Shown here piece after piece: positions 1 to 64,000 of a stretch of 64,000 bases of DNA (positions are counted from its first letter, which is position 1; the number at the start of each line of letters is the position of its first letter). The translations under genes and the position numbers were made by a program. Origin of the DNA: Chitinophagaceae bacterium (GTDB lineage: Bacteria > Bacteroidota > Bacteroidia > Chitinophagales > Chitinophagaceae); NCBI GenBank assembly GCA_035318985.1, contig DATHDP010000020.1:51-64050 (forward strand), in the 5' to 3' direction. Below the pieces are notes generated by a model. The model worked only from the letters and a program-made list of their open reading frames with translations, ran no database searches and had not been told where the DNA came from.

Positions 1-2405
1 CAGTTAAATTCCTTGATGACATTAAACAACTTGGATTCCGTACAGCGTTCCAGGGTGGATTGTCATTCAATATTCTTGACCTTGTAATTCCTGAATCAAA
101 AGAGAAATTGCTTGACCAGGCGAAAGTTGAAGTAGATGAAGTGTGGGATAGCTACAACATGGGTCTTATCACAAACAACGAACGTTATAACCAGATTGTT
201 GACATTTGGAGCCGTGTTGATACCCGTATCACTGAAACATTGATCCGTGAAATGAGTGCCGATAAGCAGGGCTTCAACTCTGTTTATATGATGCTTGATT
301 CAGGTGCCCGTGGTAGTAAGCAACAGGTAAAACAGCTTGCTGGTATGAGAGGTTTGATGGCTAAGCCAAGAAAATCAGGCTCAACAGGAAGTGAGATCAT
401 TGAGAATCCAATTCTTTCCAACTTCAAAGGCGGATTGAATGTATTGGATTACTTTATCTCCACACATGGTGCCCGTAAAGGTCTTGCCGATACGGCGTTG
501 AAAACAGCTGATGCTGGTTACCTGACACGTCGTTTGGTTGACGTAGCACAGGATGTGGTAATAACTGAAGAAGATTGCGGTACACTTCGTGGTATTGCTA
601 TCAGTGCATTAAAAGATAATGAAGATGTTATTGAACCACTGAGTGATCGTATTGAAGGACGTACATCATTGCATGATGTATATGACCCTCTGAATGATGA
701 GCTCATTATTCATGCAGGCCAGGAAGTAACATCAGAAATAGCAAAACGTATTGAGGAATGCGGTATAGAATCAGTTGAGATACGTTCAGTCCTTACCTGC
801 GAAAGCAGGCGCGGATGCTGTGTTAAATGTTATTGTAAGAATCTTGCTACCGGTAATCTTGCACAGAAAGGTGATGCTGTTGGTATCATCGCTGCACAAT
901 CAATTGGTGAGCCGGGTACACAGCTTACACTTCGTACATTCCACGTAGGTGGTGTGGCAGGTTCTGCATCTGTTGAATCTACATTACTTGCGAAATTCGA
1001 AGGCGTTGTTCAGTTTGACGGTTTGAGAACTGTTATGATCGAGAACAACGAAGGAGGAAAGAACCAGGTAGTAATCGGTCGTACAGGTGAGTTGAGAATT
1101 ATGGATGTAAAGAATGATCGTTTATTAATTACGAATAACATCCCTTACGGTGCTACATTGAATGTAAAAGATGGTCAGAAAGTAACTAAAGGCGATATAA
1201 TCTGTACATGGGATCCGTTCAATAACGTTATCATGGCAGAGATCAACGGTACTATCAAATTCGATAATGTTATCGAAGGTGTTACCTACCGCGAAGAATC
1301 TGATGAGCAGACTGGTCACCGCGAGAAAGTGGTAATTGAAACAAGAGATAAAACTAAGATCCCACAGTTAGTTGTTGAAGGAAAAGAACACAAATCATAC
1401 AACTTACCTACAGGAAGTCATATCGTGATCGAAGAAGGCGATGTAGTAAAAGCCGGACAGGTAATTGTGAAGATTCCAAGGATCCTTGGTAAGCTTCGTG
1501 ATATCACGGGTGGTCTTCCAAGAGTTACGGAATTGTTTGAAGCAAGAAATCCGGGTAATCCTGCTATCGTTTCTGAAATTGATGGTGTGGTTTCTATGGG
1601 AGCTATCAAACGTGGTAACCGTGAGATCATCATTGAAGCAAAAGATGGTGTACAGAAAAAATATCTTGTTCCATTGACAAGACAGATCCTTGCACAGGAT
1701 GGCGACTTCGTAAAAGCTGGTTCGTCTTTATCAGATGGTCAGACCTCGCCACAGGATATTCTTTCAATACAAGGGCCATTTGCGGTACAACAGTATGTTG
1801 TGAATGAGATCCAGGAAGTTTATCGTTTACAAGGGGTAAGAATCAATGACAAGCATATTGAAGTTATCGTTCGCCAGATGATGCGTAAAGTAAGCATCGT
1901 TGATCCGGGTGATACTAAATTCCTTGAAGAAGATCTTGTAGACAAATTTGAATTCCTCGAAGAGAATGATTGGGTATATGATAAAAAGATCGTGACTGAA
2001 ATAGGTGAGTCAGGCAAGCTTCGTGCAGGCCAGATAGTAAGTTTAAGAGAAGTAAGAGAAGAAAATTCAATTCTTCGCAGAAATGATAAAAAGCTTGTTG
2101 AATTCCGTGATGCAAGTCCTGCTACATCGGCTCCAACATTGCTTGGTATCACTAAAGCATCTCTTGGTGTACAAAGCTGGATATCTGCAGCATCGTTCCA
2201 GGAAACAACTAAAGTTCTTTCTTCAGCAGCTATTCATGGTAAAACTGATGATATGCTCGGATTGAAAGAGAATGTTATTACTGGTCACCCGATCCCTGCT
2301 GGAACGGGTTTGCGTGAATTTGAGAACATGATCGTTGGTAGCAAAGAAGAATATGAATTGCTGCAATCAACCAGGGAAGCGATGACTTTTGATGAAGATG
2401 AATAA
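1..2405 (+). CDS. rpoC: DNA-directed RNA polymerase subunit beta' (C-terminal ~800 aa; 5' end lies upstream of the window)
   Basis: The frame is open from base 3 ([22 protein letters not shown]...) and runs into the listed ORF. Beta' blocks are present: [77 protein letters not shown]. The TTG start at 60 is an ORF-caller artefact. Confidence 0.97.
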
Positions 2406-2430
2406 ATAACTCAGTTCAATAAATAATCGA

Positions 2431-2459
2431 GGAGTAGGAGAGATCTTACTCCTTTTTTT
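2431..2459 (+). terminator. Intrinsic terminator after rpoC
   Basis: GGAGTA (2431-2436) pairs with TACTCC (2447-2452) and is followed by TTTTTTT. Confidence 0.6.
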
Positions 2460-2551
2460 ATTTAAAACTGGCAAGCTTTTAACGCTGAATTTTTAACTCA
2501 GAATTCTGAACACATATCCTGTTAACTGTTTCCTAAAGTGACCCGAATGAG

Positions 2552-2559
2552 TATATTTG
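2552..2559 (+). promoter_or_regulatory. Candidate Bacteroidota -7 box (TAnnTTTG) for the OmpH-like gene
   Basis: TATATTTG lies 37 nt upstream of the ATG at 2596. I saw no clean -33 TTTG. Confidence 0.3.
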
Positions 2560-2595
2560 CCCTGAAGGCTTTAATTAACTTGCCAAAAAACTTGC

Positions 2596-3195
2596 ATGAA
2601 TAAAGGTTTACTAGCTCTCAACATTGTCTTACTAATCGGTGTAGCGATCTTGTTTTTTCTTTTTTTTAATAAGAAGGATAATGCATCCGCTGTAATACCT
2701 ACCCGAAATAATCATGATACTGCTGCTCAAAAACAACAAACACCCGTAGCCTATTTTGATATGGATTCCATAGAAGCAAATTTCTTTTTATGGAAACAAG
2801 TACAGGCTGAAGTTGTGAAAAGAGAAGCAGGTATTAATGATACTATTAACCAGATGAAAATGGGTTTTCAAAATTATTACCAGAAGTTACAGGCGCAGAG
2901 TGCAAATTTATCTCCCCGGCAAAAGGATTCACTTGGCAATGAATTAGCTCAAATGGATGCGGAGATCAAGAACAGAACTGCTGAACTTAATCAGAAATAT
3001 CAAACTTACTTTATGAGCAGGCAACAGGAGATAGTAAGTAAAATAAAAAACTATTGTAAGGAATTCAATAAAGATAAAAAGTACTCTTATATCATTGCAA
3101 GAGAACCCGGATTGTTTTATTATACTGATACAGCTTACAATGTGACATCAGAGTTATTGAAAGGGCTGAATACATTTTATACGAAAAAGAAATAA
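2596..3195 (+). CDS. OmpH/Skp-family periplasmic chaperone-like protein
   Basis: It has an N-terminal membrane anchor and a long Q/K/E-rich coiled-coil region. The C-terminal block KYSYIIAREPGLFYYTDTAYNVTSELLKGLN is typical of OmpH family proteins. Confidence 0.72.
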   Translation: MNKGLLALNIVLLIGVAILFFLFFNKKDNASAVIPTRNNHDTAAQKQQTPVAYFDMDSIEANFFLWKQVQAEVVKREAGINDTINQMKMGFQNYYQKLQAQSANLSPRQKDSLGNELAQMDAEIKNRTAELNQKYQTYFMSRQQEIVSKIKNYCKEFNKDKKYSYIIAREPGLFYYTDTAYNVTSELLKGLNTFYTKKK

Positions 3196-3224
3196 GCCCT
3201 GTGAGTTATTAGCTAATTATTGTG

Positions 3225-3252
3225 CTCCTTTCATAATTGAAAGGAGTTTTTC
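3225..3252 (+). terminator. Intrinsic terminator after the OmpH-like gene
   Basis: CTCCTTTC (3225-3232) pairs with GAAAGGAG (3239-3246), followed by TTTTT. Confidence 0.6.
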
Positions 3253-3296
3253 TTTCTATAAGCTGAAATACTTATCTTGAAAACCAAACCAACGCT

Positions 3297-4748
3297 ATGT
3301 CAGAACAACAACCCGCCTTCAAAAAATCATTCGGTCTATTAGATGCAACAATGATCGTTGCAGGGTCTATGATAGGTTCAGGTATTTTTATTGTAAGCGC
3401 CGATATTACCCGCAATGTGGGTTCGGCAGGCTGGCTGATAGTAGTATGGCTGATAACAGGGTTTATGACTATTTCAGCTGCGGTAAGTTACGGTGAGCTG
3501 AGTGGTATGTATCCAAAAGCAGGAGGTCAGTATGTTTATTTAAAAGAAGCTTATAACCCATTAGCCGGGTTTCTATATGGGTGGAGTTTTTTTGCAGTGA
3601 TACAAACAGCTACCATTGCAGCGGTCGGTGTGGCCTTTTCGAAATTCCTTGCATACCTCTTGCCACAAGTAAGCGAAGACCTTGTTGCCTTTACGATTGG
3701 CGGTCTTAAAATTTCACCAGCACAGCTGGTGTCAATTGGATTGATCATCTTTCTCACTTTTATAAATACGTTGGGAGTAAAAGGAGGTAAGTTAATTCAA
3801 ACAACGTTTACTGTAACTAAACTACTAAGCTTATTCGGGCTTATCATTTTTGGTTTGATCATGATGAAGGGAGATGTGTGGGATGCAAACTGGGCAGATG
3901 CATGGCAAATAAGAAATCTTTCTGTAACAGATGGGCAGGCATCTTTTACTCCATTGATCGGAACTGCTATTCTTGGTGCTATTGCTGCAGCTATGGTCGG
4001 CTCCATTTTTAGTAGTGATGCATGGAATAACGTAACCTTTATTGCGGGTGAAATAAAAAACCCAAAACGAAATATTGGTTTAGCTCTTTTCCTCGGCACT
4101 TTGATCGTTACTATAATTTATGTAACAACAAATGTTATGTACACGGCTGTATTGCCGTTAAATGAAATTGCATCAGCAGAAAAAGACAGGGTAGCCGTAG
4201 CAGCATCACAGGTTATATTTGGCAACATTGGAACTGTTGTGATCGCTTTAATGATCATGATCTCAACATTCGGATGTAATAACGGATTGATATTAGCAGG
4301 AGCAAGAGTTTATTACACTATGGCAAAAGATGGATTATTTTTTAAGCCTGCAAGTACTCTTAACAAATTTGCCGTGCCACAGTGGGCTTTATGGGTCCAA
4401 TGTTTAATTGCCTGTGCATGGAGTGTAAGTGGTAAATATGGTCAGCTATTGGATATGATATCTTTTGTTGTCGTCATTTTTTATGTGATGACTATCCTTG
4501 GGATTTTTATTCTTAGAAAAAAACGACCTGATGCAGAACGCCCATATAAATCATTTGGGTATCCTGTTCTGCCGGCACTTTATATTATTATGGGCATTAC
4601 GTTTTGTGTTCTACTAATATTTTATAAACCTCAGTTTACCTGGCCGGGATTAATTATTGCATTGGCAGGGATCCCTCTTTATTATATTGCAGTAGCCACG
4701 AGGAAAAAAAGAAACGAAGGAGAAGAACTTATTGAGAAATTGCCTTGA
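3297..4748 (+). CDS. APC-superfamily amino acid permease
   Basis: 483 aa with about 12 hydrophobic segments. The N-terminal [19 protein letters not shown] motif is typical of amino acid permeases. Confidence 0.85.
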
Positions 4749-5238
4749 TGATTGAAGTTGTTGAAAAGCCATCCAGGATCGGGTTGATGACTACTTTTCC
4801 GCCATTGGCAATTACTTCTTTTGCTCCGGCAATTTCATCAATTGTGTAATCGCCACCTTTAACTAAAATATCGGGTAAAATAGAAGTAATAAGTTTGAGA
4901 GGAGTGTCTTCTTCAAAGATCACAACTGCATCAACCATGAATAAAGCGGCAAGTAACAATGCCCGTGAATCCTGGTCATTGACCGGACGACTATCTCCCT
5001 TCAATCTTTTTACAGAGCTATCGGAGTTTAACCCGATAACTAAAACATCTCCTTCTTTAGCAGCTTGCGTAAGAGAAAAAATATGTCCTTTGTGCAGAAG
5101 ATCAAAAACGCCATTGGTAAAAACAATTTTCTTTCCTTCCTTTCTCCATTGGTTTGCTTTTTCAATGATGCCGGTTAGAGAATAGATCTTTTCTAAAATT
5201 GATGCTGGAGCCATAATATCTTTATGCTTTGTAAACAA
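4729..5238 (-). CDS. rfaE2: D-glycero-beta-D-manno-heptose 1-phosphate adenylyltransferase (RfaE domain II-like cytidylyltransferase)
   Basis: It carries the nucleotidyltransferase signature [17 protein letters not shown] and is about 160 aa. Its 3' end overlaps the convergent permease gene by 20 nt. Confidence 0.82.
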
Positions 5239-5347
5239 ATGTATAAATAATTATTTGCCGGCTCAGTCAGGAAAATAATGTTAGTTTAACCCGTAATTTT
5301 ATGGGGTAGGAAATAAAAGCAGGATATTTAATAAATAACTAAAGGAA

Positions 5348-6337
5348 ATGACAGAGTGTGAAGAATTATTTAATGATTTTAATTCATTAAAAATTGGTGT
5401 GATCGGAGATGTGATGCTGGATACCTATATATGGGGGAAAGTGGACAGGATCTCGCCGGAAGCTCCTGTACCTATAGTTTCATTGCATCATAAAGAACAG
5501 CGTATAGGAGGAGCAGGTAATGTTGCCATTAACTGCAGCAACCTTGGCGCAAAAGTTTTTATACTCGGTGTTACCGGTGATGATGATGAAGCCTCCCAGT
5601 TAGAACAGTTACTGAAAGAAAACCTGATCGATACAACGGGTTTAATAAAAAGCGTTAAAAGAAAAACTACAAATAAAACAAGGATCATCAGCCGTAATCA
5701 GCAAATGCTGAGATTTGATGCCGAGATGACTGATGATCTCAACAAGGAAGAGGAAACAGCGTTACTAAAACAGATCTCTAATTTTATTGAACATGAGGAT
5801 CCGAATATTTTGATATTCGAAGATTATAATAAAGGAGTGTTGACAGAAAAAGTAATTGAACAGGCAATTGCTTTATGCAGAGCTTCGGGTGTAATCACCG
5901 CCGTTGATCCAAAAAGAAAGAATTTTTTCAGCTATCAGCATGTCGACATTTTTAAACCAAACATGAAAGAGGTCGAGGAAGGATTGAATCTTATGTTTGA
6001 AACCTCAGATATTTATCAGCTTAGAAATATTCATGAACAACTTCAGAAACAATTGCAGCATAAAGTTTCATTGATCACTTTATCTGAGAAAGGAATTTTT
6101 TACCAGCAATTACAGAATGCAGCGATTATTCCAAGTCATTTGCGTAATGTAGCCGATGTATCAGGCGCCGGCGATACAGTAATAGCTGTTGCTGCAATGG
6201 TATATGCTGCCACAAAAAATGCACACATGATGGCAGAGATCGCCAATATAGCTGGTGGTTTGGTTTGTGAAGAAGTGGGAACAGCTACAGTTGAAAGAGA
6301 AAAGCTTTTAAGAGAATGTGAATTACTCCTCTCCTAA
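5348..6337 (+). CDS. rfaE1: PfkB-family sugar kinase, RfaE domain I-like (D-beta-D-heptose 7-phosphate kinase)
   Basis: PfkB motifs are present: GGAGNVAIN near the N-terminus and DVSGAGDTVIAV near the C-terminus. It is transcribed divergently from the domain II gene. Confidence 0.8.
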   Translation: MTECEELFNDFNSLKIGVIGDVMLDTYIWGKVDRISPEAPVPIVSLHHKEQRIGGAGNVAINCSNLGAKVFILGVTGDDDEASQLEQLLKENLIDTTGLIKSVKRKTTNKTRIISRNQQMLRFDAEMTDDLNKEEETALLKQISNFIEHEDPNILIFEDYNKGVLTEKVIEQAIALCRASGVITAVDPKRKNFFSYQHVDIFKPNMKEVEEGLNLMFETSDIYQLRNIHEQLQKQLQHKVSLITLSEKGIFYQQLQNAAIIPSHLRNVADVSGAGDTVIAVAAMVYAATKNAHMMAEIANIAGGLVCEEVGTATVEREKLLRECELLLS

Positions 6338-6384
6338 ACCCCGAAACACTAAGAGGGCTTAGCTTATACACTGATCAACTTTAT

Positions 6385-7095
6385 TCAATTAGTTTTTTCT
6401 TCATCAGGTTTCAACTCACCTTTTGCAGCTTTCTTCATCAGCAAGTCAAAGTTTAAAAATATTTCGAAGAATATTTTTATCAAAGCAAAAACAAGAATAA
6501 AAACTTTACCTCCTCCAAGTGAAAGAAACATACTGCCAAGTATTACGGTTACCTGTTGAATAAAAATCCTTCCATAAGGCTGGAACATGAGATAGCCTAA
6601 TGGTGATGTTTTATAATCTCCTGTTAAAATATAATCAGTAGTAAAACGAAAACTATAGCTCACGATAAAAACTCCAAGCATTATATATGCTTCGTTAGTT
6701 AATAACGATGGCCATTTTGAAAAGAAATTAAAGAAAGTGATTCCGTTTTCATCACCAATACCTGAAGCGCCAAAGAATATACCCATTTGGATAGCTACGA
6801 ACATTCCATAATGCACTAAAAAGAAAAGCATGAAGAACCAGAAAGGTTGTTTCATTTTGGAGCCACCTTGTGTTTCCCATGTATCGGTTGACTTACCGGA
6901 AATTCCAGTAATGAATAATTTTATCAAAGTAAAACAACCGATGATGATCGTTTCAAGACAGTAAACAAGGAAAACTTCCTTTGCACTCCAGTTAAAAAAC
7001 CAAACGCCAACTACTGGTAATAGATTAGCAACAAGCAGCGACCAATCGCTCTGTGTGAGTTTCTTTTTGGTGATGTCTTTCCAGGTGGTGGCCAT
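6385..7095 (-). CDS. Multi-pass membrane protein (DUF6498-like), function unknown
   Basis: It has six or more hydrophobic helices. I prefer the ATG at 7095 (MATTWKDITKKK...). The listed extension to 7188 reads through a GC-rich hairpin repeat. Confidence 0.5.
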   Translation of the reverse strand: MATTWKDITKKKLTQSDWSLLVANLLPVVGVWFFNWSAKEVFLVYCLETIIIGCFTLIKLFITGISGKSTDTWETQGGSKMKQPFWFFMLFFLVHYGMFVAIQMGIFFGASGIGDENGITFFNFFSKWPSLLTNEAYIMLGVFIVSYSFRFTTDYILTGDYKTSPLGYLMFQPYGRIFIQQVTVILGSMFLSLGGGKVFILVFALIKIFFEIFLNFDLLMKKAAKGELKPDEEKTN

Positions 7096-7126
7096 ATCAA
7101 AAGGTAAAATAACTAATTTCGAAGCA

Positions 7127-7170
7127 TCACCCCTCGTTCCCCTCTCTTTCAGAGAGGGGAGGTCTGGCGG
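7127..7170. repeat. GC-rich intergenic hairpin element
   Basis: CCCCTCTCT (7139-7147) pairs with AGAGAGGGG (7151-7159), a 9-bp stem with a 3-nt loop. It lies in the divergent region between the membrane-protein gene and iaaA. Confidence 0.5.
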
Positions 7171-7236
7171 CAGAATAAAAATAAGCATTTGGATGAACCC
7201 CTCAACTATTTCTATATTTCAACTTAATAACATACG

Positions 7237-8169
7237 ATGTCAAAATTCACAATAGCAATTCATGGCGGGGCAGGAACGATCTCGAAAAAAAGCATGACCC
7301 CGGAAAAGGAAATCGCTTACATCAAAGCATTAAATGAAGCTTTAGATGCCGGATACAGGATACTGGAAAAGAATGGTGATGCATTGGATGCTGTTAAAGC
7401 TGCTGTGATACAGCTAGAGAATAATATTTTATTCAACGCTGGAAAAGGATCTGTATTCACAAATACGGGCACACATGAAATGGATGCTTCAATAATGGAT
7501 GGAAAGGACCTGTCTGCCGGAGCTGTTGCAGCAATCTGTAATGTCAAAAACCCGATTGAACTTGCTCACACAATAATGAAAAAAAGCGAACATGTTTTTT
7601 TGATTGGAAAAGGAGCGGAGGAGTTTGCAGAACAAAATGGAATAGTCTTTGAATCCGATGAATATTTTTATTCTGAATTCAGATACAAACAATTGCTTAA
7701 AACCAAACAGAGTAACGAGATAGCTTTGGATCATAGTGTTGATCCGGACGATAAAAAATTTGGAACGGTAGGGGCCGTTGCTTGTGATGTAAATGGAAAT
7801 TTGGCTGCTGCTACAAGCACAGGAGGTATGACGAATAAGCAATTTGGACGAGTTGGTGACAGCCCGATCATTGGTATCGGCACGTATGCAAACAATAAAA
7901 CCTGTGCGATCAGTTGCACAGGTCATGGAGAACCTTTTATTAAAGCGGTAGCTGCCTATGATGTTAGTTGTTTAATGGAGTATAAAGGATTTTCACTCGA
8001 GAAAGCAATGAATAAAGTGGTGATGAAAAAATTAGTAAAGATCGATGGTGAAGGAGGAATGATCGGTGTGGATGCAAAAGGAAATGCTTCACTTATTTTT
8101 AATTCTAAAGGAATGTATCGGGGAATGAAGTGCAGTAATGGGAAAACAACAGTGGAAATTTATAAATAA
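7237..8169 (+). CDS. iaaA: Isoaspartyl peptidase / L-asparaginase (Ntn hydrolase, plant-type asparaginase family)
   Basis: The N-terminus is IAIHGGAGT. The autoprocessing/nucleophile block is KFGTVGAVACD. GDSPIIG and GHGE motifs are also present. Confidence 0.9.
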   Translation: MSKFTIAIHGGAGTISKKSMTPEKEIAYIKALNEALDAGYRILEKNGDALDAVKAAVIQLENNILFNAGKGSVFTNTGTHEMDASIMDGKDLSAGAVAAICNVKNPIELAHTIMKKSEHVFLIGKGAEEFAEQNGIVFESDEYFYSEFRYKQLLKTKQSNEIALDHSVDPDDKKFGTVGAVACDVNGNLAAATSTGGMTNKQFGRVGDSPIIGIGTYANNKTCAISCTGHGEPFIKAVAAYDVSCLMEYKGFSLEKAMNKVVMKKLVKIDGEGGMIGVDAKGNASLIFNSKGMYRGMKCSNGKTTVEIYK

Positions 8170-8245
8170 CTCTTTTTCTTAAGCAATTTCGAATATAAGG
8201 ATCTGCGCTTAACAACTCATTTGCCCCAAACAATTTAAATATATT

Positions 8246-8719
8246 CTAATCTTTAGGTTCCCACAATTGAATTTTATTTCCTTCAAGGTCTAAAATATGA
8301 ACGAATTTTCCGTAATCATATGATTCAATTTTGTCTACGATAGTTACGTTTTCCTTTTTTAATTCTTCAACCAACGCTTCTAAATTCTCTACTCTATAGT
8401 TTATCATAAAGTCCTTTGTTGAAGGCTCAAAGTATTTTGTGTCTTCTTTAAAAGGATTCCACTGGGTAAGTCCCTTTTTAGTACTGTCGTCAATGTCCCG
8501 CCATTCAAAGCTTGTTCCATATGGGGTTGTGTCAAATCCAAGATGTGTTTTATACCATTCATTAACTGCTTTTGTGTCTTTACATTTGAAGAAAATACCT
8601 CCTATTCCTGTTACCTTTTTCATTTTTGTATTTTTTTTGTTAGATATAGTTGTCTTAAAAGCGAAACCTAATAGAAACGAAGCAGCAATTAGTGTTATCG
8701 TCAATGATATTCTTTTCAT
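8246..8719 (-). CDS. VOC (glyoxalase/bleomycin-resistance fold) family protein with signal peptide
   Basis: It has a signal-like N-terminus. GIGGIFFKCKDTKAVNEWYKTHLGF and the C-terminal ILDLEGNKIQLWEP are typical VOC strands. Confidence 0.65.
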   Translation of the reverse strand: MKRISLTITLIAASFLLGFAFKTTISNKKNTKMKKVTGIGGIFFKCKDTKAVNEWYKTHLGFDTTPYGTSFEWRDIDDSTKKGLTQWNPFKEDTKYFEPSTKDFMINYRVENLEALVEELKKENVTIVDKIESYDYGKFVHILDLEGNKIQLWEPKD

Positions 8720-8747
8720 TGTCTATAAAATTAAATATTTGTTGTGA

Positions 8748-9281
8748 TTATTTTTCGAGAATGTTTTTCAAGGTGGACAAACTAGCATCCATGTCTTTTG
8801 GGAATTTTTTTTCAGCCATTGGTATCATTATGTTCAAAGGATATTTCAATGTACCAGTATTGATCAGGTTTACTTTGGTTTGGTTTTCGGACAAAGATTC
8901 TGTCTCAAAAATAACACCGGCAGAGACCCGCATTGGTTTTACAAAACGAATTTCTGTTTCAATTCTTTCCCCTTCAATAATTTTCTTAATTTCTTTTTCT
9001 CCCTGGCCGGCACTTTTATCTCCGCTCCAGGAATAAATAAATCCCTCTGTTCCGTCTGTTCCTTTGAATTCTTCTTTCCTGTTTATTTTGTCAGCCGTTG
9101 CCCATTTGTTGAATTGATCCTGGTTTTTAAGTAGTTTTAAAAAGTCAAATACTTTTTGTCGGGGCACATTGATAATGATTTCACGATTGACATAATGTTC
9201 CTTCTTCATGAAAAGCGCAATGATCAACAATAAGGCAATAATGCCTACCACTACAAGTAGAATTGTAATTACGGTATTCAT
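8748..9281 (-). CDS. SRPBCC-fold protein with N-terminal transmembrane anchor
   Basis: A single TM helix is followed by about 150 aa with the SRPBCC/polyketide-cyclase-like pattern (INVPRQKVFDFL..., KWA...). Confidence 0.55.
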   Translation of the reverse strand: MNTVITILLVVVGIIALLLIIALFMKKEHYVNREIIINVPRQKVFDFLKLLKNQDQFNKWATADKINRKEEFKGTDGTEGFIYSWSGDKSAGQGEKEIKKIIEGERIETEIRFVKPMRVSAGVIFETESLSENQTKVNLINTGTLKYPLNIMIPMAEKKFPKDMDASLSTLKNILEK

Positions 9282-9378
9282 TTTATTTTTATGGGTGACT
9301 TCACAAACTTAAGTTACGCAATTTCTTCTTTGCATTTATCTTATTGGATATAATTTCAGCTCACTCATCCAAAACTCT

Positions 9379-9543
9379 GGAACGTTAAGGGGTCGTCGCT
9401 TGTGATGTAGTAAAGATCGATGGGAAGGAGGCATGATTGGTGTGGATGCAAAAGGAAATGTTTCACCAATTTTTAATTCTAAAGGAATGTATCGGGGATT
9501 TTGTTCGAGTGATGGAAGGAGAGAAGTAGCTATTTATAAATAA
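9379..9543 (+). pseudogene. Decayed iaaA paralog relic (Thr-nucleophile segment fused to the 3' end; frameshifted)
   Basis: 9379-9409 aligns to iaaA 7763-7792 (GTVGAVACDV region). 9408-9543 aligns to iaaA 8035-8169 (VKIDGEGGMIGVDAKGN..IFNSKGMYRG...IYK stop). One base is missing in GATGG-GAAGG. Similarity continues about 25 nt past both stop codons. Confidence 0.8.
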
Positions 9544-9688
9544 TGCTTTCTTAAGTTTTTCAAATGTTTGCCCGGGGGTCTTTTGCAAAATATCCTGGGC
9601 GGCCTTAAATTTTGTAAAAAATTATTTAACCCAATTTTTGGCTTTCTTCTCCGATTTTTTTTGATATATATTTACATTCAAAAAATCC

Positions 9689-11215
9689 ATGTTTAAAACC
9701 TTCCTGGTACTAACGAGTACTCTAATGCTGACTTTGCAGGCTTCCTCTCAAAAAACTGTTTTCTCCTTCCAACCTGTTAGCACTCCTGATCTAAAAAAAA
9801 GCTTTCCTTATCAATCTTATATAGCATCTGATAATAAAACAGGTAAGACATCAATAATTCTTAAAAATTCAACACTGGCTGAATATCTTTTATTAGATAA
9901 CAGTCTTAGAGTAGAGGAAAAATTCCAGGCTCCCGGGGGATTAATGAATACTATTTTTAAGGTTGAGTCTTACAAATACCTTGATGCTAATATTAATAAC
10001 CTTGGAGCCTGCTATTATTTTGGAGTTAAGGATAAAACCTTGAATGGAGGAAATGGTCACATCCGCATGGAAGTGGTTGATTTTAAAAATAAAACAGTTA
10101 GCAATAAAATGATTTTTCGCGTTCCTGACGGGCAGATTACAATTGACTGGTTTACGAGTGAAGGCAATTTTTTCCTGGTGAGTGTAAACGATAAAACAAA
10201 CCAAATTTTCTTTCATGTTGTGGATAATAATGGAAATTATTTTAGTAAAATGATTCTCGCGGATTTTGAGTGGATTAATCAGTATAAAAAAAAGAAGCTT
10301 ACACTTTCGGAATACTTTTCATATAGTTATGTTTTCCGCTCTGATGAAGAAACAGAATTGATCGCTTCGACAGATCTCACAAAATTTTATGTTTATCCGG
10401 GTGAACTTGTGATAGTAGTTGCCAACTATAAAGAGCCTCCTCATATATGGAGATTTGATACCCGCAACTTCACACTTACCTCAAAAATGAGGCTTGATAT
10501 GAATGGCTTTGTGGGATTTGGTGAAAAGGAATATTTTTATGCAAACGCTTCCGTGTATGAGAATAATCTCTATTTATTAAACACCTCTAAGAAAAAAATT
10601 GAGATTGGCATCTTCGAGTTAGCATCCGGAAAGCTTTTGAAAAAACATGAGCTAAATGAATCTTCAACACTATCTCTAGCCGAAACACCTGTCGAAATTA
10701 TTTCGAGGGGAAGGACTTCAAAAAAAAATACAATAAGCAGCAATAAAGAACTTCTTAAAGAACTAAATGCTGGTTCATCTGGAATATCGCTGGCCCAAAA
10801 TAGTCAGGGACAAATGATTCTTACATGTGGTGTTTATGACAAAGAGGAAAGAACTTCTGGCGGTTATTATGCCGGAGGGTTTTCGCAATCCTCCATATCT
10901 ACAGGTGCAACACATGCCGGGTCAAATATACCAGTAACGAGAACGTATTCAAATTTTAATTCAATGTCTAATTATAAAAATGGGAAGGCTTATATGTACA
11001 CCAGGACTGTAAATTTTAAAGTTACAATAGATGCTACAACATTGAATATTATTGAAAGCAAAGAAAAGTTTTCATCAATTGATAAGGTCAATAAGTTATT
11101 AGAAACGATTGATCAAAAAAGTCAGGCAGAGAATTCTTTTAAGAAAGGAGGTAAGTATTATATATGCTATTATAATTCGGATAATATAACTTTTTCAATT
11201 CAGGAAGTTGAATGA
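9689..11215 (+). CDS. Secreted hypothetical protein (no recognisable family)
   Basis: It is a 508-aa ORF with a signal peptide (MFKTFLVLTSTLMLTLQASSQ). It is rich in N/S/T/K and has repeated beta-strand-like segments. I recognised no catalytic motif. Confidence 0.6.
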   Translation: MFKTFLVLTSTLMLTLQASSQKTVFSFQPVSTPDLKKSFPYQSYIASDNKTGKTSIILKNSTLAEYLLLDNSLRVEEKFQAPGGLMNTIFKVESYKYLDANINNLGACYYFGVKDKTLNGGNGHIRMEVVDFKNKTVSNKMIFRVPDGQITIDWFTSEGNFFLVSVNDKTNQIFFHVVDNNGNYFSKMILADFEWINQYKKKKLTLSEYFSYSYVFRSDEETELIASTDLTKFYVYPGELVIVVANYKEPPHIWRFDTRNFTLTSKMRLDMNGFVGFGEKEYFYANASVYENNLYLLNTSKKKIEIGIFELASGKLLKKHELNESSTLSLAETPVEIISRGRTSKKNTISSNKELLKELNAGSSGISLAQNSQGQMILTCGVYDKEERTSGGYYAGGFSQSSISTGATHAGSNIPVTRTYSNFNSMSNYKNGKAYMYTRTVNFKVTIDATTLNIIESKEKFSSIDKVNKLLETIDQKSQAENSFKKGGKYYICYYNSDNITFSIQEVE

Positions 11216-11363
11216 TAAAGAAGGCATTGATTTGAAAATCCTTTTTCACGCTGTTGTTGAATAGAAATCCAGAACGTACAAGTGAGTGACACAACGAAAG
11301 CTTAATAGTAGCAATCAAGCCTACTCAATAAAATCTCAAATTTTAAATTTAAAATCTGCAATC

Positions 11364-13271
11364 TCAATAATGCCATCTCACAAATGCTTCCATTGCCGCA
11401 TAATGTGTAAGGCCAAGATCAGCGTAAAGATTTGCAGTGCCTTCGTTTCTTGCTTCGGCACGTTGCCAGAATTCTCTTGAATCACTTCCCTGGAACGGCA
11501 CCATATCTTTTTGTGATTGATGTATAAAGATGCCAAAGCGTTTTTTCATTACCTGGTCAGGGCTCATTGGGATGGCCATTTCAATTTCTTCAATGTTCCA
11601 TTCCTGCCATGCGCCTTTGTATAACCAAAGCCAGCAATCGTTGAGCCATGCATCACCGGCAGTTTTAATTCTTTTGAGCGATTCAAGTACTACATTGAAA
11701 CAAACGATATGCGTACCATGCGGATCAGCAAAATCACCGGCGCAATAAACCTGCTGTGGTTTTATTTCCCTCAACAATTCCATCGTGATCTTTACATCTT
11801 TTTCACTCATCGGTTTTTTCTCAATGGAACCGGTTTCATAAAAAGGAAGATTTTGAAAATGTATGTTCTCATCTTTGATGCCGACATAACGACAAGTTGC
11901 TTTTGCTTCGCATCTTCTTATCAAACCTTTGATGGCACGAATAGCTGGTGTATCCGTTTGATTGGCTTTTTTCCGTGCAATAAATTTCCTGGCATCTTCT
12001 AATATCTTTCCTGAAGTCTTTGTATCGATACCTGCGATCTCTTCAAAGCCAACAGCGAAATCAAGGAACCTTGTAACGAACTCATCAGTGACCGCAATGT
12101 TGCCGGAAGTTTGATAGGCCACATGTACATCATGGCCCTGGTCATGCAATCGCTGAAAGGTGCCGCCCATGCTGATGATATCATCATCAGGGTGAGGAGA
12201 GAAGATGACAATACGTTTTGGATAAGGTTCACTGCGTTCAGGGTGTGTAGGTAAATTCACATTTGGTTTACCACCGGGCCAGCCTGTGATCGAATCACGT
12301 AGCATATAATAAACCTTTAGATTTATTTCATATGCATCGCCTTCTTCAACCAGCAGATCACTTAATCCATATTCGTTGTAATCAGTATTAGTTAAGCTTA
12401 AAACTGGTTTTTTCAATTTCAGGGCCATGTTCACCACTGCTTTCTTGATCATCTTTGGTGTCCAATCGCAGTCGCCGGTAAGCCATGGTGATTTGAACCT
12501 TGTAAGTTCAGCGGCGGCCGCTTCATCAACAACAAAAGTTACGTCATCATGATTTTGCAATAACGAGGCAGGCACATGATCTGTATGATCTTCTTCTACC
12601 GCTTCCTTTATTACGGGAGCTTTTGAGGGTCCCCAAGCCATCAGGATTATCTTTTTTGCTTTCAGTATTTCACCGATGCCCATAGTGATAGCGAGACGGG
12701 GAACTTCGGAAATATTGGCAAACTCATATGCATTTGCAATTCGTGTTGAGTTATCAAGACTGATCAGTCTTGTTTTAGAATGAATGCTGGAACCAGGTTC
12801 ATTAAAACCGATATGACCATTAATTCCAATGCCAAGGATCTGCAGATCTATACCACCGGCATCTTCTACCATTTTTTCATATTGCCTGCAATGTTCTTTG
12901 ATGTCTTCTTTTTTTATCTCGCCATTTGGGATATGAGTATTCTTTGGATCAATGTCAATGTGATTGAAAAGATTCACCTTCATAAAACGCTGATAACTTT
13001 GCAGCGCATCATTGCTGATAGGATAGTATTGGTCAAGATTAAAAGCGATGACGTTTTTAAAGCTCAGCTTTTCTTCTTTATGCATTCTTACCAGCTCAGC
13101 ATATAAAGTTTTAGGAGTAGATCCTGTGGCAAGACCCAGCACACATTTTTCTTTTTTCTTTTGTTTCTCACGAATAAAATCGGCTATCTGTTTTGCAACT
13201 GCTTTAGATCCGGACTTAAGATCTGGATAAATTTTTACGGAGATCTTTTCAAATGAATCAACCATTGTCAT
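11364..13271 (-). CDS. nagB: Long-form glucosamine-6-phosphate deaminase: NagB domain fused to a LmbE/PIG-L-type deacetylase-like domain
   Basis: The N-terminal ~260 aa carry NagB motifs (LGLATGSTP, LGIGINGHIGFNEPGS). The C-terminal half has the LmbE signature SPHPDDDIISMGGT and a later DPHGTH. Confidence 0.85.
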   Translation of the reverse strand: MTMVDSFEKISVKIYPDLKSGSKAVAKQIADFIREKQKKKEKCVLGLATGSTPKTLYAELVRMHKEEKLSFKNVIAFNLDQYYPISNDALQSYQRFMKVNLFNHIDIDPKNTHIPNGEIKKEDIKEHCRQYEKMVEDAGGIDLQILGIGINGHIGFNEPGSSIHSKTRLISLDNSTRIANAYEFANISEVPRLAITMGIGEILKAKKIILMAWGPSKAPVIKEAVEEDHTDHVPASLLQNHDDVTFVVDEAAAAELTRFKSPWLTGDCDWTPKMIKKAVVNMALKLKKPVLSLTNTDYNEYGLSDLLVEEGDAYEINLKVYYMLRDSITGWPGGKPNVNLPTHPERSEPYPKRIVIFSPHPDDDIISMGGTFQRLHDQGHDVHVAYQTSGNIAVTDEFVTRFLDFAVGFEEIAGIDTKTSGKILEDARKFIARKKANQTDTPAIRAIKGLIRRCEAKATCRYVGIKDENIHFQNLPFYETGSIEKKPMSEKDVKITMELLREIKPQQVYCAGDFADPHGTHIVCFNVVLESLKRIKTAGDAWLNDCWLWLYKGAWQEWNIEEIEMAIPMSPDQVMKKRFGIFIHQSQKDMVPFQGSDSREFWQRAEARNEGTANLYADLGLTHYAAMEAFVRWHY

Positions 13272-13305
13272 GTTGGCAAGGGGTTTTAGCGAAAATAAAG
13301 AATAA

Positions 13306-13465
13306 AACCCAACCCCTGTCCCCTAAAGGGGGACTTAGATTGAATTGTTCTTCGGATCATCAACAGTATCGTTCTCGTATTGTAATAATAGAAACGTTCA
13401 ATCCTCAATGTTCAATTCTAAACTGTTTGAGACTTCAAAAGCCCCCTTTAGGGGGTTGGGGGTTT
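13306..13465. repeat. 160-bp MITE-like unit bounded by imperfect inverted GC-rich hairpin modules
   Basis: The left end is AAACCCAACCCCTGTCCCCTAAAGGGGGACTTAG (13306-13338). The right end is GACTTCAAAAGCCCCCTTTAGGGGGTTGGGGGTTT (13431-13465). The two ends are reverse complements of each other apart from a 5-nt indel. The right end overlaps the GH20 stop codon. Confidence 0.5.
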
Positions 13466-15824
13466 AGTTAATTTCTATCTCATCAACAAATAACCATGCT
13501 TTACTTCCTTCGCCAGGATTGCCAGATGGAATATCGCCCCAATTCTTTACAACAACTTTTACATAACGACTATTCTTTTCAGCGAATTCAACTTTCATAG
13601 CCCCTGTTTCAAGCCCCTTGGTTTTAATTTTGAAATCATCAGTAAGCCCGACAGAAGTAAAATCAGTTCCATTTGAAGAAATAAAAACTTCTACAGTTAA
13701 TGGCTGATATATCCAGCTTCCGGTTTCTCTTAAGCAATGTACAATGACATTGGAAATCTTTTCTTCTTTGCCAAGATCAATGACTGCTTCGCAATCTGTG
13801 CCGGAGAAGCCAAGAAATTGTTTGCTTTTTGAAAGCCCGTTTTCATTTTGAATGCCGTTCACCAATGTAAATGCGCCATCGCCTTTATAGGTTGGGGAAG
13901 GTTGTGTAGTGAGTGTAATTTTCTTACCGGTTGCTTTATTAAATAGTATGTTTTGTGAGATGGGGTTACTTATTGCTTTTCCATCCACCATGGATATAGC
14001 TGCAAGTAATTGTGTTGTTTTAATAGAGATCGGTGCCGTATAAGTAACTCCTTCGTTAAATCTTAATTCATAAGACCGGCCAGCAAAATGTGAAACGGTT
14101 TTGATCTGTGCTGATGGATTTTTCGTTTCCAATTTCCATAATACACCATCAAAATTTTCAGTGGGAATTACAGTTGCTTTAAGATCATAGTATGCTCTGC
14201 TATAATTTGCTTTCCAAAGATCATAGCGTTTGAATTGCACTTGTAATCTTTTTTCAAAATTATCCCAGTTCTTCTTTTCGTTCTGGCTCCAAAGAACTTC
14301 GCTTACTGCACTAAGGCGGGGAAAGATCATATATTCTACTTTGCGTGGATTGTTCATGTATTCACTCCACACATTTGCCTGGGCTCCCATTATATATTTT
14401 GCTTGTTCTTCATTTAATTCTTTCGGAACAGGATCATAACTGTAAACTTTTTCAACCGGAAGATTGCCACCAATAACCACACTGTCTTCATTTTCGCTTT
14501 GCGAATAATCCAAATAAACATAAGTTGTCGGTGTCATGATCACTTGATGTTTTTGTTTAGCAGCTTCAATGCCGCCAGCTTCGCCGCGCCAGCTCATTAC
14601 CACTGCATTTGGTGCAAGTCCGCCTTCAAGTATTTCATCCCAACCGATCAATGTTTTTCCTTTGCTGTTGATATATTTTTCCATGCGTTGTACAAAATAG
14701 CTTTGTAACTCATGCTCATCTTTCAGGTTGTTATCCTTAATTATTTTCTGACAATTAGGGCAGCGTTTCCAATTTGATTTTGGACATTCATCTGCACCGA
14801 CATGAATATATTTTGCAGGGAATAGCTGAACCACTTCATCGATCACATCCTGTAAAAATTTAAATGTTTCTTCTTTGCCTGCACAAAAAACATCACTGTA
14901 TACGCCCCATGCCTGCTGCACTTGTTTACCGGTTGAATCACCTGCCCATTTTCCATTTTTAGGAAAATAATTTTTAGTAGGTTCATCTGGAAAACAACTT
15001 AAAGAAGGATAAGCTGCAATAGCAGCGCTGCCATGCCCCGGCATTTCTATTTCAGGAATAACGGTGATATAACGATCAGATGCATATTTTACGATCTCTT
15101 TTATTTGATCTTGTGTATAATAACCACCGGCTTTTTTATTGTCATTTCCCATACCAGGATGACGGCCAATGATCGTTCCATTTCTCCATGCACCAACTTC
15201 AGTAAGTCGAGGATATTTTTTTATTTCAATACGCCAGCCCTGGTCTTCTGTTAAATGCCAATGGAAATAATTCATTTTATGAAAAGCGAGATAGTCAATA
15301 TATTTTTTGATAAAATCTACTGCCATAAAATTGCGGCCACAATCGAGATGCATGCCCCGATAACCAAAACGAGGATAATCTTTGATCGTTACATAAGGAA
15401 ATTCGACCTGGTTATTTGAGACGTGAGGAGGTAACATCTGAATCAAGGTTTGCACTCCATAAAAAATACCTTCTTCATCTCCAGAAATAGATAAACGTTT
15501 ATCTACTTTAAGTTCATATTCGCCTTTTCTGCTGGTAACGCTTGTCTTGAGTGTGATATAATATGCGTCACGACCTGATCCCGCAGAGGGGGTCAATTTG
15601 CTGGTTACTTTATAAAATCGTTTTAAATAGTCAGCTAAAAATTCTGCAGACCTTTTTGCAGGTTCATCATACACTATTTGTAAAGGAGTTTTAAAACTAT
15701 GCGTTCCTTTTCCGTAATTCATTTCAGCAGGCTGAGGAATAATATTTAACTGTGAATAAAGAGCTTGGCTAAATAGTACGCAAAGCGTTAATACAATTGT
15801 TCTCATCAATAATAGTTTTTGCAA
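13464..15824 (-). CDS. GH20 beta-N-acetylhexosaminidase with C-terminal F5/8-type-C (discoidin)-like domain
   Basis: GH20 catalytic blocks are present: FHWHLTEDQGWRIEIKKYP, MPGH, IHVGADECP. The listed start is TTG. The ATG at 15806 (MRTIVLTLCVLFSQALYSQ signal peptide) is the more likely start. Confidence 0.92.
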   Translation of the reverse strand: MQKLLLMRTIVLTLCVLFSQALYSQLNIIPQPAEMNYGKGTHSFKTPLQIVYDEPAKRSAEFLADYLKRFYKVTSKLTPSAGSGRDAYYITLKTSVTSRKGEYELKVDKRLSISGDEEGIFYGVQTLIQMLPPHVSNNQVEFPYVTIKDYPRFGYRGMHLDCGRNFMAVDFIKKYIDYLAFHKMNYFHWHLTEDQGWRIEIKKYPRLTEVGAWRNGTIIGRHPGMGNDNKKAGGYYTQDQIKEIVKYASDRYITVIPEIEMPGHGSAAIAAYPSLSCFPDEPTKNYFPKNGKWAGDSTGKQVQQAWGVYSDVFCAGKEETFKFLQDVIDEVVQLFPAKYIHVGADECPKSNWKRCPNCQKIIKDNNLKDEHELQSYFVQRMEKYINSKGKTLIGWDEILEGGLAPNAVVMSWRGEAGGIEAAKQKHQVIMTPTTYVYLDYSQSENEDSVVIGGNLPVEKVYSYDPVPKELNEEQAKYIMGAQANVWSEYMNNPRKVEYMIFPRLSAVSEVLWSQNEKKNWDNFEKRLQVQFKRYDLWKANYSRAYYDLKATVIPTENFDGVLWKLETKNPSAQIKTVSHFAGRSYELRFNEGVTYTAPISIKTTQLLAAISMVDGKAISNPISQNILFNKATGKKITLTTQPSPTYKGDGAFTLVNGIQNENGLSKSKQFLGFSGTDCEAVIDLGKEEKISNVIVHCLRETGSWIYQPLTVEVFISSNGTDFTSVGLTDDFKIKTKGLETGAMKVEFAEKNSRYVKVVVKNWGDIPSGNPGEGSKAWLFVDEIEIN

Positions 15825-15833
15825 TGATACAAA

Positions 15834-15856
15834 AAGTCCCGCCCCTAGGCGGAACG
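15834..15856. repeat. GC-rich hairpin module (AAGTCC-CCGCC/GGCGG-AAC) between the peptidase stop and the GH20 start
   Basis: CCGCC (15839-15843) pairs with GGCGG (15848-15852). The flanks resemble the CTAAGTC...GAC family. Confidence 0.4.
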
Positions 15857-15875
15857 ATAATTTTACGCAAACGTT

Positions 15876-17732
15876 TTACTTCATCACTGGTAGTATAATA
15901 TTGCTGCTATTGCTTGCGTCATGGTAGATCCTTATGATTGCTTTCTGGTAATCAGTTTCCTTTGCTTCCGGGATTCGTACAAATTTTTGCGGGTTACGGT
16001 CTATCAATGGGAACCAACTGCTTTGAACCTGGATCATGACCCTGTGCCCCTTTTTAAATGTATGCAATGCATCATTCAATCTAAATTTTACTTCGGCAAT
16101 TTTACCGGGTACAAATGGTATCGGTTTAGAAAGGTCATTCCTGAATTTTCCCCGCATTACTTCTGCTCTTACTAATCTCTGCATACCTGCCATAGTTTTA
16201 CCCGGTTGGTTGTTGATGTCTTTTTCATATTCTGGTAATACATCAATTAGTTTAACAATAAAATCTGCATCAGTACCTGTAATGCTGACAAAAAGATCTG
16301 CAACGATAGATCCTGCAATTGTCATATCTTCTGTAAGTGTATCACTCTGGAAGACGAGAACATCTGGCCTTGTTGCTGCGAAACGCTGATCCTCTATCAT
16401 GTATTCATTATTCCGGTCGCTATAGACGCCATTTGTATAAGGTACAGGTTTGGCAGGATCACTAATGTATTCAGAAAAACTTTTTGCCGCTATAGGTTTA
16501 TCATGTAAAAGTTTATTGTTTGATCCCAAATAAAAATTCGTTGCTTTTGTGTTAACAGGAGGCCATTGATCAAAATGTCTCCATTGATTGGTGCCTGTTT
16601 CAAACATTGTAGCTTCTGAGGCACTGAAATTTCCTTTGTCCTTGAGATAATATTTGAAGAATGCAGCTTCGATCGAATCCTGGAAATATTGATTGACGTT
16701 AGCTCCAAATTGATGGGTTCCGAATTCTTTCCATTCTGCTGCACCCCACGCACCGTGTGTCCATGGCCCCATTACCAAAAAATTTTTATTAGATGGGCTT
16801 TGCTTTTCTATTGCTCCATACGTATTCAAAGCACCAAAAAGATCTTCGGCATCAAACCATCCACCAACTACCAATGTAGGAATGGTAATATTTTTTAAAT
16901 GCTGACGTATGTTGCGTGAACGCCAATAATCATCGTATGTATCATGTGCAAGGTATTCCTGCCAGTATTTTCCTTTTCCATTAAAATATTTTGAACCATT
17001 GCTTTCTTTGATCGTCTTCATGTCAAGAAAAAACTTATAGGCGTCTGAATAATTAGTAGGAGAGAACAACGGCCATTTATAGCCAATGACCGTACCACCA
17101 GGTCTTGGCCGGTCATAGCCTTCCATGAAGCTAAAATTATCCAACAGAAAAAAAGCCCCGTTATGGTTTGCATCATCACCGGCGAACTCGTCTGTTACCG
17201 GTGCTTGCGGGCTAACTGCTTTGATAGCAGGATGTGCACCTGGTAAACTTGCGGTAGCATAAAAACCCGGATAAGAAATTCCCCAAAGACCAACTCTGCC
17301 ATTATGATTTTTCAGGAATTTAAGTAACCATTCGATCGTGTCATATGTGTCGCTGCTTTCATCCACATCTTTATTCGATTTTTTATCGGGAATGTAAGGA
17401 GTCACTTCTTCATTAATGCCTTCGCTCATATGCCGTCCCCGTACATCTTGTTTGACATAGATATATTTTTCTTCCATCATTTTACCGGGCATAATGCCGG
17501 GAGGATAGTTGGAAGACCCATATGGCCATACGCTATATGGAGTACGTTGCATCAGGATGGGATATCGTTGCGACGAATCCTTGGGGACATAAATGATGGT
17601 ATATAGTTTGATCCCATCACGCATAGTGATCGTCGTATCGATCTTAGTATAGTTTTCTTTTACGTAGTTTTCATTTTGTGCAAATGAAACGGTAGTATAA
17701 AAAATAAAAAGGCAAAACAAATAACGCTTCAT
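15876..17732 (-). CDS. CocE/NonD-family (peptidase S15, Xaa-Pro dipeptidyl-peptidase-like) serine hydrolase, secreted
   Basis: It has a signal peptide and the nucleophile elbow GLWGISYPGFY. The C-terminal beta-sandwich block is MRGKFRN...HTFKKGHRVMIQVQSSWFPLIDRNPQKF. Confidence 0.85.
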   Translation of the reverse strand: MKRYLFCLFIFYTTVSFAQNENYVKENYTKIDTTITMRDGIKLYTIIYVPKDSSQRYPILMQRTPYSVWPYGSSNYPPGIMPGKMMEEKYIYVKQDVRGRHMSEGINEEVTPYIPDKKSNKDVDESSDTYDTIEWLLKFLKNHNGRVGLWGISYPGFYATASLPGAHPAIKAVSPQAPVTDEFAGDDANHNGAFFLLDNFSFMEGYDRPRPGGTVIGYKWPLFSPTNYSDAYKFFLDMKTIKESNGSKYFNGKGKYWQEYLAHDTYDDYWRSRNIRQHLKNITIPTLVVGGWFDAEDLFGALNTYGAIEKQSPSNKNFLVMGPWTHGAWGAAEWKEFGTHQFGANVNQYFQDSIEAAFFKYYLKDKGNFSASEATMFETGTNQWRHFDQWPPVNTKATNFYLGSNNKLLHDKPIAAKSFSEYISDPAKPVPYTNGVYSDRNNEYMIEDQRFAATRPDVLVFQSDTLTEDMTIAGSIVADLFVSITGTDADFIVKLIDVLPEYEKDINNQPGKTMAGMQRLVRAEVMRGKFRNDLSKPIPFVPGKIAEVKFRLNDALHTFKKGHRVMIQVQSSWFPLIDRNPQKFVRIPEAKETDYQKAIIRIYHDASNSSNIILPVMK

Positions 17733-17734
17733 AT

Positions 17735-19621
17735 TTATTTCATTACTGGTAAAACTATATTACTGCTGTTAGCAGCATCATGATGAATTCTTATCGTTGC
17801 TTTTTGAAAATCTGTAATGTCAGCCTCATAAATATTTACAAATTTCTGCGGATTGCGATCTGCTAAAGGGAACCAACTGCTTTGTATCTGTATCATTAAG
17901 CGATGGCCTTTCTTAAATGTATGGGCAACATCAGGCAGATCGAATTTTACTTTCTCAATTTTATTGGGAGTAAATGGGACAGGGGTTTCAAAACTGTTTC
18001 TGAATTTACCTCTCATGATCTCGCCTCTAACGAGCATTTGATAACCACCCATTGGATAACTGCCACCACCAGCACGGCCTTGCTGCGCTGCAGAGTTAGG
18101 ATAACTAAAATCATCAGGAAACACATCAATGATCTTTACAACAAAATCTGCATCCGTTCCTGTAATGCTAACTGCAAGATCTGCAACAACAGGTCCGGCA
18201 AGGGTTAGGTCTTCATTTAAAACATCCGTTTGAAAAGTCAATACATCTGTTCTTCTTGAAGCAAAACGCTGGTCATCGTCCATATAAGCAGCAGTGCGAT
18301 CGAAATGAACATCCTCAGTATAAGGAACAGGATGTGCAGGATCGCTGATATATTCACTTGCACTTTTAGAAGCAGTTGGCTTATTCCACGATAAATTTCC
18401 GTTTGGTTGAAAATAAATTGGTTGATTAGAAATATTTGCCGGTGGCCATTGATTTAAATTATGCCATTGATTTTCGCCACTGAAGAAAATTGTTGCTTCT
18501 GATAAATTAGGATCAGTTCCCTTTCCTTTTAAATAATAATTAAAGAAAGGTATCTCGATATTATTCTGATACCACAATGCAGTGTTTGAACCAAACTGGA
18601 TATTTCCCATTTTTGTACCATCACGACCGCTCCATTGACCATGACTCCACGGCCCCATCACTAATTTATTATGAATACCGGGATTTTGTTTTTCAATTGC
18701 CTTGTATAAATTCCATGCGCCGTAACAATCCTCCGCATCAAACAAACCGCCAACAGTAAGCATAGCAGGTTTTATATTATACATTGCATTTCTTGCATTG
18801 CGTGCCTTCCACCATTCATCATAGTTAGGATGTGCATATAGTTCTTTCCAGAATTTTATACTGTCTCCCATCATTTTCGCAAGATTTTTTAATGTACCGG
18901 CCTGTAAATAAAATTCATAATTGTCCCTGACCTTAAAATCAAATCCGGAGGGGCCAATTGTTGTTGGTTTCGGTCTTGGTTTGCCAAAGCCAGAATAAAA
19001 ACTAAATCCATCCATTTGAAAAAATGCACCGTTATGATGAAAATCATCTCCCAAAAACCATTCGGTAACCGGTGCCTGCGGACTTACTGCTTTTAATGCC
19101 GGATGTCCCGAAGCTGCAGCCATTGTTGAATAAAAACCGGGATATGAAATTCCAAATACTCCCACATTGCCATTATTGTTCGGTAAATTTTTTATGAGCC
19201 AATCGATCGCATCATAAGTATCGCTTGCTTCATCAATATCATTATTTGTTTTTTTGTCTTTGATAAATGGACGAACATCCACAAACTCACCTTCACTCAT
19301 CCATCTTCCTCTTACATCCTGGATCACGATAATATAATTTTCACGGCAATAATATTTCCAGTGACTAAGTAAAAGCCGACCAGAAAAGTCAGCACCATAA
19401 GGCGCACATGAATAAGGAGTGCGGTTCATTAATATCGGGTGTTTCTCACTCATATCTTTTGGTGTATAAACTGCAGTGAAAAGCTTTACACCGTCCCGCA
19501 TGGAGATGTAGATCTCTTTCTTTGTATAATTCTCACGAACCCAAAGACTATCCTGGTCATTTTGTGCCGTGGTAAATAAAAAGGAAAATAAAAACGAAAG
19601 AAGAAACAGTTTGCGTAGCAT
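17735..19621 (-). CDS. CocE/NonD-family (peptidase S15) serine hydrolase, tandem paralog
   Basis: It has the same architecture as its neighbour (GVFGISYPGFY; HTFKKGHRLMIQIQSSWFPLADRNPQKF). Its stop lies 2 nt from the downstream start. Confidence 0.85.
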   Translation of the reverse strand: MLRKLFLLSFLFSFLFTTAQNDQDSLWVRENYTKKEIYISMRDGVKLFTAVYTPKDMSEKHPILMNRTPYSCAPYGADFSGRLLLSHWKYYCRENYIIVIQDVRGRWMSEGEFVDVRPFIKDKKTNNDIDEASDTYDAIDWLIKNLPNNNGNVGVFGISYPGFYSTMAAASGHPALKAVSPQAPVTEWFLGDDFHHNGAFFQMDGFSFYSGFGKPRPKPTTIGPSGFDFKVRDNYEFYLQAGTLKNLAKMMGDSIKFWKELYAHPNYDEWWKARNARNAMYNIKPAMLTVGGLFDAEDCYGAWNLYKAIEKQNPGIHNKLVMGPWSHGQWSGRDGTKMGNIQFGSNTALWYQNNIEIPFFNYYLKGKGTDPNLSEATIFFSGENQWHNLNQWPPANISNQPIYFQPNGNLSWNKPTASKSASEYISDPAHPVPYTEDVHFDRTAAYMDDDQRFASRRTDVLTFQTDVLNEDLTLAGPVVADLAVSITGTDADFVVKIIDVFPDDFSYPNSAAQQGRAGGGSYPMGGYQMLVRGEIMRGKFRNSFETPVPFTPNKIEKVKFDLPDVAHTFKKGHRLMIQIQSSWFPLADRNPQKFVNIYEADITDFQKATIRIHHDAANSSNIVLPVMK

Positions 19622-19700
19622 GATGATTTAGATTTGTCCGAAGGACCCCTTCGGGGGAGTATAAATTTAGGTATTCTCTACTTACATTAATCAATATTTT

Positions 19701-20180
19701 ATGAGTGATAATAAGCAAGTCATTGAAAGGTTTTATTCTGCTTTTCAAAGATTGGACTATAAAAATATGAATGATTGCTATAGTGATGATATAATTTTCA
19801 GCGATCCTGTTTTCCTGACATTAAAAGCGGAGGAAGTAAAATGTATGTGGGAAATGTTATGCAAGAACGCAAAAGATCTTTCGCTGACATTTTCCGATAT
19901 TGAATTGATCGATGAAGAATATGCCACTTGTAAGTGGGTGGCTAAATATACTTTTTCTAAAACAGGAAATAAAGTAACGAATAACATCAAAGCCTTTATG
20001 CGTATAAAAGATGGAAAGATCAATGAGCATAGTGATGCATTTCGACTAAGTACATGGATCGGCCAGGCTCTTGGATGGAAAGGAATATGGTTTGGCTGGA
20101 CCGGATTTATGAAAAGAGCAATTCAGAATAATGCAAGAAAAAATCTCTTGAAGTTTATGGAAAAGAAAAACGCCAGCTAA
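19701..20180 (+). CDS. NTF2/SnoaL-like fold protein
   Basis: The N-terminal VIERFYSAFQRLDYKNMNDCYSDDIIFSDPVF pattern is typical of SnoaL-like proteins. Confidence 0.6.
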   Translation: MSDNKQVIERFYSAFQRLDYKNMNDCYSDDIIFSDPVFLTLKAEEVKCMWEMLCKNAKDLSLTFSDIELIDEEYATCKWVAKYTFSKTGNKVTNNIKAFMRIKDGKINEHSDAFRLSTWIGQALGWKGIWFGWTGFMKRAIQNNARKNLLKFMEKKNAS

Positions 20181-20216
20181 AGCTGACGTTTCAATTGTTT
20201 TCCATAGATAATATTT

Positions 20217-21095
20217 TTAATCTGCTAAGACCCCAAACTTCCCCGCATTCACATCATCCACTGCCTGTTCTATTTCTTCCCATGTATTCATCACAAATGG
20301 TCCATAGGCAACGATCGGCTCGTTGATCGGCTCACCGGATAGAATTAATATGATCGAATCTTCTGTTGTTTCAATAGAAAGATCTTCTCCATCATTTTTT
20401 AAGAGAACAAAATGATCTGCATGGGCATTGATGCCATTCACTTTTACATTTCCTTCAATTACCAGCAATCCGGTATTGTATTCTTTTGGAAAACTTAGAT
20501 CAAGTTTTGCATCTTTTTTCAATCTTGCATTATAAGCTTGAATAGGAGTGAATGTAGTGGCTGGGCCTTTTATTCCACCATATTCGCCAGTGACCACTTC
20601 AACAAAACCTTTTTCACCAGGCAAATTATACCTGCCCATTTTACTATTGGTGATCTCCTGGTATTTCGGTTTTGTTTTTTTATCCTTTGCAGGAAGATTC
20701 ACCCACAACTGCACCATTTGAAAAGGGCCGCCTTTCTTGCTGAATTCTTCTTCATGGTACTCTTTATGCAAAATACCTGAACCTGCGGTCATCCATTGTA
20801 CATCACCTTCGCCAATGATGCCGCTGTTACCTGCGCTATCATGATGCGCCACTTTACCGTGATAGGCTATTGTCACTGTTTCAAATCCGGCATGCGGATG
20901 CACGCCAACACCACGTGGTTCATCTTTCGGACTGAAATCAATTTTAGAACCATAGTCAAGCATAAAGAAAGGACTCATCCTTGTTTTCCCGATCTGTTTT
21001 GTACCGGGAAAAAAATTATGCACCCTGAAACCATCACCAACCATATGTGGTGGTGGCGGTGCAATTACTGCTTCAACTGATCTTTGATTGCTCAT
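20217..21095 (-). CDS. Pirin-family bicupin protein (long form)
   Basis: Cupin metal-site blocks are present: GVHPHAGFETVTIAYHGKVAHHDS and GDVQWMTAGSGILHKE. Confidence 0.88.
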   Translation of the reverse strand: MSNQRSVEAVIAPPPPHMVGDGFRVHNFFPGTKQIGKTRMSPFFMLDYGSKIDFSPKDEPRGVGVHPHAGFETVTIAYHGKVAHHDSAGNSGIIGEGDVQWMTAGSGILHKEYHEEEFSKKGGPFQMVQLWVNLPAKDKKTKPKYQEITNSKMGRYNLPGEKGFVEVVTGEYGGIKGPATTFTPIQAYNARLKKDAKLDLSFPKEYNTGLLVIEGNVKVNGINAHADHFVLLKNDGEDLSIETTEDSIILILSGEPINEPIVAYGPFVMNTWEEIEQAVDDVNAGKFGVLAD

Positions 21096-21100
21096 GATTT

Positions 21101-21160
21101 TTTCTTTTTGGAATTAGGAATTTGTAATTAGTAATTGGGCCTAATTCCAAACTCCCAATT
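21101..21160. repeat. AT-rich compound palindrome between the two pirin genes
   Basis: AATTAGTAATTGGG (21116-21129) is the exact reverse complement of CCCAATTACTAATT (21144-21157). GAATTAGG (21101-21108) can alternatively pair with CCTAATTC (21130-21137). Confidence 0.55.
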
Positions 21161-21169
21161 ACTAATTCC

Positions 21170-21880
21170 TTATATAGGTACTTCCATTAATAGAATTTCC
21201 GCATTACTGTCGGCATTAATTTTCAATGCATCTGTTTCAGAAATTGCCAATCCATCTCTCTTCTCCAGTTTTTCACCATTGATAGAAACCGAACCTTCGA
21301 TCACAAATGCATAAACACCGTTCTTATTATTTTTTAATTTATAGTCTGTATTGAAATCTTTATCCAACTTTCCCAAACTAAACCATGCATCCTGGTGTAT
21401 TTGTACGCCACCGTCATTTGTACCAATTGGTGAAACAACTGTCAAAAGCTTATTGTGTTTATCTGCATCAGAAAAATTCTTCTGATCATACCGCGGTTCC
21501 ACATTTTTTTTATTTGGGAAAACCCATATCTGGAAAAACTTAACCGGCTTATCAGAATTCTTGTTCTTTTCGCCGTGCTGAATGCCAGTTCCTGCACTCA
21601 TTGCTTGCACATCACCTTGCTTTATCACTTGAGCATTGCCCATACTATCCTTATGCTCAAGGTCACCACTTGTAGGAATAGAAATGATCTCCATATTATC
21701 ATGCGGATGTGTACCGAAACCCATACCGCCGGCGACGGTATCATCATTCAAAACTCTTAGGGCACCAAAATGAACTCTTTCGGGATCGTGGTAACCGGCA
21801 AAACTAAAAGTGTGATAACTATCGAGCCAGCCATGATTCGCATGACCTCTCGTATTTGCTTTATGAAGAATTGTCTTCAT
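21170..21880 (-). CDS. Pirin-family protein (short, YhhW/quercetinase-like form)
   Basis: Pirin blocks are present: FGTHPHDNMEIISIPTSGDLEHKDS and GDVQAMSAGTGIQHGE. Confidence 0.88.
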   Translation of the reverse strand: MKTILHKANTRGHANHGWLDSYHTFSFAGYHDPERVHFGALRVLNDDTVAGGMGFGTHPHDNMEIISIPTSGDLEHKDSMGNAQVIKQGDVQAMSAGTGIQHGEKNKNSDKPVKFFQIWVFPNKKNVEPRYDQKNFSDADKHNKLLTVVSPIGTNDGGVQIHQDAWFSLGKLDKDFNTDYKLKNNKNGVYAFVIEGSVSINGEKLEKRDGLAISETDALKINADSNAEILLMEVPI

Positions 21881-22135
21881 GATATATCCTTTTTATTTTT
21901 TTACAAACTGAATTACTACTATTAAACTTTTGTTGTACAGTTTACCCAGAGCGAAGCGAAGGGCACTCTTGTACTTCCAGAAATTTCTTCAGCACTTATA
22001 CGACCAACTTGTTGCATAGCGAAGAGAAACCTGAACGGAGCGTCGCAACAAAAGCTAAATAGAATTACTTATGCTGACAACCCAATCAAATAACTCATCG
22101 ATATTAAACTTACAATGTTATAAGAACTGTGCCAC

Positions 22136-22166
22136 CTAAGTCACCCCTAAGGGGGACAGGGGGTTT
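22136..22166. repeat. GC-rich hairpin module CTAAGTCACCCCTAAGGGGGACAGGGGGTTT abutting a stop codon
   Basis: The C-run and G-run can pair (CCCCT with AGGGG). Its last bases overlap the TAA of the FMN-reductase gene. Related copies lie at 13306-13338 (inverted), 35791-35825 and 15834-15856. Confidence 0.5.
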
Positions 22167-22722
22167 ATACAACAGCCTTTTCTTTCACGATTCTTTCTGC
22201 TAACCACAAAAGCTCAGTGATAAAATTGTGCACACTTTTTTCAAAGCTACTATCAAGCAAATTTCCTTGTTCGTCAAATTTTTTATCAACTGCGGGCACG
22301 ATCAACAAGTAAGGTGATGCGATACCAAACAAAGAAGGTATTAACAGAAGCAGTTGTTGCGAAGCCCTGATGCCACCAAATCCGCCCGGAGATGCTGTTA
22401 CAATTCCAAATGGTATATGATGCTGTTTTGGAAAATGATCAAGCAAGTTCTTCATCGCCGGTGAGTAACTTCCATTGTATTCCGGTGTAGCAAGAATAAA
22501 CGCATCAGCTTCAAAAATCCTTTTAGCAAGCGGCTTAAATTCATCAGGTGTTCTGTCAACCGATACAAAAACTGATTGCACCGGTGGCAAATTCCAGTCC
22601 TTCATATCTATGATCCCAGTTTCATGTTCTGTATTGCTATCCAACCATTTTTTTAGATGTAAGGCCACTCTTCTTGTTACACTATTCACTCTCGGACTTC
22701 CTGATATTATTTCTATTTTCAT
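22165..22722 (-). CDS. NADPH-dependent FMN reductase family protein
   Basis: Flavodoxin-like blocks are present: MKIEIISGSPRVNSVTRRV and ILATPEYNGSYSPAMKNLLD. Confidence 0.8.
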   Translation of the reverse strand: MKIEIISGSPRVNSVTRRVALHLKKWLDSNTEHETGIIDMKDWNLPPVQSVFVSVDRTPDEFKPLAKRIFEADAFILATPEYNGSYSPAMKNLLDHFPKQHHIPFGIVTASPGGFGGIRASQQLLLLIPSLFGIASPYLLIVPAVDKKFDEQGNLLDSSFEKSVHNFITELLWLAERIVKEKAVV

Positions 22723-22886
22723 AATGAATGTATTTTGTCAAAATCTGTTCCTGTTTGTTTTAAATCAAATCTATGGCAAAGTTCAGGCTTTATGGCAGAG
22801 TTGGAATTGATGTATGATAATTGAAACATCGTTTTGTCAGTTTTTACTGGTGAATCCTTTAATTTCGACTTCCTAATATCTAAGCA

Positions 22887-23930
22887 ATGATCAACAGGAG
22901 AAAGTTTATTCATACTTCGGCTTTTACTTCTTTCGCTGCTTTCTTGACGAATAAAGTACAAGCTATGCCATCACAGGAAATAATCACAGGAAAACCAGTT
23001 GTCATTTCCACATGGGATGCGGGTATAGCAGCTAATAAAGCTGCCTGGGAGGTGTTGAGTAAAAATGGGAAAGCTATAGATGCAGTGGAAAAAGGCGTAA
23101 TGGTTACGGAGGATTCGCAAAACTGCTGTGTTGGTCTTGGCGCCAATCCTGACCGGGATGGTTTTGTTACACTTGATGCCAGTATTATGGATGATAAATT
23201 CAATTGCGGCAGTGTTGCTTTTTTAGAAAGAATAAAACATCCGATCTCTGTTGCAAGAAGAGTAATGGAAAAAACACCGCATGTAATGCTTGTGGGAGCC
23301 GGTGCTCAACAATTTGCAGTTGCTGAAGGTTTTCCTTTGGAAGAACAAAAGCTTTCAGAGGATGCAAAGAAGGCATACGAAAACTGGTTAAAAAAATCCG
23401 AATACAAACCGCCGGCTATTAATGTAGAAAATAAACAAGGACATGGACCATTTGCGCCAACTAAATTGGAGAACGGAGAATGGAATCATGATACAATTGG
23501 AATGGTAGCAATGGATTCATTTGGAAATTTAAGTGGTAGCTGTACAACCAGTGGTGCAGGATTTAAAATGCGTGGAAGAGTAGGAGACTCACCAATTATC
23601 GGTGCGGGATTATTTGTGGATAACGAAGTGGGAGCATGCACCTCAACAGGACAAGGTGAAGATGTGATTCGTGTTGCCGGTTCACATTCCGTTATTGAAA
23701 TGATGAGACAAGGATTATCACCCGAAGCAGCCTGTAAAAAAATTGTAGAACGTATTGTAAAGATCAAAGGAGATAAAGTGAAAGAAATTCAGGTTGCTTT
23801 TCTCGCAGTAAATAAAAAGGCACAGGTTGGAAGTTTTGCCATTCACCCGGGATTTGAATATGCAATAAGAACAAATGAAATGGAGAAACTTGTAAAATCT
23901 AAAAGCTGGTTTAACCCGACAAAAAAATAA
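22887..23930 (+). CDS. N4-(beta-N-acetylglucosaminyl)-L-asparaginase (glycosylasparaginase), exported
   Basis: It has a TAT-like leader (MINRRKFIHTSAF) and the Ntn autoprocessing site HDTIGMVAMD. GDSPIIGAG and TGQGED blocks are also present. Confidence 0.88.
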   Translation: MINRRKFIHTSAFTSFAAFLTNKVQAMPSQEIITGKPVVISTWDAGIAANKAAWEVLSKNGKAIDAVEKGVMVTEDSQNCCVGLGANPDRDGFVTLDASIMDDKFNCGSVAFLERIKHPISVARRVMEKTPHVMLVGAGAQQFAVAEGFPLEEQKLSEDAKKAYENWLKKSEYKPPAINVENKQGHGPFAPTKLENGEWNHDTIGMVAMDSFGNLSGSCTTSGAGFKMRGRVGDSPIIGAGLFVDNEVGACTSTGQGEDVIRVAGSHSVIEMMRQGLSPEAACKKIVERIVKIKGDKVKEIQVAFLAVNKKAQVGSFAIHPGFEYAIRTNEMEKLVKSKSWFNPTKK

Positions 23931-24659
23931 ATGAAGTATTTAATTGAGATCGCTACCTCCGATTTTCTGACTACTAAATCCGCTGTTGAAGGCGGCGCTG
24001 ATCGAATTGAACTTTGTGCAAATCTTGCAGAAGGCGGCACTACTCCCTCTTATGCCCATATAAAAAAATGCAGAGAAGCTTTTGATATCTCTTTATTCCC
24101 GATCATTCGTCCAAGAGGAGGTGACTTTCTTTATACTAAGGATGAGTTTGAAATAATGAAGAATGATATCAAGCTGTGTAAAGAATTAGGATGCGAAGGA
24201 ATAGTAATTGGTTTGCTGAATATGGACGGAACAATTGATATGACAAGAACTTCCGAACTGATCGAGCTTGCTTATCCATTAGAAGTTACTTTTCATCGTG
24301 CATTCGATCGTTGTAAAGATCCATTTGCAGCATTGGAAGAACTAATTGAGATCGGTTGCCAGCGAATTCTTACTTCCGGACAAAAACCAACAGTAAGTGA
24401 AGGCGTTGATCTTATTGCAGGGTTAAATAAAAAAGCGGATGACCGCATCATCATTCTGCCTGGCAGTGGTGTAAGAAAAGATAATATCAAAATGCTGGCA
24501 GAAAAAACCGGATGCATAGAATTTCATTCTTCACTTCGCGGAAAAGCAAAAAGCCCCATGCAGTTTATTCATCCTGCTTTTGCAGATTCTGCAGAGAGTT
24601 ATTATAATAATGAAATAAGCCCCGACGAGGTCAGGGCCTTGAGAAATGCATTGATATAG
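23931..24659 (+). CDS. cutC: Copper homeostasis protein CutC family
   Basis: The N-terminal block is EIATSDFLTTKSAVEGGADRIELCANLAEGGTTPS, and RILTSG is present. The ATG directly follows the upstream TAA. Confidence 0.88.
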   Translation: MKYLIEIATSDFLTTKSAVEGGADRIELCANLAEGGTTPSYAHIKKCREAFDISLFPIIRPRGGDFLYTKDEFEIMKNDIKLCKELGCEGIVIGLLNMDGTIDMTRTSELIELAYPLEVTFHRAFDRCKDPFAALEELIEIGCQRILTSGQKPTVSEGVDLIAGLNKKADDRIIILPGSGVRKDNIKMLAEKTGCIEFHSSLRGKAKSPMQFIHPAFADSAESYYNNEISPDEVRALRNALI

Positions 24660-24666
24660 TGCAAGG

Positions 24667-26595
24667 TTAAAAAGCTTTAAGGGCTGTTTCAGTTGAAGCC
24701 ATTTCAATCATTGCAGTTAACTCAGTCATTAGTTTATCATCGCTGCCATCAAAACCTACTGCTTTAAAACGTACCATTCCATTTTTGTCTATCACAAACT
24801 TCGTAGGAATTCCCTCAACTTTAAATTCTGCAACCACTTTATCATCATTATCCATTAAAACATGGAATGAATACTTATTGTTTGCAATAAATTCAGCAGC
24901 ATTCTTTTGTTTTTCATCACCTCTTTCCCATGTGTCAATGAAAACAAATTTCACATTCGGATCATCTTTATATTTATTTACCATCTTTTGCATACCGGGA
25001 AAACTTGCTTTACATGGACCGCACCAGGTTGCCCAAAAATCCACGATCACAACTTTTCCTTTTAATTCTCCTAAATCTATTCTTTTACCGTTTAAATCTA
25101 CTAACGCAAATACAGGTGCTTTTTCGTTTATCATTGATTTACGCAGATCTTCCAGCATCTTTATTGTTGCTTCTTTCTGCAATGCAGTAATATAATCATC
25201 AAAACCTCCTTCTGATTTTTTGTCTTTTACATAGGCTCTTTTAAGTATGTCTTTTATCTCTGAGGTAGATTTGCCATCTTTTACGAACTGCTCCAACTCT
25301 TTTACATATTGTTTTTTGGGAAGAGTTTTTTCGGCCAGCAATGCATAAGTATTATTTTGATCGGGATCTTTTCCTTTGTTCACAACCATAGCTGCGTCTT
25401 TTGCATAGCCCAATCCTTTTTTATATTCACTTTTGCGATACATAACCATGCCATAAGTATCAGCAAACATAGCATACATGTATTTATTGTTTTCTTCCCA
25501 CTGCTTTTGAGTCGAATAGTCAGGTTTTTTTGCCGTTGGGTTTTTCCATTCATTCTTATAATAATTCGTAGCAAAAGCTGAGAACTCTTCAGCCAATTCA
25601 AGATGATCACTTGTTTTTTGCATTTCCCAGGCTGCGCTATTATATAAAGAAGCTAATTCTGCTTTATCAGTAATGTTTAATTCCGTTATTGATTTTTTGA
25701 AATTCTCATAATCTTTATTCGCCAAGTAGGCTCGTGGGATCTGAGTTTTAAAAAATCCTAAATTTTGTTTTATACTTTTCCAATTCTCATCTGTTTCTGT
25801 TTTAGCAATGATATCATTAAGCATCGCTTTTTTCTTATCAACATCTTTTTGCTGGCTGTATTTCTGAAGTGTTTCATTGATTGCCCATCTTCCATTAGGA
25901 AATTTTTCTTTTTTTACGCTTGTAACAAATTTTTGTTGCTCGGGTAACTTGGCAAGCATATAAAAATTCTCAAGATTGCTATAATCGACTTCTTCTTTTA
26001 AGCCTGTTTTCAAAAGTGACTCTATCTCTTTTTGAATGATCTTTTGCGCATCATCCTTTTTGGTCTGCGTTAGCAACCTTATATAACTGTACGAATAAGT
26101 TTTTTTATTATCGGGAAATGACTCAAATTCTTTGTCATAAGCCTCAAGAGCCTTTTCATTGTTTACATCTATACCAACCTGTCGGCCCGCATATTGATAT
26201 AAACTTGCCTTTGACAAATAACTTCCATCACGTGGTTTATCATTCTCGTAAAGTTGAATGTAGTATCCTTCATTAAAATTGTTATCAAATTTTTTATCTG
26301 CAGTGAATCCAAAGTAGAGAAAGTTCATTGCTGTATCAGTTGTAATTGTACCAGTATATTTCCCTCCATTTTTTTCTAGTACTATATCGTCAGCCTTGTT
26401 GCCCCGCTTGCCCATCTGGTACATTACTCCTTCAATAGGTTTTATTGTGTTAGCTATATCACCTGCCGGTTCATAAGTGAAAGTGACCTTGTCACCCGGC
26501 TTGGGTTTCTCAGGTGTGTAAGTGAAATTTTTCTGGGATTTTGCTGTTACTGTGATTATCAATAACAGGGCTAAGATGAATTTCCTGGTAAACAT
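24667..26595 (-). CDS. TlpA-like thiol:disulfide oxidoreductase with a large N-terminal TPR/helical-like domain, secreted
   Basis: It has a signal peptide. The C-terminal thioredoxin fold carries VVIVDFWATWCGPCK. Confidence 0.8.
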   Translation of the reverse strand: MFTRKFILALLLIITVTAKSQKNFTYTPEKPKPGDKVTFTYEPAGDIANTIKPIEGVMYQMGKRGNKADDIVLEKNGGKYTGTITTDTAMNFLYFGFTADKKFDNNFNEGYYIQLYENDKPRDGSYLSKASLYQYAGRQVGIDVNNEKALEAYDKEFESFPDNKKTYSYSYIRLLTQTKKDDAQKIIQKEIESLLKTGLKEEVDYSNLENFYMLAKLPEQQKFVTSVKKEKFPNGRWAINETLQKYSQQKDVDKKKAMLNDIIAKTETDENWKSIKQNLGFFKTQIPRAYLANKDYENFKKSITELNITDKAELASLYNSAAWEMQKTSDHLELAEEFSAFATNYYKNEWKNPTAKKPDYSTQKQWEENNKYMYAMFADTYGMVMYRKSEYKKGLGYAKDAAMVVNKGKDPDQNNTYALLAEKTLPKKQYVKELEQFVKDGKSTSEIKDILKRAYVKDKKSEGGFDDYITALQKEATIKMLEDLRKSMINEKAPVFALVDLNGKRIDLGELKGKVVIVDFWATWCGPCKASFPGMQKMVNKYKDDPNVKFVFIDTWERGDEKQKNAAEFIANNKYSFHVLMDNDDKVVAEFKVEGIPTKFVIDKNGMVRFKAVGFDGSDDKLMTELTAMIEMASTETALKAF

Positions 26596-26660
26596 GGTTT
26601 GTGGTTTTAGTAAAAGAAAGGTAGGATAATTTAAAATATATCCAAGCGACTTAAAAGTTA

Positions 26661-26709
26661 AAATAAAAGCCCCGACGAGGTCAGGGCTTTGAGAAATGCT
26701 TTATTGTAA
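26661..26709 (+). repeat. Displaced copy of the cutC 3' end (direct repeat of 24613-24659)
   Basis: AGCCCCGACGAGGTCAGGGC(C/T)TTGAGAAATGC is shared with the end of cutC. The copy still reads SPDEVRALRNALL-stop, compared with SPDEVRALRNALI-stop in cutC. Confidence 0.65.
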
Positions 26710-26714
26710 ATTTC

Positions 26715-27578
26715 TTAAATAGAAAGTGTTTTCATGTAAACAGCATCAGCCTGCGCAGCTTGCATTGGAGTTGTCCCTTCCCACTTTTCTTGCTCGATTA
26801 TATAGTATTCCATTCCATATTTTTTTGCAGTCTTCAGGATCTTTGGATAGTTTATACTTCCGGTACCAACTACAACGCTTTCATCTTTATCAGTTAATGG
26901 TGCTCCTTTTTTACGATCTTTTACATGGCATAAGCGGAAACGCTTCGGGTATTTTTTTAGCCATGTTTCAATATCCTGCCCGGCAGCAACTACCCAGTAC
27001 ATATCCAATTCAAAATCGACAAGACTTGCATCCGTATTTTTCATCATTACATCCTGACCCATTTCACCATTCAGTGTAGCAAATGAATAATCGTGATTAT
27101 GATAGGCAAAACGAATCCCGTTCTTTTTACATATCTCACCTTTCTGGTTGAACTCATCGGCAAATTTTTTAAATGCATCGAGGTCTTTTTGTGGTCCTTT
27201 ATATGGACAGATCAAATATTTCATTCCAATAGCTGCTGCATCAGCTGCTTTCTTTTCAAAATCTTTACTGATATCGCAATGACTGGAAATTATTTTCATC
27301 CCGAGGTTATCCATCTCAGCTTTAAATTCTGTATTGCTCATCCCCCAAAACATTCCTTTGCCACCTTCAAAGCTTTCTATTTGTTTATAACCATACGTTG
27401 ATAATTGCTTTAACACTCCTTTCGGATCTTTTGCAAGATCATCACGAACACTCCATAGTTGTATCCCAAAGTTTTTCAGTTTAGCTGCTTCTCCGGCAAG
27501 CGAAGCAAAACCTGATTTTGATGCAAGCCCTGCCAACGCAAGTCCGCCACTTAATTTCAAAAACTCATTTCTTTTCAT
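26715..27578 (-). CDS. Xylose-isomerase-like TIM-barrel protein (sugar phosphate isomerase/epimerase family), exported
   Basis: It has a TAT-like leader (MKRNEFLKLSGGLALAGLA...). The TIM-barrel pattern includes FAYHNHDYSF and an E-rich metal-site context. Confidence 0.78.
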   Translation of the reverse strand: MKRNEFLKLSGGLALAGLASKSGFASLAGEAAKLKNFGIQLWSVRDDLAKDPKGVLKQLSTYGYKQIESFEGGKGMFWGMSNTEFKAEMDNLGMKIISSHCDISKDFEKKAADAAAIGMKYLICPYKGPQKDLDAFKKFADEFNQKGEICKKNGIRFAYHNHDYSFATLNGEMGQDVMMKNTDASLVDFELDMYWVVAAGQDIETWLKKYPKRFRLCHVKDRKKGAPLTDKDESVVVGTGSINYPKILKTAKKYGMEYYIIEQEKWEGTTPMQAAQADAVYMKTLSI

Positions 27579-27596
27579 ATGTATATTGATTAAATA

Positions 27597-28163
27597 TTAA
27601 ACAAATAATTTATCTCCTTTTTTATAAGGTACAGCTCCATCATATTTACCCGGCACTTGCTGATAGTTGAAGTTTTGCTCCAATCCAGGTTTTGAAGTAA
27701 AGTAACCCATTAAAGTAAGTTGCTTCATCATTAAAAAATAATGATTAGGATCTTCTTTCTTTTTAGTTTTCATGTATTCTTTTGCTTCCTTATCAAGCGA
27801 GGTCAATAATTCTTTACGATGAGCTGGTTCAGCTTTCATAAAACTATGACCGTGCATTTTATTACAAGCCTCGTCCAATTTCTTCATTCCTTCATGAAAT
27901 GTTTTTTGATCGGCTTCTTCATAGCAATCATTTACCATAACAGTCATGAACTTACCAACCTCTGCTTCTTTAGCACCTGCCGTCGTGGTTTTCGGTATGA
28001 TCGTTTCTGCTACTTCGTCAAGAAATGCAATGTTATCTGCTGAAAAAACAGTTCCTGCTACTTCAGCATCTTTGCTTTTACATCCTGCAAGAAAAAATTC
28101 ACCGCCAATTACAACGCCACCTGTAGCGAGTGCGACCATTTTTAAGAGTTCTCTTCTTTCCAT
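27597..28163 (-). CDS. Gluconate 2-dehydrogenase subunit 3-family small subunit (TAT signal plus lipobox)
   Basis: MERRELLKMVALATGGVVIGGEFFLAGC combines a twin-arginine motif with an LAGC lipobox. It is a paralog of 33276-33917. Confidence 0.8.
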   Translation of the reverse strand: MERRELLKMVALATGGVVIGGEFFLAGCKSKDAEVAGTVFSADNIAFLDEVAETIIPKTTTAGAKEAEVGKFMTVMVNDCYEEADQKTFHEGMKKLDEACNKMHGHSFMKAEPAHRKELLTSLDKEAKEYMKTKKKEDPNHYFLMMKQLTLMGYFTSKPGLEQNFNYQQVPGKYDGAVPYKKGDKLFV

Positions 28164-28181
28164 TTGGTTGTATTTAATATA

Positions 28182-29870
28182 TTAAAGATTTTGTTTTTTT
28201 AGTTCATTGACCGCATGATCTGCGGCTCTTGCTGTATATGCCATATAAGTTAGCGACGGATTTACGCAAGAAGCACTCGCCATACAAGCTCCATCTGTTA
28301 CAAACACATTCATTGCATCCCAAACCTGGTTGTGTTTATTCAAGACACTTGTCTTTGGATCTTTTCCCATTCTTGCTGTTCCCATTTCATGAATCCCATG
28401 CCCGATAGCATGCCCGCTATCATAGGTGCTTAGATTCTTAACACCTGCCGCATCTAGCATTTCTTTAAGCTCTTCTTTAATAGCTACCCGCATCTTCATT
28501 TCATTATCTTTTATTTCAGCATCCATTGCGAGAACAGGCAAGCCCCATTTATCTTTTCTATTTTTATCTAAATAAATTTTGTTTTCATGATAGGGAAGAA
28601 TTTCACCAAAACCAGTTGCGCCCATCCGCCATTTTCCCGGCTCGCATAATGCATCTTTAAATTCGCTGCCAACATTTAATTCTGCAATTTCACGTCCCCA
28701 ACCAGTCCTGCTTGCACTGCCCTGGTATCCGAACCCTCTTACAAAATCTCTTTTCTTTGTATCGCCAATAAAATTTGCAAACCGTGGAATATAAAATCCG
28801 CAGGGACGACGACCTTGTTCCTCGATATCAGTAAAGCCCTCTATTTCTCCCGACACACCAAGGTTATAATGATGGTCCATAACATTATGACCTAATTCAC
28901 CGCTGCTGCTTCCTAACCCTTCCGGAAAAACATCAGTAGCCGAATTAAACAATAACCAAGTTGAATTCAATGTGGACGCACAAACAAAAACGATCTTTGA
29001 TTTGAATTCATAAGTTTTGTTATCACTTGCATCAAGCACTTCAACCCCAGTTGCTTTCTTTTTATCCTTATCGTATAAAATTTTTGTAACAATAGATAAA
29101 GGTCTTACTGTAAGATTATTTGTTTTCATTGCAGCAGGAAGGGTAGAAGATTGTGTGCTGAAATATCCACCAAAAGGACAACCTTCCCAGCAACGATTCC
29201 GAAACTGGCAATTCGTTCTTTCGTTAAGCGGTTCTGTAATATTTGCAGTACGACTATGGATCATGTGTCGCTGGCCCTTATAAAAATTCTTTATTTTTTC
29301 AGCAACATCTTTTTCTACCATATTTAATGGTATTGGAGGCATAAATTTTCCATCAGGCAATTGTGGCAAGCCTTCCAATGAACCGCTAATACCTGCAAAT
29401 TTTTCAACATGATCATACCACGGTGCAAGATCATTATAACGAATCGGCCAATCAACACCATGACCATCTTTTGCATTTGCTTCAAAGTCCGTATCGCTCC
29501 AGCGATAACTTTGGCGACCCCATAAAGTAGAACGACCGCCCATTCGATATACACGCCACCAGGTAAAAGGTTTTATTTCTGTATAGGGAGATTCAATTTC
29601 ATTCACCCATGCATCCATTATTCTGTCATATGCAGCCCATCCGCGATGAATCACCGGGTAGTCTTTTTTCTGTTGTGCAGTAGTCGCACCGCGGTGTGTA
29701 AATTCCCACGGATCTTTATTGGCGGTCTTATAATCTTTTATATGCTCGTAAGGACCGCCCCGTTCGAGCATCAGCACTTTCAAACCCTTTTCACAAAGTT
29801 CTTTTGCAGCCCAGCCACCGGAAATTCCAGAGCCTACTACGATTGCATCAAATGTGTTGTTGTCTGCCAT
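28182..29870 (-). CDS. GMC-family FAD-dependent oxidoreductase (paralog D), no signal peptide
   Basis: It has the ADP-binding fold DAIVVGSGISGGWAAKEL and the Cys-rich block CQFRNRCWEGCPFGGYF. The C-terminal GMC block is IHEMGTARMG...NVFVTDGA. Confidence 0.9.
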   Translation of the reverse strand: MADNNTFDAIVVGSGISGGWAAKELCEKGLKVLMLERGGPYEHIKDYKTANKDPWEFTHRGATTAQQKKDYPVIHRGWAAYDRIMDAWVNEIESPYTEIKPFTWWRVYRMGGRSTLWGRQSYRWSDTDFEANAKDGHGVDWPIRYNDLAPWYDHVEKFAGISGSLEGLPQLPDGKFMPPIPLNMVEKDVAEKIKNFYKGQRHMIHSRTANITEPLNERTNCQFRNRCWEGCPFGGYFSTQSSTLPAAMKTNNLTVRPLSIVTKILYDKDKKKATGVEVLDASDNKTYEFKSKIVFVCASTLNSTWLLFNSATDVFPEGLGSSSGELGHNVMDHHYNLGVSGEIEGFTDIEEQGRRPCGFYIPRFANFIGDTKKRDFVRGFGYQGSASRTGWGREIAELNVGSEFKDALCEPGKWRMGATGFGEILPYHENKIYLDKNRKDKWGLPVLAMDAEIKDNEMKMRVAIKEELKEMLDAAGVKNLSTYDSGHAIGHGIHEMGTARMGKDPKTSVLNKHNQVWDAMNVFVTDGACMASASCVNPSLTYMAYTARAADHAVNELKKQNL

Positions 29871-31549
29871 TAAAGATTTCCTTTTTTAAGTTCATTTACC
29901 GCATGGTCAGTTGCCCTTGCCGTCAATGCCATATAGGTGATTGAAGGATTTTGACAAGCTGATGATGTCATGCATGCGCCATCAGTATTAAATACATTTT
30001 TTACTTCGTGCAACTGGTTCCATTTGTTCAGTACAGATGTTTTAGGATCATTTCCCATCCTGGCTGTTCCCATTTCATGAATGCACAATCCGGGATAAGC
30101 TTTTTCATCATTGAATGTATAAATATCTTTTATACCTCCTGACTCAAGCATCTCAGCTGCACTATTCATCATGTCTTTTCGCATAGCAATTTCATTTCCC
30201 TTCCACTCACAATCAATTTCAAGCTGGGGCAATCCCCATTTATCTTTTTCCGTTTTGCTAAGTGTAACCTTGTTATCAGGATGTGGTAATTGTTCACCCC
30301 AGCTTCCTAACCAAAAACTCCAATCACCTGGTTCGGTCGTTTGTTCTTTTAATTCCGATCCAATACCATCACCATTCCAATTCATACCTCTTGATGCACC
30401 ACCCTGGTAACCAAAACCACGGAGATAATCAGAACGTTTTGTCTTTTCATTTATATTTCTGAAACGGGCCACATAAATACCATTGGGCCTGCGCCCCGAA
30501 ATAACCTTGTCTTTTAAGCCATCATAATTTCCTCCTGCGCCTACATGGTAATGATGATCCATAAGGTTTCGTCCTAATTGATCACTTGAATTGCCCATAC
30601 CATTTGGAAAAACATCGGATACAGAATTTAATAAAATACTTGTTGAACCTAATGTAGATGCATTTAAAAAAATAATTTTTGCAAAGTATTCTATTGATTC
30701 ATTTGTATTCTCATCAATGATACGTACTCCTTTGGCTTTCTTCTTTTCCTTATCATACATCACTTCCATTACAATTGAATGAGGACGCAGTGTTAAATTG
30801 CCTGTGCTTGCTGCAACAGGTAATGTAGCGGAATTGCTGCTGAAATACCCGCCAAAGGGACAACCTCTGTCACAAAGATTGCGGTACTGGCAAGGACCGC
30901 GGCCATTCCAACCTTTAGTTAAATTGGCAACTCGCCCAATGATCATTCTTCTGCCATCAGTAAATTTTTGGTTGATGTTTTCAGAAACATGTGTTTCGAG
31001 AGCATTCATTTCCATTGGAGGTAAAAAATCACCGTCTGGTAATTGGGGCAATCCTTCTTTACTGCCACTGATCCCCGCAAACTGTTCTACATAACTATAC
31101 CATGGGGCTATATCTTTATATCGGATCGGCCAATCAACACCATGACCGTCTTTTGCATTCGCTTCAAAATCGAGATCACTCCAGCGATAACATTGTCTTC
31201 CCCACATCAGGCTTCTTCCACCAACATGATAACCTCTTATCCAGTCGTAGGGTTTTTTTTGTACATAAGGATGTTCTTTATCATTTACAAAAAAGTGACT
31301 GTTGGCTTCATTACAAAAACCACGAACCTGTATATGTTGATCTTCTTTAATTTTTTTTGTGTTTTGATTTCGATGTAATAATTCCCAGGGAGCAAGATTG
31401 GTGGTAGGATAATCTTTAATATGTTCAACCTGCCGGCCTCTTTCAAGAACTATTGTTTTTAATCCTTTTTTGCATAATTCCATGGCTGCCCAACCACCAC
31501 TAATACCAGAGCCAACTACTATTGCGTCGTATGTATTAGTGTCAGTCAT
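29870..31549 (-). CDS. GMC-family FAD-dependent oxidoreductase (paralog C), no signal peptide
   Basis: It has DAIVVGSGISGGWAAMEL, CQYRNLCDRGCPFGGYF and IHEMGTARMG. Its TAA stop shares one base with the ATG of paralog D (TAATG). Confidence 0.9.
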   Translation of the reverse strand: MTDTNTYDAIVVGSGISGGWAAMELCKKGLKTIVLERGRQVEHIKDYPTTNLAPWELLHRNQNTKKIKEDQHIQVRGFCNEANSHFFVNDKEHPYVQKKPYDWIRGYHVGGRSLMWGRQCYRWSDLDFEANAKDGHGVDWPIRYKDIAPWYSYVEQFAGISGSKEGLPQLPDGDFLPPMEMNALETHVSENINQKFTDGRRMIIGRVANLTKGWNGRGPCQYRNLCDRGCPFGGYFSSNSATLPVAASTGNLTLRPHSIVMEVMYDKEKKKAKGVRIIDENTNESIEYFAKIIFLNASTLGSTSILLNSVSDVFPNGMGNSSDQLGRNLMDHHYHVGAGGNYDGLKDKVISGRRPNGIYVARFRNINEKTKRSDYLRGFGYQGGASRGMNWNGDGIGSELKEQTTEPGDWSFWLGSWGEQLPHPDNKVTLSKTEKDKWGLPQLEIDCEWKGNEIAMRKDMMNSAAEMLESGGIKDIYTFNDEKAYPGLCIHEMGTARMGNDPKTSVLNKWNQLHEVKNVFNTDGACMTSSACQNPSITYMALTARATDHAVNELKKGNL

Positions 31550-31567
31550 TAAAAATTAATACTTGGT

Positions 31568-33247
31568 TTAAAGATTTCCTTTTTTAAATTCTTCCGCTGC
31601 ATGATTTGCCGCTCTTGCTGTTATTGCCATAAACGTCAATGATGGATTTTGTGTTCCTGTTGATGCCATACAAGCTCCATCCGTTACAAATACGTTCGGA
31701 CAATTATGAAACTGGTTCCATTTATTAAGCATTGATGTCTTTGGATCTTTTCCCATTCTTACTCCACCCATTTCATGAATATCCAAGCCGGGAGCTTGCT
31801 TACTATCCCGTGGATAAATGTTTTTACATCCCGCTTTTGTAAGCATTTCAACTCCCTGATCATGAAAATCCTTTACTAGCAGCTCATCATTTTCATCATA
31901 ATCAACGGAAGTTATCAATTGAGGTATTCCCCAATCATCTTTTTTATCTGTACTCAGGCGAACATGATTTGTTTCTTTTGGGATCGTTTCACCTTGCATC
32001 ATCATATAAATTCCCCATGGACCAGCTTGTGTCATCGAATCTTTTAATTCAGCGCCGATGCCATCATACCCAGATCCCTGGTACCTGTTTGCTGTAAACG
32101 CAACAAGATAGCCACGCTTAAATGGCATTTCCTGTTTGCGTACATTTCTGAATGATGGCATGATGATCATCGTTGGTCTGCGGCCATAGGTTTGAAAATT
32201 TTCAAATCCATCATAAGTGGCACTAATGCTGCCGCGATAATTATGAAAGCAAATAAATTTTCCCAAAAGACCATTATCATTTCCAAGCCCGTTAGGAAAA
32301 CGTTCTGATCTTGAGTTTAATAAAATAAGATTTGTGTTTATGCAAGCAGCATTTACAAAAATTATTCTTGCAGAATATTCAGTTGCTTCTTTTGTTTTTG
32401 CATCGATCACTTTTACACCAGTCGCTTTTTTCTGCTTGTCATCATAAATAATTGAATGAACAACTGAATTTGTTTTCAAAGTAAGATTGCCTGACTTCTG
32501 CGCCCATGGAATAGTTGATGCATTGCTACTGAAATAACCACCAAAAGGACAACCACGTTCGCATAAGCTCCTTGCCTGGCATTGTTGTCTTCCTTGTTGG
32601 ATATGTATATCCTGTGGCTGAGTTAAATGTGCACAACGACCAATGATGGCCGGCCTGTCTGGATAATTTGTTTTTATTTGTTCAACAAGATGTTTCTCCA
32701 CGACATTCATATCCCATGGCGGTAAAAATTCACCATCGGGTAAATTTTCCAATCCATCTTTATTGCCACTGATGCCGGCAAATTTTTCAACATGACTATA
32801 CCATGGCGCCATATCATCATAATTGACTGGCCATGGAGTTGCATAGCCATCTCTTGCAGGCGCATCAAATTCGAATTTGCTCCAGCGTTGTACTTGTCTT
32901 GCCCATAGCAAGGACTTGCCGCCAACCTGGTAAGCCCTGATCCAGTCGAAAGGTTTTTCCTGTATGTATGGATGCTCTTTATCTTTTACAAAGAAATGTT
33001 CAGTGGCTTCACCAAATGCATAACATTTTGCAACGGTGGGGTTTTCTTTTAAAACAGAAGGAGGCATTTCACCACGATGTGCTAATTGCCACGGATCTTT
33101 TGTTGCAGTGGGATAATCTTTGAGATGGACAACATCACGACCACGTTCAAGCAATAAAACTTTTAATCCTTTATCACAAAGTTCTTTTGCGGCCCATCCG
33201 CCGGATATGCCGGAACCAATTACGATCGCATCAAATTGTTCTTCCAT
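31568..33247 (-). CDS. GMC-family FAD-dependent oxidoreductase (paralog B), no signal peptide
   Basis: It has MEEQFDAIVIGSGISGGWAAKEL, CQARSLCERGCPFGGYF and IHEMGGVRMG. The listed start at 33397 overlaps the upstream gene and is rejected in favour of the ATG at 33247. Confidence 0.88.
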   Translation of the reverse strand: MEEQFDAIVIGSGISGGWAAKELCDKGLKVLLLERGRDVVHLKDYPTATKDPWQLAHRGEMPPSVLKENPTVAKCYAFGEATEHFFVKDKEHPYIQEKPFDWIRAYQVGGKSLLWARQVQRWSKFEFDAPARDGYATPWPVNYDDMAPWYSHVEKFAGISGNKDGLENLPDGEFLPPWDMNVVEKHLVEQIKTNYPDRPAIIGRCAHLTQPQDIHIQQGRQQCQARSLCERGCPFGGYFSSNASTIPWAQKSGNLTLKTNSVVHSIIYDDKQKKATGVKVIDAKTKEATEYSARIIFVNAACINTNLILLNSRSERFPNGLGNDNGLLGKFICFHNYRGSISATYDGFENFQTYGRRPTMIIMPSFRNVRKQEMPFKRGYLVAFTANRYQGSGYDGIGAELKDSMTQAGPWGIYMMMQGETIPKETNHVRLSTDKKDDWGIPQLITSVDYDENDELLVKDFHDQGVEMLTKAGCKNIYPRDSKQAPGLDIHEMGGVRMGKDPKTSMLNKWNQFHNCPNVFVTDGACMASTGTQNPSLTFMAITARAANHAAEEFKKGNL

Positions 33248-33275
33248 AAGAAAACCTAACTCCCTAAAGGAGATT

Positions 33276-33917
33276 TTAATTAAGCCCGGTAAAAATTTTA
33301 TCTCCTTTTTTATAATCCAGGTCACCAATATATTTTCCTGGTACGGGTTCGTATCTTGTTGCACCCGTTCTCCCTTCTTTAGAAGTGAAATAACCAAAAA
33401 TGGTTAATTGCTTCATCATGGTGAAGTAATGATCAGGCATTGTTTTCTTTTCAAAATTTGTATCACCATTTGCCTGTGCCTTTTTTTCCAGGTCATCTTG
33501 CTCTTTACTAAATTCTTTTCTTTTTGCCTGGTATTCTTTCACCTCTGGGTCAAGGGAGACCAAAACAGCTTTTTTATTTTCAGGAGTCGCTTTCATAAAA
33601 TCATGTCCATGCATTTTTTTGCATGCTGCATTTATAGCTGCTTGCCCTTCGTGAAATGCTTTCTGATTTTCTTCTGTGTAACAATCATTCACCATTACGG
33701 TCATGAACTGGCCAACTTTTGCTTCTTTAGCGCCAGGTGTTGATGTTTTTGGAAAGATTGTTTCAGCAACTTCATCCAAAAAAGCAATATCTGATTCTCC
33801 AAATTCTTTTCCTGCACCTGCATCAGGATTTTTACAACCAGCAAGAAAAAATTCTCCGCCAATAACAACACCGCCAGTAGCAGCGGCAACCATTTTTAAT
33901 AATTCACGTCTGTCCAT
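33276..33917 (-). CDS. Gluconate 2-dehydrogenase subunit 3-family small subunit (TAT signal plus lipobox)
   Basis: The N-terminus is MDRRELLKMVAAATGGVVIGGEFFLAGC. The core matches 27597-28163 (FLDEVAETI.PKT...GAKEA.VG.FMTVMVNDCY) with an extra K/E-rich insert. Confidence 0.8.
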   Translation of the reverse strand: MDRRELLKMVAAATGGVVIGGEFFLAGCKNPDAGAGKEFGESDIAFLDEVAETIFPKTSTPGAKEAKVGQFMTVMVNDCYTEENQKAFHEGQAAINAACKKMHGHDFMKATPENKKAVLVSLDPEVKEYQAKRKEFSKEQDDLEKKAQANGDTNFEKKTMPDHYFTMMKQLTIFGYFTSKEGRTGATRYEPVPGKYIGDLDYKKGDKIFTGLN

Positions 33918-33940
33918 TATAAAAAATTTAATAAGATTAA

Positions 33941-35632
33941 TTAAACATTCATTTTTTTCAATTCATCAACTGCAAATGCAGCAGCTCTTGCAGTTAATGC
34001 CATATATGTGAGTGACGGATTTACACAAGACGCACTTACCATGCAGGCACCGTCTGTTACGAATACATTTTTACAATCCCAAACCTGGTTATTGCCATTC
34101 AATACTGATGTTTTTGGATCACGACCCATTCTAGCTGCACCCATTTCATGTATACCCATACCAGGAGCATTGTCGTTATCATATTCCTGTACATTTTTTA
34201 CACCGGCTATTTCCAGCATTTCTTTCATGTCAGCCTTCATATCCCCCCGCATCTTTTTTTCATTCTCTTTAAACTCGACATCGAAATTTAGTACCGGAAG
34301 TCCCCATTTATCTTTCATGTTCTTATCCAGTGTGATCTTATTGTCATGATGAGGAAGAGTCTCACCAAATGCCGTTGCGCCGATTCTCCATCCGCCAGGT
34401 TCACTCAACGCATCTTTCAGGTCAGCGCCGACACTTAGTTCTGCAACTTCGCGACCCCAACCATTTCTGCTTGCACCACCCTGGTATCCGAATCCACGTA
34501 AATAATCTCTCTTATCACCGCCAAAATTTCTGAATCGTGGAATATAAAAACCGGTTGGCCGGTTACCGAAATAATATTTGTTCTCATATCCTTCTACTTC
34601 ACCACTTGCTCCCACCCGGAAATGATGATCCATAACATTATGTCCCAATTCGCCACTAGCACTTCCTAATCCATCAGGCCAAATATCAGTGGCTGAGTTC
34701 ATCAATATCCACGCTGAGTTAAGTGCCGAAGCACAGAGGAAAACAATTTTTGAAAAATATTCTTTCACCTGCATTGTTTCCGCATCAATTACTCTTACAC
34801 CTTTCGCTTTTTTAGTTTCCTTATCATAAATAATTTCTTTAACAATGGAATTGATGCCCAATGTAAGTTTGCCGGTTGCCATTGCGGCAGGCAATGTGGA
34901 AGATTGTGTACTGAAATAAGCACCGAAAGGACAACCGTTCCAGCACATATCACGATACTGGCAATTTGTTCTTTGTGGGCTATGACCTAGTGGCCCTGTT
35001 ATATGTGCAGTACGACCAATGATCAGTGTACGTTTATTATTATAATGTGCTTTGATCTTCGCAGCTACATCTTTTTCTACCACGTTTAATTCCATCGCAG
35101 GTAAAAAATGACTATCAGGCAATTGAGGAAGATTTTCATATGAACCCTGTATGCCGGCAAATTTTTCGACATGAGTATACCATGGCTCTAGATCTTTATA
35201 CCTGATAGGCCAATCAACAGCAACACCTTCTTTTCCGTTGGCTTCAAAATCCGTTTCGCTCCAGCGGTAACTCTGGCGTCCCCACATTAATGAACGACCA
35301 CCCACATGATAACCACGGAACCAGTCAAAGCGTTTTGTTTCAGTATAAGGATTGTCTTTATCACTTGCCCAATAATGAAGATTTCTTTCATTCAACGGGT
35401 AGTCTCTTTTAAGATGCGGATAATCTGCGATCATCTGTTGTGTTTTGCCTCCGCGATGCGGATATTCCCACACAGGCCTGTTGCTTTTCTCATAATCTTT
35501 TCCATGTTCTATATTGAAGCCTCTTTCAAGCATGATTGTGTTGAGACCTCGTTCGGTAAGTTCTTTAGCCGCCCAGCCGCCACTAATGCCGGAGCCAACC
35601 ACGATCGCATCAAATGTGTTATTGTCTGCCAT
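33941..35632 (-). CDS. GMC-family FAD-dependent oxidoreductase (paralog A), no signal peptide
   Basis: The N-terminus MADNNTFDAIVVGSGISGGWAAKEL is identical to that of paralog D. It also has CQYRDMCWNGCPFGAYF and IHEMGAARMG. Confidence 0.9.
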   Translation of the reverse strand: MADNNTFDAIVVGSGISGGWAAKELTERGLNTIMLERGFNIEHGKDYEKSNRPVWEYPHRGGKTQQMIADYPHLKRDYPLNERNLHYWASDKDNPYTETKRFDWFRGYHVGGRSLMWGRQSYRWSETDFEANGKEGVAVDWPIRYKDLEPWYTHVEKFAGIQGSYENLPQLPDSHFLPAMELNVVEKDVAAKIKAHYNNKRTLIIGRTAHITGPLGHSPQRTNCQYRDMCWNGCPFGAYFSTQSSTLPAAMATGKLTLGINSIVKEIIYDKETKKAKGVRVIDAETMQVKEYFSKIVFLCASALNSAWILMNSATDIWPDGLGSASGELGHNVMDHHFRVGASGEVEGYENKYYFGNRPTGFYIPRFRNFGGDKRDYLRGFGYQGGASRNGWGREVAELSVGADLKDALSEPGGWRIGATAFGETLPHHDNKITLDKNMKDKWGLPVLNFDVEFKENEKKMRGDMKADMKEMLEIAGVKNVQEYDNDNAPGMGIHEMGAARMGRDPKTSVLNGNNQVWDCKNVFVTDGACMVSASCVNPSLTYMALTARAAAFAVDELKKMNV

Positions 35633-35790
35633 GTTTTACTTGGTATTTAAAATTGAATATTGATTTAGAATACAAATTTTATTATGAGCCTTGCTGCAGT
35701 GCTACTATTAAACTTATGTTGCGTCGCACTATTGTACCGTAACAATTCTATTCAACAATTGAATGATGAACCCCTGGTAACATCTTTAAT

Positions 35791-35825
35791 CTAAGTCACT
35801 CCGCCATAGGCGGAGGACAGGCGTT
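35791..35825. repeat. GC-rich hairpin module CTAAGTCACTCCGCCATAGGCGGAGGACAGGCGTT abutting a stop codon
   Basis: CTCCGCC (35799-35805) pairs with GGCGGAG (35809-35815). The flanks CTAAGTCAC...GACAGG are shared with 22136-22166. It overlaps the TAA of the 35824-36720 gene. Confidence 0.5.
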
Positions 35826-36720
35826 ACACATCGCATCTTCTCACAGCATCTTTCAATGCTGCTATTTTTTCATCATTGGTTTTACCTGTCGGCATGAACT
35901 CCTGCGCCACATAATCTTTAAAACCTGTTTTTACAATCGCATCCATGATCGCAGGATAATACAATTCCTGGCTTTCATTTATTTCATGACGACCCGGTAC
36001 ACCCGCAGTATGATAATGGCCGATATATTGGTAATTGTCAGTAATAGTTCTTATAACATCACCTTCATCGATCTGCATGTGATAAATATCATAAAGCAAT
36101 TTAAAATTGGGTGAACCAATTCTTTTTACCAATTCCACACCCCACGGTGTTCTATCACACATATAATCTTTGTGATTGATCTTACTGTTCAATAATTCCA
36201 TTTGGATCATCACACCATTCTTTTCTGCAAGACCCATTATTTGTTTCAAGCCTTCTGCGCTATTATTCAGACCGGTTTCATCATCCATTCCGTTACGATT
36301 ACCGCTAAAACAGATCAAGTTTTTATAACCGGCTTCTTTTACAAGAGGAATAGTTTCGCTAAAATCTTTGATCAGTTGTGGATGAAAGGTCTTGTTATTC
36401 CAACCTTCGGTAAGACTTACTTTACCTGCGATATAACACATGGAAGAGTAAAGTCCATATTTTTTAAGCATTGGCCAATCTTTTGGAGCTATCAGGTCAA
36501 TAGCGCTAATGCCTATTTTTTTTACTTCAACACAAAGTTCCTCCAATGGAATATGATTATAGGTCCATTGGCAAACAGAGTGATTGATATTGCCTTTCAA
36601 TTTTAATTTTTTTGAATTTATATCTTCGGTAGCAAAGGAACTTATAAAAGGAGCGACTGTGGCTGCCGCAGTTCCTGCTGCAATTTTTTTCAAGACATCA
36701 CGACGGTTTGATTTTTTCAT
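35824..36720 (-). CDS. Xylose-isomerase-like TIM-barrel protein (hydroxypyruvate-isomerase-like), TAT-exported
   Basis: It has a twin-arginine leader (MKKSNRRDVLKKIAAGTAAATVAPF). TIM-barrel blocks include MQMELLN, LLYDIYHMQI and HYHTAGVPGRHE. Confidence 0.8.
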   Translation of the reverse strand: MKKSNRRDVLKKIAAGTAAATVAPFISSFATEDINSKKLKLKGNINHSVCQWTYNHIPLEELCVEVKKIGISAIDLIAPKDWPMLKKYGLYSSMCYIAGKVSLTEGWNNKTFHPQLIKDFSETIPLVKEAGYKNLICFSGNRNGMDDETGLNNSAEGLKQIMGLAEKNGVMIQMELLNSKINHKDYMCDRTPWGVELVKRIGSPNFKLLYDIYHMQIDEGDVIRTITDNYQYIGHYHTAGVPGRHEINESQELYYPAIMDAIVKTGFKDYVAQEFMPTGKTNDEKIAALKDAVRRCDV

Positions 36721-36758
36721 ATTTACAAGCGGATTCTAAAGTTACAATAGTCCCTGCT

Positions 36759-37994
36759 TCAAACTTCAGGAGCTGCGATATTTTCTGACACACCGGCAAA
36801 CTGTATTTGTCTTTTTTCTCTAAAAAATAAAATAAAATATAAAAGCACACCTAGTGCGATATAAGCCGGAACAAACCAAATGCTTTTCCAGTCATGACCT
36901 CCGGATGACATTACATATTTATCCACTACTTTACCTGATATCAAAGTACCAATGAACATTCCAACTCCATAAGTAGCGAACGTGAATAATCCCTGGGCAG
37001 CATTCTTAATTTTTTCCCCAGCTTTCTTTTCAGTGTACATGTAGCCGGTTACAAAAAAGAAATCATAACATACACCGTGCAAAATAATACCGGCATAAAG
37101 CATCCACATATTTCCATCCGTATTGCCATATGCAAAGCATACATAACGGAGTATCCACGCAGTCATTCCCATTAGCAACATTTTTTTAACTCCAATGCGA
37201 TTAAACAGGAATGGTATTGCCAGGATAAATATCGCTTCTGAAAATTGCCCCATGGTCATTTTAGCTGCAGCTTTATCAATATTAAGTTCATTTAAAAAGC
37301 CATTTGCAAATCCATAATAAAATGATAGTGGGATGCAAACCAATATGGCGGCAATAAAAAATATCAGGTAGGGTTTGCTTTTAAATAACACAAATGATTC
37401 AGAGCCTAAAGCCTTTGATGCAGAGGAAACTGCTTTTCCTTTTGGCGGTGTATTAGGTAATATAAAACTGAATAACCCCAATGCAGCCGAAACACCAGCA
37501 GCGATAAGGAATGTATAAATGGAAGGTTCTATTTTTAAACTCCCGATTATTAAACCAGCAACGATCCATCCCAATGTTCCAAATACTCTTATCCATGGAA
37601 ATTGTTTTCCCGGATCGGACATTTGATGAAATGCAATGCTGTTCGATAAAGCGATCGTGGGCATATAGAGTAAGGAGTAAAATAATATTATCCAATAGAA
37701 CGCAGAACTATTATCAACTTTTGTTGCTAAGAATAATAATACAGCTCCAATTAAATGAAGCACACCCATGATCCGTTGCGCTGAAAAAAACCTGTCAGCG
37801 ATCATTCCAACGAAAAAAGGTGAGATCATGGTTGCGATCGCTAGTGCAGAATATGCTTGACCTATACTGTTATCAATTCCCGTTTCTTTGAAATGCTCTC
37901 CCATATATGTCACCATAGTTACATACCATGAACCCCAAATAAAGTATTGGAGAAACATCATGATTGAAAGCTGGACTCCTGTTTTAAGGTTCAT
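36759..37994 (-). CDS. MFS transporter of the nucleoside:H+ symporter (NHS) type
   Basis: It has 12 predicted helices. The N-terminus VQLSIMMFLQYFIWGSWYVTM is typical of NupG/XapB-like transporters. Confidence 0.75.
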   Translation of the reverse strand: MNLKTGVQLSIMMFLQYFIWGSWYVTMVTYMGEHFKETGIDNSIGQAYSALAIATMISPFFVGMIADRFFSAQRIMGVLHLIGAVLLFLATKVDNSSAFYWIILFYSLLYMPTIALSNSIAFHQMSDPGKQFPWIRVFGTLGWIVAGLIIGSLKIEPSIYTFLIAAGVSAALGLFSFILPNTPPKGKAVSSASKALGSESFVLFKSKPYLIFFIAAILVCIPLSFYYGFANGFLNELNIDKAAAKMTMGQFSEAIFILAIPFLFNRIGVKKMLLMGMTAWILRYVCFAYGNTDGNMWMLYAGIILHGVCYDFFFVTGYMYTEKKAGEKIKNAAQGLFTFATYGVGMFIGTLISGKVVDKYVMSSGGHDWKSIWFVPAYIALGVLLYFILFFREKRQIQFAGVSENIAAPEV

Positions 37995-38013
37995 GATTTT
38001 TAGAATTCAATAT

Positions 38014-39243
38014 TTATGCGTGAGCTGCTTTCTGTTGCTTGTAAACATTTCGTCTTACTATATATATAACTATGAAAATTACAAGAACTATGGCCGGCAT
38101 AATGGCAACTTTCATAAATGTTTCTGAACCTGCCGCGGCTTCAGCTTGTGCTGTTTGCATTCCTTCTGAAATTGCTTTTGCCTTTGCCTGGTCCAGCCAC
38201 TTTCCCATAACTGGTAAGATCAATGAAACTGAAAACATACCTGCTCCGCCCATTAATGATAAACCTAATGCACCAGTTTTTGGTAAATATTCTGCAACAA
38301 ATCCAAGCATAGTTGGCCAGAAGAAACAGATACCTACTGCATAAACTGCTGCAGCTCCAAATGCTGCATACCCGCTAATCTTACTTAATAATACAAGACC
38401 AATACCAGCAAATATTGCAGAGAATATCAGCATTCCATTTGGATTAAGTCTATGAACAACCGGGCCTGCAAAGGATCGCCCTAATGCCATTATTCCAAAT
38501 ATGAAGACGAGGACCAAAATACCTGAAACATTTGTTCCCTGAAGAAGAGCCAGAATCCAGGTTGTTGTTCCAAGTTCTGTAGCGGCAGTTAAAAACATGC
38601 AGATGATCATTATAAGGAACAAAGGATTTAAACAGGCTTTGAACATATCACCAGTTGAAACGCCACTTGTAACTCTCTCTGTTTCCGGGAATTTCAATTT
38701 TAAAAACATAAAACCATAAATCACAACGGCGATAAATAATGGGATCATTAATAACCGCCAATCAAGATTCAGTTGTGTTAGCACTATATAGGCAAGTAGT
38801 CCACCAATCACATTCCCTCCTGGAAACCACACATGAAATCGATTTAACATGGTTGTTTTATTGTTAGGATATAATGATACAACAAGAGGATTGCAAGCTG
38901 CTTCTACCATTCCATTTCCAATACCAATGCAAAGAGTTCCTATAAATAGCATGGTGGCATCCTTTGCAATGATATAAATTACTGCTCCTGCAATATGCCC
39001 AACAAATGCAAAACCAACCAGGCGTTTCATGCCAAGTACATCACAAAGGGGGCCGCCAATTACCATTGCAAGTGTGAATCCCCAGAATGCGGGACTAAAA
39101 ACCCAGCCTACTTGTTCTTTATTAATATTAAACTCTGATCCCCATACTCCTTCAAGCGATGCCCTGAAGGCAAAAGTGAGAGATGTAAATATCAGTGCGA
39201 TACAACTTGCTAAGAAAAGTTGATTTTTGTTTACGGCTTGCAT
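38014..39243 (-). CDS. MFS sugar-type transporter
   Basis: It has about 12 helices with the MFS pattern. I prefer the ATG at 39243 (MQAVNKNQLFLASCIALIF...) over the listed 39321. Confidence 0.75.
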   Translation of the reverse strand: MQAVNKNQLFLASCIALIFTSLTFAFRASLEGVWGSEFNINKEQVGWVFSPAFWGFTLAMVIGGPLCDVLGMKRLVGFAFVGHIAGAVIYIIAKDATMLFIGTLCIGIGNGMVEAACNPLVVSLYPNNKTTMLNRFHVWFPGGNVIGGLLAYIVLTQLNLDWRLLMIPLFIAVVIYGFMFLKLKFPETERVTSGVSTGDMFKACLNPLFLIMIICMFLTAATELGTTTWILALLQGTNVSGILVLVFIFGIMALGRSFAGPVVHRLNPNGMLIFSAIFAGIGLVLLSKISGYAAFGAAAVYAVGICFFWPTMLGFVAEYLPKTGALGLSLMGGAGMFSVSLILPVMGKWLDQAKAKAISEGMQTAQAEAAAGSETFMKVAIMPAIVLVIFIVIYIVRRNVYKQQKAAHA

Positions 39244-39342
39244 ATCGTTGGTTTTTATGAAAAAAATTTTGGAAAGGCTAAATGTACTATTTTTAAAAAC
39301 ACATTTACCTTCAATGTTCACGAATTTAATTTATATCAAACC

Positions 39343-39359
39343 ACAAACAACTGTTTGAA
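39343..39359. promoter_or_regulatory. 17-nt box ACAAACAACTGTTTGAA (CAAACA-N2-TGTTTG inverted arms), candidate operator
   Basis: It ends 2 nt before the ATG at 39362, in the divergent control region. An identical 17-mer lies at 46774-46790 upstream of pfkA. Confidence 0.4.
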
Positions 39360-39361
39360 AT

Positions 39362-40522
39362 ATGGAAAATAGGAAACTCAGAATGGGAATGATCGGTGGC
39401 GGCAAGGATGCATTCATCGGCGCCATTCATCGTTTTGCATTTAATATGGATGCACAAATTGAAATTGTTGCCGGCGCATTAAGTATTAATCCGGAGATCG
39501 CGGTTGATTCAGGAAAAAGTTTATTTCTTGATGAATCCCGCATTTATACAGATTATAAAGTGATGCTGGAAAAAGAAGCTGCAATGCCAAAAGATAAACG
39601 AATTGATTTTGTCAGCATTGTTACTCCAAACTTCGTGCATTTTGATCCGGCTATGATGGCTCTCGATAAAGGGTTTAATGTAGCAATTGAAAAGCCAATT
39701 ACTTTTTCATTGGAGCAAGCAAAACAATTAAAAGAAAAAGTAGCACAAACGGGATTGACTCTTTTACTTACTCATACCTATACCGGCTATCCAATGATAA
39801 AGCAGGCAAAACAAATGCTGAAGAGTGGATTGCTTGGTAAGATCAGGAAAGTATATGTTGAATATCCGCAAGGATGGTTGAGCACATTGAAAGAGAGTGA
39901 AGGAAATGCGCAAGCTTCATGGAGAACAGATCCAAAGCGTAGTGGCATAGCAGGAGCGATGGGAGATATCGGAACACATGCATTTAATATGGCCGAGTAC
40001 GTAACTGGTTTGCAGGCTACTCATTTATGCGCTAACCTGAATATAGTAGTAGATGGAAGAATGCTTGACGATGACGGCGCAACATTTATGAAATTTAATA
40101 ATGGAGCAACTGGTGTATTAATGGCGACACAAATTGCCGCGGGTGAAGAAAACTGTATTAAGATAAGAGTATATGGAGAGAAAGGAGGTCTTGAATGGAA
40201 ACAGGAAGATGCAAATACTTTATTAGTTAAGTGGCTTGATAAACCTGCAGAGATATATCGTGCGGGTACGGGCTATGTAAGTTCTTATGCATCGCATAAC
40301 TCAAGAACACCTGCTGGTCATCCTGAAGGATATCTTGAAGCATTTGCAAATCTTTACCGAAATTTTTCTTTGACCGTTCGTGCAAAGTCGAATGGAGAAA
40401 AACCAAAAGATGAATGGCTTGATTTTCCAGGTGTTGATGAAGGCATAAGAGGAATGGCATTTATTGAAAATGTGGTTGCTTCGGGTAAGTCAGATGCAAA
40501 ATGGACTGAATTCAAAGTTTGA
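39362..40522 (+). CDS. Gfo/Idh/MocA-family NAD(P)-dependent oxidoreductase, cytoplasmic
   Basis: The N-terminal Rossmann block is LRMGMIGGGKDAFIGAIH, and the EKP motif appears as AIEKPITF. There is no signal peptide. Confidence 0.85.
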   Translation: MENRKLRMGMIGGGKDAFIGAIHRFAFNMDAQIEIVAGALSINPEIAVDSGKSLFLDESRIYTDYKVMLEKEAAMPKDKRIDFVSIVTPNFVHFDPAMMALDKGFNVAIEKPITFSLEQAKQLKEKVAQTGLTLLLTHTYTGYPMIKQAKQMLKSGLLGKIRKVYVEYPQGWLSTLKESEGNAQASWRTDPKRSGIAGAMGDIGTHAFNMAEYVTGLQATHLCANLNIVVDGRMLDDDGATFMKFNNGATGVLMATQIAAGEENCIKIRVYGEKGGLEWKQEDANTLLVKWLDKPAEIYRAGTGYVSSYASHNSRTPAGHPEGYLEAFANLYRNFSLTVRAKSNGEKPKDEWLDFPGVDEGIRGMAFIENVVASGKSDAKWTEFKV

Positions 40523-40525
40523 TCT

Positions 40526-40990
40526 CACGCAAAGGCGCTACGGCGCAAAGATGAAAATGTGAAATCAGTTAGCTTTATGACTATAAATGAAATATCAAAA
40601 ATCATTCTTGATGCTGCCTTTGAGATACATAAGAAATTAGGACCAGGTTTACTTGAATCAGTTTATGAAACAATAATGGAGTATGAGTTAATTCACACGT
40701 ACAGATTGAAAGTTTCAAGGCAAAGAGGGATCCCAGTCGTTTGGAAGGAGATGAAACTTGATCTTGGCTTCCGATCCGATTTAATTGTTGAAGATATGGT
40801 TCTGGTAGAGTTAAAATCAATAGAAGCATTAGCACCGGTTCATTATAAACAAGTTCTTACACATTTAAAGTTGACAGGATTGAAACTTGGATTACTTATC
40901 AATTTTAATGAGGAATTATTAAAGACCGGCATAAAAAGAATTGTAAATAATTTATAAAATCTAAACGTGGCGCCGTAGCGCCTTTGCGTG
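40526..40990 (+). mobile_element. ORF-in-a-stem mini-element: GxxExxY gene bracketed by 21-bp perfect inverted repeats
   Basis: CACGCAAAGGCGCTACGGCGC (40526-40546) is the exact reverse complement of GCGCCGTAGCGCCTTTGCGTG (40970-40990). The element starts 3 nt after the upstream TGA and ends 4 nt before the downstream ATG. Confidence 0.6.
40577..40957 (+). CDS. GxxExxY protein (PD-(D/E)XK nuclease-superfamily small protein)
   Basis: It has the family N-terminus INEISKIILDAAFEIHKKLGPGLLESVYE (the GxxExxY motif is GLLESVY). DLIVEDMVLVELK matches the D...ExK core. I prefer the ATG at 40577 over the GTG at 40559. Confidence 0.85.
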   Translation: MTINEISKIILDAAFEIHKKLGPGLLESVYETIMEYELIHTYRLKVSRQRGIPVVWKEMKLDLGFRSDLIVEDMVLVELKSIEALAPVHYKQVLTHLKLTGLKLGLLINFNEELLKTGIKRIVNNL

Positions 40991-40994
40991 GAAT

Positions 40995-42050
40995 ATGCGA
41001 ACAATTAAAGGGCCTGCAATATTTCTTGCACAGTTCATGGGGGACAAGCCACCATTTAATAATATGAAGACAATTTGCCAATGGGCAAAGAGTCTTGGTT
41101 TTGTTGGCGTGCAAATTCCTACATGGGATTCAAGATGTATCGATCTGCAAAAAGCAGCGGAGAGTAAAACCTATGCTGATGAATTAAAAGGATTAGTAAA
41201 TGAAGCAGGATTAGAAATTACAGAACTATCTACACACTTGCAGGGACAATTAGTTGCCGTGCATCCCACTTATGATGATCTGTTTGATGGATTTGCGCCT
41301 GACAGTGTAAAGAAAAATCCTAAAAAAAGAACTGAGTGGGCAGTACAACAATTAAAATATGCAGCAAAGGCTTCGCAAAATTTAGGTTTGAATGCTCATG
41401 CTACATTTAGCGGTGCATTATTATGGCCAACAATTTATCCATGGCCGCAACGTCCTGCAGGATTGGTTGAATCAGGATTTAAAGAATTAGCGAATCGATG
41501 GATGCCGATCTTAAATCATTTTGATGAATGTGGTGTAGATGTTTGTTATGAAATTCATCCGGGAGAAGACTTGCACGATGGCATTTCTTATGAAATGTTT
41601 TTAGAACAAGTAAATAATCATAAAAGAGCTTGCCTGCTTTACGATCCTTCTCATTTTGTTTTGCAATGTCTCGATTACAAATCATACATCGATATTTATC
41701 ATGAAAGGATAAAAGCATTTCATGTAAAAGATGCTGAATTTAATCCGACAGGTAAACAAGGTGTATATGGAGGGTTCCAAAGTTGGATTGATCGGGCAGG
41801 TCGTTTCCGTTCATTGGGTGATGGACAAGTTGATTTCAAAACTATCTTTAGCAAATTGACACAATATGATTACAGTGGCTGGGCCGTGATGGAGTGGGAG
41901 TGTTGTATTAAACATCCTGAAGATGGCGCCAGGGAAGGAGCTCATTTTATTAAAAAGAATATCATCCGGGTTACAGAAAAAGCCTTTGATGATTTTGCCG
42001 GGCAATCAAGTGATGAAAAATTTAACCGAAAAGTTTTAGGATTGGAATAA
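40995..42050 (+). CDS. Xylose-isomerase-like TIM-barrel protein (sugar phosphate isomerase/epimerase family), cytoplasmic
   Basis: There is no signal peptide. TIM-barrel blocks include YEIHPGEDLHDG, LLYDPSHFVLQ and WAVMEWE. Confidence 0.8.
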   Translation: MRTIKGPAIFLAQFMGDKPPFNNMKTICQWAKSLGFVGVQIPTWDSRCIDLQKAAESKTYADELKGLVNEAGLEITELSTHLQGQLVAVHPTYDDLFDGFAPDSVKKNPKKRTEWAVQQLKYAAKASQNLGLNAHATFSGALLWPTIYPWPQRPAGLVESGFKELANRWMPILNHFDECGVDVCYEIHPGEDLHDGISYEMFLEQVNNHKRACLLYDPSHFVLQCLDYKSYIDIYHERIKAFHVKDAEFNPTGKQGVYGGFQSWIDRAGRFRSLGDGQVDFKTIFSKLTQYDYSGWAVMEWECCIKHPEDGAREGAHFIKKNIIRVTEKAFDDFAGQSSDEKFNRKVLGLE

Positions 42051-42085
42051 TAAATACCTTTACGAACTTTAAAAAAATCAACGAT

Positions 42086-42454
42086 ATGAAAAAAACAGTT
42101 TTTATGATCATGGTAGTTGCTGTACTTACTTCGTGTGGGGGAGGTGGCAAAACCGAAGAGAAACCTAAAGTGGTTGATATTACTGAAGATCCGGTTTACC
42201 AAAAAGGAGTTGAAATTGTTGCAAACAGTGATTGCAAAACTTGTCATATGATCGATGAAAAAAATGTTGGACCTGCATGGAGAGATGTTGCTAATAAATA
42301 TGCCGACTCAGCTAACGCCGTAGCGTATCTTTCTCATAAAATTATAAATGGTGGTTCTGGTGTTTGGGGGCAAGTGCCGATGGCGGCTCATCCGACTATG
42401 TCCCAGGAAGACGCAGAGACCTTGGCTAAATATGTTCTACTATTAAAAAAATAA
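42086..42454 (+). CDS. Mono-haem c-type cytochrome, lipoprotein
   Basis: It has a lipobox (VAVLTSCGGGG), a single CKTCH haem-binding motif, and a distal Met region (GVWGQVPMAAHP). Confidence 0.88.
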   Translation: MKKTVFMIMVVAVLTSCGGGGKTEEKPKVVDITEDPVYQKGVEIVANSDCKTCHMIDEKNVGPAWRDVANKYADSANAVAYLSHKIINGGSGVWGQVPMAAHPTMSQEDAETLAKYVLLLKK

Positions 42455-42460
42455 ATTATA

Positions 42461-43213
42461 ATGAGACTAATTCTTGCTTTTGCAATAGCAATTTCTTTTG
42501 TTGCCTGCAATGATAATTCTGCAGAAAAAAAAGAAGAAACAAAGATCGAACCCGTGACAAATAATAATCCTTTACTTACTGACGAAGAACAAAAAGATGG
42601 CTGGCAATTATTGTTTGATGGAACTACTATAGCTGGTTGGCATAACTATGGTGGTGGCGCGGTTAGTAACTTATGGAAAGTGGAAGATGGTACTCTTAAA
42701 TTTGCGGGTGCAGAAAAAAAAGATACTATAGGTCATGATATAATTACCGACAATGAGTATGAGAACTTCGATCTGAAACTTGAATGGAAGATCGATACTG
42801 CTGGAAATAGCGGTATCCTGTTTTATGTACAGGAAGATGCTGCACATCCTAAGCCATACTGGACAGGACCAGAAATGCAGATACTCGATAATGAAAGGCA
42901 TGACGATAGAAAATATCCTAAGCACCGTGCTGGTGATCTGTATGACCTGATCAGTTGCAGTAAAGAAACAGTAAAGCCAGCTTTGGAGTGGAACCAGGTA
43001 GAAATAAAAAGTGTGAATGGCAAACTTGATTTTTTCTTAAATGGAGAGAATGTGGTTTCTACAACTATGTGGGATGATAAATGGAATAAAATGATCGCCG
43101 CAAGTAAATTTAAACAATGGCCGGGCTTTGGTACATTTAAAAAAGGAAAGATCTGTTTGCAGGATCATGACTGCAATGTTTGGTTTAGAAATATAAAAAT
43201 TAAAAAGATGTAA
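42461..43213 (+). CDS. DUF1080 (3-keto-disaccharide hydrolase family) lipoprotein
   Basis: It has a lipobox (AISFVACNDN). Family blocks are present: DGWQLLFDGTT..GW, WKVEDGTL, YENFDLKLEWK...GNSGI, and the C-terminal ICLQDHDCNVWFRNIKIK. Confidence 0.8.
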   Translation: MRLILAFAIAISFVACNDNSAEKKEETKIEPVTNNNPLLTDEEQKDGWQLLFDGTTIAGWHNYGGGAVSNLWKVEDGTLKFAGAEKKDTIGHDIITDNEYENFDLKLEWKIDTAGNSGILFYVQEDAAHPKPYWTGPEMQILDNERHDDRKYPKHRAGDLYDLISCSKETVKPALEWNQVEIKSVNGKLDFFLNGENVVSTTMWDDKWNKMIAASKFKQWPGFGTFKKGKICLQDHDCNVWFRNIKIKKM

Positions 43214-43234
43214 TTTAAATTTGTAAGAATTAAA

Positions 43235-43261
43235 AGCCCCGCTATCGGCGGGGCTTTTTTG
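43235..43261 (+). terminator. Intrinsic terminator ending the plus-strand operon
   Basis: GCCCCGC (43236-43242) pairs with GCGGGGC (43248-43254), followed by TTTTTT. Confidence 0.8.
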
Positions 43262-43331
43262 TTTATAAAAGCAGTTTTTGAAAATCCGTTTATTGTTTAT
43301 AGCTTTTACATCCAAACCAAAACTAACTAAC

Positions 43332-43757
43332 ATGAACACTGCATTTTTTTCACATCTTAACTGGTGGGCAATTTTAGTAGCAGCAATTGCCTATTTTATA
43401 CTTGGCGCTGCCTGGTACTCAAAAGCTCTTTTTGGTACTAAATGGGCACAGCTTATAAAACTTGATACGAATAATCCCGATCTTAAAAATGGAATGGGGA
43501 AAATGATGGCTTCTACTTTCATATTGATTTTAATTGTCTGTTTTGCTCTTTCTGTGCTCATTCGCATGATCGGGTTTGAAGATAATTTATTGTATGGAAT
43601 AAAACTTGGCTTGCTTACAGGTTTTGCTTTTGCCTCTACAGCAGTAAGTATTAATTATGTTTATGAAAACAAACCTTCAAATCTATACCTGATCAATAAT
43701 GGTTACCATGTAATAGGTCATGTGCTTGCTGCAACCATTCTTGTTTTGTGGCGATAA
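43332..43757 (+). CDS. DUF1761-family membrane protein
   Basis: I prefer the ATG at 43332 (MNTAFFSHLNWWAILVAAIAYFILGAAWYSKALFGTKW). It has four hydrophobic helices. Confidence 0.65.
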   Translation: MNTAFFSHLNWWAILVAAIAYFILGAAWYSKALFGTKWAQLIKLDTNNPDLKNGMGKMMASTFILILIVCFALSVLIRMIGFEDNLLYGIKLGLLTGFAFASTAVSINYVYENKPSNLYLINNGYHVIGHVLAATILVLWR

Positions 43758-43770
43758 AATATAATGGAAG

Positions 43771-43806
43771 AAAAAGCGTCATTGAAAATTCAATGACGCT
43801 TTTTTA
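43771..43806. terminator. Bidirectional terminator between convergent genes
   Basis: AGCGTCATTG (43775-43784) pairs with CAATGACGCT (43791-43800). An A-run lies upstream and a T-run downstream. Confidence 0.75.
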
Positions 43807-43807
43807 T

Positions 43808-45298
43808 TTAATCAAGTTTGGTGATCTTGAGTGTATTGGTTGGTAAATGAAGATGTACAGGTGTGCTTCCTGTACTAACTGCAACATCGCCGGATTTTAA
43901 AAATCCTCTTTCTTTTAGTATTTCTATCTGGTCAAAGATAATATCATCAAGGCTTTCTTCTTCATCATAAAAGAAAGCTCTTACACCCCAGCTAAGACTC
44001 AGTTGATTTACAAGAGTTCTTTCTTTTGTAAAAATAAATAATGGCGCTTTGGGGCGATAACTGCTAAGCATAAAAGCAGTATATCCACTTTGTGTCATAC
44101 CAATAAGGGCCTGTGATTCGACATCTTTTGCAAGTTTACATGCATTATAGCAAACTGCATCACTTAAGAAAGATGGTGAATGAGGTTGCGGCGCCAATTC
44201 ATCTTCAAGGCTGTAATGATAATCTGTTTTTTCTACTTCTTCAATGATCTTTACCATGGTTTCTACTACTAATGTCGGATGTGCACCTGTTGCTGTTTCG
44301 CCACTCAACATTACAGCATCTGCGCCTTCCAGCACAGCATTAGCAACATCGGTGATCTCGCTACGATTTGGTTTTGTTCTTTCGATCATGCTTTCCATCA
44401 TTTGTGTAGCAACGATCACTGGCTTAGCACGATGAAGACATTTTTTGATAATTTGTTTTTGGATCAAAGGGACTTTTTCAATTGGTAATTCTACACCGAG
44501 ATCGCCGCGGGCAACCATGATGCCATCAGATTCTACAATGATGTCTCGGATATTTTCTACTGCTTCTGGCTTCTCGATCTTGGCAATGATCTTTGTTTTA
44601 CTTTTCTTTTCTTCCAGTTTATTACGAAGAATGATAAGATCCTTTACATTTCTTACAAACGAAAGTGCTACCCAGTCTAATTTTTGTTCAATGATGAAAT
44701 CAAGATCCACAAGGTCTTTATCTGTCAACGCTGGTAAGGTGATCTTTGTATCGGGTAAATTAATCCCTTTTTTAGACGAAAGAGCTCCGCCAAGCGTTAC
44801 CACCACTTTTACATCGTTATTTTTTTCAATGCTTAAAACCCTAACTTCTAATTTTCCATCATCTATTAAAATGATGTTTCCAATTTTTACATCACTGTGA
44901 AAATTGGGATAGGAGACATAGATCTTCTCTTTATTGCCAATTACTTTTTCATTGGTAAATGTGAGAATATCACCCTCAACAACTTCGATATGACCATTTT
45001 CAATTTCTCCTACTCTTAATTTAGGTCCCTGCAGATCGCCGAGTATGGCAATGTTGTAAGGTTCTTTTTTATTTATATTACGAATATGTTCAATGATCTT
45101 TCCTTTGTCTTCATGCGAACCATGAGAAAAATTCAAACGAAATACATTTACTCCTGCTCTCACAAGAGCGAGCAATTTATCGTAAGTATCGCAAGCCGGG
45201 CCAACAGTCGCTACAATTTTTGTGCGATGATTCGTATGCTGAACACCCGCTTCTTTGTTCATTGATTTCTGAAAATACTTTTCTACTTTTTTACTCAT
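43808..45298 (-). CDS. pyk: Pyruvate kinase
   Basis: Blocks present: RTKIVATVGPA, NFSHGSHE, MVARGDLGVELP, ATQMMESM. Confidence 0.95.
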   Translation of the reverse strand: MSKKVEKYFQKSMNKEAGVQHTNHRTKIVATVGPACDTYDKLLALVRAGVNVFRLNFSHGSHEDKGKIIEHIRNINKKEPYNIAILGDLQGPKLRVGEIENGHIEVVEGDILTFTNEKVIGNKEKIYVSYPNFHSDVKIGNIILIDDGKLEVRVLSIEKNNDVKVVVTLGGALSSKKGINLPDTKITLPALTDKDLVDLDFIIEQKLDWVALSFVRNVKDLIILRNKLEEKKSKTKIIAKIEKPEAVENIRDIIVESDGIMVARGDLGVELPIEKVPLIQKQIIKKCLHRAKPVIVATQMMESMIERTKPNRSEITDVANAVLEGADAVMLSGETATGAHPTLVVETMVKIIEEVEKTDYHYSLEDELAPQPHSPSFLSDAVCYNACKLAKDVESQALIGMTQSGYTAFMLSSYRPKAPLFIFTKERTLVNQLSLSWGVRAFFYDEEESLDDIIFDQIEILKERGFLKSGDVAVSTGSTPVHLHLPTNTLKITKLD

Positions 45299-45308
45299 GA
45301 GATTTTTT

Positions 45309-45749
45309 ATTTCTAAATTTCTTGTTTCAAGATTTTCTATCCTTAAATTTTAGCCCTTTTTGATCACTCGTGTTTAGATACTTTATAAAATTTGCAATGT
45401 GTGATGCAAGATTTTTATATTCTTCATTTAGCTCATTCAATTCCGATTCATTCCAATAATCACTTTCAAACCCTCTGAATAGCTGTGATCTGACTTCTCC
45501 CGTTGACCCCTTTGAATAGCTTAACGCATTTACAAACTCAAGCCTGCTGTCTCTTTCGAAACCTTCCGCAATATTATCCATTACTGAACCAGCTGCTTCT
45601 TTAAAATTATTTTTAAACCGAAAGTCTTTTGCAACCTCTTCTCTCTTTATCAGGTCGAGAATCTTTTTGTATAATCTTCTTGCTTCTTTCCAAATTTCAA
45701 GTTCTTCAAAGGATGTTATGGTGGCCATTTAATTTTGAAATTTAGAAAT
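45309..45749 (-). mobile_element. ORF-in-a-stem mini-element: four-helix-bundle gene bracketed by 13-bp perfect inverted repeats
   Basis: ATTTCTAAATTTC (45309-45321) is the exact reverse complement of GAAATTTAGAAAT (45737-45749). The element sits in the pfkA-pyk intergenic spacer. Confidence 0.5.
45327..45728 (-). CDS. Four-helix-bundle protein (23S rRNA intervening-sequence protein family)
   Basis: The family pattern is FEELEIWKEARRLYKKI...DNIAEGFER......SKGSTGEVRSQL. The size is about 130 aa. Confidence 0.85.
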   Translation of the reverse strand: MATITSFEELEIWKEARRLYKKILDLIKREEVAKDFRFKNNFKEAAGSVMDNIAEGFERDSRLEFVNALSYSKGSTGEVRSQLFRGFESDYWNESELNELNEEYKNLASHIANFIKYLNTSDQKGLKFKDRKS

Positions 45750-45763
45750 CAGAAATACAAAAT

Positions 45764-46747
45764 TTAACTCGCTAATATCTTTACGATCCTCAACCATTCT
45801 TCGCTGATCCTTACTTTATTTTTTACAGCATTCTCCAGCGGTATATAATGCATTTTATTATTCATGATCCCTACAAAAACATTGTGTCTTCCTTCCATTA
45901 AAGATTCTACTGCATGAAAGCCCATACGGCTGGCTATTAACCTGTCAAGACATGAAGGAGAACCGCCTCTTTGAATATGACCAAGTATGCACACCCTTAT
46001 TTCCGCCTGAGGTAATTTTTCTTTCAGGATCTTATGCACCTCATTGGCGCCACCAAATTCATCACCTTCTGCAACAACGATAAGGTTTACTAACTTTTTC
46101 CTTCTTTCTTTTTCCTGTAGTGATGATACAATATCATTGATATCAGTTTTTCTTTCTGGTATCAAAATATTCTCAGCACCGGTGGCGATACCACTATGTA
46201 AAGCAATATATCCTGCATCACGCCCCATTACTTCAATAATAAAAATGCGGTCATGTGCATCCATCGTATCCCTTACTTTATCGATCGCTTCTACGGCTGT
46301 ATTCACTGCTGTATCAAACCCGATGGTAAAATCAGTTCCATAGATGTCTTTATCAATTGTACCTGCAATACCAATGCAGGGGATATCAAACTCCTGGCTA
46401 AATTTTACAGCGCCGCGAAAAGAGCCATCGCCACCAATAATAATGAGACCATTAATACCCCGCTCTTTTAAATTATCGTATGCTCTTTGTCTTCCTTCGT
46501 ACTCGAAAAAATCTTTACATCGGGCAGTTTTTAAAATAGTACCTCCACGCTGGATAATATTTGCAACAGAACGTGTTTCCATTTTCATAATATCATCATC
46601 GATCATACCCTGGTAGCCACGCAAGATCCCATATACTTCCAATCCATGATAGATCCCTGTTCTTACAACGGCACGAATAGCTGCATTCATACCGGGTGCA
46701 TCTCCGCCAGATGTAAGAACTCCAATTTTTGTTACTTTATTTATCAT
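45764..46747 (-). CDS. pfkA: ATP-dependent 6-phosphofructokinase
   Basis: Blocks present: IGVLTSGGDAPGMNAAIRAVV, IIGGDGSF, GHIQRGG. I prefer the ATG at 46747 (MINKVTKIG...) over 46777. Confidence 0.95.
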   Translation of the reverse strand: MINKVTKIGVLTSGGDAPGMNAAIRAVVRTGIYHGLEVYGILRGYQGMIDDDIMKMETRSVANIIQRGGTILKTARCKDFFEYEGRQRAYDNLKERGINGLIIIGGDGSFRGAVKFSQEFDIPCIGIAGTIDKDIYGTDFTIGFDTAVNTAVEAIDKVRDTMDAHDRIFIIEVMGRDAGYIALHSGIATGAENILIPERKTDINDIVSSLQEKERRKKLVNLIVVAEGDEFGGANEVHKILKEKLPQAEIRVCILGHIQRGGSPSCLDRLIASRMGFHAVESLMEGRHNVFVGIMNNKMHYIPLENAVKNKVRISEEWLRIVKILAS

Positions 46748-46773
46748 AGCAGTTTTAAAGGTTAAACGAAAAA

Positions 46774-46790
46774 ACAAACAACTGTTTGAA
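46774..46790. promoter_or_regulatory. Second copy of the 17-nt box ACAAACAACTGTTTGAA
   Basis: It is identical to 39343-39359. It lies 27-43 nt upstream of the pfkA ATG, in the divergent region shared with the prolyl oligopeptidase gene. Confidence 0.4.
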
Positions 46791-46951
46791 TTTTATTAGG
46801 TTAACCGGCCGCCAAAAATAATGTTTTGTTTTTTTATCGTGTTTTTTTTACACAGGACTTATCCCCTCTGTTTACCCTTTATCAGTAAATCAACTTTTTG
46901 CAATTGGTTATCCCTAATTTTATTCACTACAAAACAATAAAAAGTATACAT

Positions 46952-49099
46952 ATGAAAAGGGTTTTTCTATCGCTTATCTATTTCTTGCCGGTTTTTTTGG
47001 TTGCACAGTTTAACTATCCTGTTACAAAAAAAGTGGATACCGTAACTAACTATCATGGTACAATGGTTGCCGATCCCTACCGTTGGTTGGAAGATGACCG
47101 AAGTGAAGAAACCAAACAATGGGTGACGGAAGAGAATAAAGTGACATTCGGTTTTCTTGATAAGATCCCTTACCGTGCACAATGGTTAAAAAGATTGGAG
47201 GAAATAAATAATTATCCCAAGTATGGTTCACCATCAAGAAAGAACGAATATTACTATTTTTCAAAAAATGATGGCTTACAAAATCAAAATGTATTGTATC
47301 GCCAGAAAGGATTAAATGGCGAGCCAGAGTTGGTTTTAGATCCTAATAAATTTTCTGCCGATGGAACAAGTGGACTTGGCGCTTTTGCTCTTTCGAAAGA
47401 TGGCAAGTATGCGGTAATTGGAAAAACAATAGGCGGAAGTGACTGGCGTACTTTTTTTGTAATGGATATGGCAACACTTAAATATTTACCGGATTCACTG
47501 GCATGGGTAAAAGTTTCAGGAGCATCATGGAAAGGAAATGGTTTTTATTATAGCCGTTATCCAACCCCGGAAAAAGGAACAGAGCTGTCAACTAAAAATG
47601 AAAATCACCAGGTGTATTATCACAAGGTAGGTACATCACAAAGCGAAGATGTATTAGTTTATGAAGATGCTGTCAATCCACAACGTTTTCATGGCGTATT
47701 CACAAGCGAAGACGAACGTTATGTGTTTTTGAATATATCTGACCGCGGAAAAGCAAAAGACGGGAATGCACTTTGGTATTTTGACAGTAAAAGCGATGAC
47801 AAAACTTTTAAGCCAATTATTAAAGAAGCAGGGGATTATAATTATAATTTTTTAGAGGAAGTTGATGGAAGATTTTTAATACTGACAAATGACGGCGCAT
47901 TGAACCGGCGCATTGTTTCTGTTGATCCAAAAAACCCTGATCTTGCGAATTGGAAAACAGTGATCGCTGAAAAGCCAGAAAATATTTCTTCAGCTGCTAC
48001 AGCGGGAGGTAAATTATTTCTCACTTATTTAAAAGATGTAACAAGCAGAGTTTATGTATATGATTATAATGGCAAATTAGAAAGAGAAGTTAAGTTGCCG
48101 GCATTAGGAACTGCAGGTGGTTTTGGCGGAGAAAAAGACGACAAGTTTGTTTTCTACACATTTACATCAATTACATTCCCCCCGACAATTTATCGTTATG
48201 ATATTGCCAGTGGAAAAAGTACAGTTTTCAGAAAACCTGAAGTGAAATTTAACCCGGAAGAATATACAATGGAGCAAGTTTTTTATCCGGGCAAGGATGG
48301 AACAAAAGTTCCGATGTTCATTGTATATAAAAAAGGAACACAAAAGAACGGTAAGAATCCAACGATACTTTATGGATATGGTGGATTTAATATCAGCAGC
48401 AATCCCTCTTTTTCTTCAACAAGAATTGCGTGGCTGGAACAAGGTGGAATATTTTGTATAGCTAATTTGAGAGGCGGAAGTGAATATGGTGAAAAATGGC
48501 ATGAAGCAGGTATGCGATTAAAAAAACAAACTGTATTTGATGATTTTATTGCTGCTGGCGAATATTTGATATCTGAAAAGTATACTTCAAAGGATTATCT
48601 CGCATTGCAGGGAGGATCAAATGGCGGGTTGTTGGTTGGAACTGTTATTAATCAACGTCCGGATCTGTGTAAGGTGGCAATACCGCAAGTGGGAGTGATG
48701 GATATGTTACGTTTTCATAAGTTCACGATCGGCTGGAATTGGATAGCAGAGTATGGAAGCAGTGATAATGCAAGTGATTTTAAAAACTTATATGCTTATT
48801 CACCGATCCATAATATTAAAGAAGGAGCGAATTATCCTGCGACATTGATCACAACAGCGGATCATGACGACAGGGTAGTGCCGGCACATTCATTTAAGTA
48901 TGCTGCTACTTTGCAGGAAAAATATAAAGGCAACAATCCGGCTTTGATCCGGATAGATGTAAACTCAGGGCACGGTGCCAGCAACCTGAGAAAAGGATTA
49001 GAAACAACGGCAGATATTTATTCATTTATTTTTTATAACATGAAGCTGACGCCAAAATTTGAAGGCGTAAAATTCCAGGAAGCAAAAAAACCATTCTAG
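46952..49099 (+). CDS. Prolyl oligopeptidase (peptidase S9A), secreted
   Basis: A signal peptide follows the ATG at 46952 (MKRVFLSLIYFLPVFLVAQ). The N-terminal block is DPYRWLED. The catalytic Ser is in GGSNGGLL, and the Asp/His region is DHDDRV...GHG. Confidence 0.92.
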   Translation: MKRVFLSLIYFLPVFLVAQFNYPVTKKVDTVTNYHGTMVADPYRWLEDDRSEETKQWVTEENKVTFGFLDKIPYRAQWLKRLEEINNYPKYGSPSRKNEYYYFSKNDGLQNQNVLYRQKGLNGEPELVLDPNKFSADGTSGLGAFALSKDGKYAVIGKTIGGSDWRTFFVMDMATLKYLPDSLAWVKVSGASWKGNGFYYSRYPTPEKGTELSTKNENHQVYYHKVGTSQSEDVLVYEDAVNPQRFHGVFTSEDERYVFLNISDRGKAKDGNALWYFDSKSDDKTFKPIIKEAGDYNYNFLEEVDGRFLILTNDGALNRRIVSVDPKNPDLANWKTVIAEKPENISSAATAGGKLFLTYLKDVTSRVYVYDYNGKLEREVKLPALGTAGGFGGEKDDKFVFYTFTSITFPPTIYRYDIASGKSTVFRKPEVKFNPEEYTMEQVFYPGKDGTKVPMFIVYKKGTQKNGKNPTILYGYGGFNISSNPSFSSTRIAWLEQGGIFCIANLRGGSEYGEKWHEAGMRLKKQTVFDDFIAAGEYLISEKYTSKDYLALQGGSNGGLLVGTVINQRPDLCKVAIPQVGVMDMLRFHKFTIGWNWIAEYGSSDNASDFKNLYAYSPIHNIKEGANYPATLITTADHDDRVVPAHSFKYAATLQEKYKGNNPALIRIDVNSGHGASNLRKGLETTADIYSFIFYNMKLTPKFEGVKFQEAKKPF

Positions 49100-49126
49100 T
49101 ATATTTGATACATATTTTCTCACAAG

Positions 49127-49157
49127 TTACCGCCTTCAACGGCGGTAATTTATTTTT
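49127..49157 (+). terminator. Intrinsic terminator after the prolyl oligopeptidase gene
   Basis: TTACCGCC (49127-49134) pairs with GGCGGTAA (49141-49148), followed by TTTATTTTT. Confidence 0.7.
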
Positions 49158-49158
49158 G
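49151..49158 (+). promoter_or_regulatory. Candidate TAnnTTTG -7 box immediately upstream of cmk
   Basis: TATTTTTG ends 7 nt before the ATG at 49166, which would imply a very short or absent leader. It overlaps the terminator T-tract. Confidence 0.25.
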
Positions 49159-49165
49159 CAAAGAC

Positions 49166-49849
49166 ATGGGCAAGAAGATTATTATAGCAATTGATGGATG
49201 GAGCAGTTGTGGAAAAAGCACTTTGGCAAAAGAGCTTGCAAAGGAGTTGGGATATTTATATGTTGATAGTGGCGCTATGTATCGTGCCATTACACTTTAT
49301 TTTTTACGCAATCATGTTGACTGGACCGATAAGTCGGAAGTAAAAAAAGCATTAAATGAAATTTCTCTTGAGTTTATATATAACGAGAAAAGCCAGCAAA
49401 GTGAAATGCATCTGAATGAAGAGAATGTGGAATATGTGATCCGTGACCTGGTTGTTGCAGAAAAAGTAAGTGATGTGGCCGCTATTAAAGAAGTAAGAAA
49501 ATTTGCTGTTGAACAACAGCAATTAATGGGTAAAAAGAAAGGAATAATAATGGATGGTCGTGATATTGGAACTGTAGTGTTTCCCAAAGCCGAGCTTAAG
49601 ATCTTTCTTACCGCGGATAATGCGGTGAGGGTAGAAAGACGGTTTAAAGAGCTTTTTGAGAAAAATCCTAATGTTACGATCGAGGAGATCAAAGCAAATC
49701 TTGAAATGCGGGATTATATTGACAGCAACCGCGAAGAAAGTCCGCTTAGAAAGGCCGATGACGCCATTTTAGTGGATAATACGAATATGACAGCTAAAGA
49801 AACTATCCAGAAAGTGGCAAAGCTGGCAAAACAGATCATAACGACGTGA
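49166..49849 (+). CDS. cmk: Cytidylate kinase
   Basis: It has the P-loop IAIDGWSSCGKST, plus YVDSGAMYRA and GRDIGTVVFP. Confidence 0.93.
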   Translation: MGKKIIIAIDGWSSCGKSTLAKELAKELGYLYVDSGAMYRAITLYFLRNHVDWTDKSEVKKALNEISLEFIYNEKSQQSEMHLNEENVEYVIRDLVVAEKVSDVAAIKEVRKFAVEQQQLMGKKKGIIMDGRDIGTVVFPKAELKIFLTADNAVRVERRFKELFEKNPNVTIEEIKANLEMRDYIDSNREESPLRKADDAILVDNTNMTAKETIQKVAKLAKQIITT

Positions 49850-50371
49850 ACTTAAACGAGGCTGTTTCTATTTTTTAAAGCCACCACTCAGGTGCTAATG
49901 ATTGACCATGGTTATTTTTTTAAAGAAAATTGGTAATAGTATTTGTATTTCTAAAAACCTTGTTTATTTTCGCATTTCGATTGAGTAGAATCAATCTCCC
50001 CAAAATTTCACTCTCCTATCTAAAAAGCCGTTGGTTAAAAAATCCGATTCGTTTGAACTCTGCGTGTAGCTGCAATGTTTATTGCTTTGCAATAGCCATT
50101 AAAGCACAAAGGTTTTTCCAATACTTCTGAAATATCAACCACCAATTTTCCATTGAGCTAACCCAAGCCATGTCTGCCGTAGGCATGATAAGTCCCTTCC
50201 TATTCTGAATGCCAAGGTTTCCAAATTCCTGATGGATCACCACATTAATTGTGGATGAAATAACTCATCATATACGCTACCCTGAAAAAAAGCCGAAGGG
50301 TAGTATTCGTTAACTGTAAAAACTATTTATTTAAAAACGGGTCCATAAAACGGCCCACAAAACCTTGAAGC

Positions 50372-52411
50372 ATGAAAAAGATTTTACTTTCATTGATGTT
50401 AGTCGGTGCTTTCGCGATAGTGCGAGCACAACTTTGCGGCGCCGGTGCCATTAGAACCTGGGTTGGAACTGTACAGCCCTGGAATCCTGGTGGATCATCG
50501 CAAGCCCCAATTGTAATTAATGGATCATCTACTGCAGATTGGGACGCGAATATTTCTGGTCCATTTGCTTACTCCGGGTCTCCAAAAAATACCTATGAGA
50601 CGAATCCTTATCTAGCCCCTATTGCTCCTGCAAATATTCAGAAAGACGGCTTAAAAGCCGGAACAGGAGCTGACTTTGATCTGGACGCTGTAGGTCAGGA
50701 TCATAGAGATCTCCGTTATTTTGCTTTTACTTATGATAAAGCAAACGTTTATTTCTTCTTTAGAAGACCAGCCAATAATACAGCCCAGGTTGCATTGTAT
50801 TATTTTATTGACAAAAACGTTGATGGATGGATGAAGACTGGTGAACCTGTAATTAAGGTTACATTTAATAATAGCGGTTCGAGTATTGAGATGGGATACT
50901 ATACGGCAGTAAACTCTAATGGAACTGCAGCCGGCTCTTACGATGCTGTTAAAGGTAATATTATGACCGCTCCAATTGCACGGGCAAAATCCGGTAACAC
51001 TTCTGGTTGGGCAGTAGGAATAGCAGATGGCTGGAGCATGCCCGGAGAATATCATACAGGGACAGGCTTACCTGCTTTAGCAGTGACAAATGGAGTTCAG
51101 GAAATTTTTAATGCAGCATCACTGACTGATAATTTTTCTGATGGTACTGCTGGAGGATTTGGAGTGGAGTTTGCAGTTCCCTGGAGATATTTTGCAATGT
51201 TTAGTGCTGCTGGTGTTTATCAAGGTGGAACAGCACTTAATTATACCAGTATATTTACGTGGCACGTATCATTAGTAAATGGTAACAGTGGTGTCGATGG
51301 TGCAGAAGATAATGCAGGTGGTTGCTGCTCTGGTCTTGGTGTGTCTGGTACTGCTGAAGTCTCTAAAAGTGGATTTTGGGAGAAAACAACACCTGGTAAT
51401 CCGTATCTTTATAGATTAAATCTTAGTTTTACAAATCTTAAAGCTTACCAAACGAATGTAGTAATTGGTGGAATCAAGATAATTGATCCAAAAGATGCTT
51501 TAGGTAATCCTCTACCTGCAAGCGCTATAGCAAACTGGACATTGACAGGGTTTAAAAATCCAGATTGTATTGTAGGAAATGGAGATGATGCTGCTGCTGT
51601 AACTTTTACTTATAATGGCTCGGTTGGCACAACTCACTCTTTTGTAAGTTCTGATCTAATAAAATCTACAGCGACTGTGGCCGCGGCACCCGGACCTTTA
51701 GCAACAGCATGTTATTATATAAATTTTAATGCTTTTTCATTCCCTCCTGTTAAATCGGCTGATGTTGAATTTGATTATACAACTGTATTTGATATTAGCT
51801 CAGGCACATGTGACGATCTGCAAAGCGGTGTCTCAAGTGGAACCTTCTCAGTTCTTCCTGTTAAGATAACTTACTTTAATGCTGCAAGAAGCGGCCAAAA
51901 TGTAAATCTTACATGGCAAACATCCATCGAAGAGAACAGTAAAGGTTTCGAAGTACAAAGATTTATTGGTACTGCTGGCTGGGAAACCATCGGCTTTACT
52001 CCTACACAGGCTGTTAACGGAAGCAGCAGCTCAGCATTGAATTACCAATTCGCTGATTTGAATAATACAACAAAGGGTATTACTCAATACAGGCTTAAAG
52101 AGGTTGACAGGGATAATCATGCAGCTTACAGTGTTATCCGTTCAGTTCGTGGAGAAGGTCAAAAGAGCAACACAATTATTTATCCTAATCCGAGTGGTGA
52201 TGGTAAAGTAAATATAGTCTTTGACGGCACGAGTACAGTGCGTGATCTATCGTTAATGGATGTAAGCGGCAAAACTTTAAAACAATGGAAAGGCGTTACT
52301 AATAATAACATCCATATTGATAATCTCAATGCAGGATTCTATACTGTACGAATTGTGAATGTGGAAACAGGTGAGCAGGTGGTAGAGAAATTCATTGTAA
52401 ACAAGCGTTAA
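50372..52411 (+). CDS. Secreted protein with unknown N-terminal region, conserved beta-sandwich module and T9SS C-terminal sorting domain
   Basis: It has a signal peptide (MKKILLSLMLVGAFAIVRAQ). The C-terminus YPNPSGDGKVNIVF...GFYTVRIVNVETGEQVVEKFIVNKR is a Por/T9SS type-A CTD. Confidence 0.8.
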   Translation: MKKILLSLMLVGAFAIVRAQLCGAGAIRTWVGTVQPWNPGGSSQAPIVINGSSTADWDANISGPFAYSGSPKNTYETNPYLAPIAPANIQKDGLKAGTGADFDLDAVGQDHRDLRYFAFTYDKANVYFFFRRPANNTAQVALYYFIDKNVDGWMKTGEPVIKVTFNNSGSSIEMGYYTAVNSNGTAAGSYDAVKGNIMTAPIARAKSGNTSGWAVGIADGWSMPGEYHTGTGLPALAVTNGVQEIFNAASLTDNFSDGTAGGFGVEFAVPWRYFAMFSAAGVYQGGTALNYTSIFTWHVSLVNGNSGVDGAEDNAGGCCSGLGVSGTAEVSKSGFWEKTTPGNPYLYRLNLSFTNLKAYQTNVVIGGIKIIDPKDALGNPLPASAIANWTLTGFKNPDCIVGNGDDAAAVTFTYNGSVGTTHSFVSSDLIKSTATVAAAPGPLATACYYINFNAFSFPPVKSADVEFDYTTVFDISSGTCDDLQSGVSSGTFSVLPVKITYFNAARSGQNVNLTWQTSIEENSKGFEVQRFIGTAGWETIGFTPTQAVNGSSSSALNYQFADLNNTTKGITQYRLKEVDRDNHAAYSVIRSVRGEGQKSNTIIYPNPSGDGKVNIVFDGTSTVRDLSLMDVSGKTLKQWKGVTNNNIHIDNLNAGFYTVRIVNVETGEQVVEKFIVNKR

Positions 52412-52433
52412 AGCTCAAGGTTTTAACCAACGG

Positions 52434-52466
52434 CGGGGGTGGTCTTCGTGCCACCCCTTTTTTTTA
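52434..52466 (+). terminator. Intrinsic terminator within a conserved 3' module
   Basis: GGGGTGG (52436-52442) pairs with CCACCCC (52451-52457), followed by a T-run. Confidence 0.75.
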
Positions 52467-52559
52467 TAAAATTATTTTCTAACTCCAGGAGTTGCCCAAA
52501 TATTAAAGGCAACAGTAATTCAACATTCAGTTCTAGCCTGATTCACTACAGATGGCATC

Positions 52560-52799
52560 TGCCAGAAAAATCAAAGCGATTATTTTTCGGTGGTGGCAAA
52601 GTAAATGTTCATGTTTAAGAATAAGCATGCGTCTTGAATCGTATCATTAATAGATGTGAATAGAAGGTGATCAGATAATTGAAAAAGTAATAATTGACAT
52701 TTTATAAATAGAAAATTCTGTTTCTGATGTTCGCACTCTGTGTGTTGTTAATTGAAACAAGAAAACAGGAATGAAAAAATTGTAATTAAAGATCGTTAA
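52560..52799 (+). pseudogene. Decayed T9SS C-terminal-domain gene remnant (third paralog)
   Basis: It aligns by eye to 52175-52411: GGTGGTGGCAAAGTAAATGTT with GGTGATGGTAAAGTAAATATA, and the ending NEKIVIKDR-stop with EKFIVNKR-stop. It has stops and frameshifts. The same 3' module and terminator follow it. Confidence 0.7.
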
Positions 52800-52825
52800 G
52801 GCTTCAAGGGTTTTAACCAACGGTG

Positions 52826-52850
52826 GGGTGGCTTCGTGCCACCCTTTTTT
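52826..52850 (+). terminator. Terminator retained after the pseudogene
   Basis: GGGTGGC (52826-52832) pairs with GCCACCC (52838-52844), followed by TTTTTT. Confidence 0.65.
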
Positions 52851-53132
52851 ATTTTATTGGATCAAAGTATAATTGAAGAACACCATTCATTGAAAAAAAT
52901 CTTTAAGGTCTTTTAATGTGTTTAAAATATTCCCCACTTTTTGAAAGATCCATTCTCATTTTTCCACAGTTTAATAATTGTAAGCTTTAAAAAAAACAAT
53001 CTAAACATGAAATCTGCTGACGCAGATAATGGATAGGTTTTTGCAAATGCAATTCTAATATCTATTCCTATGCATTGATCCGGGCAGTCTCTGTGCCCGT
53101 AGAAATATTATTCATTATTTAAATTTTGTACC

Positions 53133-54680
53133 ATGAAACAGTTTTTACTTTCTATTTTTCTTCTTAGCAGTGCGTTGATCTCTTTTAAAAATGTTAATGC
53201 GCAATGTGATCTTAAATTTCCAAATCTTGCCCGGGTTTTTTCTGCAGATATTGTGAGCTTAGGGCCGAATAAATGCCAATATACTGTTGGTGTTGGATTT
53301 GAGATCGTGACTAACTCTGGTTTCAAAAATCTTTTCTTTCATTCCTGGTTAAGCCAGGATTATCCTAATCCTTCCATTTTTGATTGTTCAGGAGGTACAC
53401 CTGCCAGGGATCCGGGAACAAGCCTTCAGCTAGGTACCGCTATAGATGATCCAGGTAAATCATTTAACGATATTGGATTTGTAGGGCTTAACGAACTAAC
53501 TTTTGCACCCGGGGTGCCTGTAGATGTTACGGCAAATTTTGCCACGGTGTATCCTCATGATCACAGTGTTGTTTTGAATTCTCCACTAAATTCACCCGGT
53601 TTGACAGCAACAGTTACAAGAATTGGTAATTCAGATACATTGCATTTTGAGATCACTAACTTAAAAGTGATCGTAAACGCTCCATGTGGTAGTCCTTTAA
53701 GTATTAAAACTGATATTTGGGGTTCCAACTCGAATGCGCCTGATCCTAAAGCGCAATGCTATATTTGCGGACTAAGTCAATCATTCGGAGAAGTGAGTAT
53801 TTCACTTCAAAAATCTTGTGCAACAGTTCCGTTCCAATATGCTTTGACGCTTAATTCATCAGCCCAATTCCATGTAGTTTTTAGACTTTATGCTGACGAC
53901 CTTGATGGTGTCAGGGAACCAGGTGGAGACGATTCACTTTTATTTGTTTCAGATACAGTTGTGCTTACACCTGGGTCTTTTAGTACGGGGTTGACTAATC
54001 TGCCCGGTATCTTCTGTTGTACTGAACCCTTTTCCTTGTGGGGTCTATATGTGCAGGTAGCTGCAAGAGAATTCAGCAATGTCATAACCTCTGCTATTAT
54101 TGAAGAACCATGTGCGACGATATTACCTGTGTCATTAAGATCGTTCACAGCTGTACGAAATAATTCAACAGTGCTTTTGAAATGGGAAACTGTAACAGAA
54201 GAAAACAGCCGGGGATTTTATATAGAACGAAACCTTGGCAATAATACCTGGCAAACATTAGGATTTGTTTCCACTAAGGCGATTCGTGGCAATAGCACTT
54301 CTTCTCTCGATTATGAATATTCGGATATTAGTAATACTGCGAAAGGAATAACGCAATATCGGTTGAGACAAGTTGATATTGATGGTAAACATGCCTATAG
54401 CCCGATACGTGCTATAAGAGCAGGAAGTCAAAAAGGCAAAACGATCGTTTATCCAAACCCAAGCAGTGATGGCAGAGTAAATGTTGTGTTCGCAGATGTA
54501 AATACTATTCGTGATGTATCATTAATGGATATGAATGGTCGTGTGATGAAACAATGGAAAGGAGTTGGTAACAATAACATTCAAATAGATAATTTAATGG
54601 CTGGGTTCTACACTATTCGGATAATCGATACGAATACAGGAGAACAAACAGTAGAAAAAATAGTAGTGAAAAAACGTTAA
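53133..54680 (+). CDS. Secreted protein with unknown Cys-containing N-terminal region, conserved beta-sandwich module and T9SS C-terminal sorting domain
   Basis: It has a signal peptide (MKQFLLSIFLLSSALISFKNVNAQ). The C-terminal ~190 aa are paralogous to 50372-52411 (LKWETVTEENSRGFYIERN...GITQYRLRQVD...YPNPSSDGRVNVVF...GFYTIRIIDTNTGEQTVEKIVVKKR). Confidence 0.8.
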   Translation: MKQFLLSIFLLSSALISFKNVNAQCDLKFPNLARVFSADIVSLGPNKCQYTVGVGFEIVTNSGFKNLFFHSWLSQDYPNPSIFDCSGGTPARDPGTSLQLGTAIDDPGKSFNDIGFVGLNELTFAPGVPVDVTANFATVYPHDHSVVLNSPLNSPGLTATVTRIGNSDTLHFEITNLKVIVNAPCGSPLSIKTDIWGSNSNAPDPKAQCYICGLSQSFGEVSISLQKSCATVPFQYALTLNSSAQFHVVFRLYADDLDGVREPGGDDSLLFVSDTVVLTPGSFSTGLTNLPGIFCCTEPFSLWGLYVQVAAREFSNVITSAIIEEPCATILPVSLRSFTAVRNNSTVLLKWETVTEENSRGFYIERNLGNNTWQTLGFVSTKAIRGNSTSSLDYEYSDISNTAKGITQYRLRQVDIDGKHAYSPIRAIRAGSQKGKTIVYPNPSSDGRVNVVFADVNTIRDVSLMDMNGRVMKQWKGVGNNNIQIDNLMAGFYTIRIIDTNTGEQTVEKIVVKKR

Positions 54681-54703
54681 GACTTCAAGGTTTTAACCAA
54701 CGG

Positions 54704-54735
54704 CGGGGGCGGTCTTCGAGCCGCTCCTTTTTTTT
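54704..54735 (+). terminator. Intrinsic terminator within the conserved 3' module
   Basis: GGGGCGG pairs with CCGCTCC (one mismatch), followed by a T-run. Confidence 0.65.
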
Positions 54736-54815
54736 ATTTTAGTGAATACAGAACTTTAAAAGGAGATCAGGTATCCTGTAATTGGAGATGGTAAAAGAAA
54801 CCAGACCATCATTGA

Positions 54816-55802
54816 TCAATTATTTTCAATTGCAAGCAGATCTATTTCAAATATCAAAGCAGATCCACCGGGTATTGCCTGATATTGTCCCGGGCCATAC
54901 CCTAATGTATAAGGGACATATAATTTCCATTTTGAACCGACTGGCATCATTTGCAAGGCTTCTGTCCAACCTTTTATCACACCAGTTACGGCAAAAGAAA
55001 TAGGTCCTCCCATTTTATATGAATTATTAAATTCGGTACCATCAATATAAGCTCCGGTATAGTTACAAGATACTTTATCTTTTTTTGTGGGTTTTTTTCC
55101 TGTTCCTACTGTAATGATCTCGTATTGCAAGCCGCTTGGTGTGATTTTTACTCCCGGTCTTTTTTTGTTTTCAGCAAGGAATTTTTTACCTGCATCAATA
55201 ATGCTTTTATTTTTTACTTCCTGAAGTTTATATTGATAACGCATTACAACCATATTAGCAAGGCTGTCATTTAGCAACGGCTTTTTTTGACTTTGCAGAT
55301 CGCTGATAGCCCTTGCTACGATCTCGGGATTAAAATTGGTGATATCAAAATCACGAAAGAAGTTTATAAGATATATGCCGGCTGCATAGCTGGCTGAATC
55401 TCTCGCATCATTTAGTGCAATGCCTGTTGTAGTCGGTGTAACGGTCGTGTTGGGATTTGTCATCAATTTATTTTGATAAGCTGACACCGCATTATCGGCA
55501 TCACTATTACTTATGAGTTGAGGTTTTCCCGTTTGCAGATCATTTATGCATTTTCCTACAACTGCGCTGTTAAAATTGTAAACATTTGCAGAACGATATT
55601 TATTTACAATGTGAATGCCTGCTGTATAGCTGGCAGAGTCACGCAGATCTTTAAGTATTTTGGGTGCTGCTGGTTTTGGGGCAGGTGGTTTTTGAGAAGT
55701 TGCTGTAACCTTTTTTGTGCTTTGAGAGAAGGTGGTAATTGAAATGAGTACGAACACGTTCAAACAAACAATTCTTAGCATAGGAAAAATTTTGGGAATC
55801 AA
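54816..55802 (-). CDS. FKBP-type peptidyl-prolyl cis-trans isomerase (FkpA-like, duplicated N-terminal dimerisation domain)
   Basis: The C-terminal FKBP domain reads GLQYEIITVGTGKKP...V.CNYTGAYIDGTEFNNSY...VIKGWTEALQMMPVGSKWKLYVPY.LGYG. Two FKBP_N-like repeats precede it (DSASY.AGI...N). Confidence 0.88.
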   Translation of the reverse strand: MIPKIFPMLRIVCLNVFVLISITTFSQSTKKVTATSQKPPAPKPAAPKILKDLRDSASYTAGIHIVNKYRSANVYNFNSAVVGKCINDLQTGKPQLISNSDADNAVSAYQNKLMTNPNTTVTPTTTGIALNDARDSASYAAGIYLINFFRDFDITNFNPEIVARAISDLQSQKKPLLNDSLANMVVMRYQYKLQEVKNKSIIDAGKKFLAENKKRPGVKITPSGLQYEIITVGTGKKPTKKDKVSCNYTGAYIDGTEFNNSYKMGGPISFAVTGVIKGWTEALQMMPVGSKWKLYVPYTLGYGPGQYQAIPGGSALIFEIDLLAIENN

Positions 55803-55817
55803 ATATAGTTTATAAGT

Positions 55818-57218
55818 TCAAGTATTTTGTTTCTGTTTTTTATCGTTTGTTCCGGAAAGATCGATGATGGCAGTGGGAAATTTTTCTTTATGGCCAGTGA
55901 GCAGGTTTCGGATATAATTATTCCCCCGGTAAGAGATTAAATATCCTTTTATATCATCAATGTTTGATAATTTATATTCTGATGGTAAATAACCCATTCC
56001 AAAAAACTTTCCATTGTCAACAAGTATGCAGGAAAGTTCGGTTTCTTCAAGACCTTTATCTAAGATGGCATAAGATGATTCGTCACTCATTTCAGCAATT
56101 GCTTTTTTCACTCGTTTATTATAAGCAGAATGGCTTTCTTGTTTTATACAGGCTCCTTTACATGTTTTGTTTTCTACGCCTGTGCATTCGCCATTTCCTT
56201 TTTCTAAAAAACATAATTTGGGGCAAAGATTATATTCTTCAATAACCGTCCTTAACCAAGTATAGCCTTCTGTTAAATTGTGAAAGCTTTGAACCGGTTT
56301 GAGATTCTTTTTATTTTTTTCAATGATAAGGCGAAGGAAACCATTCCTGTCCTCGTATGTATAAATGCCAAAAACATCTTCCCAATGTTTTTGTGAGTAA
56401 TTGAACTTTGGCCAGTATTTTTTTATTTCAACTGATTCAAGAATGCTCGCCATCAATTCAGTAGCGCAGCTTTTAAAACTAATGGAATGAATATGGGTAA
56501 TAAAATTTTGCTTTTGTCTTGTTTCGGAGTTATTGCTGAAATGACTGTTAACGCGGCTGCGAATATTGATCGCTTTTCCTACATAAATTATTTTTCCCTT
56601 CGCATCATGAAAGTAATACACACCTGGTGTAGTTGGCAACAATTCAAAATTTTGTTTCGGGACATTGGGGGGTAACGATTGCTCTTTTGAATTTCGCAAA
56701 AGGCTTGTTGAAATAAAATCCTCTTTATCATTTTCCAATAGCTTGCTAAAAACTTTTACCGTTGCTTCGGCATCTCCGCCAGCCCGGTGACGGTTATTGA
56801 TCTCAATTTCAAGTGAGCGGCAAAGATTTCCCAGGCTATAGGATGGGAAACCCGGGAATATTTTTCTGCTTAATCTAACTGTACAAAGCTTTTTTGATCT
56901 CAGATCATGCCCCGCTCTTAATAAATGACTTTTTAAAAAACTGTAGTCAAAATTTACATTATGAGCGATAAAAATATTTTCATTTAAAATATTGAAAACA
57001 TCTTCTGCCACATCATCAAATTGCGGTGCATTCGCAACCATTTCATCTGTAATACCTGTAAAAGATTGTATATATCTTGGGATCGGCTGCAGCGGATTGA
57101 TCAGCGATTCAAATTTTTTTACAACCTTGCTGCCATCAAAAACATAAATAGCAATTTCGGTAATTCCGTTAGCCGATGCGTAACTTCCTGTTGTCTCTAT
57201 GTCTACAATAGCGTACAT
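55818..57218 (-). CDS. DEDD 3'-5' exonuclease (DnaQ/epsilon-like) fused to a GIY-YIG (UvrC N-terminal-like) nuclease domain
   Basis: Exo motifs are present: YAIVDIETTG, IAHNVNFDYSFL, HRAGGDA. The GIY-YIG block PGVYYFHDAKGKIIYVGKAINIRSRV follows. Confidence 0.85.
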   Translation of the reverse strand: MYAIVDIETTGSYASANGITEIAIYVFDGSKVVKKFESLINPLQPIPRYIQSFTGITDEMVANAPQFDDVAEDVFNILNENIFIAHNVNFDYSFLKSHLLRAGHDLRSKKLCTVRLSRKIFPGFPSYSLGNLCRSLEIEINNRHRAGGDAEATVKVFSKLLENDKEDFISTSLLRNSKEQSLPPNVPKQNFELLPTTPGVYYFHDAKGKIIYVGKAINIRSRVNSHFSNNSETRQKQNFITHIHSISFKSCATELMASILESVEIKKYWPKFNYSQKHWEDVFGIYTYEDRNGFLRLIIEKNKKNLKPVQSFHNLTEGYTWLRTVIEEYNLCPKLCFLEKGNGECTGVENKTCKGACIKQESHSAYNKRVKKAIAEMSDESSYAILDKGLEETELSCILVDNGKFFGMGYLPSEYKLSNIDDIKGYLISYRGNNYIRNLLTGHKEKFPTAIIDLSGTNDKKQKQNT

Positions 57219-57276
57219 GATTATTGCTATATGATCAGGTTACAAAAAAGCAGACTAAGTTCGCAAAATATTTGCT

Positions 57277-58224
57277 ATGAAGGAAGATAAATTTTTAATG
57301 TTCCGAAACAGGCTGAAAAAGGTGTACCGGCATCTTGGCAAGCAGGCAAAACGGATGGGAATTACGTGTTACCGGCTTTATGATCATGATCTGCCAGAGT
57401 TTCCTTTTTGCATTGAGATATATGAGCAAAACATTTATGTTGCTGAATACAAACGCCGGCATGGAATGGAGGAGGATGAACACGATGAGTGGATGAAACA
57501 GAGCATATTCGTTATTTGTGAAATTTTGAAAGTAAGTGATGAAAACATTTTTCTTAAGCTTCGGCAAAAAAAACCTGGTCGCCTCGGGCAATACCAGAAA
57601 ACGGCCGGCAAGCAATCAGAATTTATTGTGGAAGAAAATAAGCTGAAGTTTATCGTCAATCTCAGCGATTATCTTGATACGGGTTTGTTCTTAGATCATC
57701 GGTTAACCAGAGAAAAAATTAGAGGAGAAGCAAGGGATAAAAAAGTGTTGAACTTATTTTGTTATACAGGTTCTTTTTCTGTGTATACAGCCGCTGGGGA
57801 AGCGAATGAAATAATAACGGTTGATCTTTCTAAAACTTATCTTGGCTGGGCTCAAAGTAATATGAAACTTAATGAGTTTACTGATCCTTCAAAGTATAAA
57901 TTCATTCATGCTGATGTGCTGCAATATTTACATACAATTCCGGAAAATTATTTTGACCTGGTAATACTTGATCCGCCAACATTCAGTAATAGTAAGAGAA
58001 TGGAAGATATTCTGGATATTCAGCGGGATCATGTAAAACTGATCAATGACTGTTTAAGGGCATTAAAACCAGAAGGGAAAATTTATTTCAGCACGAACTA
58101 TAAAAGATTTGTTTTGGAGACTGCATCCATTCAATCATCATTAATAAATGATATAACAAAGCAAACTACTCCATTTGATTTTGAAGGAAGGATAAACCGG
58201 GTCTGCTATCTTATAGAAAAATAA
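57277..58224 (+). CDS. Class I SAM-dependent rRNA methyltransferase (RlmK/RlmL C-terminal-domain-like)
   Basis: SAM-fold blocks are present: VLNLFCYTGSFSV and ILDPPTFSNSK. The ATG at 57298 is an alternative start. Confidence 0.75.
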   Translation: MKEDKFLMFRNRLKKVYRHLGKQAKRMGITCYRLYDHDLPEFPFCIEIYEQNIYVAEYKRRHGMEEDEHDEWMKQSIFVICEILKVSDENIFLKLRQKKPGRLGQYQKTAGKQSEFIVEENKLKFIVNLSDYLDTGLFLDHRLTREKIRGEARDKKVLNLFCYTGSFSVYTAAGEANEIITVDLSKTYLGWAQSNMKLNEFTDPSKYKFIHADVLQYLHTIPENYFDLVILDPPTFSNSKRMEDILDIQRDHVKLINDCLRALKPEGKIYFSTNYKRFVLETASIQSSLINDITKQTTPFDFEGRINRVCYLIEK

Positions 58225-58252
58225 AAGCCGTCCTGATACATTGGGACGGCTT
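58225..58252. terminator. Bidirectional hairpin between convergent genes
   Basis: AAGCCGTCC (58225-58233) pairs with GGACGGCTT (58244-58252). Confidence 0.65.
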
Positions 58253-58271
58253 ATTAATGATCAATCAGTTT

Positions 58272-59063
58272 TTAATATAAATAATTTAAAGCTGTTTTAT
58301 CGTTATTATTAAATGGACGGTTTGTTGTTGCACTCAGGCAGGCAAGCATCCATGAACCAGAATCCGGTCCAGATGGTGTACCGGGAATAAGGACTGCGCC
58401 TACACCTGAAGCTCCTTCATTGGTTGGTGAACCTCCACAACTATAACTCCTATCCATATAATCAGTATGACGGAAACCGATGCAATGACCAACTTCATGA
58501 GCAATAACCGTTGTCATAAATCCGGAACTGTAATTCTGATATGCCTTATTGTATTTTACTGTACTATAAGGGGCGCCAGAGTTAGTAGGAAATCCGGATG
58601 AAGCGATATAATTAGCGCCGTTAACAAGTCTAATTACGATGTCTCCGCCAGAAGCAACTCTCGACATTGTTATCCTTAAATTTTGTGCATTGTAACGTGC
58701 AATAGCGGCATCAATTGCGGAAGAAAGACCAGCACTTATATTACCGCTGCTGCTAATTGTAATATTTCGTGGTAACCCTGTAACAAGCAATGTAGTACGA
58801 TACTGCTCATTATTTGCAATTCGCAGATAATTGCCACCAGGCGTTGAATTCAGGTAATCTTCCGTAAGAATAATATCACCTTCAACTAGATATCCTTCTT
58901 CAACTTTTTGGACATCTGAAGTACCAAATCCATGATCATTGATCTTAGTAAGAGTTTCAGGTGAAATTTGTCCTTGTGCCGGATCTTTCACTTCCTTTTT
59001 GCAAGATGTAATTGCAAAGCCGGCAATAAGCAGAAAGGCCAATGGTTTCAACATTTGTCTCAT
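58272..59063 (-). CDS. M57-family (dual-action HEIGH-type) zinc metalloprotease lipoprotein
   Basis: It has a lipobox (GFAITSC) and the zinc site VIAHEVGHCIGFRHTD. Confidence 0.82.
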   Translation of the reverse strand: MRQMLKPLAFLLIAGFAITSCKKEVKDPAQGQISPETLTKINDHGFGTSDVQKVEEGYLVEGDIILTEDYLNSTPGGNYLRIANNEQYRTTLLVTGLPRNITISSSGNISAGLSSAIDAAIARYNAQNLRITMSRVASGGDIVIRLVNGANYIASSGFPTNSGAPYSTVKYNKAYQNYSSGFMTTVIAHEVGHCIGFRHTDYMDRSYSCGGSPTNEGASGVGAVLIPGTPSGPDSGSWMLACLSATTNRPFNNNDKTALNYLY

Positions 59064-59249
59064 GTGAGTTTGTTTTAGCGTTATTAAATAAGGTGCTTAG
59101 AAAATACAGGTGGGTATTTCAGTCTGAAAAGGTAAATGTTTTTTTTAAATACTAACAAATGTTTTGGTCAGTTTTTTTGAGAAATCTGAAGTTTCAACGA
59201 GGGTTAAACTCAGAAATGACGACTATCGGGAAATCAATATTTTTAATAA

Positions 59250-61895
59250 ATGAAAACTACCTGTTGGAAGGAGGGTCATATTTATATAGCGAGGTTTTCG
59301 ATCGTTTTACTTAGTGTACTTATTACGCACTATTCTTTTGCGCAGGCAAATGATAATAAAAAGCTTTCCCCGACTTTATCAAATGAAATAAAGAATGCGA
59401 AAGCAACAGGGCGGCTTTTGCTGGAGATCACAATAACAAATGAAAAGATCCCCTCCGAAATTTGGAGACCTGCTTTTCAAGCTAAAAAAGTATTTGAATC
59501 TTCATCCTTTTCGGTTTTTAAATTAGTTGCGACTGCTGAAGAAATAAATACAATTTTGTTACCGCTACCTGGAATAATTTTTATTGAGAAAGGAAATAGG
59601 ATACCAAAAGAGGAATTGCTGATCAGTAATCTTGATCTATCAGTAAATAGAATAAATCTTGCACGTCGGAATTTTCCATCAGTAAATGGCGATGGAATAA
59701 CGGTATCTGTAAAAGAAAATAAGCCGGATACTACAGATATTGATTTCAAAGGAAGATTTCTTTCGACGAATCTTTCATCAACTACTATTAGCTCCCATGC
59801 TTCTATTATGTCAACAATGATCGCAGGTGGCGCCAATAGCTGGCATTTGGGAAAAGGAGTTGCGTGGGGAAGTACTATTAGTTCTTCAAGCTTTGATGTT
59901 TTATTGCCAGATGCAAACAATGTTTATCAGCAATACAATATTTCCGTTCAAAATCATTCTTATGGTGTTGGTGTTGAAAATTATTACGGTGCAGATGCAG
60001 CTGCTTATGATGCAAGTGCTATCAGTAACGGGTCTTTGCTACATATTTTTTCTTCAGGTAATTCAGGAACCTCTTCTGCAAGTACGGGAGTTTATACAGG
60101 ACTAAATGGTTTTGCAAATCTTACGGGTAGTTTTAAAATGGCTAAGAATATTTTAACTGTTGGGGCAACAGATTCTTTTTCTGTTGTTGCTGCATTAAGC
60201 TCAAAAGGTCCAGCCCATGATGGTAGAATAAAACCGGAATTAGTTGCTTTTGGTGAAGATGGAAGCTCGGGAGCGGCTGCGTTGGTTTCAGGTACCGCCT
60301 TACTTCTTCAACAGTTATATAAGCAAATAACAGGAGTGTTACCACCAAATTCAATGATAAAGGCAATTCTTATTAACAGTGCTGATGATGTTGGCAATGC
60401 TGAAGTTGACTATAAAAATGGATTTGGAAGCTTGAATACAAATAATGCTTTGAAAACTTTGCAGACAAATAGATTTTTTGTTGGCAGTGTTACCAATTTA
60501 TCAAGTCAAGCTTTTATTATTGCTGTACCGGAAGGAATAAAAAAACTAAAAGCAACACTGGTTTGGAGTGACCCTCCTGCTAGTCCGAATGCGACAAAAG
60601 CTTTGATAAATGATCTTGATCTTGAGCTGAAAGAAATTTCATCTGGTCAAACATGGCAACCATGGGTCTTAAATTCTTTTCCTCATGTTGATTCGTTATT
60701 ACAAATAGCAAAAAGGAAAAGAGATAGTTTGAATAATGTTGAACAAATAACTATTGATAATCCTGCTGCAGGAAATTACCAGCTTAAGGTAGCAGGATCT
60801 AATATTAGTACTGCTTCACAAAATTTTCATATTGCCTGGCAGTTAGATTCCGCTGATAAATTTGAATGGCAATTTCCAACGGCTAATGATTTTATTTTTC
60901 CATCAATAACCAATACGATCAGGTGGCAATCATCGTTTGCAGCTTCAAATGGAAATCTGGAATATAGCACAGGAGGAAATATATGGCAACCGGTACAAGT
61001 TGCTGTGGATTTAAATAATGGTCATTATAATTGGAGTGTTCCCAATATAACAAACATTGGTCTGCTTCGCATGACCATTGGCTCAAATGTTTTTGTCAGC
61101 GATACGTTTACGATAGCAAACAGAACCAACACAGGTGTAGGATTCAATTGCCCGGATTCTTTTTTATTTTATTGGAATAAATTACCTGGTATTACAAATT
61201 ACAGGGTTTATAAACTTGGAACTAAATACCTGGAACCAATAGCTGTAACCCCAGATAGTTTTATGCTGCTTGCAAAAACCACAAATCCTTCATTGCATTA
61301 TGCAGTTGCACCGATCATAGAAAATAAAGAAGGAGTGAAGAGCTATACATTTAATTATACAGTACAGGGTGTTGAATGTTATTTTCGTTCTTTTCTTGCT
61401 TTGCTGGTTGGTAATTCTGCGCAACTTACTATTTCGCTTGGTACTTTTTATAATATCAATAAGATCGTTTTGGAAAAATTTAATGGAACTGAGTATGTAG
61501 CTATTCAGCAAATTGTTAATCCATCTTCTTTATTGTATAATCTTATTGATGCATCATTAAAGAAAGGTTCAAATATTTATAGGGTCAAGCTTGAATTGGC
61601 AGGTGGCAAAGTGATTTATTCTTCCCTTGAAACAGTTTATTATTTTAATGGCACTGAATTCATAGTTTATCCAAATCCTGCATCTCAATATGAACCGATC
61701 ACTATACTTTCTGATAACATGTTTGAACCGGCAACATTACAGGTGATCAATATGCAGGGACAAAAGATCTATGAAATGAAATTAGATAATGTCAGTAGCC
61801 AATTGCCGCCCGGAAGATTAAGTAAAGGATTGAATCTTTTATTGATAATCAGAAAAGATCAAAAGGATGTTGTGTTGAAATTATTTGTACAATAG
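59250..61895 (+). CDS. S8-family (subtilisin-like) serine peptidase with T9SS C-terminal sorting domain
   Basis: The His block is SSHASIMSTMIAGG. The Asn region is HIFSSGNSG and the Ser block is GSSGAAALVSGTALLL. The C-terminal part is YPNPAS...LQVINMQGQKIY... Confidence 0.82.
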   Translation: MKTTCWKEGHIYIARFSIVLLSVLITHYSFAQANDNKKLSPTLSNEIKNAKATGRLLLEITITNEKIPSEIWRPAFQAKKVFESSSFSVFKLVATAEEINTILLPLPGIIFIEKGNRIPKEELLISNLDLSVNRINLARRNFPSVNGDGITVSVKENKPDTTDIDFKGRFLSTNLSSTTISSHASIMSTMIAGGANSWHLGKGVAWGSTISSSSFDVLLPDANNVYQQYNISVQNHSYGVGVENYYGADAAAYDASAISNGSLLHIFSSGNSGTSSASTGVYTGLNGFANLTGSFKMAKNILTVGATDSFSVVAALSSKGPAHDGRIKPELVAFGEDGSSGAAALVSGTALLLQQLYKQITGVLPPNSMIKAILINSADDVGNAEVDYKNGFGSLNTNNALKTLQTNRFFVGSVTNLSSQAFIIAVPEGIKKLKATLVWSDPPASPNATKALINDLDLELKEISSGQTWQPWVLNSFPHVDSLLQIAKRKRDSLNNVEQITIDNPAAGNYQLKVAGSNISTASQNFHIAWQLDSADKFEWQFPTANDFIFPSITNTIRWQSSFAASNGNLEYSTGGNIWQPVQVAVDLNNGHYNWSVPNITNIGLLRMTIGSNVFVSDTFTIANRTNTGVGFNCPDSFLFYWNKLPGITNYRVYKLGTKYLEPIAVTPDSFMLLAKTTNPSLHYAVAPIIENKEGVKSYTFNYTVQGVECYFRSFLALLVGNSAQLTISLGTFYNINKIVLEKFNGTEYVAIQQIVNPSSLLYNLIDASLKKGSNIYRVKLELAGGKVIYSSLETVYYFNGTEFIVYPNPASQYEPITILSDNMFEPATLQVINMQGQKIYEMKLDNVSSQLPPGRLSKGLNLLLIIRKDQKDVVLKLFVQ

Positions 61896-63122
61896 TTATT
61901 TTGCTTCTGCTGTACTTAATTTTTTTGCAATTGTTCTTCCGGGATATTCTTCCAATGCTTTTTCCAAACAATCCATTGCAGCATTAAGCGCATCAAGATT
62001 TAATACATAAGCGAGCCTCACTTCATTTTTTCCCAGACCCTCAGTTCCATAAAATCCTGTTGCAGGTGCAAGCATTACTGTTTGATCTTTATAAGAAAAA
62101 CTTTCCAGTAGCCATTGACAAAATTTATCTGAATCATCAATAGGCAGTTTTGCAATAGCATAAAATGCACCGCCGGGATTTGGGCAAAACACACCTGGCA
62201 TTTTATTTAACCTGTTAACCATTAAGTTTCTTCTTGATAAATATTCAGCTTTGGGTGCATCGAAATAAGAATCGGGAAGATCAACAGCAGCTTCACCCAT
62301 TATTTGTGCAAGGCCGGGAGGTGAAAGTCTTGCCTGAGCAAATTTCATAGCAGCGTTATATACTTCCTTATTTTTTGTAACAAACGCTCCTAGTCTTGCG
62401 CCACATGCACTATATCTTTTTGAAATGGTGTCCATCAGCACCACGTGCTGGTCCAATCCTGAAAGATGCATGGCACTTACATATTCGCCATCATAGCAAA
62501 ACTCACGATAAGCTTCATCGCTGAATAAATACAGATCATATTTGATGCATATTTTTTTCAATGCCTCCATTTCAGAACGACTATATAGATAACCTGTCGG
62601 ATTATTTGGACTACAAATAATGATCGCTTTAGTTTTTGGAGTAATCATTTTTTCAAAATCTTCGATAGGAGGCAGGGCAAAGCCGGTTTCAATAGTAGAT
62701 GTGATCGGAACAACGTTTACACCTGCTGCACAAGCAAAGCCATTATAGTTTGCATAAAACGGCTCAGGGATAATTACTTCATCACCTGCATTCAGACAAC
62801 AAAAAAAACCAAACATGATAGCTTCACTGCCGCCTGTGGTAATGATGATCTGTTCGTGAGTAACATCAATGCCAACCTTTTTATAATACTGCACAAGCTT
62901 TCTGCGGTAGCTTTCATTACCGGCGCTGTGACTATATTCAAGCACTTTGATATCTGCATTGCGAACAGCGTCAAGTATTGCGGGCGGTGTCTCTATATCT
63001 GGCTGGCCGATATTAAGATGATAAACTTTAATTCCTTTTTTCTTTGCAGTCTCTGCATAAGGCACCAGTTTTCGAATTGGCGAAGCGGGCATATTCTGAC
63101 CGCGGGTTGAAATATTTAACAT
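61896..63122 (-). CDS. Class I/II pyridoxal-phosphate-dependent aminotransferase (aspartate/aromatic type)
   Basis: The N-terminus has SPIRKL. NPTG is present, and the PLP-lysine block is SKRYSACGARLG. Its stop abuts the stop of the convergent S8 gene. Confidence 0.88.
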   Translation of the reverse strand: MLNISTRGQNMPASPIRKLVPYAETAKKKGIKVYHLNIGQPDIETPPAILDAVRNADIKVLEYSHSAGNESYRRKLVQYYKKVGIDVTHEQIIITTGGSEAIMFGFFCCLNAGDEVIIPEPFYANYNGFACAAGVNVVPITSTIETGFALPPIEDFEKMITPKTKAIIICSPNNPTGYLYSRSEMEALKKICIKYDLYLFSDEAYREFCYDGEYVSAMHLSGLDQHVVLMDTISKRYSACGARLGAFVTKNKEVYNAAMKFAQARLSPPGLAQIMGEAAVDLPDSYFDAPKAEYLSRRNLMVNRLNKMPGVFCPNPGGAFYAIAKLPIDDSDKFCQWLLESFSYKDQTVMLAPATGFYGTEGLGKNEVRLAYVLNLDALNAAMDCLEKALEEYPGRTIAKKLSTAEAK

Positions 63123-63166
63123 GCCTCAAAGGTAATTATCATTAGTTAAGTAAACTTCCGGTAATA

Positions 63167-63191
63167 AAAAATCCCCATCCAAAGACGGGGA
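63167..63191 (-). terminator. Hairpin plus T-run (minus strand) after the DUF1573 gene
   Basis: The minus strand reads CCCCGTC-TTTG-GATGGGG (a 7-bp stem with one mismatch), followed by ATTTTTTATT. Confidence 0.5.
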
Positions 63192-63215
63192 CTTAAATAT
63201 TAAAACAAGCCTTTA

Positions 63216-63716
63216 TTATTTGCCTGATTTGTTTTTTCCTTTAGATTTTGATTTAGTAGTTTTCTCTTTTTCAGCTGCTGCTTTTGCTGCTTCTGCTTTT
63301 GTTGCTTCTTCTTTAGCCCATGTATCAAACGCCTCTGCCGGTAATACTTCACCCGTAATGCCAAGAGACTTTTCTTCATCAACGCCTGCAAATTTTACAA
63401 AAACAGTCTTATCAAACTGACCACCATTAGCGGCATTGTATTGTACTTTGATCTTTGCTGTTTTGCCAGGTAAGATCGGATCCTTTTGATATTCAGGAAC
63501 AGTGCAACCACATGTGGCATGCGCATTTTCTATCACCAATGGTTTGTCAGATGTATTGGTGATCTCAAATGAATAAACAGCAGGAACGCTTTGTTTTACT
63601 TTTCCAAAATCATACTTGTTAGTATTGAATTTGGCAACATCATCCGGTTTTGTTGTTTGTGCCATTGCCCCGGCAGTTACTATGAATGCAGCGGCGATAA
63701 AAAATAATTTCTTCAT
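63216..63716 (-). CDS. DUF1573-domain secreted protein with K/A/E-rich C-terminal tail
   Basis: It has a signal peptide and the DUF1573 core FEITNTSDKPLVIENAHATCGCTVPEY...PGKTAKIKVQYN. The tail reads AKEEATKAEAAKAAAEKEKTTKSKSKGKNKSGK. Confidence 0.82.
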   Translation of the reverse strand: MKKLFFIAAAFIVTAGAMAQTTKPDDVAKFNTNKYDFGKVKQSVPAVYSFEITNTSDKPLVIENAHATCGCTVPEYQKDPILPGKTAKIKVQYNAANGGQFDKTVFVKFAGVDEEKSLGITGEVLPAEAFDTWAKEEATKAEAAKAAAEKEKTTKSKSKGKNKSGK

Positions 63717-63720
63717 GATC

Positions 63721-64000
63721 TTAATTGTTTTTTTGTTTTAATAAGCTGATTGATGAGTTTTCTGGTGCTGAACCTGCTGGAGATTTCCATACGGTTCCCA
63801 TTATCTTGATCTGTTTTGACAGATTTTGGTTGTACATTATCGTAATAAACTTTTCAAAATGACCTTCACCGGCCGCATTATATCCTACTCTTACTTTTGC
63901 AGTACCACCGGGAGTGATCGGATCTTTACTCCATTCCGGAGTTGTACATCCGCAGCTTGTTTGAACATTTGAAATTACCATCGGATCTTTTCCAGTATTG
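63721..64000 (-). CDS. DUF1573-domain protein (3' part; gene continues past the window end)
   Basis: The core SCGCTTPEWSKDPITPGGTAKVRVGYN is present. The frame stays open to base 64000, and the listed internal Met is not the real start. Confidence 0.8.
   Translation of the reverse strand, partial: NTGKDPMVISNVQTSCGCTTPEWSKDPITPGGTAKVRVGYNAAGEGHFEKFITIMYNQNLSKQIKIMGTVWKSPAGSAPENSSISLLKQKNN

What the first reader, a model, noticed from the sequence alone, without database searches (positions are those of the whole stretch)
26715..43213. 16.5-kb divergent locus combining periplasmic GMC dehydrogenases, TIM-barrel enzymes, DUF1080, cytochrome c, a Gfo/Idh/MocA enzyme and two MFS transporters: candidate respiratory-linked oxidative glycoside-cleavage system
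What the sequence shows:
- The minus-strand genes 39243->26715 run MFS, NHS-type MFS, TAT-TIM barrel, GMC-A, small subunit, GMC-B, GMC-C, GMC-D, small subunit, TAT-like TIM barrel. Within the seven-gene 35632->26715 run the gaps are 18-28 nt or the genes overlap.
- The divergent plus-strand operon 39362->43213 encodes Gfo/Idh/MocA, a cytoplasmic TIM barrel, a mono-haem cytochrome c lipoprotein and a DUF1080 lipoprotein. It ends at a strong terminator.

What established knowledge adds:
- DUF1080 is the 3-keto-disaccharide hydrolase family.
- GMC or Gfo/Idh/MocA oxidoreductases paired with xylose-isomerase-like TIM-barrel lyases or isomerases carry out the oxidise-then-eliminate route. That route is known for 3-keto-glycosides, C-glycosides and levoglucosan.
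- FAD dehydrogenase complexes pass electrons to cytochrome c.

My inference: the locus encodes both a periplasmic branch (GMC + exported TIM + DUF1080 + cytochrome c) and a cytoplasmic branch (MFS import + Gfo/Idh/MocA + TIM) of such a pathway. The substrate cannot be read from the sequence. No glycoside hydrolase, SusC/D pair or regulator lies inside the locus, so it would be a GH-independent, respiration-coupled way of breaking glycosidic bonds. I have not seen this combination, a four-dehydrogenase array plus an NHS-type transporter, described as a unit.
Basis: partly seen in the sequence, partly recalled or inferred. Interest (0 to 1): 0.78.

Follow-up and report, generated by a model that had tools for sequence, protein, structure and literature searches.

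The report
Expanded 3-keto-glycoside breakdown locus
This soil Bacteroidota locus is a well-conserved, unusually expanded copy of the already described bacterial pathway that splits sugars off glycosides by oxidising them first instead of hydrolysing them, so it is a good example of a known system rather than a new one.

Summary
All 14 ORFs are at the stated coordinates and in the stated families. Strong terminators bound both arms.

The functional call (oxidise, then eliminate, with electrons passed to cytochrome c) is right, and can be made much more specific:
- The four GMC proteins are 46-64% identical over their full length to GlycDH, the characterised FAD glycoside 3-dehydrogenase of Rhizobium sp. 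GIN611.
- The "cytoplasmic TIM barrel" is 73% identical to the Agrobacterium 2-hydroxy-3-keto-glucal hydratase (PDB 8RO4).
- The Gfo enzyme is 41% identical to its partner reductase.
- The terminal exported TIM barrel matches the 3-keto-beta-glucoside lyases and keeps both catalytic histidines.
- DUF1080 proteins are characterised 3-keto-alpha-glucoside lyases/hydratases.

I read the locus as one pathway split across the inner membrane, not two branches.

The unit is already described in Agrobacterium, Caulobacter, Pedobacter and gut Bacteroides. The same divergent architecture recurs in dozens of genomes and metagenome contigs. Of 38 loci with complete GMC arrays, 29 have one GMC gene, 8 have two and 1 has three. 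This window has four, the extreme. An NHS-type permease is a regular component, present in 20 of the 38.

One component remains unexplained: a conserved TAT-exported isomerase-like TIM barrel next to the core dehydrogenase.

The parts
38014..39243 (-). MFS transporter (409 aa), first gene of the minus-strand operon. Candidate importer of the sugar-derived product or of glycosides.
   Evidence: Pfam MFS_1, 85 bits. An MFS sits directly upstream of the TIM_T homologue in 13 related loci. The closest relative L001 carries a different MFS type (54% identity) between near-identical flanks.
36759..37994 (-). NHS-family ('nucleoside:H+ symporter'-like) MFS permease. Proposed importer of 2-hydroxy-3-keto-glucal, 3-keto-glucose or a glycoside.
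   Evidence: Pfam Nuc_H_symport, 410 bits. TIGR00889 scores 402 bits, below its cut-off of 446. An NHS gene lies directly upstream of TIM_T in 27 related loci. The window's copy belongs to a second orthogroup that is elsewhere paired with a cytoplasmic Gfo/Idh/MocA.
35824..36720 (-). TIM_T: TAT-exported TIM barrel, hydroxypyruvate-isomerase / ketose-3-epimerase-like. Role not established; proposed periplasmic keto-glycoside isomerase/epimerase.
   Evidence: NRRDVLK signal. Pfam AP_endonuc_2. Best matches are Hyi/OtnI models and PDB 3ngf, with psicose 3-epimerases next. E175-D211-H237-E274 align with the epimerase metal ligands. No similarity to TIM_L or HYD. Directly followed by a GMC_A-type gene in 42 loci.
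33941..35632 (-). GMC_A: FAD glycoside 3-dehydrogenase catalytic subunit, the core type.
   Evidence: 64.5% identical over its full length to GlycDH of Rhizobium sp. GIN611. GxGxxG, the C-x5-C-x3-C-P-F-G cluster motif and the HEMG..RMG motif are present. 36 of 38 loci with a single GMC hit carry this type.
33276..33917 (-). Small subunit 1 (PF13618). TAT-signal lipoprotein, proposed export escort and membrane anchor for the signal-less GMC subunits.
   Evidence: Pfam Gluconate_2-dh3, 119 bits. RRELLK plus LAGC lipobox.
31568..33247 (-). GMC_B: paralogous FAD dehydrogenase, the most divergent of the four.
   Evidence: 46% identical to GlycDH and 46-51% to the other three GMCs. All motifs intact. 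Orthologues at 61-76% identity occur in L053, L077 and L102.
29870..31549 (-). GMC_C: paralogous FAD dehydrogenase.
   Evidence: 55.5% identical to GlycDH. Motifs intact. Orthologues in L004 (96%) and L070 (69%).
28182..29870 (-). GMC_D: paralogous FAD glycoside 3-dehydrogenase.
   Evidence: 64.3% identical to GlycDH and 66% to GMC_A. It is the commonest second GMC in two-GMC loci.
27597..28163 (-). Small subunit 2 (PF13618), TAT-signal lipoprotein.
   Evidence: Pfam, 134 bits. RRELLK plus LAGC. 59% identical to small subunit 1.
26715..27578 (-). TIM_L: exported TIM barrel, candidate 3-keto-beta-glucoside 1,2-lyase (AtOGE / BT1-AL1 type).
   Evidence: PDB 8TCD/8TCS/8TCT at E 4e-34 to 1e-30, and AtOGE 8BVK at 5e-16. 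25% identical to AtOGE, with the essential H134 and H189 conserved as H162 and H218. KRNEFLK signal.
26666..26690 (-). Intrinsic terminator closing the minus-strand operon.
   Evidence: 11-bp stem with 6 GC pairs plus a T run, 25 nt after the TIM_L stop codon.
39244..39361 (.). 118-bp divergent intergenic region, presumed to hold the promoters of both operons.
   Evidence: Gene coordinates. The same divergent layout occurs in L064, L065 and many metagenome loci. No promoter was identified.
39362..40522 (+). Cytoplasmic Gfo/Idh/MocA oxidoreductase, candidate NAD(P)H-dependent 3-keto-glucose reductase.
   Evidence: 41% identical over its full length (E 4e-84) to A. tumefaciens 'Gfo Oxo'. That enzyme, with NADH, AtOGE and AtHYD, converted 3-keto-phlorizin to glucose. 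PDB 3v5n at 1e-107. No signal peptide.
40526..40990 (+). Inserted cassette: a PDDEXK_3 ORF (40559/40577-40957) flanked by a perfect 21-nt inverted repeat. Not part of the pathway.
   Evidence: Pfam PF13366, E 8e-37. Inverted repeat 40526-40546 / 40970-40990. Absent from the same spacer in L001, L003 and L062.
40995..42050 (+). HYD: cytoplasmic 2-hydroxy-3-keto-glucal hydratase orthologue.
   Evidence: About 73% identical over 350 aa to PDB 8RO4 '2-hydroxy-3-keto-glucal hydratase', E 2e-175; identity estimated from the printed alignment. More than 120 homologues at 82% identity or more.
42086..42454 (+). Mono-haem c-type cytochrome lipoprotein, proposed electron acceptor of the GMC dehydrogenases.
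   Evidence: Pfam Cytochrom_C. Single CKTCH motif and LTSC lipobox. A mono-haem cytochrome c is the acceptor of the FAD glucoside 3-dehydrogenase of R. radiobacter. It co-occurs after HYD in most related loci.
42461..43213 (+). DUF1080 lipoprotein, candidate 3-keto-alpha-glucoside 1,2-lyase and glucal hydratase.
   Evidence: Pfam PF06439, 170 bits. PDB 8RR2, 8TDA and 4JQT at E 3e-39 to 8e-48. Function of the family from Liu 2021 and the Nasseri preprint.
43232..43258 (+). Intrinsic terminator closing the plus-strand operon.
   Evidence: 12-bp stem with 7 GC pairs plus a T run.

Best explanation
The locus encodes the oxidation-elimination-hydration-reduction route of glycoside breakdown (the '3-keto-glycoside pathway'). 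It is the respiratory, FAD-dependent form, split across the inner membrane.

Periplasmic steps:
1. Four paralogous FAD/[3Fe-4S]-type GMC glycoside 3-dehydrogenases have no signal peptide. I propose they are carried out by, and tethered through, two TAT-signal lipoprotein small subunits.
2. They oxidise the C3-OH of glycosides. The electrons go to the mono-haem cytochrome c lipoprotein and on to a terminal oxidase.
3. The 3-keto-glycosides are then cleaved by 1,2-elimination. TIM_L would cleave beta-anomers and the DUF1080 lipoprotein alpha-anomers.
4. This releases the aglycone, or the reducing-end sugar, plus 2-hydroxy-3-keto-glucal. DUF1080 can also hydrate that product to 3-keto-glucose.

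Import and cytoplasmic steps:
5. The keto-sugar product is imported by the NHS-type and/or MFS permease.
6. It is hydrated in the cytoplasm by the AtHYD orthologue.
7. The Gfo/Idh/MocA enzyme reduces it with NAD(P)H to glucose.

The four dehydrogenases most likely widen the range of glycosides that feed one shared downstream pathway.

Basis of each part:
- Shown here: family membership, orthology to characterised enzymes, conserved catalytic motifs, export signals, operon structure and recurrence of the unit.
- Inferred: substrates, direction of the Gfo reaction in vivo, which molecule is transported, sharing of small subunits, and the role of the TAT-exported TIM_T.
For: - GMC_A and GMC_D are 64% identical to the characterised GlycDH; GMC_C is 56% and GMC_B 46%. 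All are full-length matches.
- All four GMCs keep the C-x5-C-x3-C-P-F-G motif. It aligns with the CCGNNNCMPICPIG segment of the fructose dehydrogenase large subunit.
- HYD is about 73% identical to PDB 8RO4.
- The Gfo is 41% identical to the A. tumefaciens reductase used in the in-vitro reconstitution.
- TIM_L matches the BT1/AL1-type lyase structures at E 4e-34. It keeps both His residues whose mutation abolishes AtOGE activity.
- DUF1080 matches BT2157-type structures at about 3e-39. Its lyase/hydratase role is documented.
- A mono-haem cytochrome c is the known acceptor of FAD glucoside 3-dehydrogenase.
- TAT and lipobox signals are present on the small subunits, and the GMCs have no signal peptide.
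- Genes are tightly packed and each arm ends in a terminator.
- The same unit occurs in L064 and L065, in 38 complete loci, and on a Hymenobacter plasmid.
- The HYD-Gfo-transporter module stands alone in Phyllobacterium. This supports import of the keto-sugar product.
- LacABC-type clusters give growth phenotypes on lactose, salicin and other glycosides in Caulobacter and Pedobacter.
Against: - No enzyme of this locus has been assayed, and nothing in the sequence names the substrates.
- TIM_L is only 25% identical to AtOGE.
- TIM_T, the most tightly linked partner of the core dehydrogenase, has no assigned step in the known pathway.
- There are two small subunits for four GMCs, so the export stoichiometry is unclear.
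- The permeases could import intact glycosides instead. Gfo/Idh/MocA enzymes of this pathway type can also act as 3-dehydrogenases (BT2158, DgpA, levoglucosan dehydrogenase).
- No terminal oxidase or regulator is encoded nearby.
Confidence: 0.82

Rival explanations
1. Two parallel branches. A periplasmic GMC-based route works beside an independent cytoplasmic route. In the cytoplasmic route, imported glycosides are oxidised by the Gfo/Idh/MocA enzyme and cleaved by the cytoplasmic TIM barrel.
For: Gfo/Idh/MocA enzymes are the 3-dehydrogenases in the Bacteroides, PUE-strain and levoglucosan systems. Two permeases are present. The window's NHS orthogroup is elsewhere paired with another cytoplasmic Gfo/Idh/MocA.
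Against: The cytoplasmic TIM barrel is about 73% identical to AtHYD. AtHYD is inactive on 3-keto-phlorizin and acts as the glucal hydratase. The locus encodes no cytoplasmic lyase: both lyase candidates carry export signals. The window's Gfo is the full-length orthologue (41%) of the enzyme used as an NADH-dependent reductase. It scores far below the cut-offs of the BT_2158 and levoglucosan dehydrogenase models.
Confidence: 0.1
2. The GMC array is not about glycosidic bonds. It is a set of periplasmic sugar, polyol or sugar-acid dehydrogenases for incomplete oxidation and energy gain, like gluconate 2-dehydrogenase, fructose, sorbitol or FAD-glucose dehydrogenase. The neighbouring genes merely salvage keto-sugars.
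For: The small subunits fall in the 'gluconate 2-dehydrogenase subunit 3' family. The nearest solved structures are the fructose and glucose dehydrogenase large subunits. B- and C-type paralogues are more distant from GlycDH.
Against: The alignments to fructose and glucose dehydrogenase are weak (E about 1e-31 to 1e-28), against 46-64% identity to a glycoside 3-dehydrogenase. Those complexes use a separate cytochrome subunit (three haems, from memory), not a mono-haem lipoprotein. The array is co-operonic with two lyase candidates and is linked in dozens of loci to the hydratase/reductase pair.
Confidence: 0.05
3. The locus is specialised for C-glycosides, anhydrosugars (levoglucosan) or nucleoside-like N-glycosides rather than ordinary O-glycosides. 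The NHS permease would import such compounds.
For: GlycDH also oxidises C-glycosides. The permease is in the nucleoside:H+ symporter family. The Gfo has a partial match to the levoglucosan dehydrogenase model.
Against: No two-subunit C-glycoside lyase (DgpBC/CarBC type) was found among the locus ORFs. The levoglucosan dehydrogenase model scores 113 bits against a cut-off of 650. The NHS score is below the nucleoside-permease cut-off, and NHS genes accompany this locus type generally. In Hymenobacter the unit lies next to SusC/D and GH65, which points to alpha-glucoside disaccharides.
Confidence: 0.03

Closest known systems
Agrobacterium tumefaciens / Rhizobium sp. GIN611 GlycDH operon (GlycDH + TAT protein, AtOGE, AtHYD, Gfo oxidoreductase; Bitter et al. 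2023, PMC10628242). The later 'glycoside utilisation locus' work by the same group is cited from memory; that paper is not held in the library.
   Same: The same four chemical steps are carried by homologous proteins: GMC dehydrogenase 46-64% identical, TAT small subunit, beta-eliminase-type TIM barrel with both catalytic His, hydratase about 73% identical, reductase 41% identical. The split is also the same: dehydrogenase and lyase exported, hydratase and reductase cytoplasmic.
   Different: This locus has four dehydrogenase paralogues and two small subunits instead of one each. It adds a DUF1080 lyase/hydratase, a cytochrome c gene inside the operon, an extra TAT-exported Hyi-like TIM barrel, and MFS/NHS permeases. 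It is arranged as two divergent operons.
Caulobacter crescentus LacABC lactose/salicin 3-dehydrogenase cluster and its Pedobacter, Indibacter and Algoriphagus counterparts (Arellano 2010; Price et al. 2022, PMC9007349; Liu et al. 2021, PMC8121099).
   Same: A three-component dehydrogenase lies near DUF1080, a transporter, two 'sugar epimerases' (TIM barrels) and a sugar reductase. Growth phenotypes on lactose, salicin, raffinose and other glycosides were measured. Bacteroidota examples are already noted there.
   Different: I had no LacA sequence, so identity was not measured. Those clusters are described with a single dehydrogenase. The four-GMC array, the NHS permease and TIM_T are not discussed.
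Bacteroides thetaiotaomicron BT2156-BT2160 and Alistipes 'AL' operons (Liu 2021; Nasseri et al. 2024, preprint 10.1101/2024.03.25.586180).
   Same: A BT1/AL1-type 3-keto-beta-glucoside lyase (TIM_L matches 8TCD/8TCS/8TCT) and a DUF1080 alpha-lyase/hydratase (matches 8TDA/8RR2) are present, with the same oxidation-elimination-hydration logic.
   Different: There the oxidant is a TAT-exported Gfo/Idh/MocA enzyme with tightly bound NAD, recycled by reducing 3-keto-glucose, so there is no net electron output. Here the oxidant is an FAD dehydrogenase wired to cytochrome c, giving net respiratory electrons. The Gfo here is cytoplasmic and scores 31 bits against a cut-off of 750 for the BT_2158 model. 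There is no SusR-type regulator here.
Membrane-bound FAD dehydrogenase complexes (Burkholderia FAD-glucose dehydrogenase 6A2U; Gluconobacter fructose dehydrogenase 7W2J).
   Same: The GMC catalytic subunit has the conserved Cys cluster motif, and there is a small TAT 'hitch-hiker' subunit.
   Different: Similarity is low (E about 1e-31 to 1e-28). Those complexes oxidise free sugars and use a separate cytochrome subunit (three haems, from memory). Here there is a soluble-type mono-haem lipoprotein and a downstream lyase pathway.

Membership tests
3-keto-glycoside pathway locus, FAD/GlycDH type (A. tumefaciens operon) | GMC-family FAD glycoside 3-dehydrogenase orthologue | tested here: met
   GMC_A 64.5%, GMC_D 64.3%, GMC_C 55.5% and GMC_B 46.2% identity over about 560 aa to GlycDH of Rhizobium sp. 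GIN611. The GlycDH sequence came from Supplementary Table 6 of PMC10628242 with OCR errors, so these identities are lower bounds.
3-keto-glycoside pathway locus, FAD/GlycDH type (A. tumefaciens operon) | TAT-signal small subunit co-encoded with a signal-less catalytic subunit | tested here: met
   Two PF13618 proteins carry RRELLK and a lipobox. The four GMCs start directly with the FAD-binding fold.
3-keto-glycoside pathway locus, FAD/GlycDH type (A. tumefaciens operon) | 3-keto-glucoside beta-eliminase (xylose-isomerase-like TIM barrel) with the two essential His | tested here: met
   TIM_L against AtOGE gives E 9e-18 at 25% identity. H134 and H189 of AtOGE align with H162 and H218. The matches to 8TCD/8TCS/8TCT are stronger (4e-34). 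Activity itself was not tested.
3-keto-glycoside pathway locus, FAD/GlycDH type (A. tumefaciens operon) | 2-hydroxy-3-keto-glucal hydratase | tested here: met
   About 73% identity over 350 aa to PDB 8RO4, E 2e-175.
3-keto-glycoside pathway locus, FAD/GlycDH type (A. tumefaciens operon) | Gfo/Idh/MocA 3-keto-glucose reductase adjacent to the hydratase | tested here: met
   41% identity over the full length, E 4e-84, to A. tumefaciens Gfo Oxo. It is adjacent to HYD here (apart from the inserted cassette) and in L001, L003, L062, L064, L065, L147 and L148.
3-keto-glycoside pathway locus, FAD/GlycDH type (A. tumefaciens operon) | Demonstrated C3 oxidation, elimination, hydration and reduction activities | not testable with these tools
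   This needs enzyme assays.
LacABC-type three-component periplasmic glycoside 3-dehydrogenase with linked DUF1080 | GMC subunit + small subunit + c-type cytochrome, with a DUF1080 gene nearby | tested here: met
   All four families are present within the locus. Identity to Caulobacter LacA/B/C was not measured because no sequences were available.
Bacteroides BT2156-BT2160 / AL operon type | TAT-exported Gfo/Idh/MocA glycoside 3-dehydrogenase (BT_2158 family) as the oxidant | tested here: not met
   The window's Gfo has no signal peptide. It scores 30.7 bits against a cut-off of 750 for NF058561. A TAT-exported Gfo does occur in related loci L056 and L065.
Bacteroides BT2156-BT2160 / AL operon type | BT1-type lyase and DUF1080 lyase/hydratase | tested here: met
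   TIM_L against 8TCD/8TCS/8TCT, and DUF1080 against 8TDA/8RR2.
FAD-glucose / fructose dehydrogenase-type membrane complexes | Cys-rich cluster motif in the catalytic subunit | tested here: met
   C-x5-C-x3-C-P-F-G is present in all four GMCs. It aligns with CCGNNNCMPICPIG of the fructose dehydrogenase large subunit. That this motif binds a 3Fe-4S cluster is from my own knowledge of those enzymes.
FAD-glucose / fructose dehydrogenase-type membrane complexes | Dedicated multi-haem cytochrome c subunit | tested here: not met
   The only cytochrome is a 122-aa lipoprotein with one CxxCH motif.
Polysaccharide utilisation locus (PUL) | Adjacent SusC/SusD pair | tested here: not met
   None was found in the locus or among the other ORFs of the window that I scanned. 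The Hymenobacter version does lie next to SusC/D and GH65.
Levoglucosan degradation cluster | Levoglucosan dehydrogenase equivalog | tested here: not met
   NF052479 scores 113 bits against a cut-off of 650.
C-glycoside deglycosylation systems (CarABC / DgpABC) | Pyranose-oxidase-like C-glycoside 3-oxidase or DgpA, plus a two-subunit C-C lyase | tested here: not met
   The GMCs match pyranose oxidases only in the C-terminal 130 residues (E 1e-8 to 1e-11). No small lyase beta-subunit ORF was seen among the locus ORFs. C-glycoside activity of the enzymes themselves is not testable here.
NHS (nucleoside:H+ symporter) transporter family | Sequence membership | tested here: met
   PF03825 scores 410 bits. 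The TIGR00889 subfamily model scores 402 bits, just under its cut-off of 446.
NHS (nucleoside:H+ symporter) transporter family | Nucleoside as transported substrate | not testable with these tools
   The context argues for a sugar-derived substrate. An NHS gene lies next to TIM_T-GMC in 27 loci and next to Gfo-HYD in Hymenobacter. The other orthogroup is paired with a Gfo/Idh/MocA in 42 of 61 loci.

The most novel reading that the evidence does not exclude
Three linked ideas are not excluded by the evidence.
1. The Bacteroidota version of the 3-keto-glycoside pathway contains an extra, uncharacterised periplasmic step. It would be catalysed by the TAT-exported Hyi/ketose-epimerase-like TIM barrel (TIM_T) that sits directly upstream of the core dehydrogenase in 42 loci. 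One possibility is a keto-glycoside isomerase/epimerase that channels non-gluco or 2-keto species into the lyases.
2. The 'nucleoside permeases' of the NHS family in these bacteria are really importers of 2-hydroxy-3-keto-glycal, 3-keto-sugars or glycosides.
3. The four-paralogue dehydrogenase array sharing two escort subunits and one cytochrome c is a specificity array. It would let a soil Chitinophagaceae bacterium respire on a wide range of glycosides without glycoside hydrolases.
Probability: 0.35. Interest if true: 0.5.

Novelty: new member of a known kind. Interest (0 to 1): 0.3.

Why it matters
The pathway itself is established, so the main value is annotation. Genes now labelled 'GMC family oxidoreductase', 'gluconate 2-dehydrogenase subunit 3', 'sugar phosphate isomerase/epimerase', 'DUF1080' and 'nucleoside permease' in many soil, freshwater and marine Bacteroidota can be read as one respiratory glycoside-cleaving unit.

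The survey adds three things:
- The GMC copy number ranges from one to four.
- An NHS-type permease is a regular part of the unit.
- One conserved exported TIM barrel has no assigned step. It is the most useful target for enzymology.

Unlike the NAD-recycling gut Bacteroides version, this form delivers electrons to the respiratory chain. That matters for how aerobic soil bacteria gain energy from plant glycosides and disaccharides.

Tried and rejected
- NCBIfam gave no match above a curated cut-off for any of the ten proteins scanned, so it did not help naming.
- The small subunit has no relative in the PDB by sequence.
- The sigma-70 promoter scan found fewer sites than the shuffles (39 against 56). 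It is not informative for Bacteroidota, so I name no promoter.
- My first literature searches were too loose or empty.
- The final Nature paper of Nasseri et al. and the Angewandte paper of Kastner et al. are not held. I used the Nasseri preprint and mark my recollection of the Kastner paper as memory.
- The supplements of Liu 2021 are not held.
Most of the 63 hits were an orthologous permease in unrelated contexts. That became informative in itself: it revealed two NHS orthogroups.
- I considered that the 642-aa thioredoxin-like gene (24667-26595) belongs to the locus, because Hymenobacter has a thioredoxin gene next to its GMC. I rejected this. The gene lies beyond the terminator, and L004 has CutC directly after TIM_L.
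- I did not run structure prediction for TIM_T. Its sequence matches already place it among Hyi/epimerase-like barrels, and a fold match would not assign a substrate.

Full report
**1. Observation**

The ORF map matches the finding. On the minus strand ten genes run from 39243 to 26715, in this order:
- MFS
- NHS-type MFS
- TAT TIM barrel (here TIM_T)
- GMC_A
- small subunit 1
- GMC_B
- GMC_C
- GMC_D
- small subunit 2
- an exported TIM barrel (here TIM_L)

The gaps between them are 19, 38, 191, 23, 28, 18, -1, 18 and 18 nt.

On the plus strand, 118 bp away, lie the Gfo/Idh/MocA gene (39362-40522), a 351-aa TIM barrel (40995-42050), a cytochrome c (42086-42454) and DUF1080 (42461-43213).

Pfam confirms every family above its gathering score.

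The N-termini show these signal features:
- Both small subunits have RRELLK plus a LAGC lipobox.
- TIM_T has NRRDVLK and TIM_L has KRNEFLK.
- The cytochrome (one CKTCH motif) and DUF1080 have lipoboxes.
- The GMCs, the Gfo and the 351-aa TIM barrel have no signal.

Each arm ends in a strong hairpin-plus-T terminator, at 43232-43258 (+) and 26690-26666 (-).

A PDDEXK_3 protein (E 8e-37) lies at 40559/40577-40957, in the 472-nt spacer between the Gfo and TIM genes.

**2. What the proteins are**

Comparison with solved structures and characterised enzymes is specific.

- *351-aa TIM barrel.* It is about 73% identical over 350 residues to PDB 8RO4, '2-hydroxy-3-keto-glucal hydratase' (E 2e-175).
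- *GMC proteins.* I took the sequences printed in Supplementary Table 6 of Bitter et al. 2023 (PMC10628242). They carry OCR errors, so the identities are lower bounds. Against GlycDH, the FAD glycoside 3-dehydrogenase of Rhizobium sp. GIN611, the full-length identities are: GMC_A 64.5%, GMC_D 64.3%, GMC_C 55.5% and GMC_B 46.2%.
- *Gfo.* It is 41% identical (E 4e-84) to the A. tumefaciens 'Gfo Oxo'. In that paper GlycDH oxidises O- and C-glucosides at C3. AtOGE eliminates the aglycone and gives 2-hydroxy-3-keto-glucal. AtHYD is inactive on the 3-keto-glycoside and is assigned to hydration. The Gfo enzyme plus NADH completes the conversion to glucose.
- *TIM_L.* It matches the TIM-barrel structures 8TCD/8TCS/8TCT at E 4e-34 to 1e-30, and AtOGE (8BVK) at 5e-16. 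In the pairwise alignment the two AtOGE histidines align with H162 and H218 of TIM_L. Alanine variants of those two residues lose activity: 235 U/mg falls to <0.01 and 0.04.
- *DUF1080.* It matches BT2157-type structures (8RR2, 8TDA) at about 3e-39. [quoted passage not shown] - *Electron path.* All four GMCs keep a C-x5-C-x3-C-P-F-G motif. It aligns with CCGNNNCMPICPIG of the fructose dehydrogenase large subunit. In those complexes this motif binds the 3Fe-4S cluster (my own knowledge). A mono-haem cytochrome c is the reported acceptor of the FAD glucoside 3-dehydrogenase of Rhizobium radiobacter (citing Miyazaki 2018).

**3. How it most likely works**

I read the locus as one pathway that crosses the inner membrane.

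1. Periplasm: C3 oxidation by the GMC enzymes, with electrons passed to cytochrome c.
2. Periplasm: 1,2-elimination by TIM_L (beta) and DUF1080 (alpha).
3. Import of the keto-sugar product by the NHS and/or MFS permease.
4. Cytoplasm: hydration by the AtHYD orthologue, then reduction to glucose by the Gfo enzyme.

The split of exported and cytoplasmic proteins fits this reading. A Phyllobacterium plasmid also fits: it carries only LacI-HYD-Gfo-ABC transporter, so the cytoplasmic module can stand alone with a transporter.

The locus encodes no cytoplasmic lyase candidate, and the cytoplasmic TIM barrel is the hydratase type.

**4. How common the unit is**

The organism is a soil Chitinophagaceae-like member of the Bacteroidota. 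The best match is the MAG VBAS01000125, with 92-98% protein identity across most shared genes.

Contexts of HYD homologues show the same divergent unit with fewer GMC genes:
- L064 has two GMCs and one small subunit.
- L065/L066 has one GMC, one small subunit and both exported TIM barrels.

A metagenome scan with TIM_T gave 80 loci. tblastn with the window's proteins gave the following counts:

| Feature | Count |
|---|---|
| Loci with a complete GMC array | 38 |
| - one GMC | 29 |
| - two GMCs | 8 |
| - three GMCs | 1 |
| - NHS permease present | 20 |
| - MFS present | 12 |
| - both NHS and MFS present | 4 |
| Loci with a single GMC hit, complete or not | 38 |
| - best hit is the A type | 36 |
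| Loci where an A-type GMC directly follows TIM_T | 42 |
| Loci where NHS directly precedes TIM_T | 27 |
| Loci where MFS directly precedes TIM_T | 13 |

The window, with four GMCs and two small subunits, is the extreme of this range. The second GMC in multi-GMC loci is of type B, C or D.

A Hymenobacter volaticus plasmid carries the whole set in one direction, next to SusC/SusD and GH65.

The PFK-PK flank on one side and CutC on the other are shared with relatives. The locus is therefore a stable chromosomal feature.

**5. What is already published**

- Price et al. [quoted passage not shown] They report this in Caulobacter and in the Bacteroidota genera Pedobacter, Indibacter and Algoriphagus, with fitness phenotypes on lactose, salicin and other glycosides.
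- Liu et al. 2021 make the same link from Bacteroides thetaiotaomicron.
- Bitter et al. 2023 describe the four-enzyme Agrobacterium operon.
- Nasseri et al. state that the stepwise pathway is widespread in gut, soil and sea (and my recollection of the published abstract).

**6. What is left unexplained**

- *TIM_T.* It matches none of the characterised lyases or hydratases. BLAST against TIM_L and HYD is not significant. It resembles hydroxypyruvate and 2-oxo-tetronate isomerases and ketose 3-epimerases. E175, D211, H237 and E274 align with the metal ligands of psicose 3-epimerase. It is also the gene most tightly linked to the core dehydrogenase. A periplasmic keto-glycoside isomerase/epimerase is my guess, not a result.
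- *Small subunits.* Four GMCs share two small subunits. In L003 two GMC genes follow each other with no small subunit between them. Sharing of the escort subunit is likely but untested.
- *NHS permease.* The window's copy belongs to an orthogroup of 52 sequences with 75% mean identity. In 42 of 61 genome loci that orthogroup sits next to a cytoplasmic 396-aa Gfo/Idh/MocA gene, away from this locus. The 23 permeases embedded in other loci form a second orthogroup, about 54% identical to the first. This looks like replacement of one paralogue by another. It also suggests that both carry sugar-derived molecules rather than nucleosides.

**7. Verdict**

The functional interpretation is right in kind and is now anchored to characterised enzymes. 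The two-branch idea and the novelty claim are not supported. This is an expanded member of a known system. The remaining points of interest are the four-paralogue array, the unassigned TIM barrel and the likely mis-annotated permeases.

Noticed in passing
window 40526-40990: A PDDEXK_3 (PF13366) ORF is flanked by a perfect 21-nt inverted repeat (40526-40546 / 40970-40990). It is inserted in the Gfo-HYD spacer of the operon. The same spacer is only about 40 nt and empty in close relatives L001, L003 and L062. The repeat occurs nowhere else in the window.
   Followed up: partly
window 45302-45756: A 23S_rRNA_IVP-family ORF (PF05635, 45327-45728, minus strand) lies between pyruvate kinase and phosphofructokinase. 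It is flanked by a 20-nt, 90% inverted repeat (45302-45321 / 45737-45756). It is absent from the PK-PFK spacer in L003 and L062. This is a second stem-flanked small-ORF cassette of the kind found in rRNA intervening sequences, again inside an operon spacer.
   Followed up: partly
window 36759-37994; loci L005-L055: The NHS-type permease has orthologues at 66-81% identity in many Chitinophagaceae and Cytophagales. In 42 of 61 loci these lie directly beside a conserved cytoplasmic 396-aa Gfo/Idh/MocA oxidoreductase, with none of the other locus genes nearby. The function of this conserved two-gene pair is unknown.
   Followed up: partly
L001 1999-3090 versus window 38014-39243: In the closest relative the flanking Gfo (98%) and NHS (96%) are nearly identical to the window's, but the MFS gene between them is only 54% identical. 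More distant relatives (L002, L003, L065, L077) have a 72-77% version. This suggests a swap of the MFS gene between two types.
   Followed up: no
L001 5689-7353: In the closest relative (a MAG contig) the GMC_A homologue is recovered as three separate tblastn pieces of 83-93% identity. This is either a frameshifted gene or an assembly error.
   Followed up: no
window 11364-24659: The upstream neighbourhood looks like a glycopeptide / N-glycan salvage set. It holds a NagB-like/PIG-L deacetylase fusion (11364-13271), a GH20 hexosaminidase (13464-15806), two S15 X-Pro dipeptidyl peptidases (15876-19621), an exported Asparaginase_2 protein that may be a glycosylasparaginase (22887-23930), and CutC.
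   Followed up: no
window 35775-35823 (minus strand, just after the TIM_T stop codon): The 191-nt gap between TIM_T and GMC_A begins with a short GC hairpin (CTCCGCC-TAT-GGCGGAG) that has no T run. It could be a processing or stability element, or a weak attenuator between the transporter/TIM_T genes and the dehydrogenase array.
   Followed up: no
L056 (about 12500-14000) and L065 12605-13927: Some related loci additionally encode a TAT-exported Gfo/Idh/MocA protein (489 and 440 aa) of the periplasmic BT2158-like kind, next to the GMC dehydrogenase. FAD-type and NAD-type oxidants can therefore coexist in one locus.
   Followed up: partly
L147 (Hymenobacter volaticus plasmid NZ_CP095062, 24217-49251): The complete gene set lies on a 330-kb plasmid in a single orientation: GMC, small subunit, 'nucleoside permease', Gfo, HYD, cytochrome c, three TIM barrels and DUF1080. 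It is directly downstream of SusC/SusD, a GH65 and a thioredoxin-family gene.
   Followed up: partly

What the first reader, a model, noticed from the sequence alone, without database searches (positions are those of the whole stretch)
27597..35632. Four signal-peptide-less GMC catalytic subunits share only two TAT-lipoprotein 'hitch-hiker' subunits; all four carry a C-x5-C-x3-CPFG Cys-rich block
What the sequence shows:
- None of the four GMC proteins has an export signal. They start directly at the FAD fold: MADNNTFDAIVVGSG, MTDTNTYDAIVVGSG, MEEQFDAIVIGSG.
- The two ~190-213 aa partners start M(E/D)RRELLKMVA.ATGGVVIGGEFFLAGC, a twin-arginine motif plus a lipobox.
- The gene order on the coding strand is A-small-B-C-D-small.
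- A and D are visibly the closest pair, with identical first 25 residues. That suggests a duplicated [GMC + small] module with B and C wedged between.
- The C stop and the D start overlap as TAATG.
- Each GMC protein has three cysteines spaced C-x5-C-x3-C followed by PFG(G/A)YF: CQYRDMCWNGCPFGAYF, CQFRNRCWEGCPFGGYF, CQYRNLCDRGCPFGGYF, CQARSLCERGCPFGGYF.

What established knowledge adds: in the gamma-alpha-beta FAD-glucose dehydrogenase of Burkholderia cepacia and its relatives, the small TAT-bearing subunit carries the catalytic subunit across the membrane. A Cys-rich C...C-x3-CPIGA block in the catalytic subunit binds a 3Fe-4S cluster that relays electrons to the cytochrome subunit.

My inference: these are Fe-S-containing dehydrogenases exported by piggy-back. 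The 4:2 ratio means either promiscuous escorts or that B and C stay cytoplasmic. The electron acceptor would be the small mono-haem cytochrome encoded in the divergent operon, rather than the usual multi-haem beta subunit.
Basis: partly seen in the sequence, partly recalled or inferred. Interest (0 to 1): 0.62.

Follow-up and report, generated by a model that had tools for sequence, protein, structure and literature searches.

The report
Glycoside dehydrogenase array sharing export subunits
A soil-type Bacteroidota genome carries four related sugar-oxidising flavoenzymes with no export signal but only two small signal-bearing partner proteins; relatives show up to six enzymes per partner, so one partner probably carries several different enzymes out of the cytoplasm in an otherwise known sugar-breakdown pathway.

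Summary
Four GMC genes lack any export signal, and two PF13618 small subunits carry a twin-arginine motif plus a lipobox. Gene order is A-S1-B-C-D-S2, with a TAATG overlap between C and D. All four GMCs carry C-x5-C-x3-CPFG.

The cysteine triad aligns residue for residue with the 3Fe-4S region of fructose dehydrogenase, and by offset with Cys212/218/222 of B. cepacia FAD-GDH.

The neighbours identify the known oxidative 3-keto-glycoside pathway: a beta-eliminase-like TIM barrel, a near-identical 2-hydroxy-3-keto-glucal hydratase, a Gfo reductase, a DUF1080 hydrolase and a one-haem cytochrome c lipoprotein.

The new result is comparative:
- Chitinophagaceae relatives carry arrays of two to six GMC paralogs followed by one small subunit.
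- Some GMCs lie more than 1 Mb from any small-subunit gene.
- No sampled genome has such a GMC without a small subunit.
- The GMC next to the small subunit can come from any of three clades.

This favours generic, shared escorts over cytoplasmic orphans, but it is inference. "B and C wedged into a duplicated module" is not supported: S1/S2 are a genus-specific duplication inside an older array.

Verdict: a known kind of system with an undescribed sharing architecture. Moderate interest.

The parts
33941..35632 (-). GMC A: FAD/3Fe-4S-type catalytic subunit, no signal peptide. Cys block at 34922-34963.
   Evidence: PF00732/PF05199. Full-length match to FDH large subunit 7W2J at 2e-31 and BcGDH 6A2U at 6e-28. 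Cys224/230/234 align to FDH Cys216/222/226.
33276..33917 (-). Small subunit S1: TAT signal plus lipobox (MDRRELLK...FFLAGC), PF13618.
   Evidence: Belongs to a genus-specific S1 clade that is sister to the S2 clade.
31568..33247 (-). GMC B: catalytic paralog, the most divergent of the four; S1 lies 28 nt upstream. Cys block at 32540-32581.
   Evidence: Falls in the B/F/G clade. Homologues at 69-75% identity occur across Chitinophagales, Sphingobacteriales and Cytophagales, often with no small-subunit gene within 10 kb.
29870..31549 (-). GMC C: catalytic paralog with no adjacent small subunit. Cys block at 30851-30892. Its stop overlaps the D start (TAATG).
   Evidence: Forms a separate C clade.
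28182..29870 (-). GMC D: catalytic paralog directly upstream of S2. Cys block at 29169-29210.
   Evidence: Its clade includes genes from Sediminibacterium and Puia.
27597..28163 (-). Small subunit S2: TAT signal plus lipobox (MERRELLK...FFLAGC), PF13618.
   Evidence: Related to the single terminal small subunit of arrays in other genera at 52-72% identity.
26715..27578 (-). T2: exported xylose-isomerase-like TIM barrel, a candidate 3-keto-glycoside beta-eliminase. Its leader is K-R rather than R-R (MKRNEFLK).
   Evidence: PF01261. PDB 8TCD/8TCS at 4e-34 and AtOGE 8BVK at 5e-16. The Sediminibacterium homologue has a clear RR leader.
35824..36720 (-). T1: TAT-signal TIM barrel (hydroxypyruvate isomerase / ketose 3-epimerase-like), first gene of the array operon.
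   Evidence: Holds the conserved position T1-G...G-s-T2 in relatives.
36759..39246 (-). Two MFS transporters upstream on the same strand, probably importing the sugar-derived product.
   Evidence: PF03825 and PF07690. Syntenic in relatives.
39362..40522 (+). Gfo/Idh/MocA oxidoreductase, a candidate cytoplasmic 3-keto-sugar reductase.
   Evidence: Analogous to the Gfo enzyme of the A. tumefaciens GlycDH operon (PMC10628242).
40995..42050 (+). T3: cytoplasmic TIM barrel, 2-hydroxy-3-keto-glucal hydratase.
   Evidence: PDB 8RO4 at 2.4e-175 over the full length.
42086..42454 (+). One-haem c-type cytochrome lipoprotein (LTSC lipobox, single CKTCH), the proposed electron acceptor.
   Evidence: PF00034; leader shown. 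It is the only real c-type cytochrome within 9 kb of any of the genome's nine GMC genes. Present in every related locus whose flank reaches that far.
42461..43213 (+). DUF1080 lipoprotein: 3-keto-disaccharide hydrolase family.
   Evidence: PF06439 at 6e-50. Family role described in PMC8121099 and PMC9007349.

Best explanation
The locus encodes the oxidising front end of the known periplasmic 3-keto-glycoside pathway, in a multi-paralog form.

1. Four GMC flavoproteins (A-D) each bind FAD, probably non-covalently, and a 3Fe-4S cluster held by the C-x5-C-x3-C triad.
2. They fold and take up cofactors in the cytoplasm. They have no signal of their own and cross the membrane through the Tat system bound to a PF13618 small subunit.
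3. The small subunit is also lipid-modified at its lipobox cysteine, so it tethers the enzyme to a membrane face in the periplasm.
4. The small subunits are generic. S1 and S2 can each serve any of the paralogs, including B and C here and probably the two further orphan GMCs elsewhere in the genome.
5. The paralogs oxidise different glycosides at C3.
6. Electrons pass from FAD to 3Fe-4S, then to the one-haem cytochrome c lipoprotein, then to the respiratory chain.
7. The 3-keto-glycosides are cleaved in the periplasm by the exported TIM-barrel eliminase (T2) or the DUF1080 hydrolase.
8. The product is imported by the MFS carriers, hydrated by T3 and reduced by the Gfo enzyme.

Shown here: the gene content, the motifs, the alignment of the cysteines with known ligands, the synteny, the copy-number series and the co-occurrence.

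Inferred: Fe-S content, export, escort sharing, C3 regiochemistry and the cytochrome partner.
For: Identity of the catalytic subunits:
- Full-length homology to FDH and BcGDH catalytic subunits.
- The triad aligns to FDH Cys216/222/226 and, by offset, to BcGDH Cys212/218/222. The latter are the crystallographic 3Fe-4S ligands (PMC6719666).
- The catalytic His495 and Asn538 are invariant.

Export:
- No room for a signal peptide on A, C or D, and no signal-like stretch on B.
- TAT plus lipobox on S1/S2 and on 31 of 32 homologues in related loci.
- TatC is present in the genome.

Pathway context:
- T3 matches 8RO4 hydratase at 2e-175.
- T2 matches 8TCD and AtOGE.
- DUF1080, cytochrome c and Gfo are present.
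- The pathway is described in PMC10628242, PMC8121099 and PMC9007349.

Escort sharing:
- This genome has 9 triad-bearing GMCs but 5 small subunits.
- The same genus shows 2:2, 3:2 and 4:2 arrays.
- Other Chitinophagaceae show T1-G(2-6)-s-T2 with a single small subunit.
- A chromosome-level Sediminibacterium assembly has 5 GMCs and 2 small subunits, with three GMCs more than 1 Mb from either.
- Co-occurrence in 41 relatives: 26 genomes with both, 15 with neither. In 151 class-level genomes: 19 with both, 1 with the small subunit only, 0 with the GMC only.
- The GMC next to the small subunit comes from the A/D, C or B/F clade depending on the array.
Against: - No experiment, and no complex model could be run.
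- The small subunit links to the characterised gamma subunits only through Pfam PF13618. It gave no hit to any PDB chain, alone or as a 13-sequence profile. Its AF2 model (pLDDT 80) gave no Foldseek match to the small chains of 6A2U or 7W2J.
- The covalent-FAD histidine of BcGDH/FDH is Met, Leu or Thr here, so these enzymes are not close copies of those models.
- The window's T2 leader has K-R rather than R-R.
- Co-occurrence and synteny are compatible with sharing but do not prove physical pairing.
- GMC counts in the class-level search are lower bounds, because only 9 candidates per genome were scored.
Confidence: 0.68

Rival explanations
1. Only the GMCs next to a small subunit (A, D, perhaps B) are exported. 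The orphans, C at least, stay in the cytoplasm and oxidise imported glycosides there, passing electrons to another acceptor.
For: There is no escort gene of their own. Orphans are common: 4 of 9 in this genome, and Sediminibacterium has tandem pairs with no small subunit within 10 kb. Two MFS importers sit in the locus.
Against: - Orphans keep the surface Fe-S triad, whose known role is hand-over to a periplasmic cytochrome (PMC6719666).
- T2 (the candidate eliminase), T1 and the DUF1080 hydrolase all carry export leaders, and the cytochrome c and DUF1080 protein are lipoproteins. The only cytoplasmic pathway enzymes act after cleavage.
- No sampled genome has such a GMC without a small subunit.
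- C and D are translationally overlapped.
Confidence: 0.14
2. Orphan GMCs are exported indirectly, as hetero-oligomers with an escorted GMC. One small subunit would carry a GMC dimer or larger assembly, rather than binding each paralog itself.
For: Tat exports pre-assembled oligomers. Tight co-translation of the array (gaps of -1 to 28 nt) would favour mixed assemblies. FDH is deposited as a multi-subunit complex (7W2J).
Against: Orphans encoded more than 1 Mb from any other GMC-small pair would need partners from other operons. Nothing tested here points to GMC-GMC contacts.
Confidence: 0.1
3. Some or all of the four paralogs are not glycoside 3-dehydrogenases. They would oxidise other positions or other polyols (gluconate-2, sorbitol, fructose or glucose-1 type).
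For: The nearest solved relatives are FDH and C1-specific FAD-GDH. The paralogs are only 47-66% identical, and regiochemistry cannot be read from sequence.
Against: The array is fixed between exported TIM barrels. It lies opposite a 2-hydroxy-3-keto-glucal hydratase (2e-175), a DUF1080 3-keto-disaccharide hydrolase and a Gfo reductase, and this synteny holds across genera.
Confidence: 0.15

Closest known systems
Glycoside 3-dehydrogenase systems: GlycDH plus 'TAT-pathway signal protein' of Rhizobium sp. GIN611 / A. tumefaciens with AtOGE, AtHYD and Gfo (PMC10628242); R. radiobacter G3DH with a mono-haem cytochrome c (PMC9915066); Caulobacter LacABC with DUF1080, and the Pedobacter homologue (PMC9007349, PMC8121099)
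   Same: - A signal-less GMC flavoprotein with a small TAT-signal partner.
- Linked TIM-barrel eliminase and hydratase, a Gfo reductase and a DUF1080 hydrolase.
- A one-haem cytochrome c as the likely acceptor.
- Periplasmic oxidation of glycosides.
   Different: - Here there are four catalytic paralogs for two partners (up to six for one in relatives) instead of one to one.
- The partner and the cytochrome are lipoproteins.
- Direct sequence comparison with GlycDH or LacA was not possible with the tools at hand.
Burkholderia cepacia FAD-glucose dehydrogenase gamma-alpha-beta (PDB 6A2U, 8HDD)
   Same: - GMC fold.
- A C-x5-C-x3-C triad at the position of the 3Fe-4S ligands Cys212/218/222.
- A His/Asn catalytic pair.
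- A catalytic subunit with no signal, exported with a TAT small subunit.
   Different: - No covalent-FAD histidine (Met/Leu in its place).
- No fourth cysteine for an inter-subunit disulfide.
- No tri-haem membrane subunit in the operon.
- The small subunit shows no detectable sequence or fold match to gamma.
- The small subunit is a lipoprotein.
- Probable C3 rather than C1 chemistry.
Gluconobacter japonicus fructose dehydrogenase FdhSCL (PDB 7W2J, 8JEJ)
   Same: Best solved match (about 1e-31, full length). The cysteine triad aligns to Cys216/222/226. It also has a small subunit.
   Different: FDH has a tri-haem cytochrome subunit in the operon, one catalytic gene per small subunit, and a His at the covalent-FAD position.
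Methylacidiphilum acetol dehydrogenase GmcAB with a [Cu-4Fe-4S] cluster (bioRxiv 10.64898/2026.06.11.731722)
   Same: A GMC alpha subunit plus a TAT small beta subunit, with an Fe-S site at the same loop near the subunit interface.
   Different: AceDH has four cysteines (C-x2-C-x2-C-x3-C), whereas the window's four GMCs have three. A different GMC of this genome (contig C57) does have the four-cysteine pattern.

Membership tests
FAD-dependent dehydrogenase complexes with a 3Fe-4S catalytic subunit and a Tat hitch-hiker subunit (BcGDH / FDH type) | GMC N- and C-terminal domains with the catalytic His/Asn pair | tested here: met
   PF00732 and PF05199 in all four. Full-length alignment to 7W2J and 6A2U. 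His495 and Asn538 (A numbering) are invariant in A-D.
FAD-dependent dehydrogenase complexes with a 3Fe-4S catalytic subunit and a Tat hitch-hiker subunit (BcGDH / FDH type) | Three cysteines spaced C-x5-C-x3-C at the position of the 3Fe-4S ligands | tested here: met
   A Cys224/230/234 align to FDH Cys216/222/226. The same ungapped offset puts them on BcGDH 212/218/222, which are the ligands in PMC6719666. The triad is present in all nine paralogs.
FAD-dependent dehydrogenase complexes with a 3Fe-4S catalytic subunit and a Tat hitch-hiker subunit (BcGDH / FDH type) | Catalytic subunit without a signal; small subunit with a twin-arginine signal | tested here: met
   The frames of A, C and D close 1-5 codons upstream of the start, and B's open upstream stretch has no signal-like features. 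S1 and S2 carry RR motifs, with TIGR01409 at 17.7 bits for S1 (above the 16.7 cut-off) and 16.2 bits for S2 (just below), and both match PF13618.
FAD-dependent dehydrogenase complexes with a 3Fe-4S catalytic subunit and a Tat hitch-hiker subunit (BcGDH / FDH type) | Small subunit homologous to the solved gamma/S subunits | tested here: inconclusive
   The family link is through Pfam PF13618 only. phmmer and a 13-sequence profile found no PDB chain. Foldseek of the AF2 model found nothing below E = 1.
FAD-dependent dehydrogenase complexes with a 3Fe-4S catalytic subunit and a Tat hitch-hiker subunit (BcGDH / FDH type) | Histidine for covalent FAD (His105 in BcGDH) | tested here: not met
   FDH ...TWHW... 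aligns to ...SLMW... in A. A-H have Met, Leu or Thr there; only the C57 paralog keeps His.
FAD-dependent dehydrogenase complexes with a 3Fe-4S catalytic subunit and a Tat hitch-hiker subunit (BcGDH / FDH type) | Multi-haem membrane cytochrome c subunit in the operon | tested here: not met
   The only CXXCH protein within 9 kb is the 122-aa one-haem lipoprotein in the divergent operon.
FAD-dependent dehydrogenase complexes with a 3Fe-4S catalytic subunit and a Tat hitch-hiker subunit (BcGDH / FDH type) | Iron-sulfur content and Tat-dependent co-export | not testable with these tools
   Needs EPR or metal analysis, and fractionation in tat and small-subunit mutants.
Glycoside 3-dehydrogenase / 3-keto-glycoside pathway (GlycDH, G3DH, LacABC) | Linkage to 3-keto-glycoside processing enzymes (eliminase, hydratase, Gfo reductase, DUF1080 hydrolase) | tested here: met
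   T2 matches 8TCD at 4e-34 and AtOGE 8BVK at 5e-16. T3 matches 8RO4 at 2e-175. Gfo and PF06439 are present. The synteny is conserved.
Glycoside 3-dehydrogenase / 3-keto-glycoside pathway (GlycDH, G3DH, LacABC) | Small one-haem cytochrome c as electron acceptor | tested here: inconclusive
   The gene is present and syntenic, and there is precedent in PMC9915066. The electron transfer itself was not tested.
Glycoside 3-dehydrogenase / 3-keto-glycoside pathway (GlycDH, G3DH, LacABC) | C3-regioselective oxidation of glycosides | not testable with these tools
   Needs enzyme assays with product analysis.
Glycoside 3-dehydrogenase / 3-keto-glycoside pathway (GlycDH, G3DH, LacABC) | Sequence orthology to characterised GlycDH / LacA | not tested
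PF13618 does ring in the Caulobacter control genome, which may be LacABC's small subunit, but the gene behind that hit was not identified.

The most novel reading that the evidence does not exclude
The PF13618 lipoprotein of Chitinophagaceae and related Bacteroidota is a generic Tat export adaptor and membrane anchor. One such protein would recognise a conserved surface on a whole family of FAD/3Fe-4S dehydrogenases. It would carry up to six different paralogs of one operon across the membrane, and also paralogs encoded megabases away. All of them would then be tethered beside a single shared one-haem cytochrome c lipoprotein. Tat hitch-hiking would in that case not be limited to fixed one-to-one pairs; it could work as a one-to-many hub that lets catalytic paralogs multiply freely.
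Probability: 0.5. Interest if true: 0.62.

Novelty: new variant of a known kind. Interest (0 to 1): 0.45.

Why it matters
The pathway itself (oxidise a glycoside at C3, then cleave it) is already described. So are the Fe-S flavoprotein and its Tat partner.

What is not described, as far as the searchable literature showed, is that catalytic subunits commonly outnumber escorts. The ratio is 4:2 here, up to 6:1 in relatives, and some catalytic genes lie far from any escort gene.

If one escort serves many cargoes, three things follow:
- Tat hitch-hiking can be a shared service rather than a dedicated pairing.
- Glycoside-oxidising paralogs can expand cheaply in soil and freshwater Bacteroidota.
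- Anyone expressing these dehydrogenases for biosensors or keto-sugar synthesis should co-express the array's small subunit even when no such gene sits next to the enzyme.

Tried and rejected
1. Direct homology of the small subunit to solved gamma/S subunits. phmmer with S2, a 13-sequence profile and Foldseek of an AF2 model found nothing. The link rests on Pfam PF13618 only.

2. Recent gene conversion as the cause of the identical first 25 residues of A and D. Rejected, because third-position identity there is 60%, close to the values seen along the rest of the gene (28-68%).

3. A single [GMC + small] module duplication. Rejected on the two trees.

4. A hidden signal peptide on B through the upstream TTG start. 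Rejected, because that stretch has no RR motif and no hydrophobic core and overlaps S1.

5. Further cytochromes next to the other GMC loci. None found.

7. Literature searches.
- A search for 'gluconate 2-dehydrogenase subunit 3' together with 'GMC family oxidoreductase' returned nothing.
- A search on GMC, twin-arginine, small subunit, Bacteroidetes and 3-ketoglycoside listed no title on shared escorts or tandem GMC arrays.
- A search for the 8RO4 paper gave only unrelated hydratases.
- The Caulobacter LacABC paper (PMC2863468) is not held.

Full report
**Observation**

The minus strand of window 26715-36720 carries a tight operon:
- T1 (TIM barrel with a TAT leader) 36720-35824
- GMC A 35632-33941
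- small subunit S1 33917-33276
- GMC B 33247-31568
- GMC C 31549-29870
- GMC D 29870-28182
- small subunit S2 28163-27597
- T2 (exported TIM barrel) 27578-26715

Gaps between genes are 18-28 nt, and C and D overlap as TAATG.

The reading frames of A, C and D close 1-5 codons upstream of their ATG. B's open upstream stretch has no twin arginine and no hydrophobic core. None of the four can therefore carry a signal peptide.

S1 and S2 begin M(D/E)RRELLKMVA..GGVVIGGEFFLAGC, a twin-arginine motif followed by a lipobox. They match TIGR01409 and PF13618 at 1e-34 and 6e-39.

A and D share their first 25 residues and are 66% identical overall. S1 and S2 are 67% identical, and the other GMC pairs are 47-57% identical. 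Third-codon identity over those 25 codons is only 60%, so the match reflects constraint on the FAD-binding fold rather than recent conversion.

Each GMC carries C-x5-C-x3-CPFG.

**The cysteine block**

All four proteins are full-length homologues of the fructose dehydrogenase large subunit (7W2J, about 1e-31) and of the B. cepacia FAD-glucose dehydrogenase alpha subunit (6A2U, 6e-28).

In a local alignment, A Cys224/230/234 fall on FDH Cys216/222/226. The same ungapped offset (query 16 = chain 209) places them on BcGDH 212/218/222. The crystal structure paper names exactly those three residues as the 3Fe-4S ligands. The neighbouring Cys213 makes a disulfide to the gamma subunit (PMC6719666), and the window's proteins lack that fourth cysteine.

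The catalytic His and Asn are conserved.

One difference from GDH/FDH is clear. The histidine that binds FAD covalently (TWHW in FDH) is Met or Leu in A-D, so FAD is probably non-covalent.

**Context**

The divergent plus-strand operon encodes:
- a Gfo/Idh/MocA oxidoreductase;
- an inserted PD-(D/E)XK gene;
- a TIM barrel, T3;
- a 122-aa c-type cytochrome with one CKTCH and an LTSC lipobox;
- a DUF1080 (PF06439, 3-keto-disaccharide hydrolase) lipoprotein.

T3 matches PDB 8RO4, '2-hydroxy-3-keto-glucal hydratase', at 2.4e-175 over its full length. T2 matches 8TCD/8TCS at 4e-34 and the A. tumefaciens O-glycoside beta-eliminase AtOGE (8BVK) at 5e-16.

This is the enzyme set of the oxidative glycoside-cleavage pathway worked out for GlycDH (with its 'TAT-pathway signal protein'), AtOGE, AtHYD and a Gfo reductase (PMC10628242). 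It also matches the LacABC/DUF1080 route of Caulobacter and Pedobacter (PMC9007349, PMC8121099).

The known acceptor of R. radiobacter glucoside 3-dehydrogenase is a mono-haem cytochrome c (PMC9915066).

TatC is present in the genome.

**The 4:2 ratio**

The whole genome is a Chitinophagaceae MAG. It holds nine GMCs of this subfamily, all with the triad, but only five PF13618 genes. B, C and two GMCs on other contigs have no adjacent partner.

Across relatives:
- The same genus shows 2:2, 3:2 and 4:2 arrays, and another genus shows 4:1.
- Around homologues of B in 80 public loci, the conserved frame is T1-GMC(n)-small-T2 with n = 2 to 6 and a single small subunit. L025 and L071 are 6:1, and five loci are 5:1.
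- All array members of about full length (560-640 aa) carry the triad.
- Sediminibacterium has GMC-GMC pairs with no small-subunit gene within 10 kb.
- A chromosome-level Sediminibacterium assembly has five GMCs and two small subunits, with three GMCs more than 1 Mb from either.

Presence and absence are tightly linked:
- Among 41 relatives, 26 genomes have both and 15 have neither.
- In 151 class-level genomes, 19 have both, one has a weak small subunit only, and none has the GMC alone. GMC counts there are lower bounds, because only nine candidates per genome were scored.

A tree of 138 GMCs resolves three large clades: A/D, C and B/F/G. The GMC that sits next to the small subunit belongs to a different clade in different arrays.

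All 31 small subunits recovered with a start carry RR, and nearly all carry a lipobox.

Together these data argue that the small subunit is not tied to one catalytic lineage and is required wherever the enzymes occur. That is the 'promiscuous escort' option.

The cytoplasmic-orphan option is weakened because T1, T2 and the DUF1080 hydrolase all carry export leaders, and the cytochrome c is a lipoprotein. The only cytoplasmic pathway enzymes act after cleavage.

**History of the array**

The small-subunit tree places the S1 clade and the S2 clade as sisters inside this genus. The single small subunits of all other arrays fall outside them.

By contrast, D's GMC clade includes genes from Sediminibacterium and Puia. 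A groups with a separate set, and first-position GMCs of other arrays fall in a third subclade of the A/D clade.

The array of catalytic paralogs is therefore old, and this genus added a second small-subunit gene. The picture of B and C being wedged into a duplicated module is not supported.

**Limits**

- Nothing here shows iron, export or physical pairing.
- The small subunit could not be tied to the solved gamma/S chains by sequence or fold.
- Regiochemistry is inferred from neighbours.

**Verdict**

The locus is a member of a known system: Tat hitch-hiker, Fe-S flavoprotein, glycoside 3-dehydrogenase. Its organisation, with many catalytic paralogs per lipoprotein escort, is widespread in Chitinophagaceae and apparently undescribed. 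It is of moderate interest and would be straightforward to test.

Noticed in passing
outside the window: own genome contig C57:15627-17384 (GMC) and C57:14798-15472 (small subunit): A fifth type of GMC in this genome has four cysteines (CFFCGQCNRNC, i.e. C-x2-C-x2-C-x3-C) and keeps the covalent-FAD histidine (GGRTNHW). The spacing is that of the [Cu-4Fe-4S] site just reported for Methylacidiphilum acetol dehydrogenase (CDQCGFCFQGC). A Pontibacter homologue (L043:1260-3056) has the same pattern.
   Followed up: partly
window 40559-40957 (+): A PD-(D/E)XK (PF13366, GxxExxY-type) gene sits between the Gfo reductase and the hydratase gene, inside an otherwise metabolic operon. It looks like an inserted mobile unit.
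   Followed up: no
L051:about 7500-15700, compared with window 27597-35632: A near-identical strain (B, C, D and S2 at 96-99% identity) has a first GMC only 72% identical to A. Its first small subunit is about 70% identical to S2. The head module of the array has been swapped or is evolving much faster than the rest.
   Followed up: partly
window 27500-27578 (T2 leader): The T2 leader reads MKRNEFLK (K-R), whereas its Sediminibacterium homologue reads MNNRRTFLK (R-R). Either this is a tolerated KR Tat variant or this copy has moved to Sec export.
   Followed up: no
alignment A2, C-terminal region; loci L007, L022-L026, L044, L049, L069-L080: Single small subunits of other arrays end ...GKYEGC(I/V)(P/D)YKKGDKAWAT with a conserved cysteine. 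S1 and S2 of the window lack it (D and A instead). BcGDH gamma uses a C-terminal cysteine for a disulfide to alpha, but the GMCs here lack the matching cysteine.
   Followed up: no
same-genus genomes G005 and G006 (for example G006:C2:1086916-1088429, G005:C11:315076-316740): Several array GMC copies contain multiple in-frame stops. Both genomes have few contigs and low completeness, so these may be long-read errors rather than true pseudogenes.
   Followed up: no
window 40995-42050 (+): T3 is extremely close (2.4e-175, 350 of 351 residues aligned) to the solved 2-hydroxy-3-keto-glucal hydratase 8RO4. The source organism of that entry was not established here.
   Followed up: no
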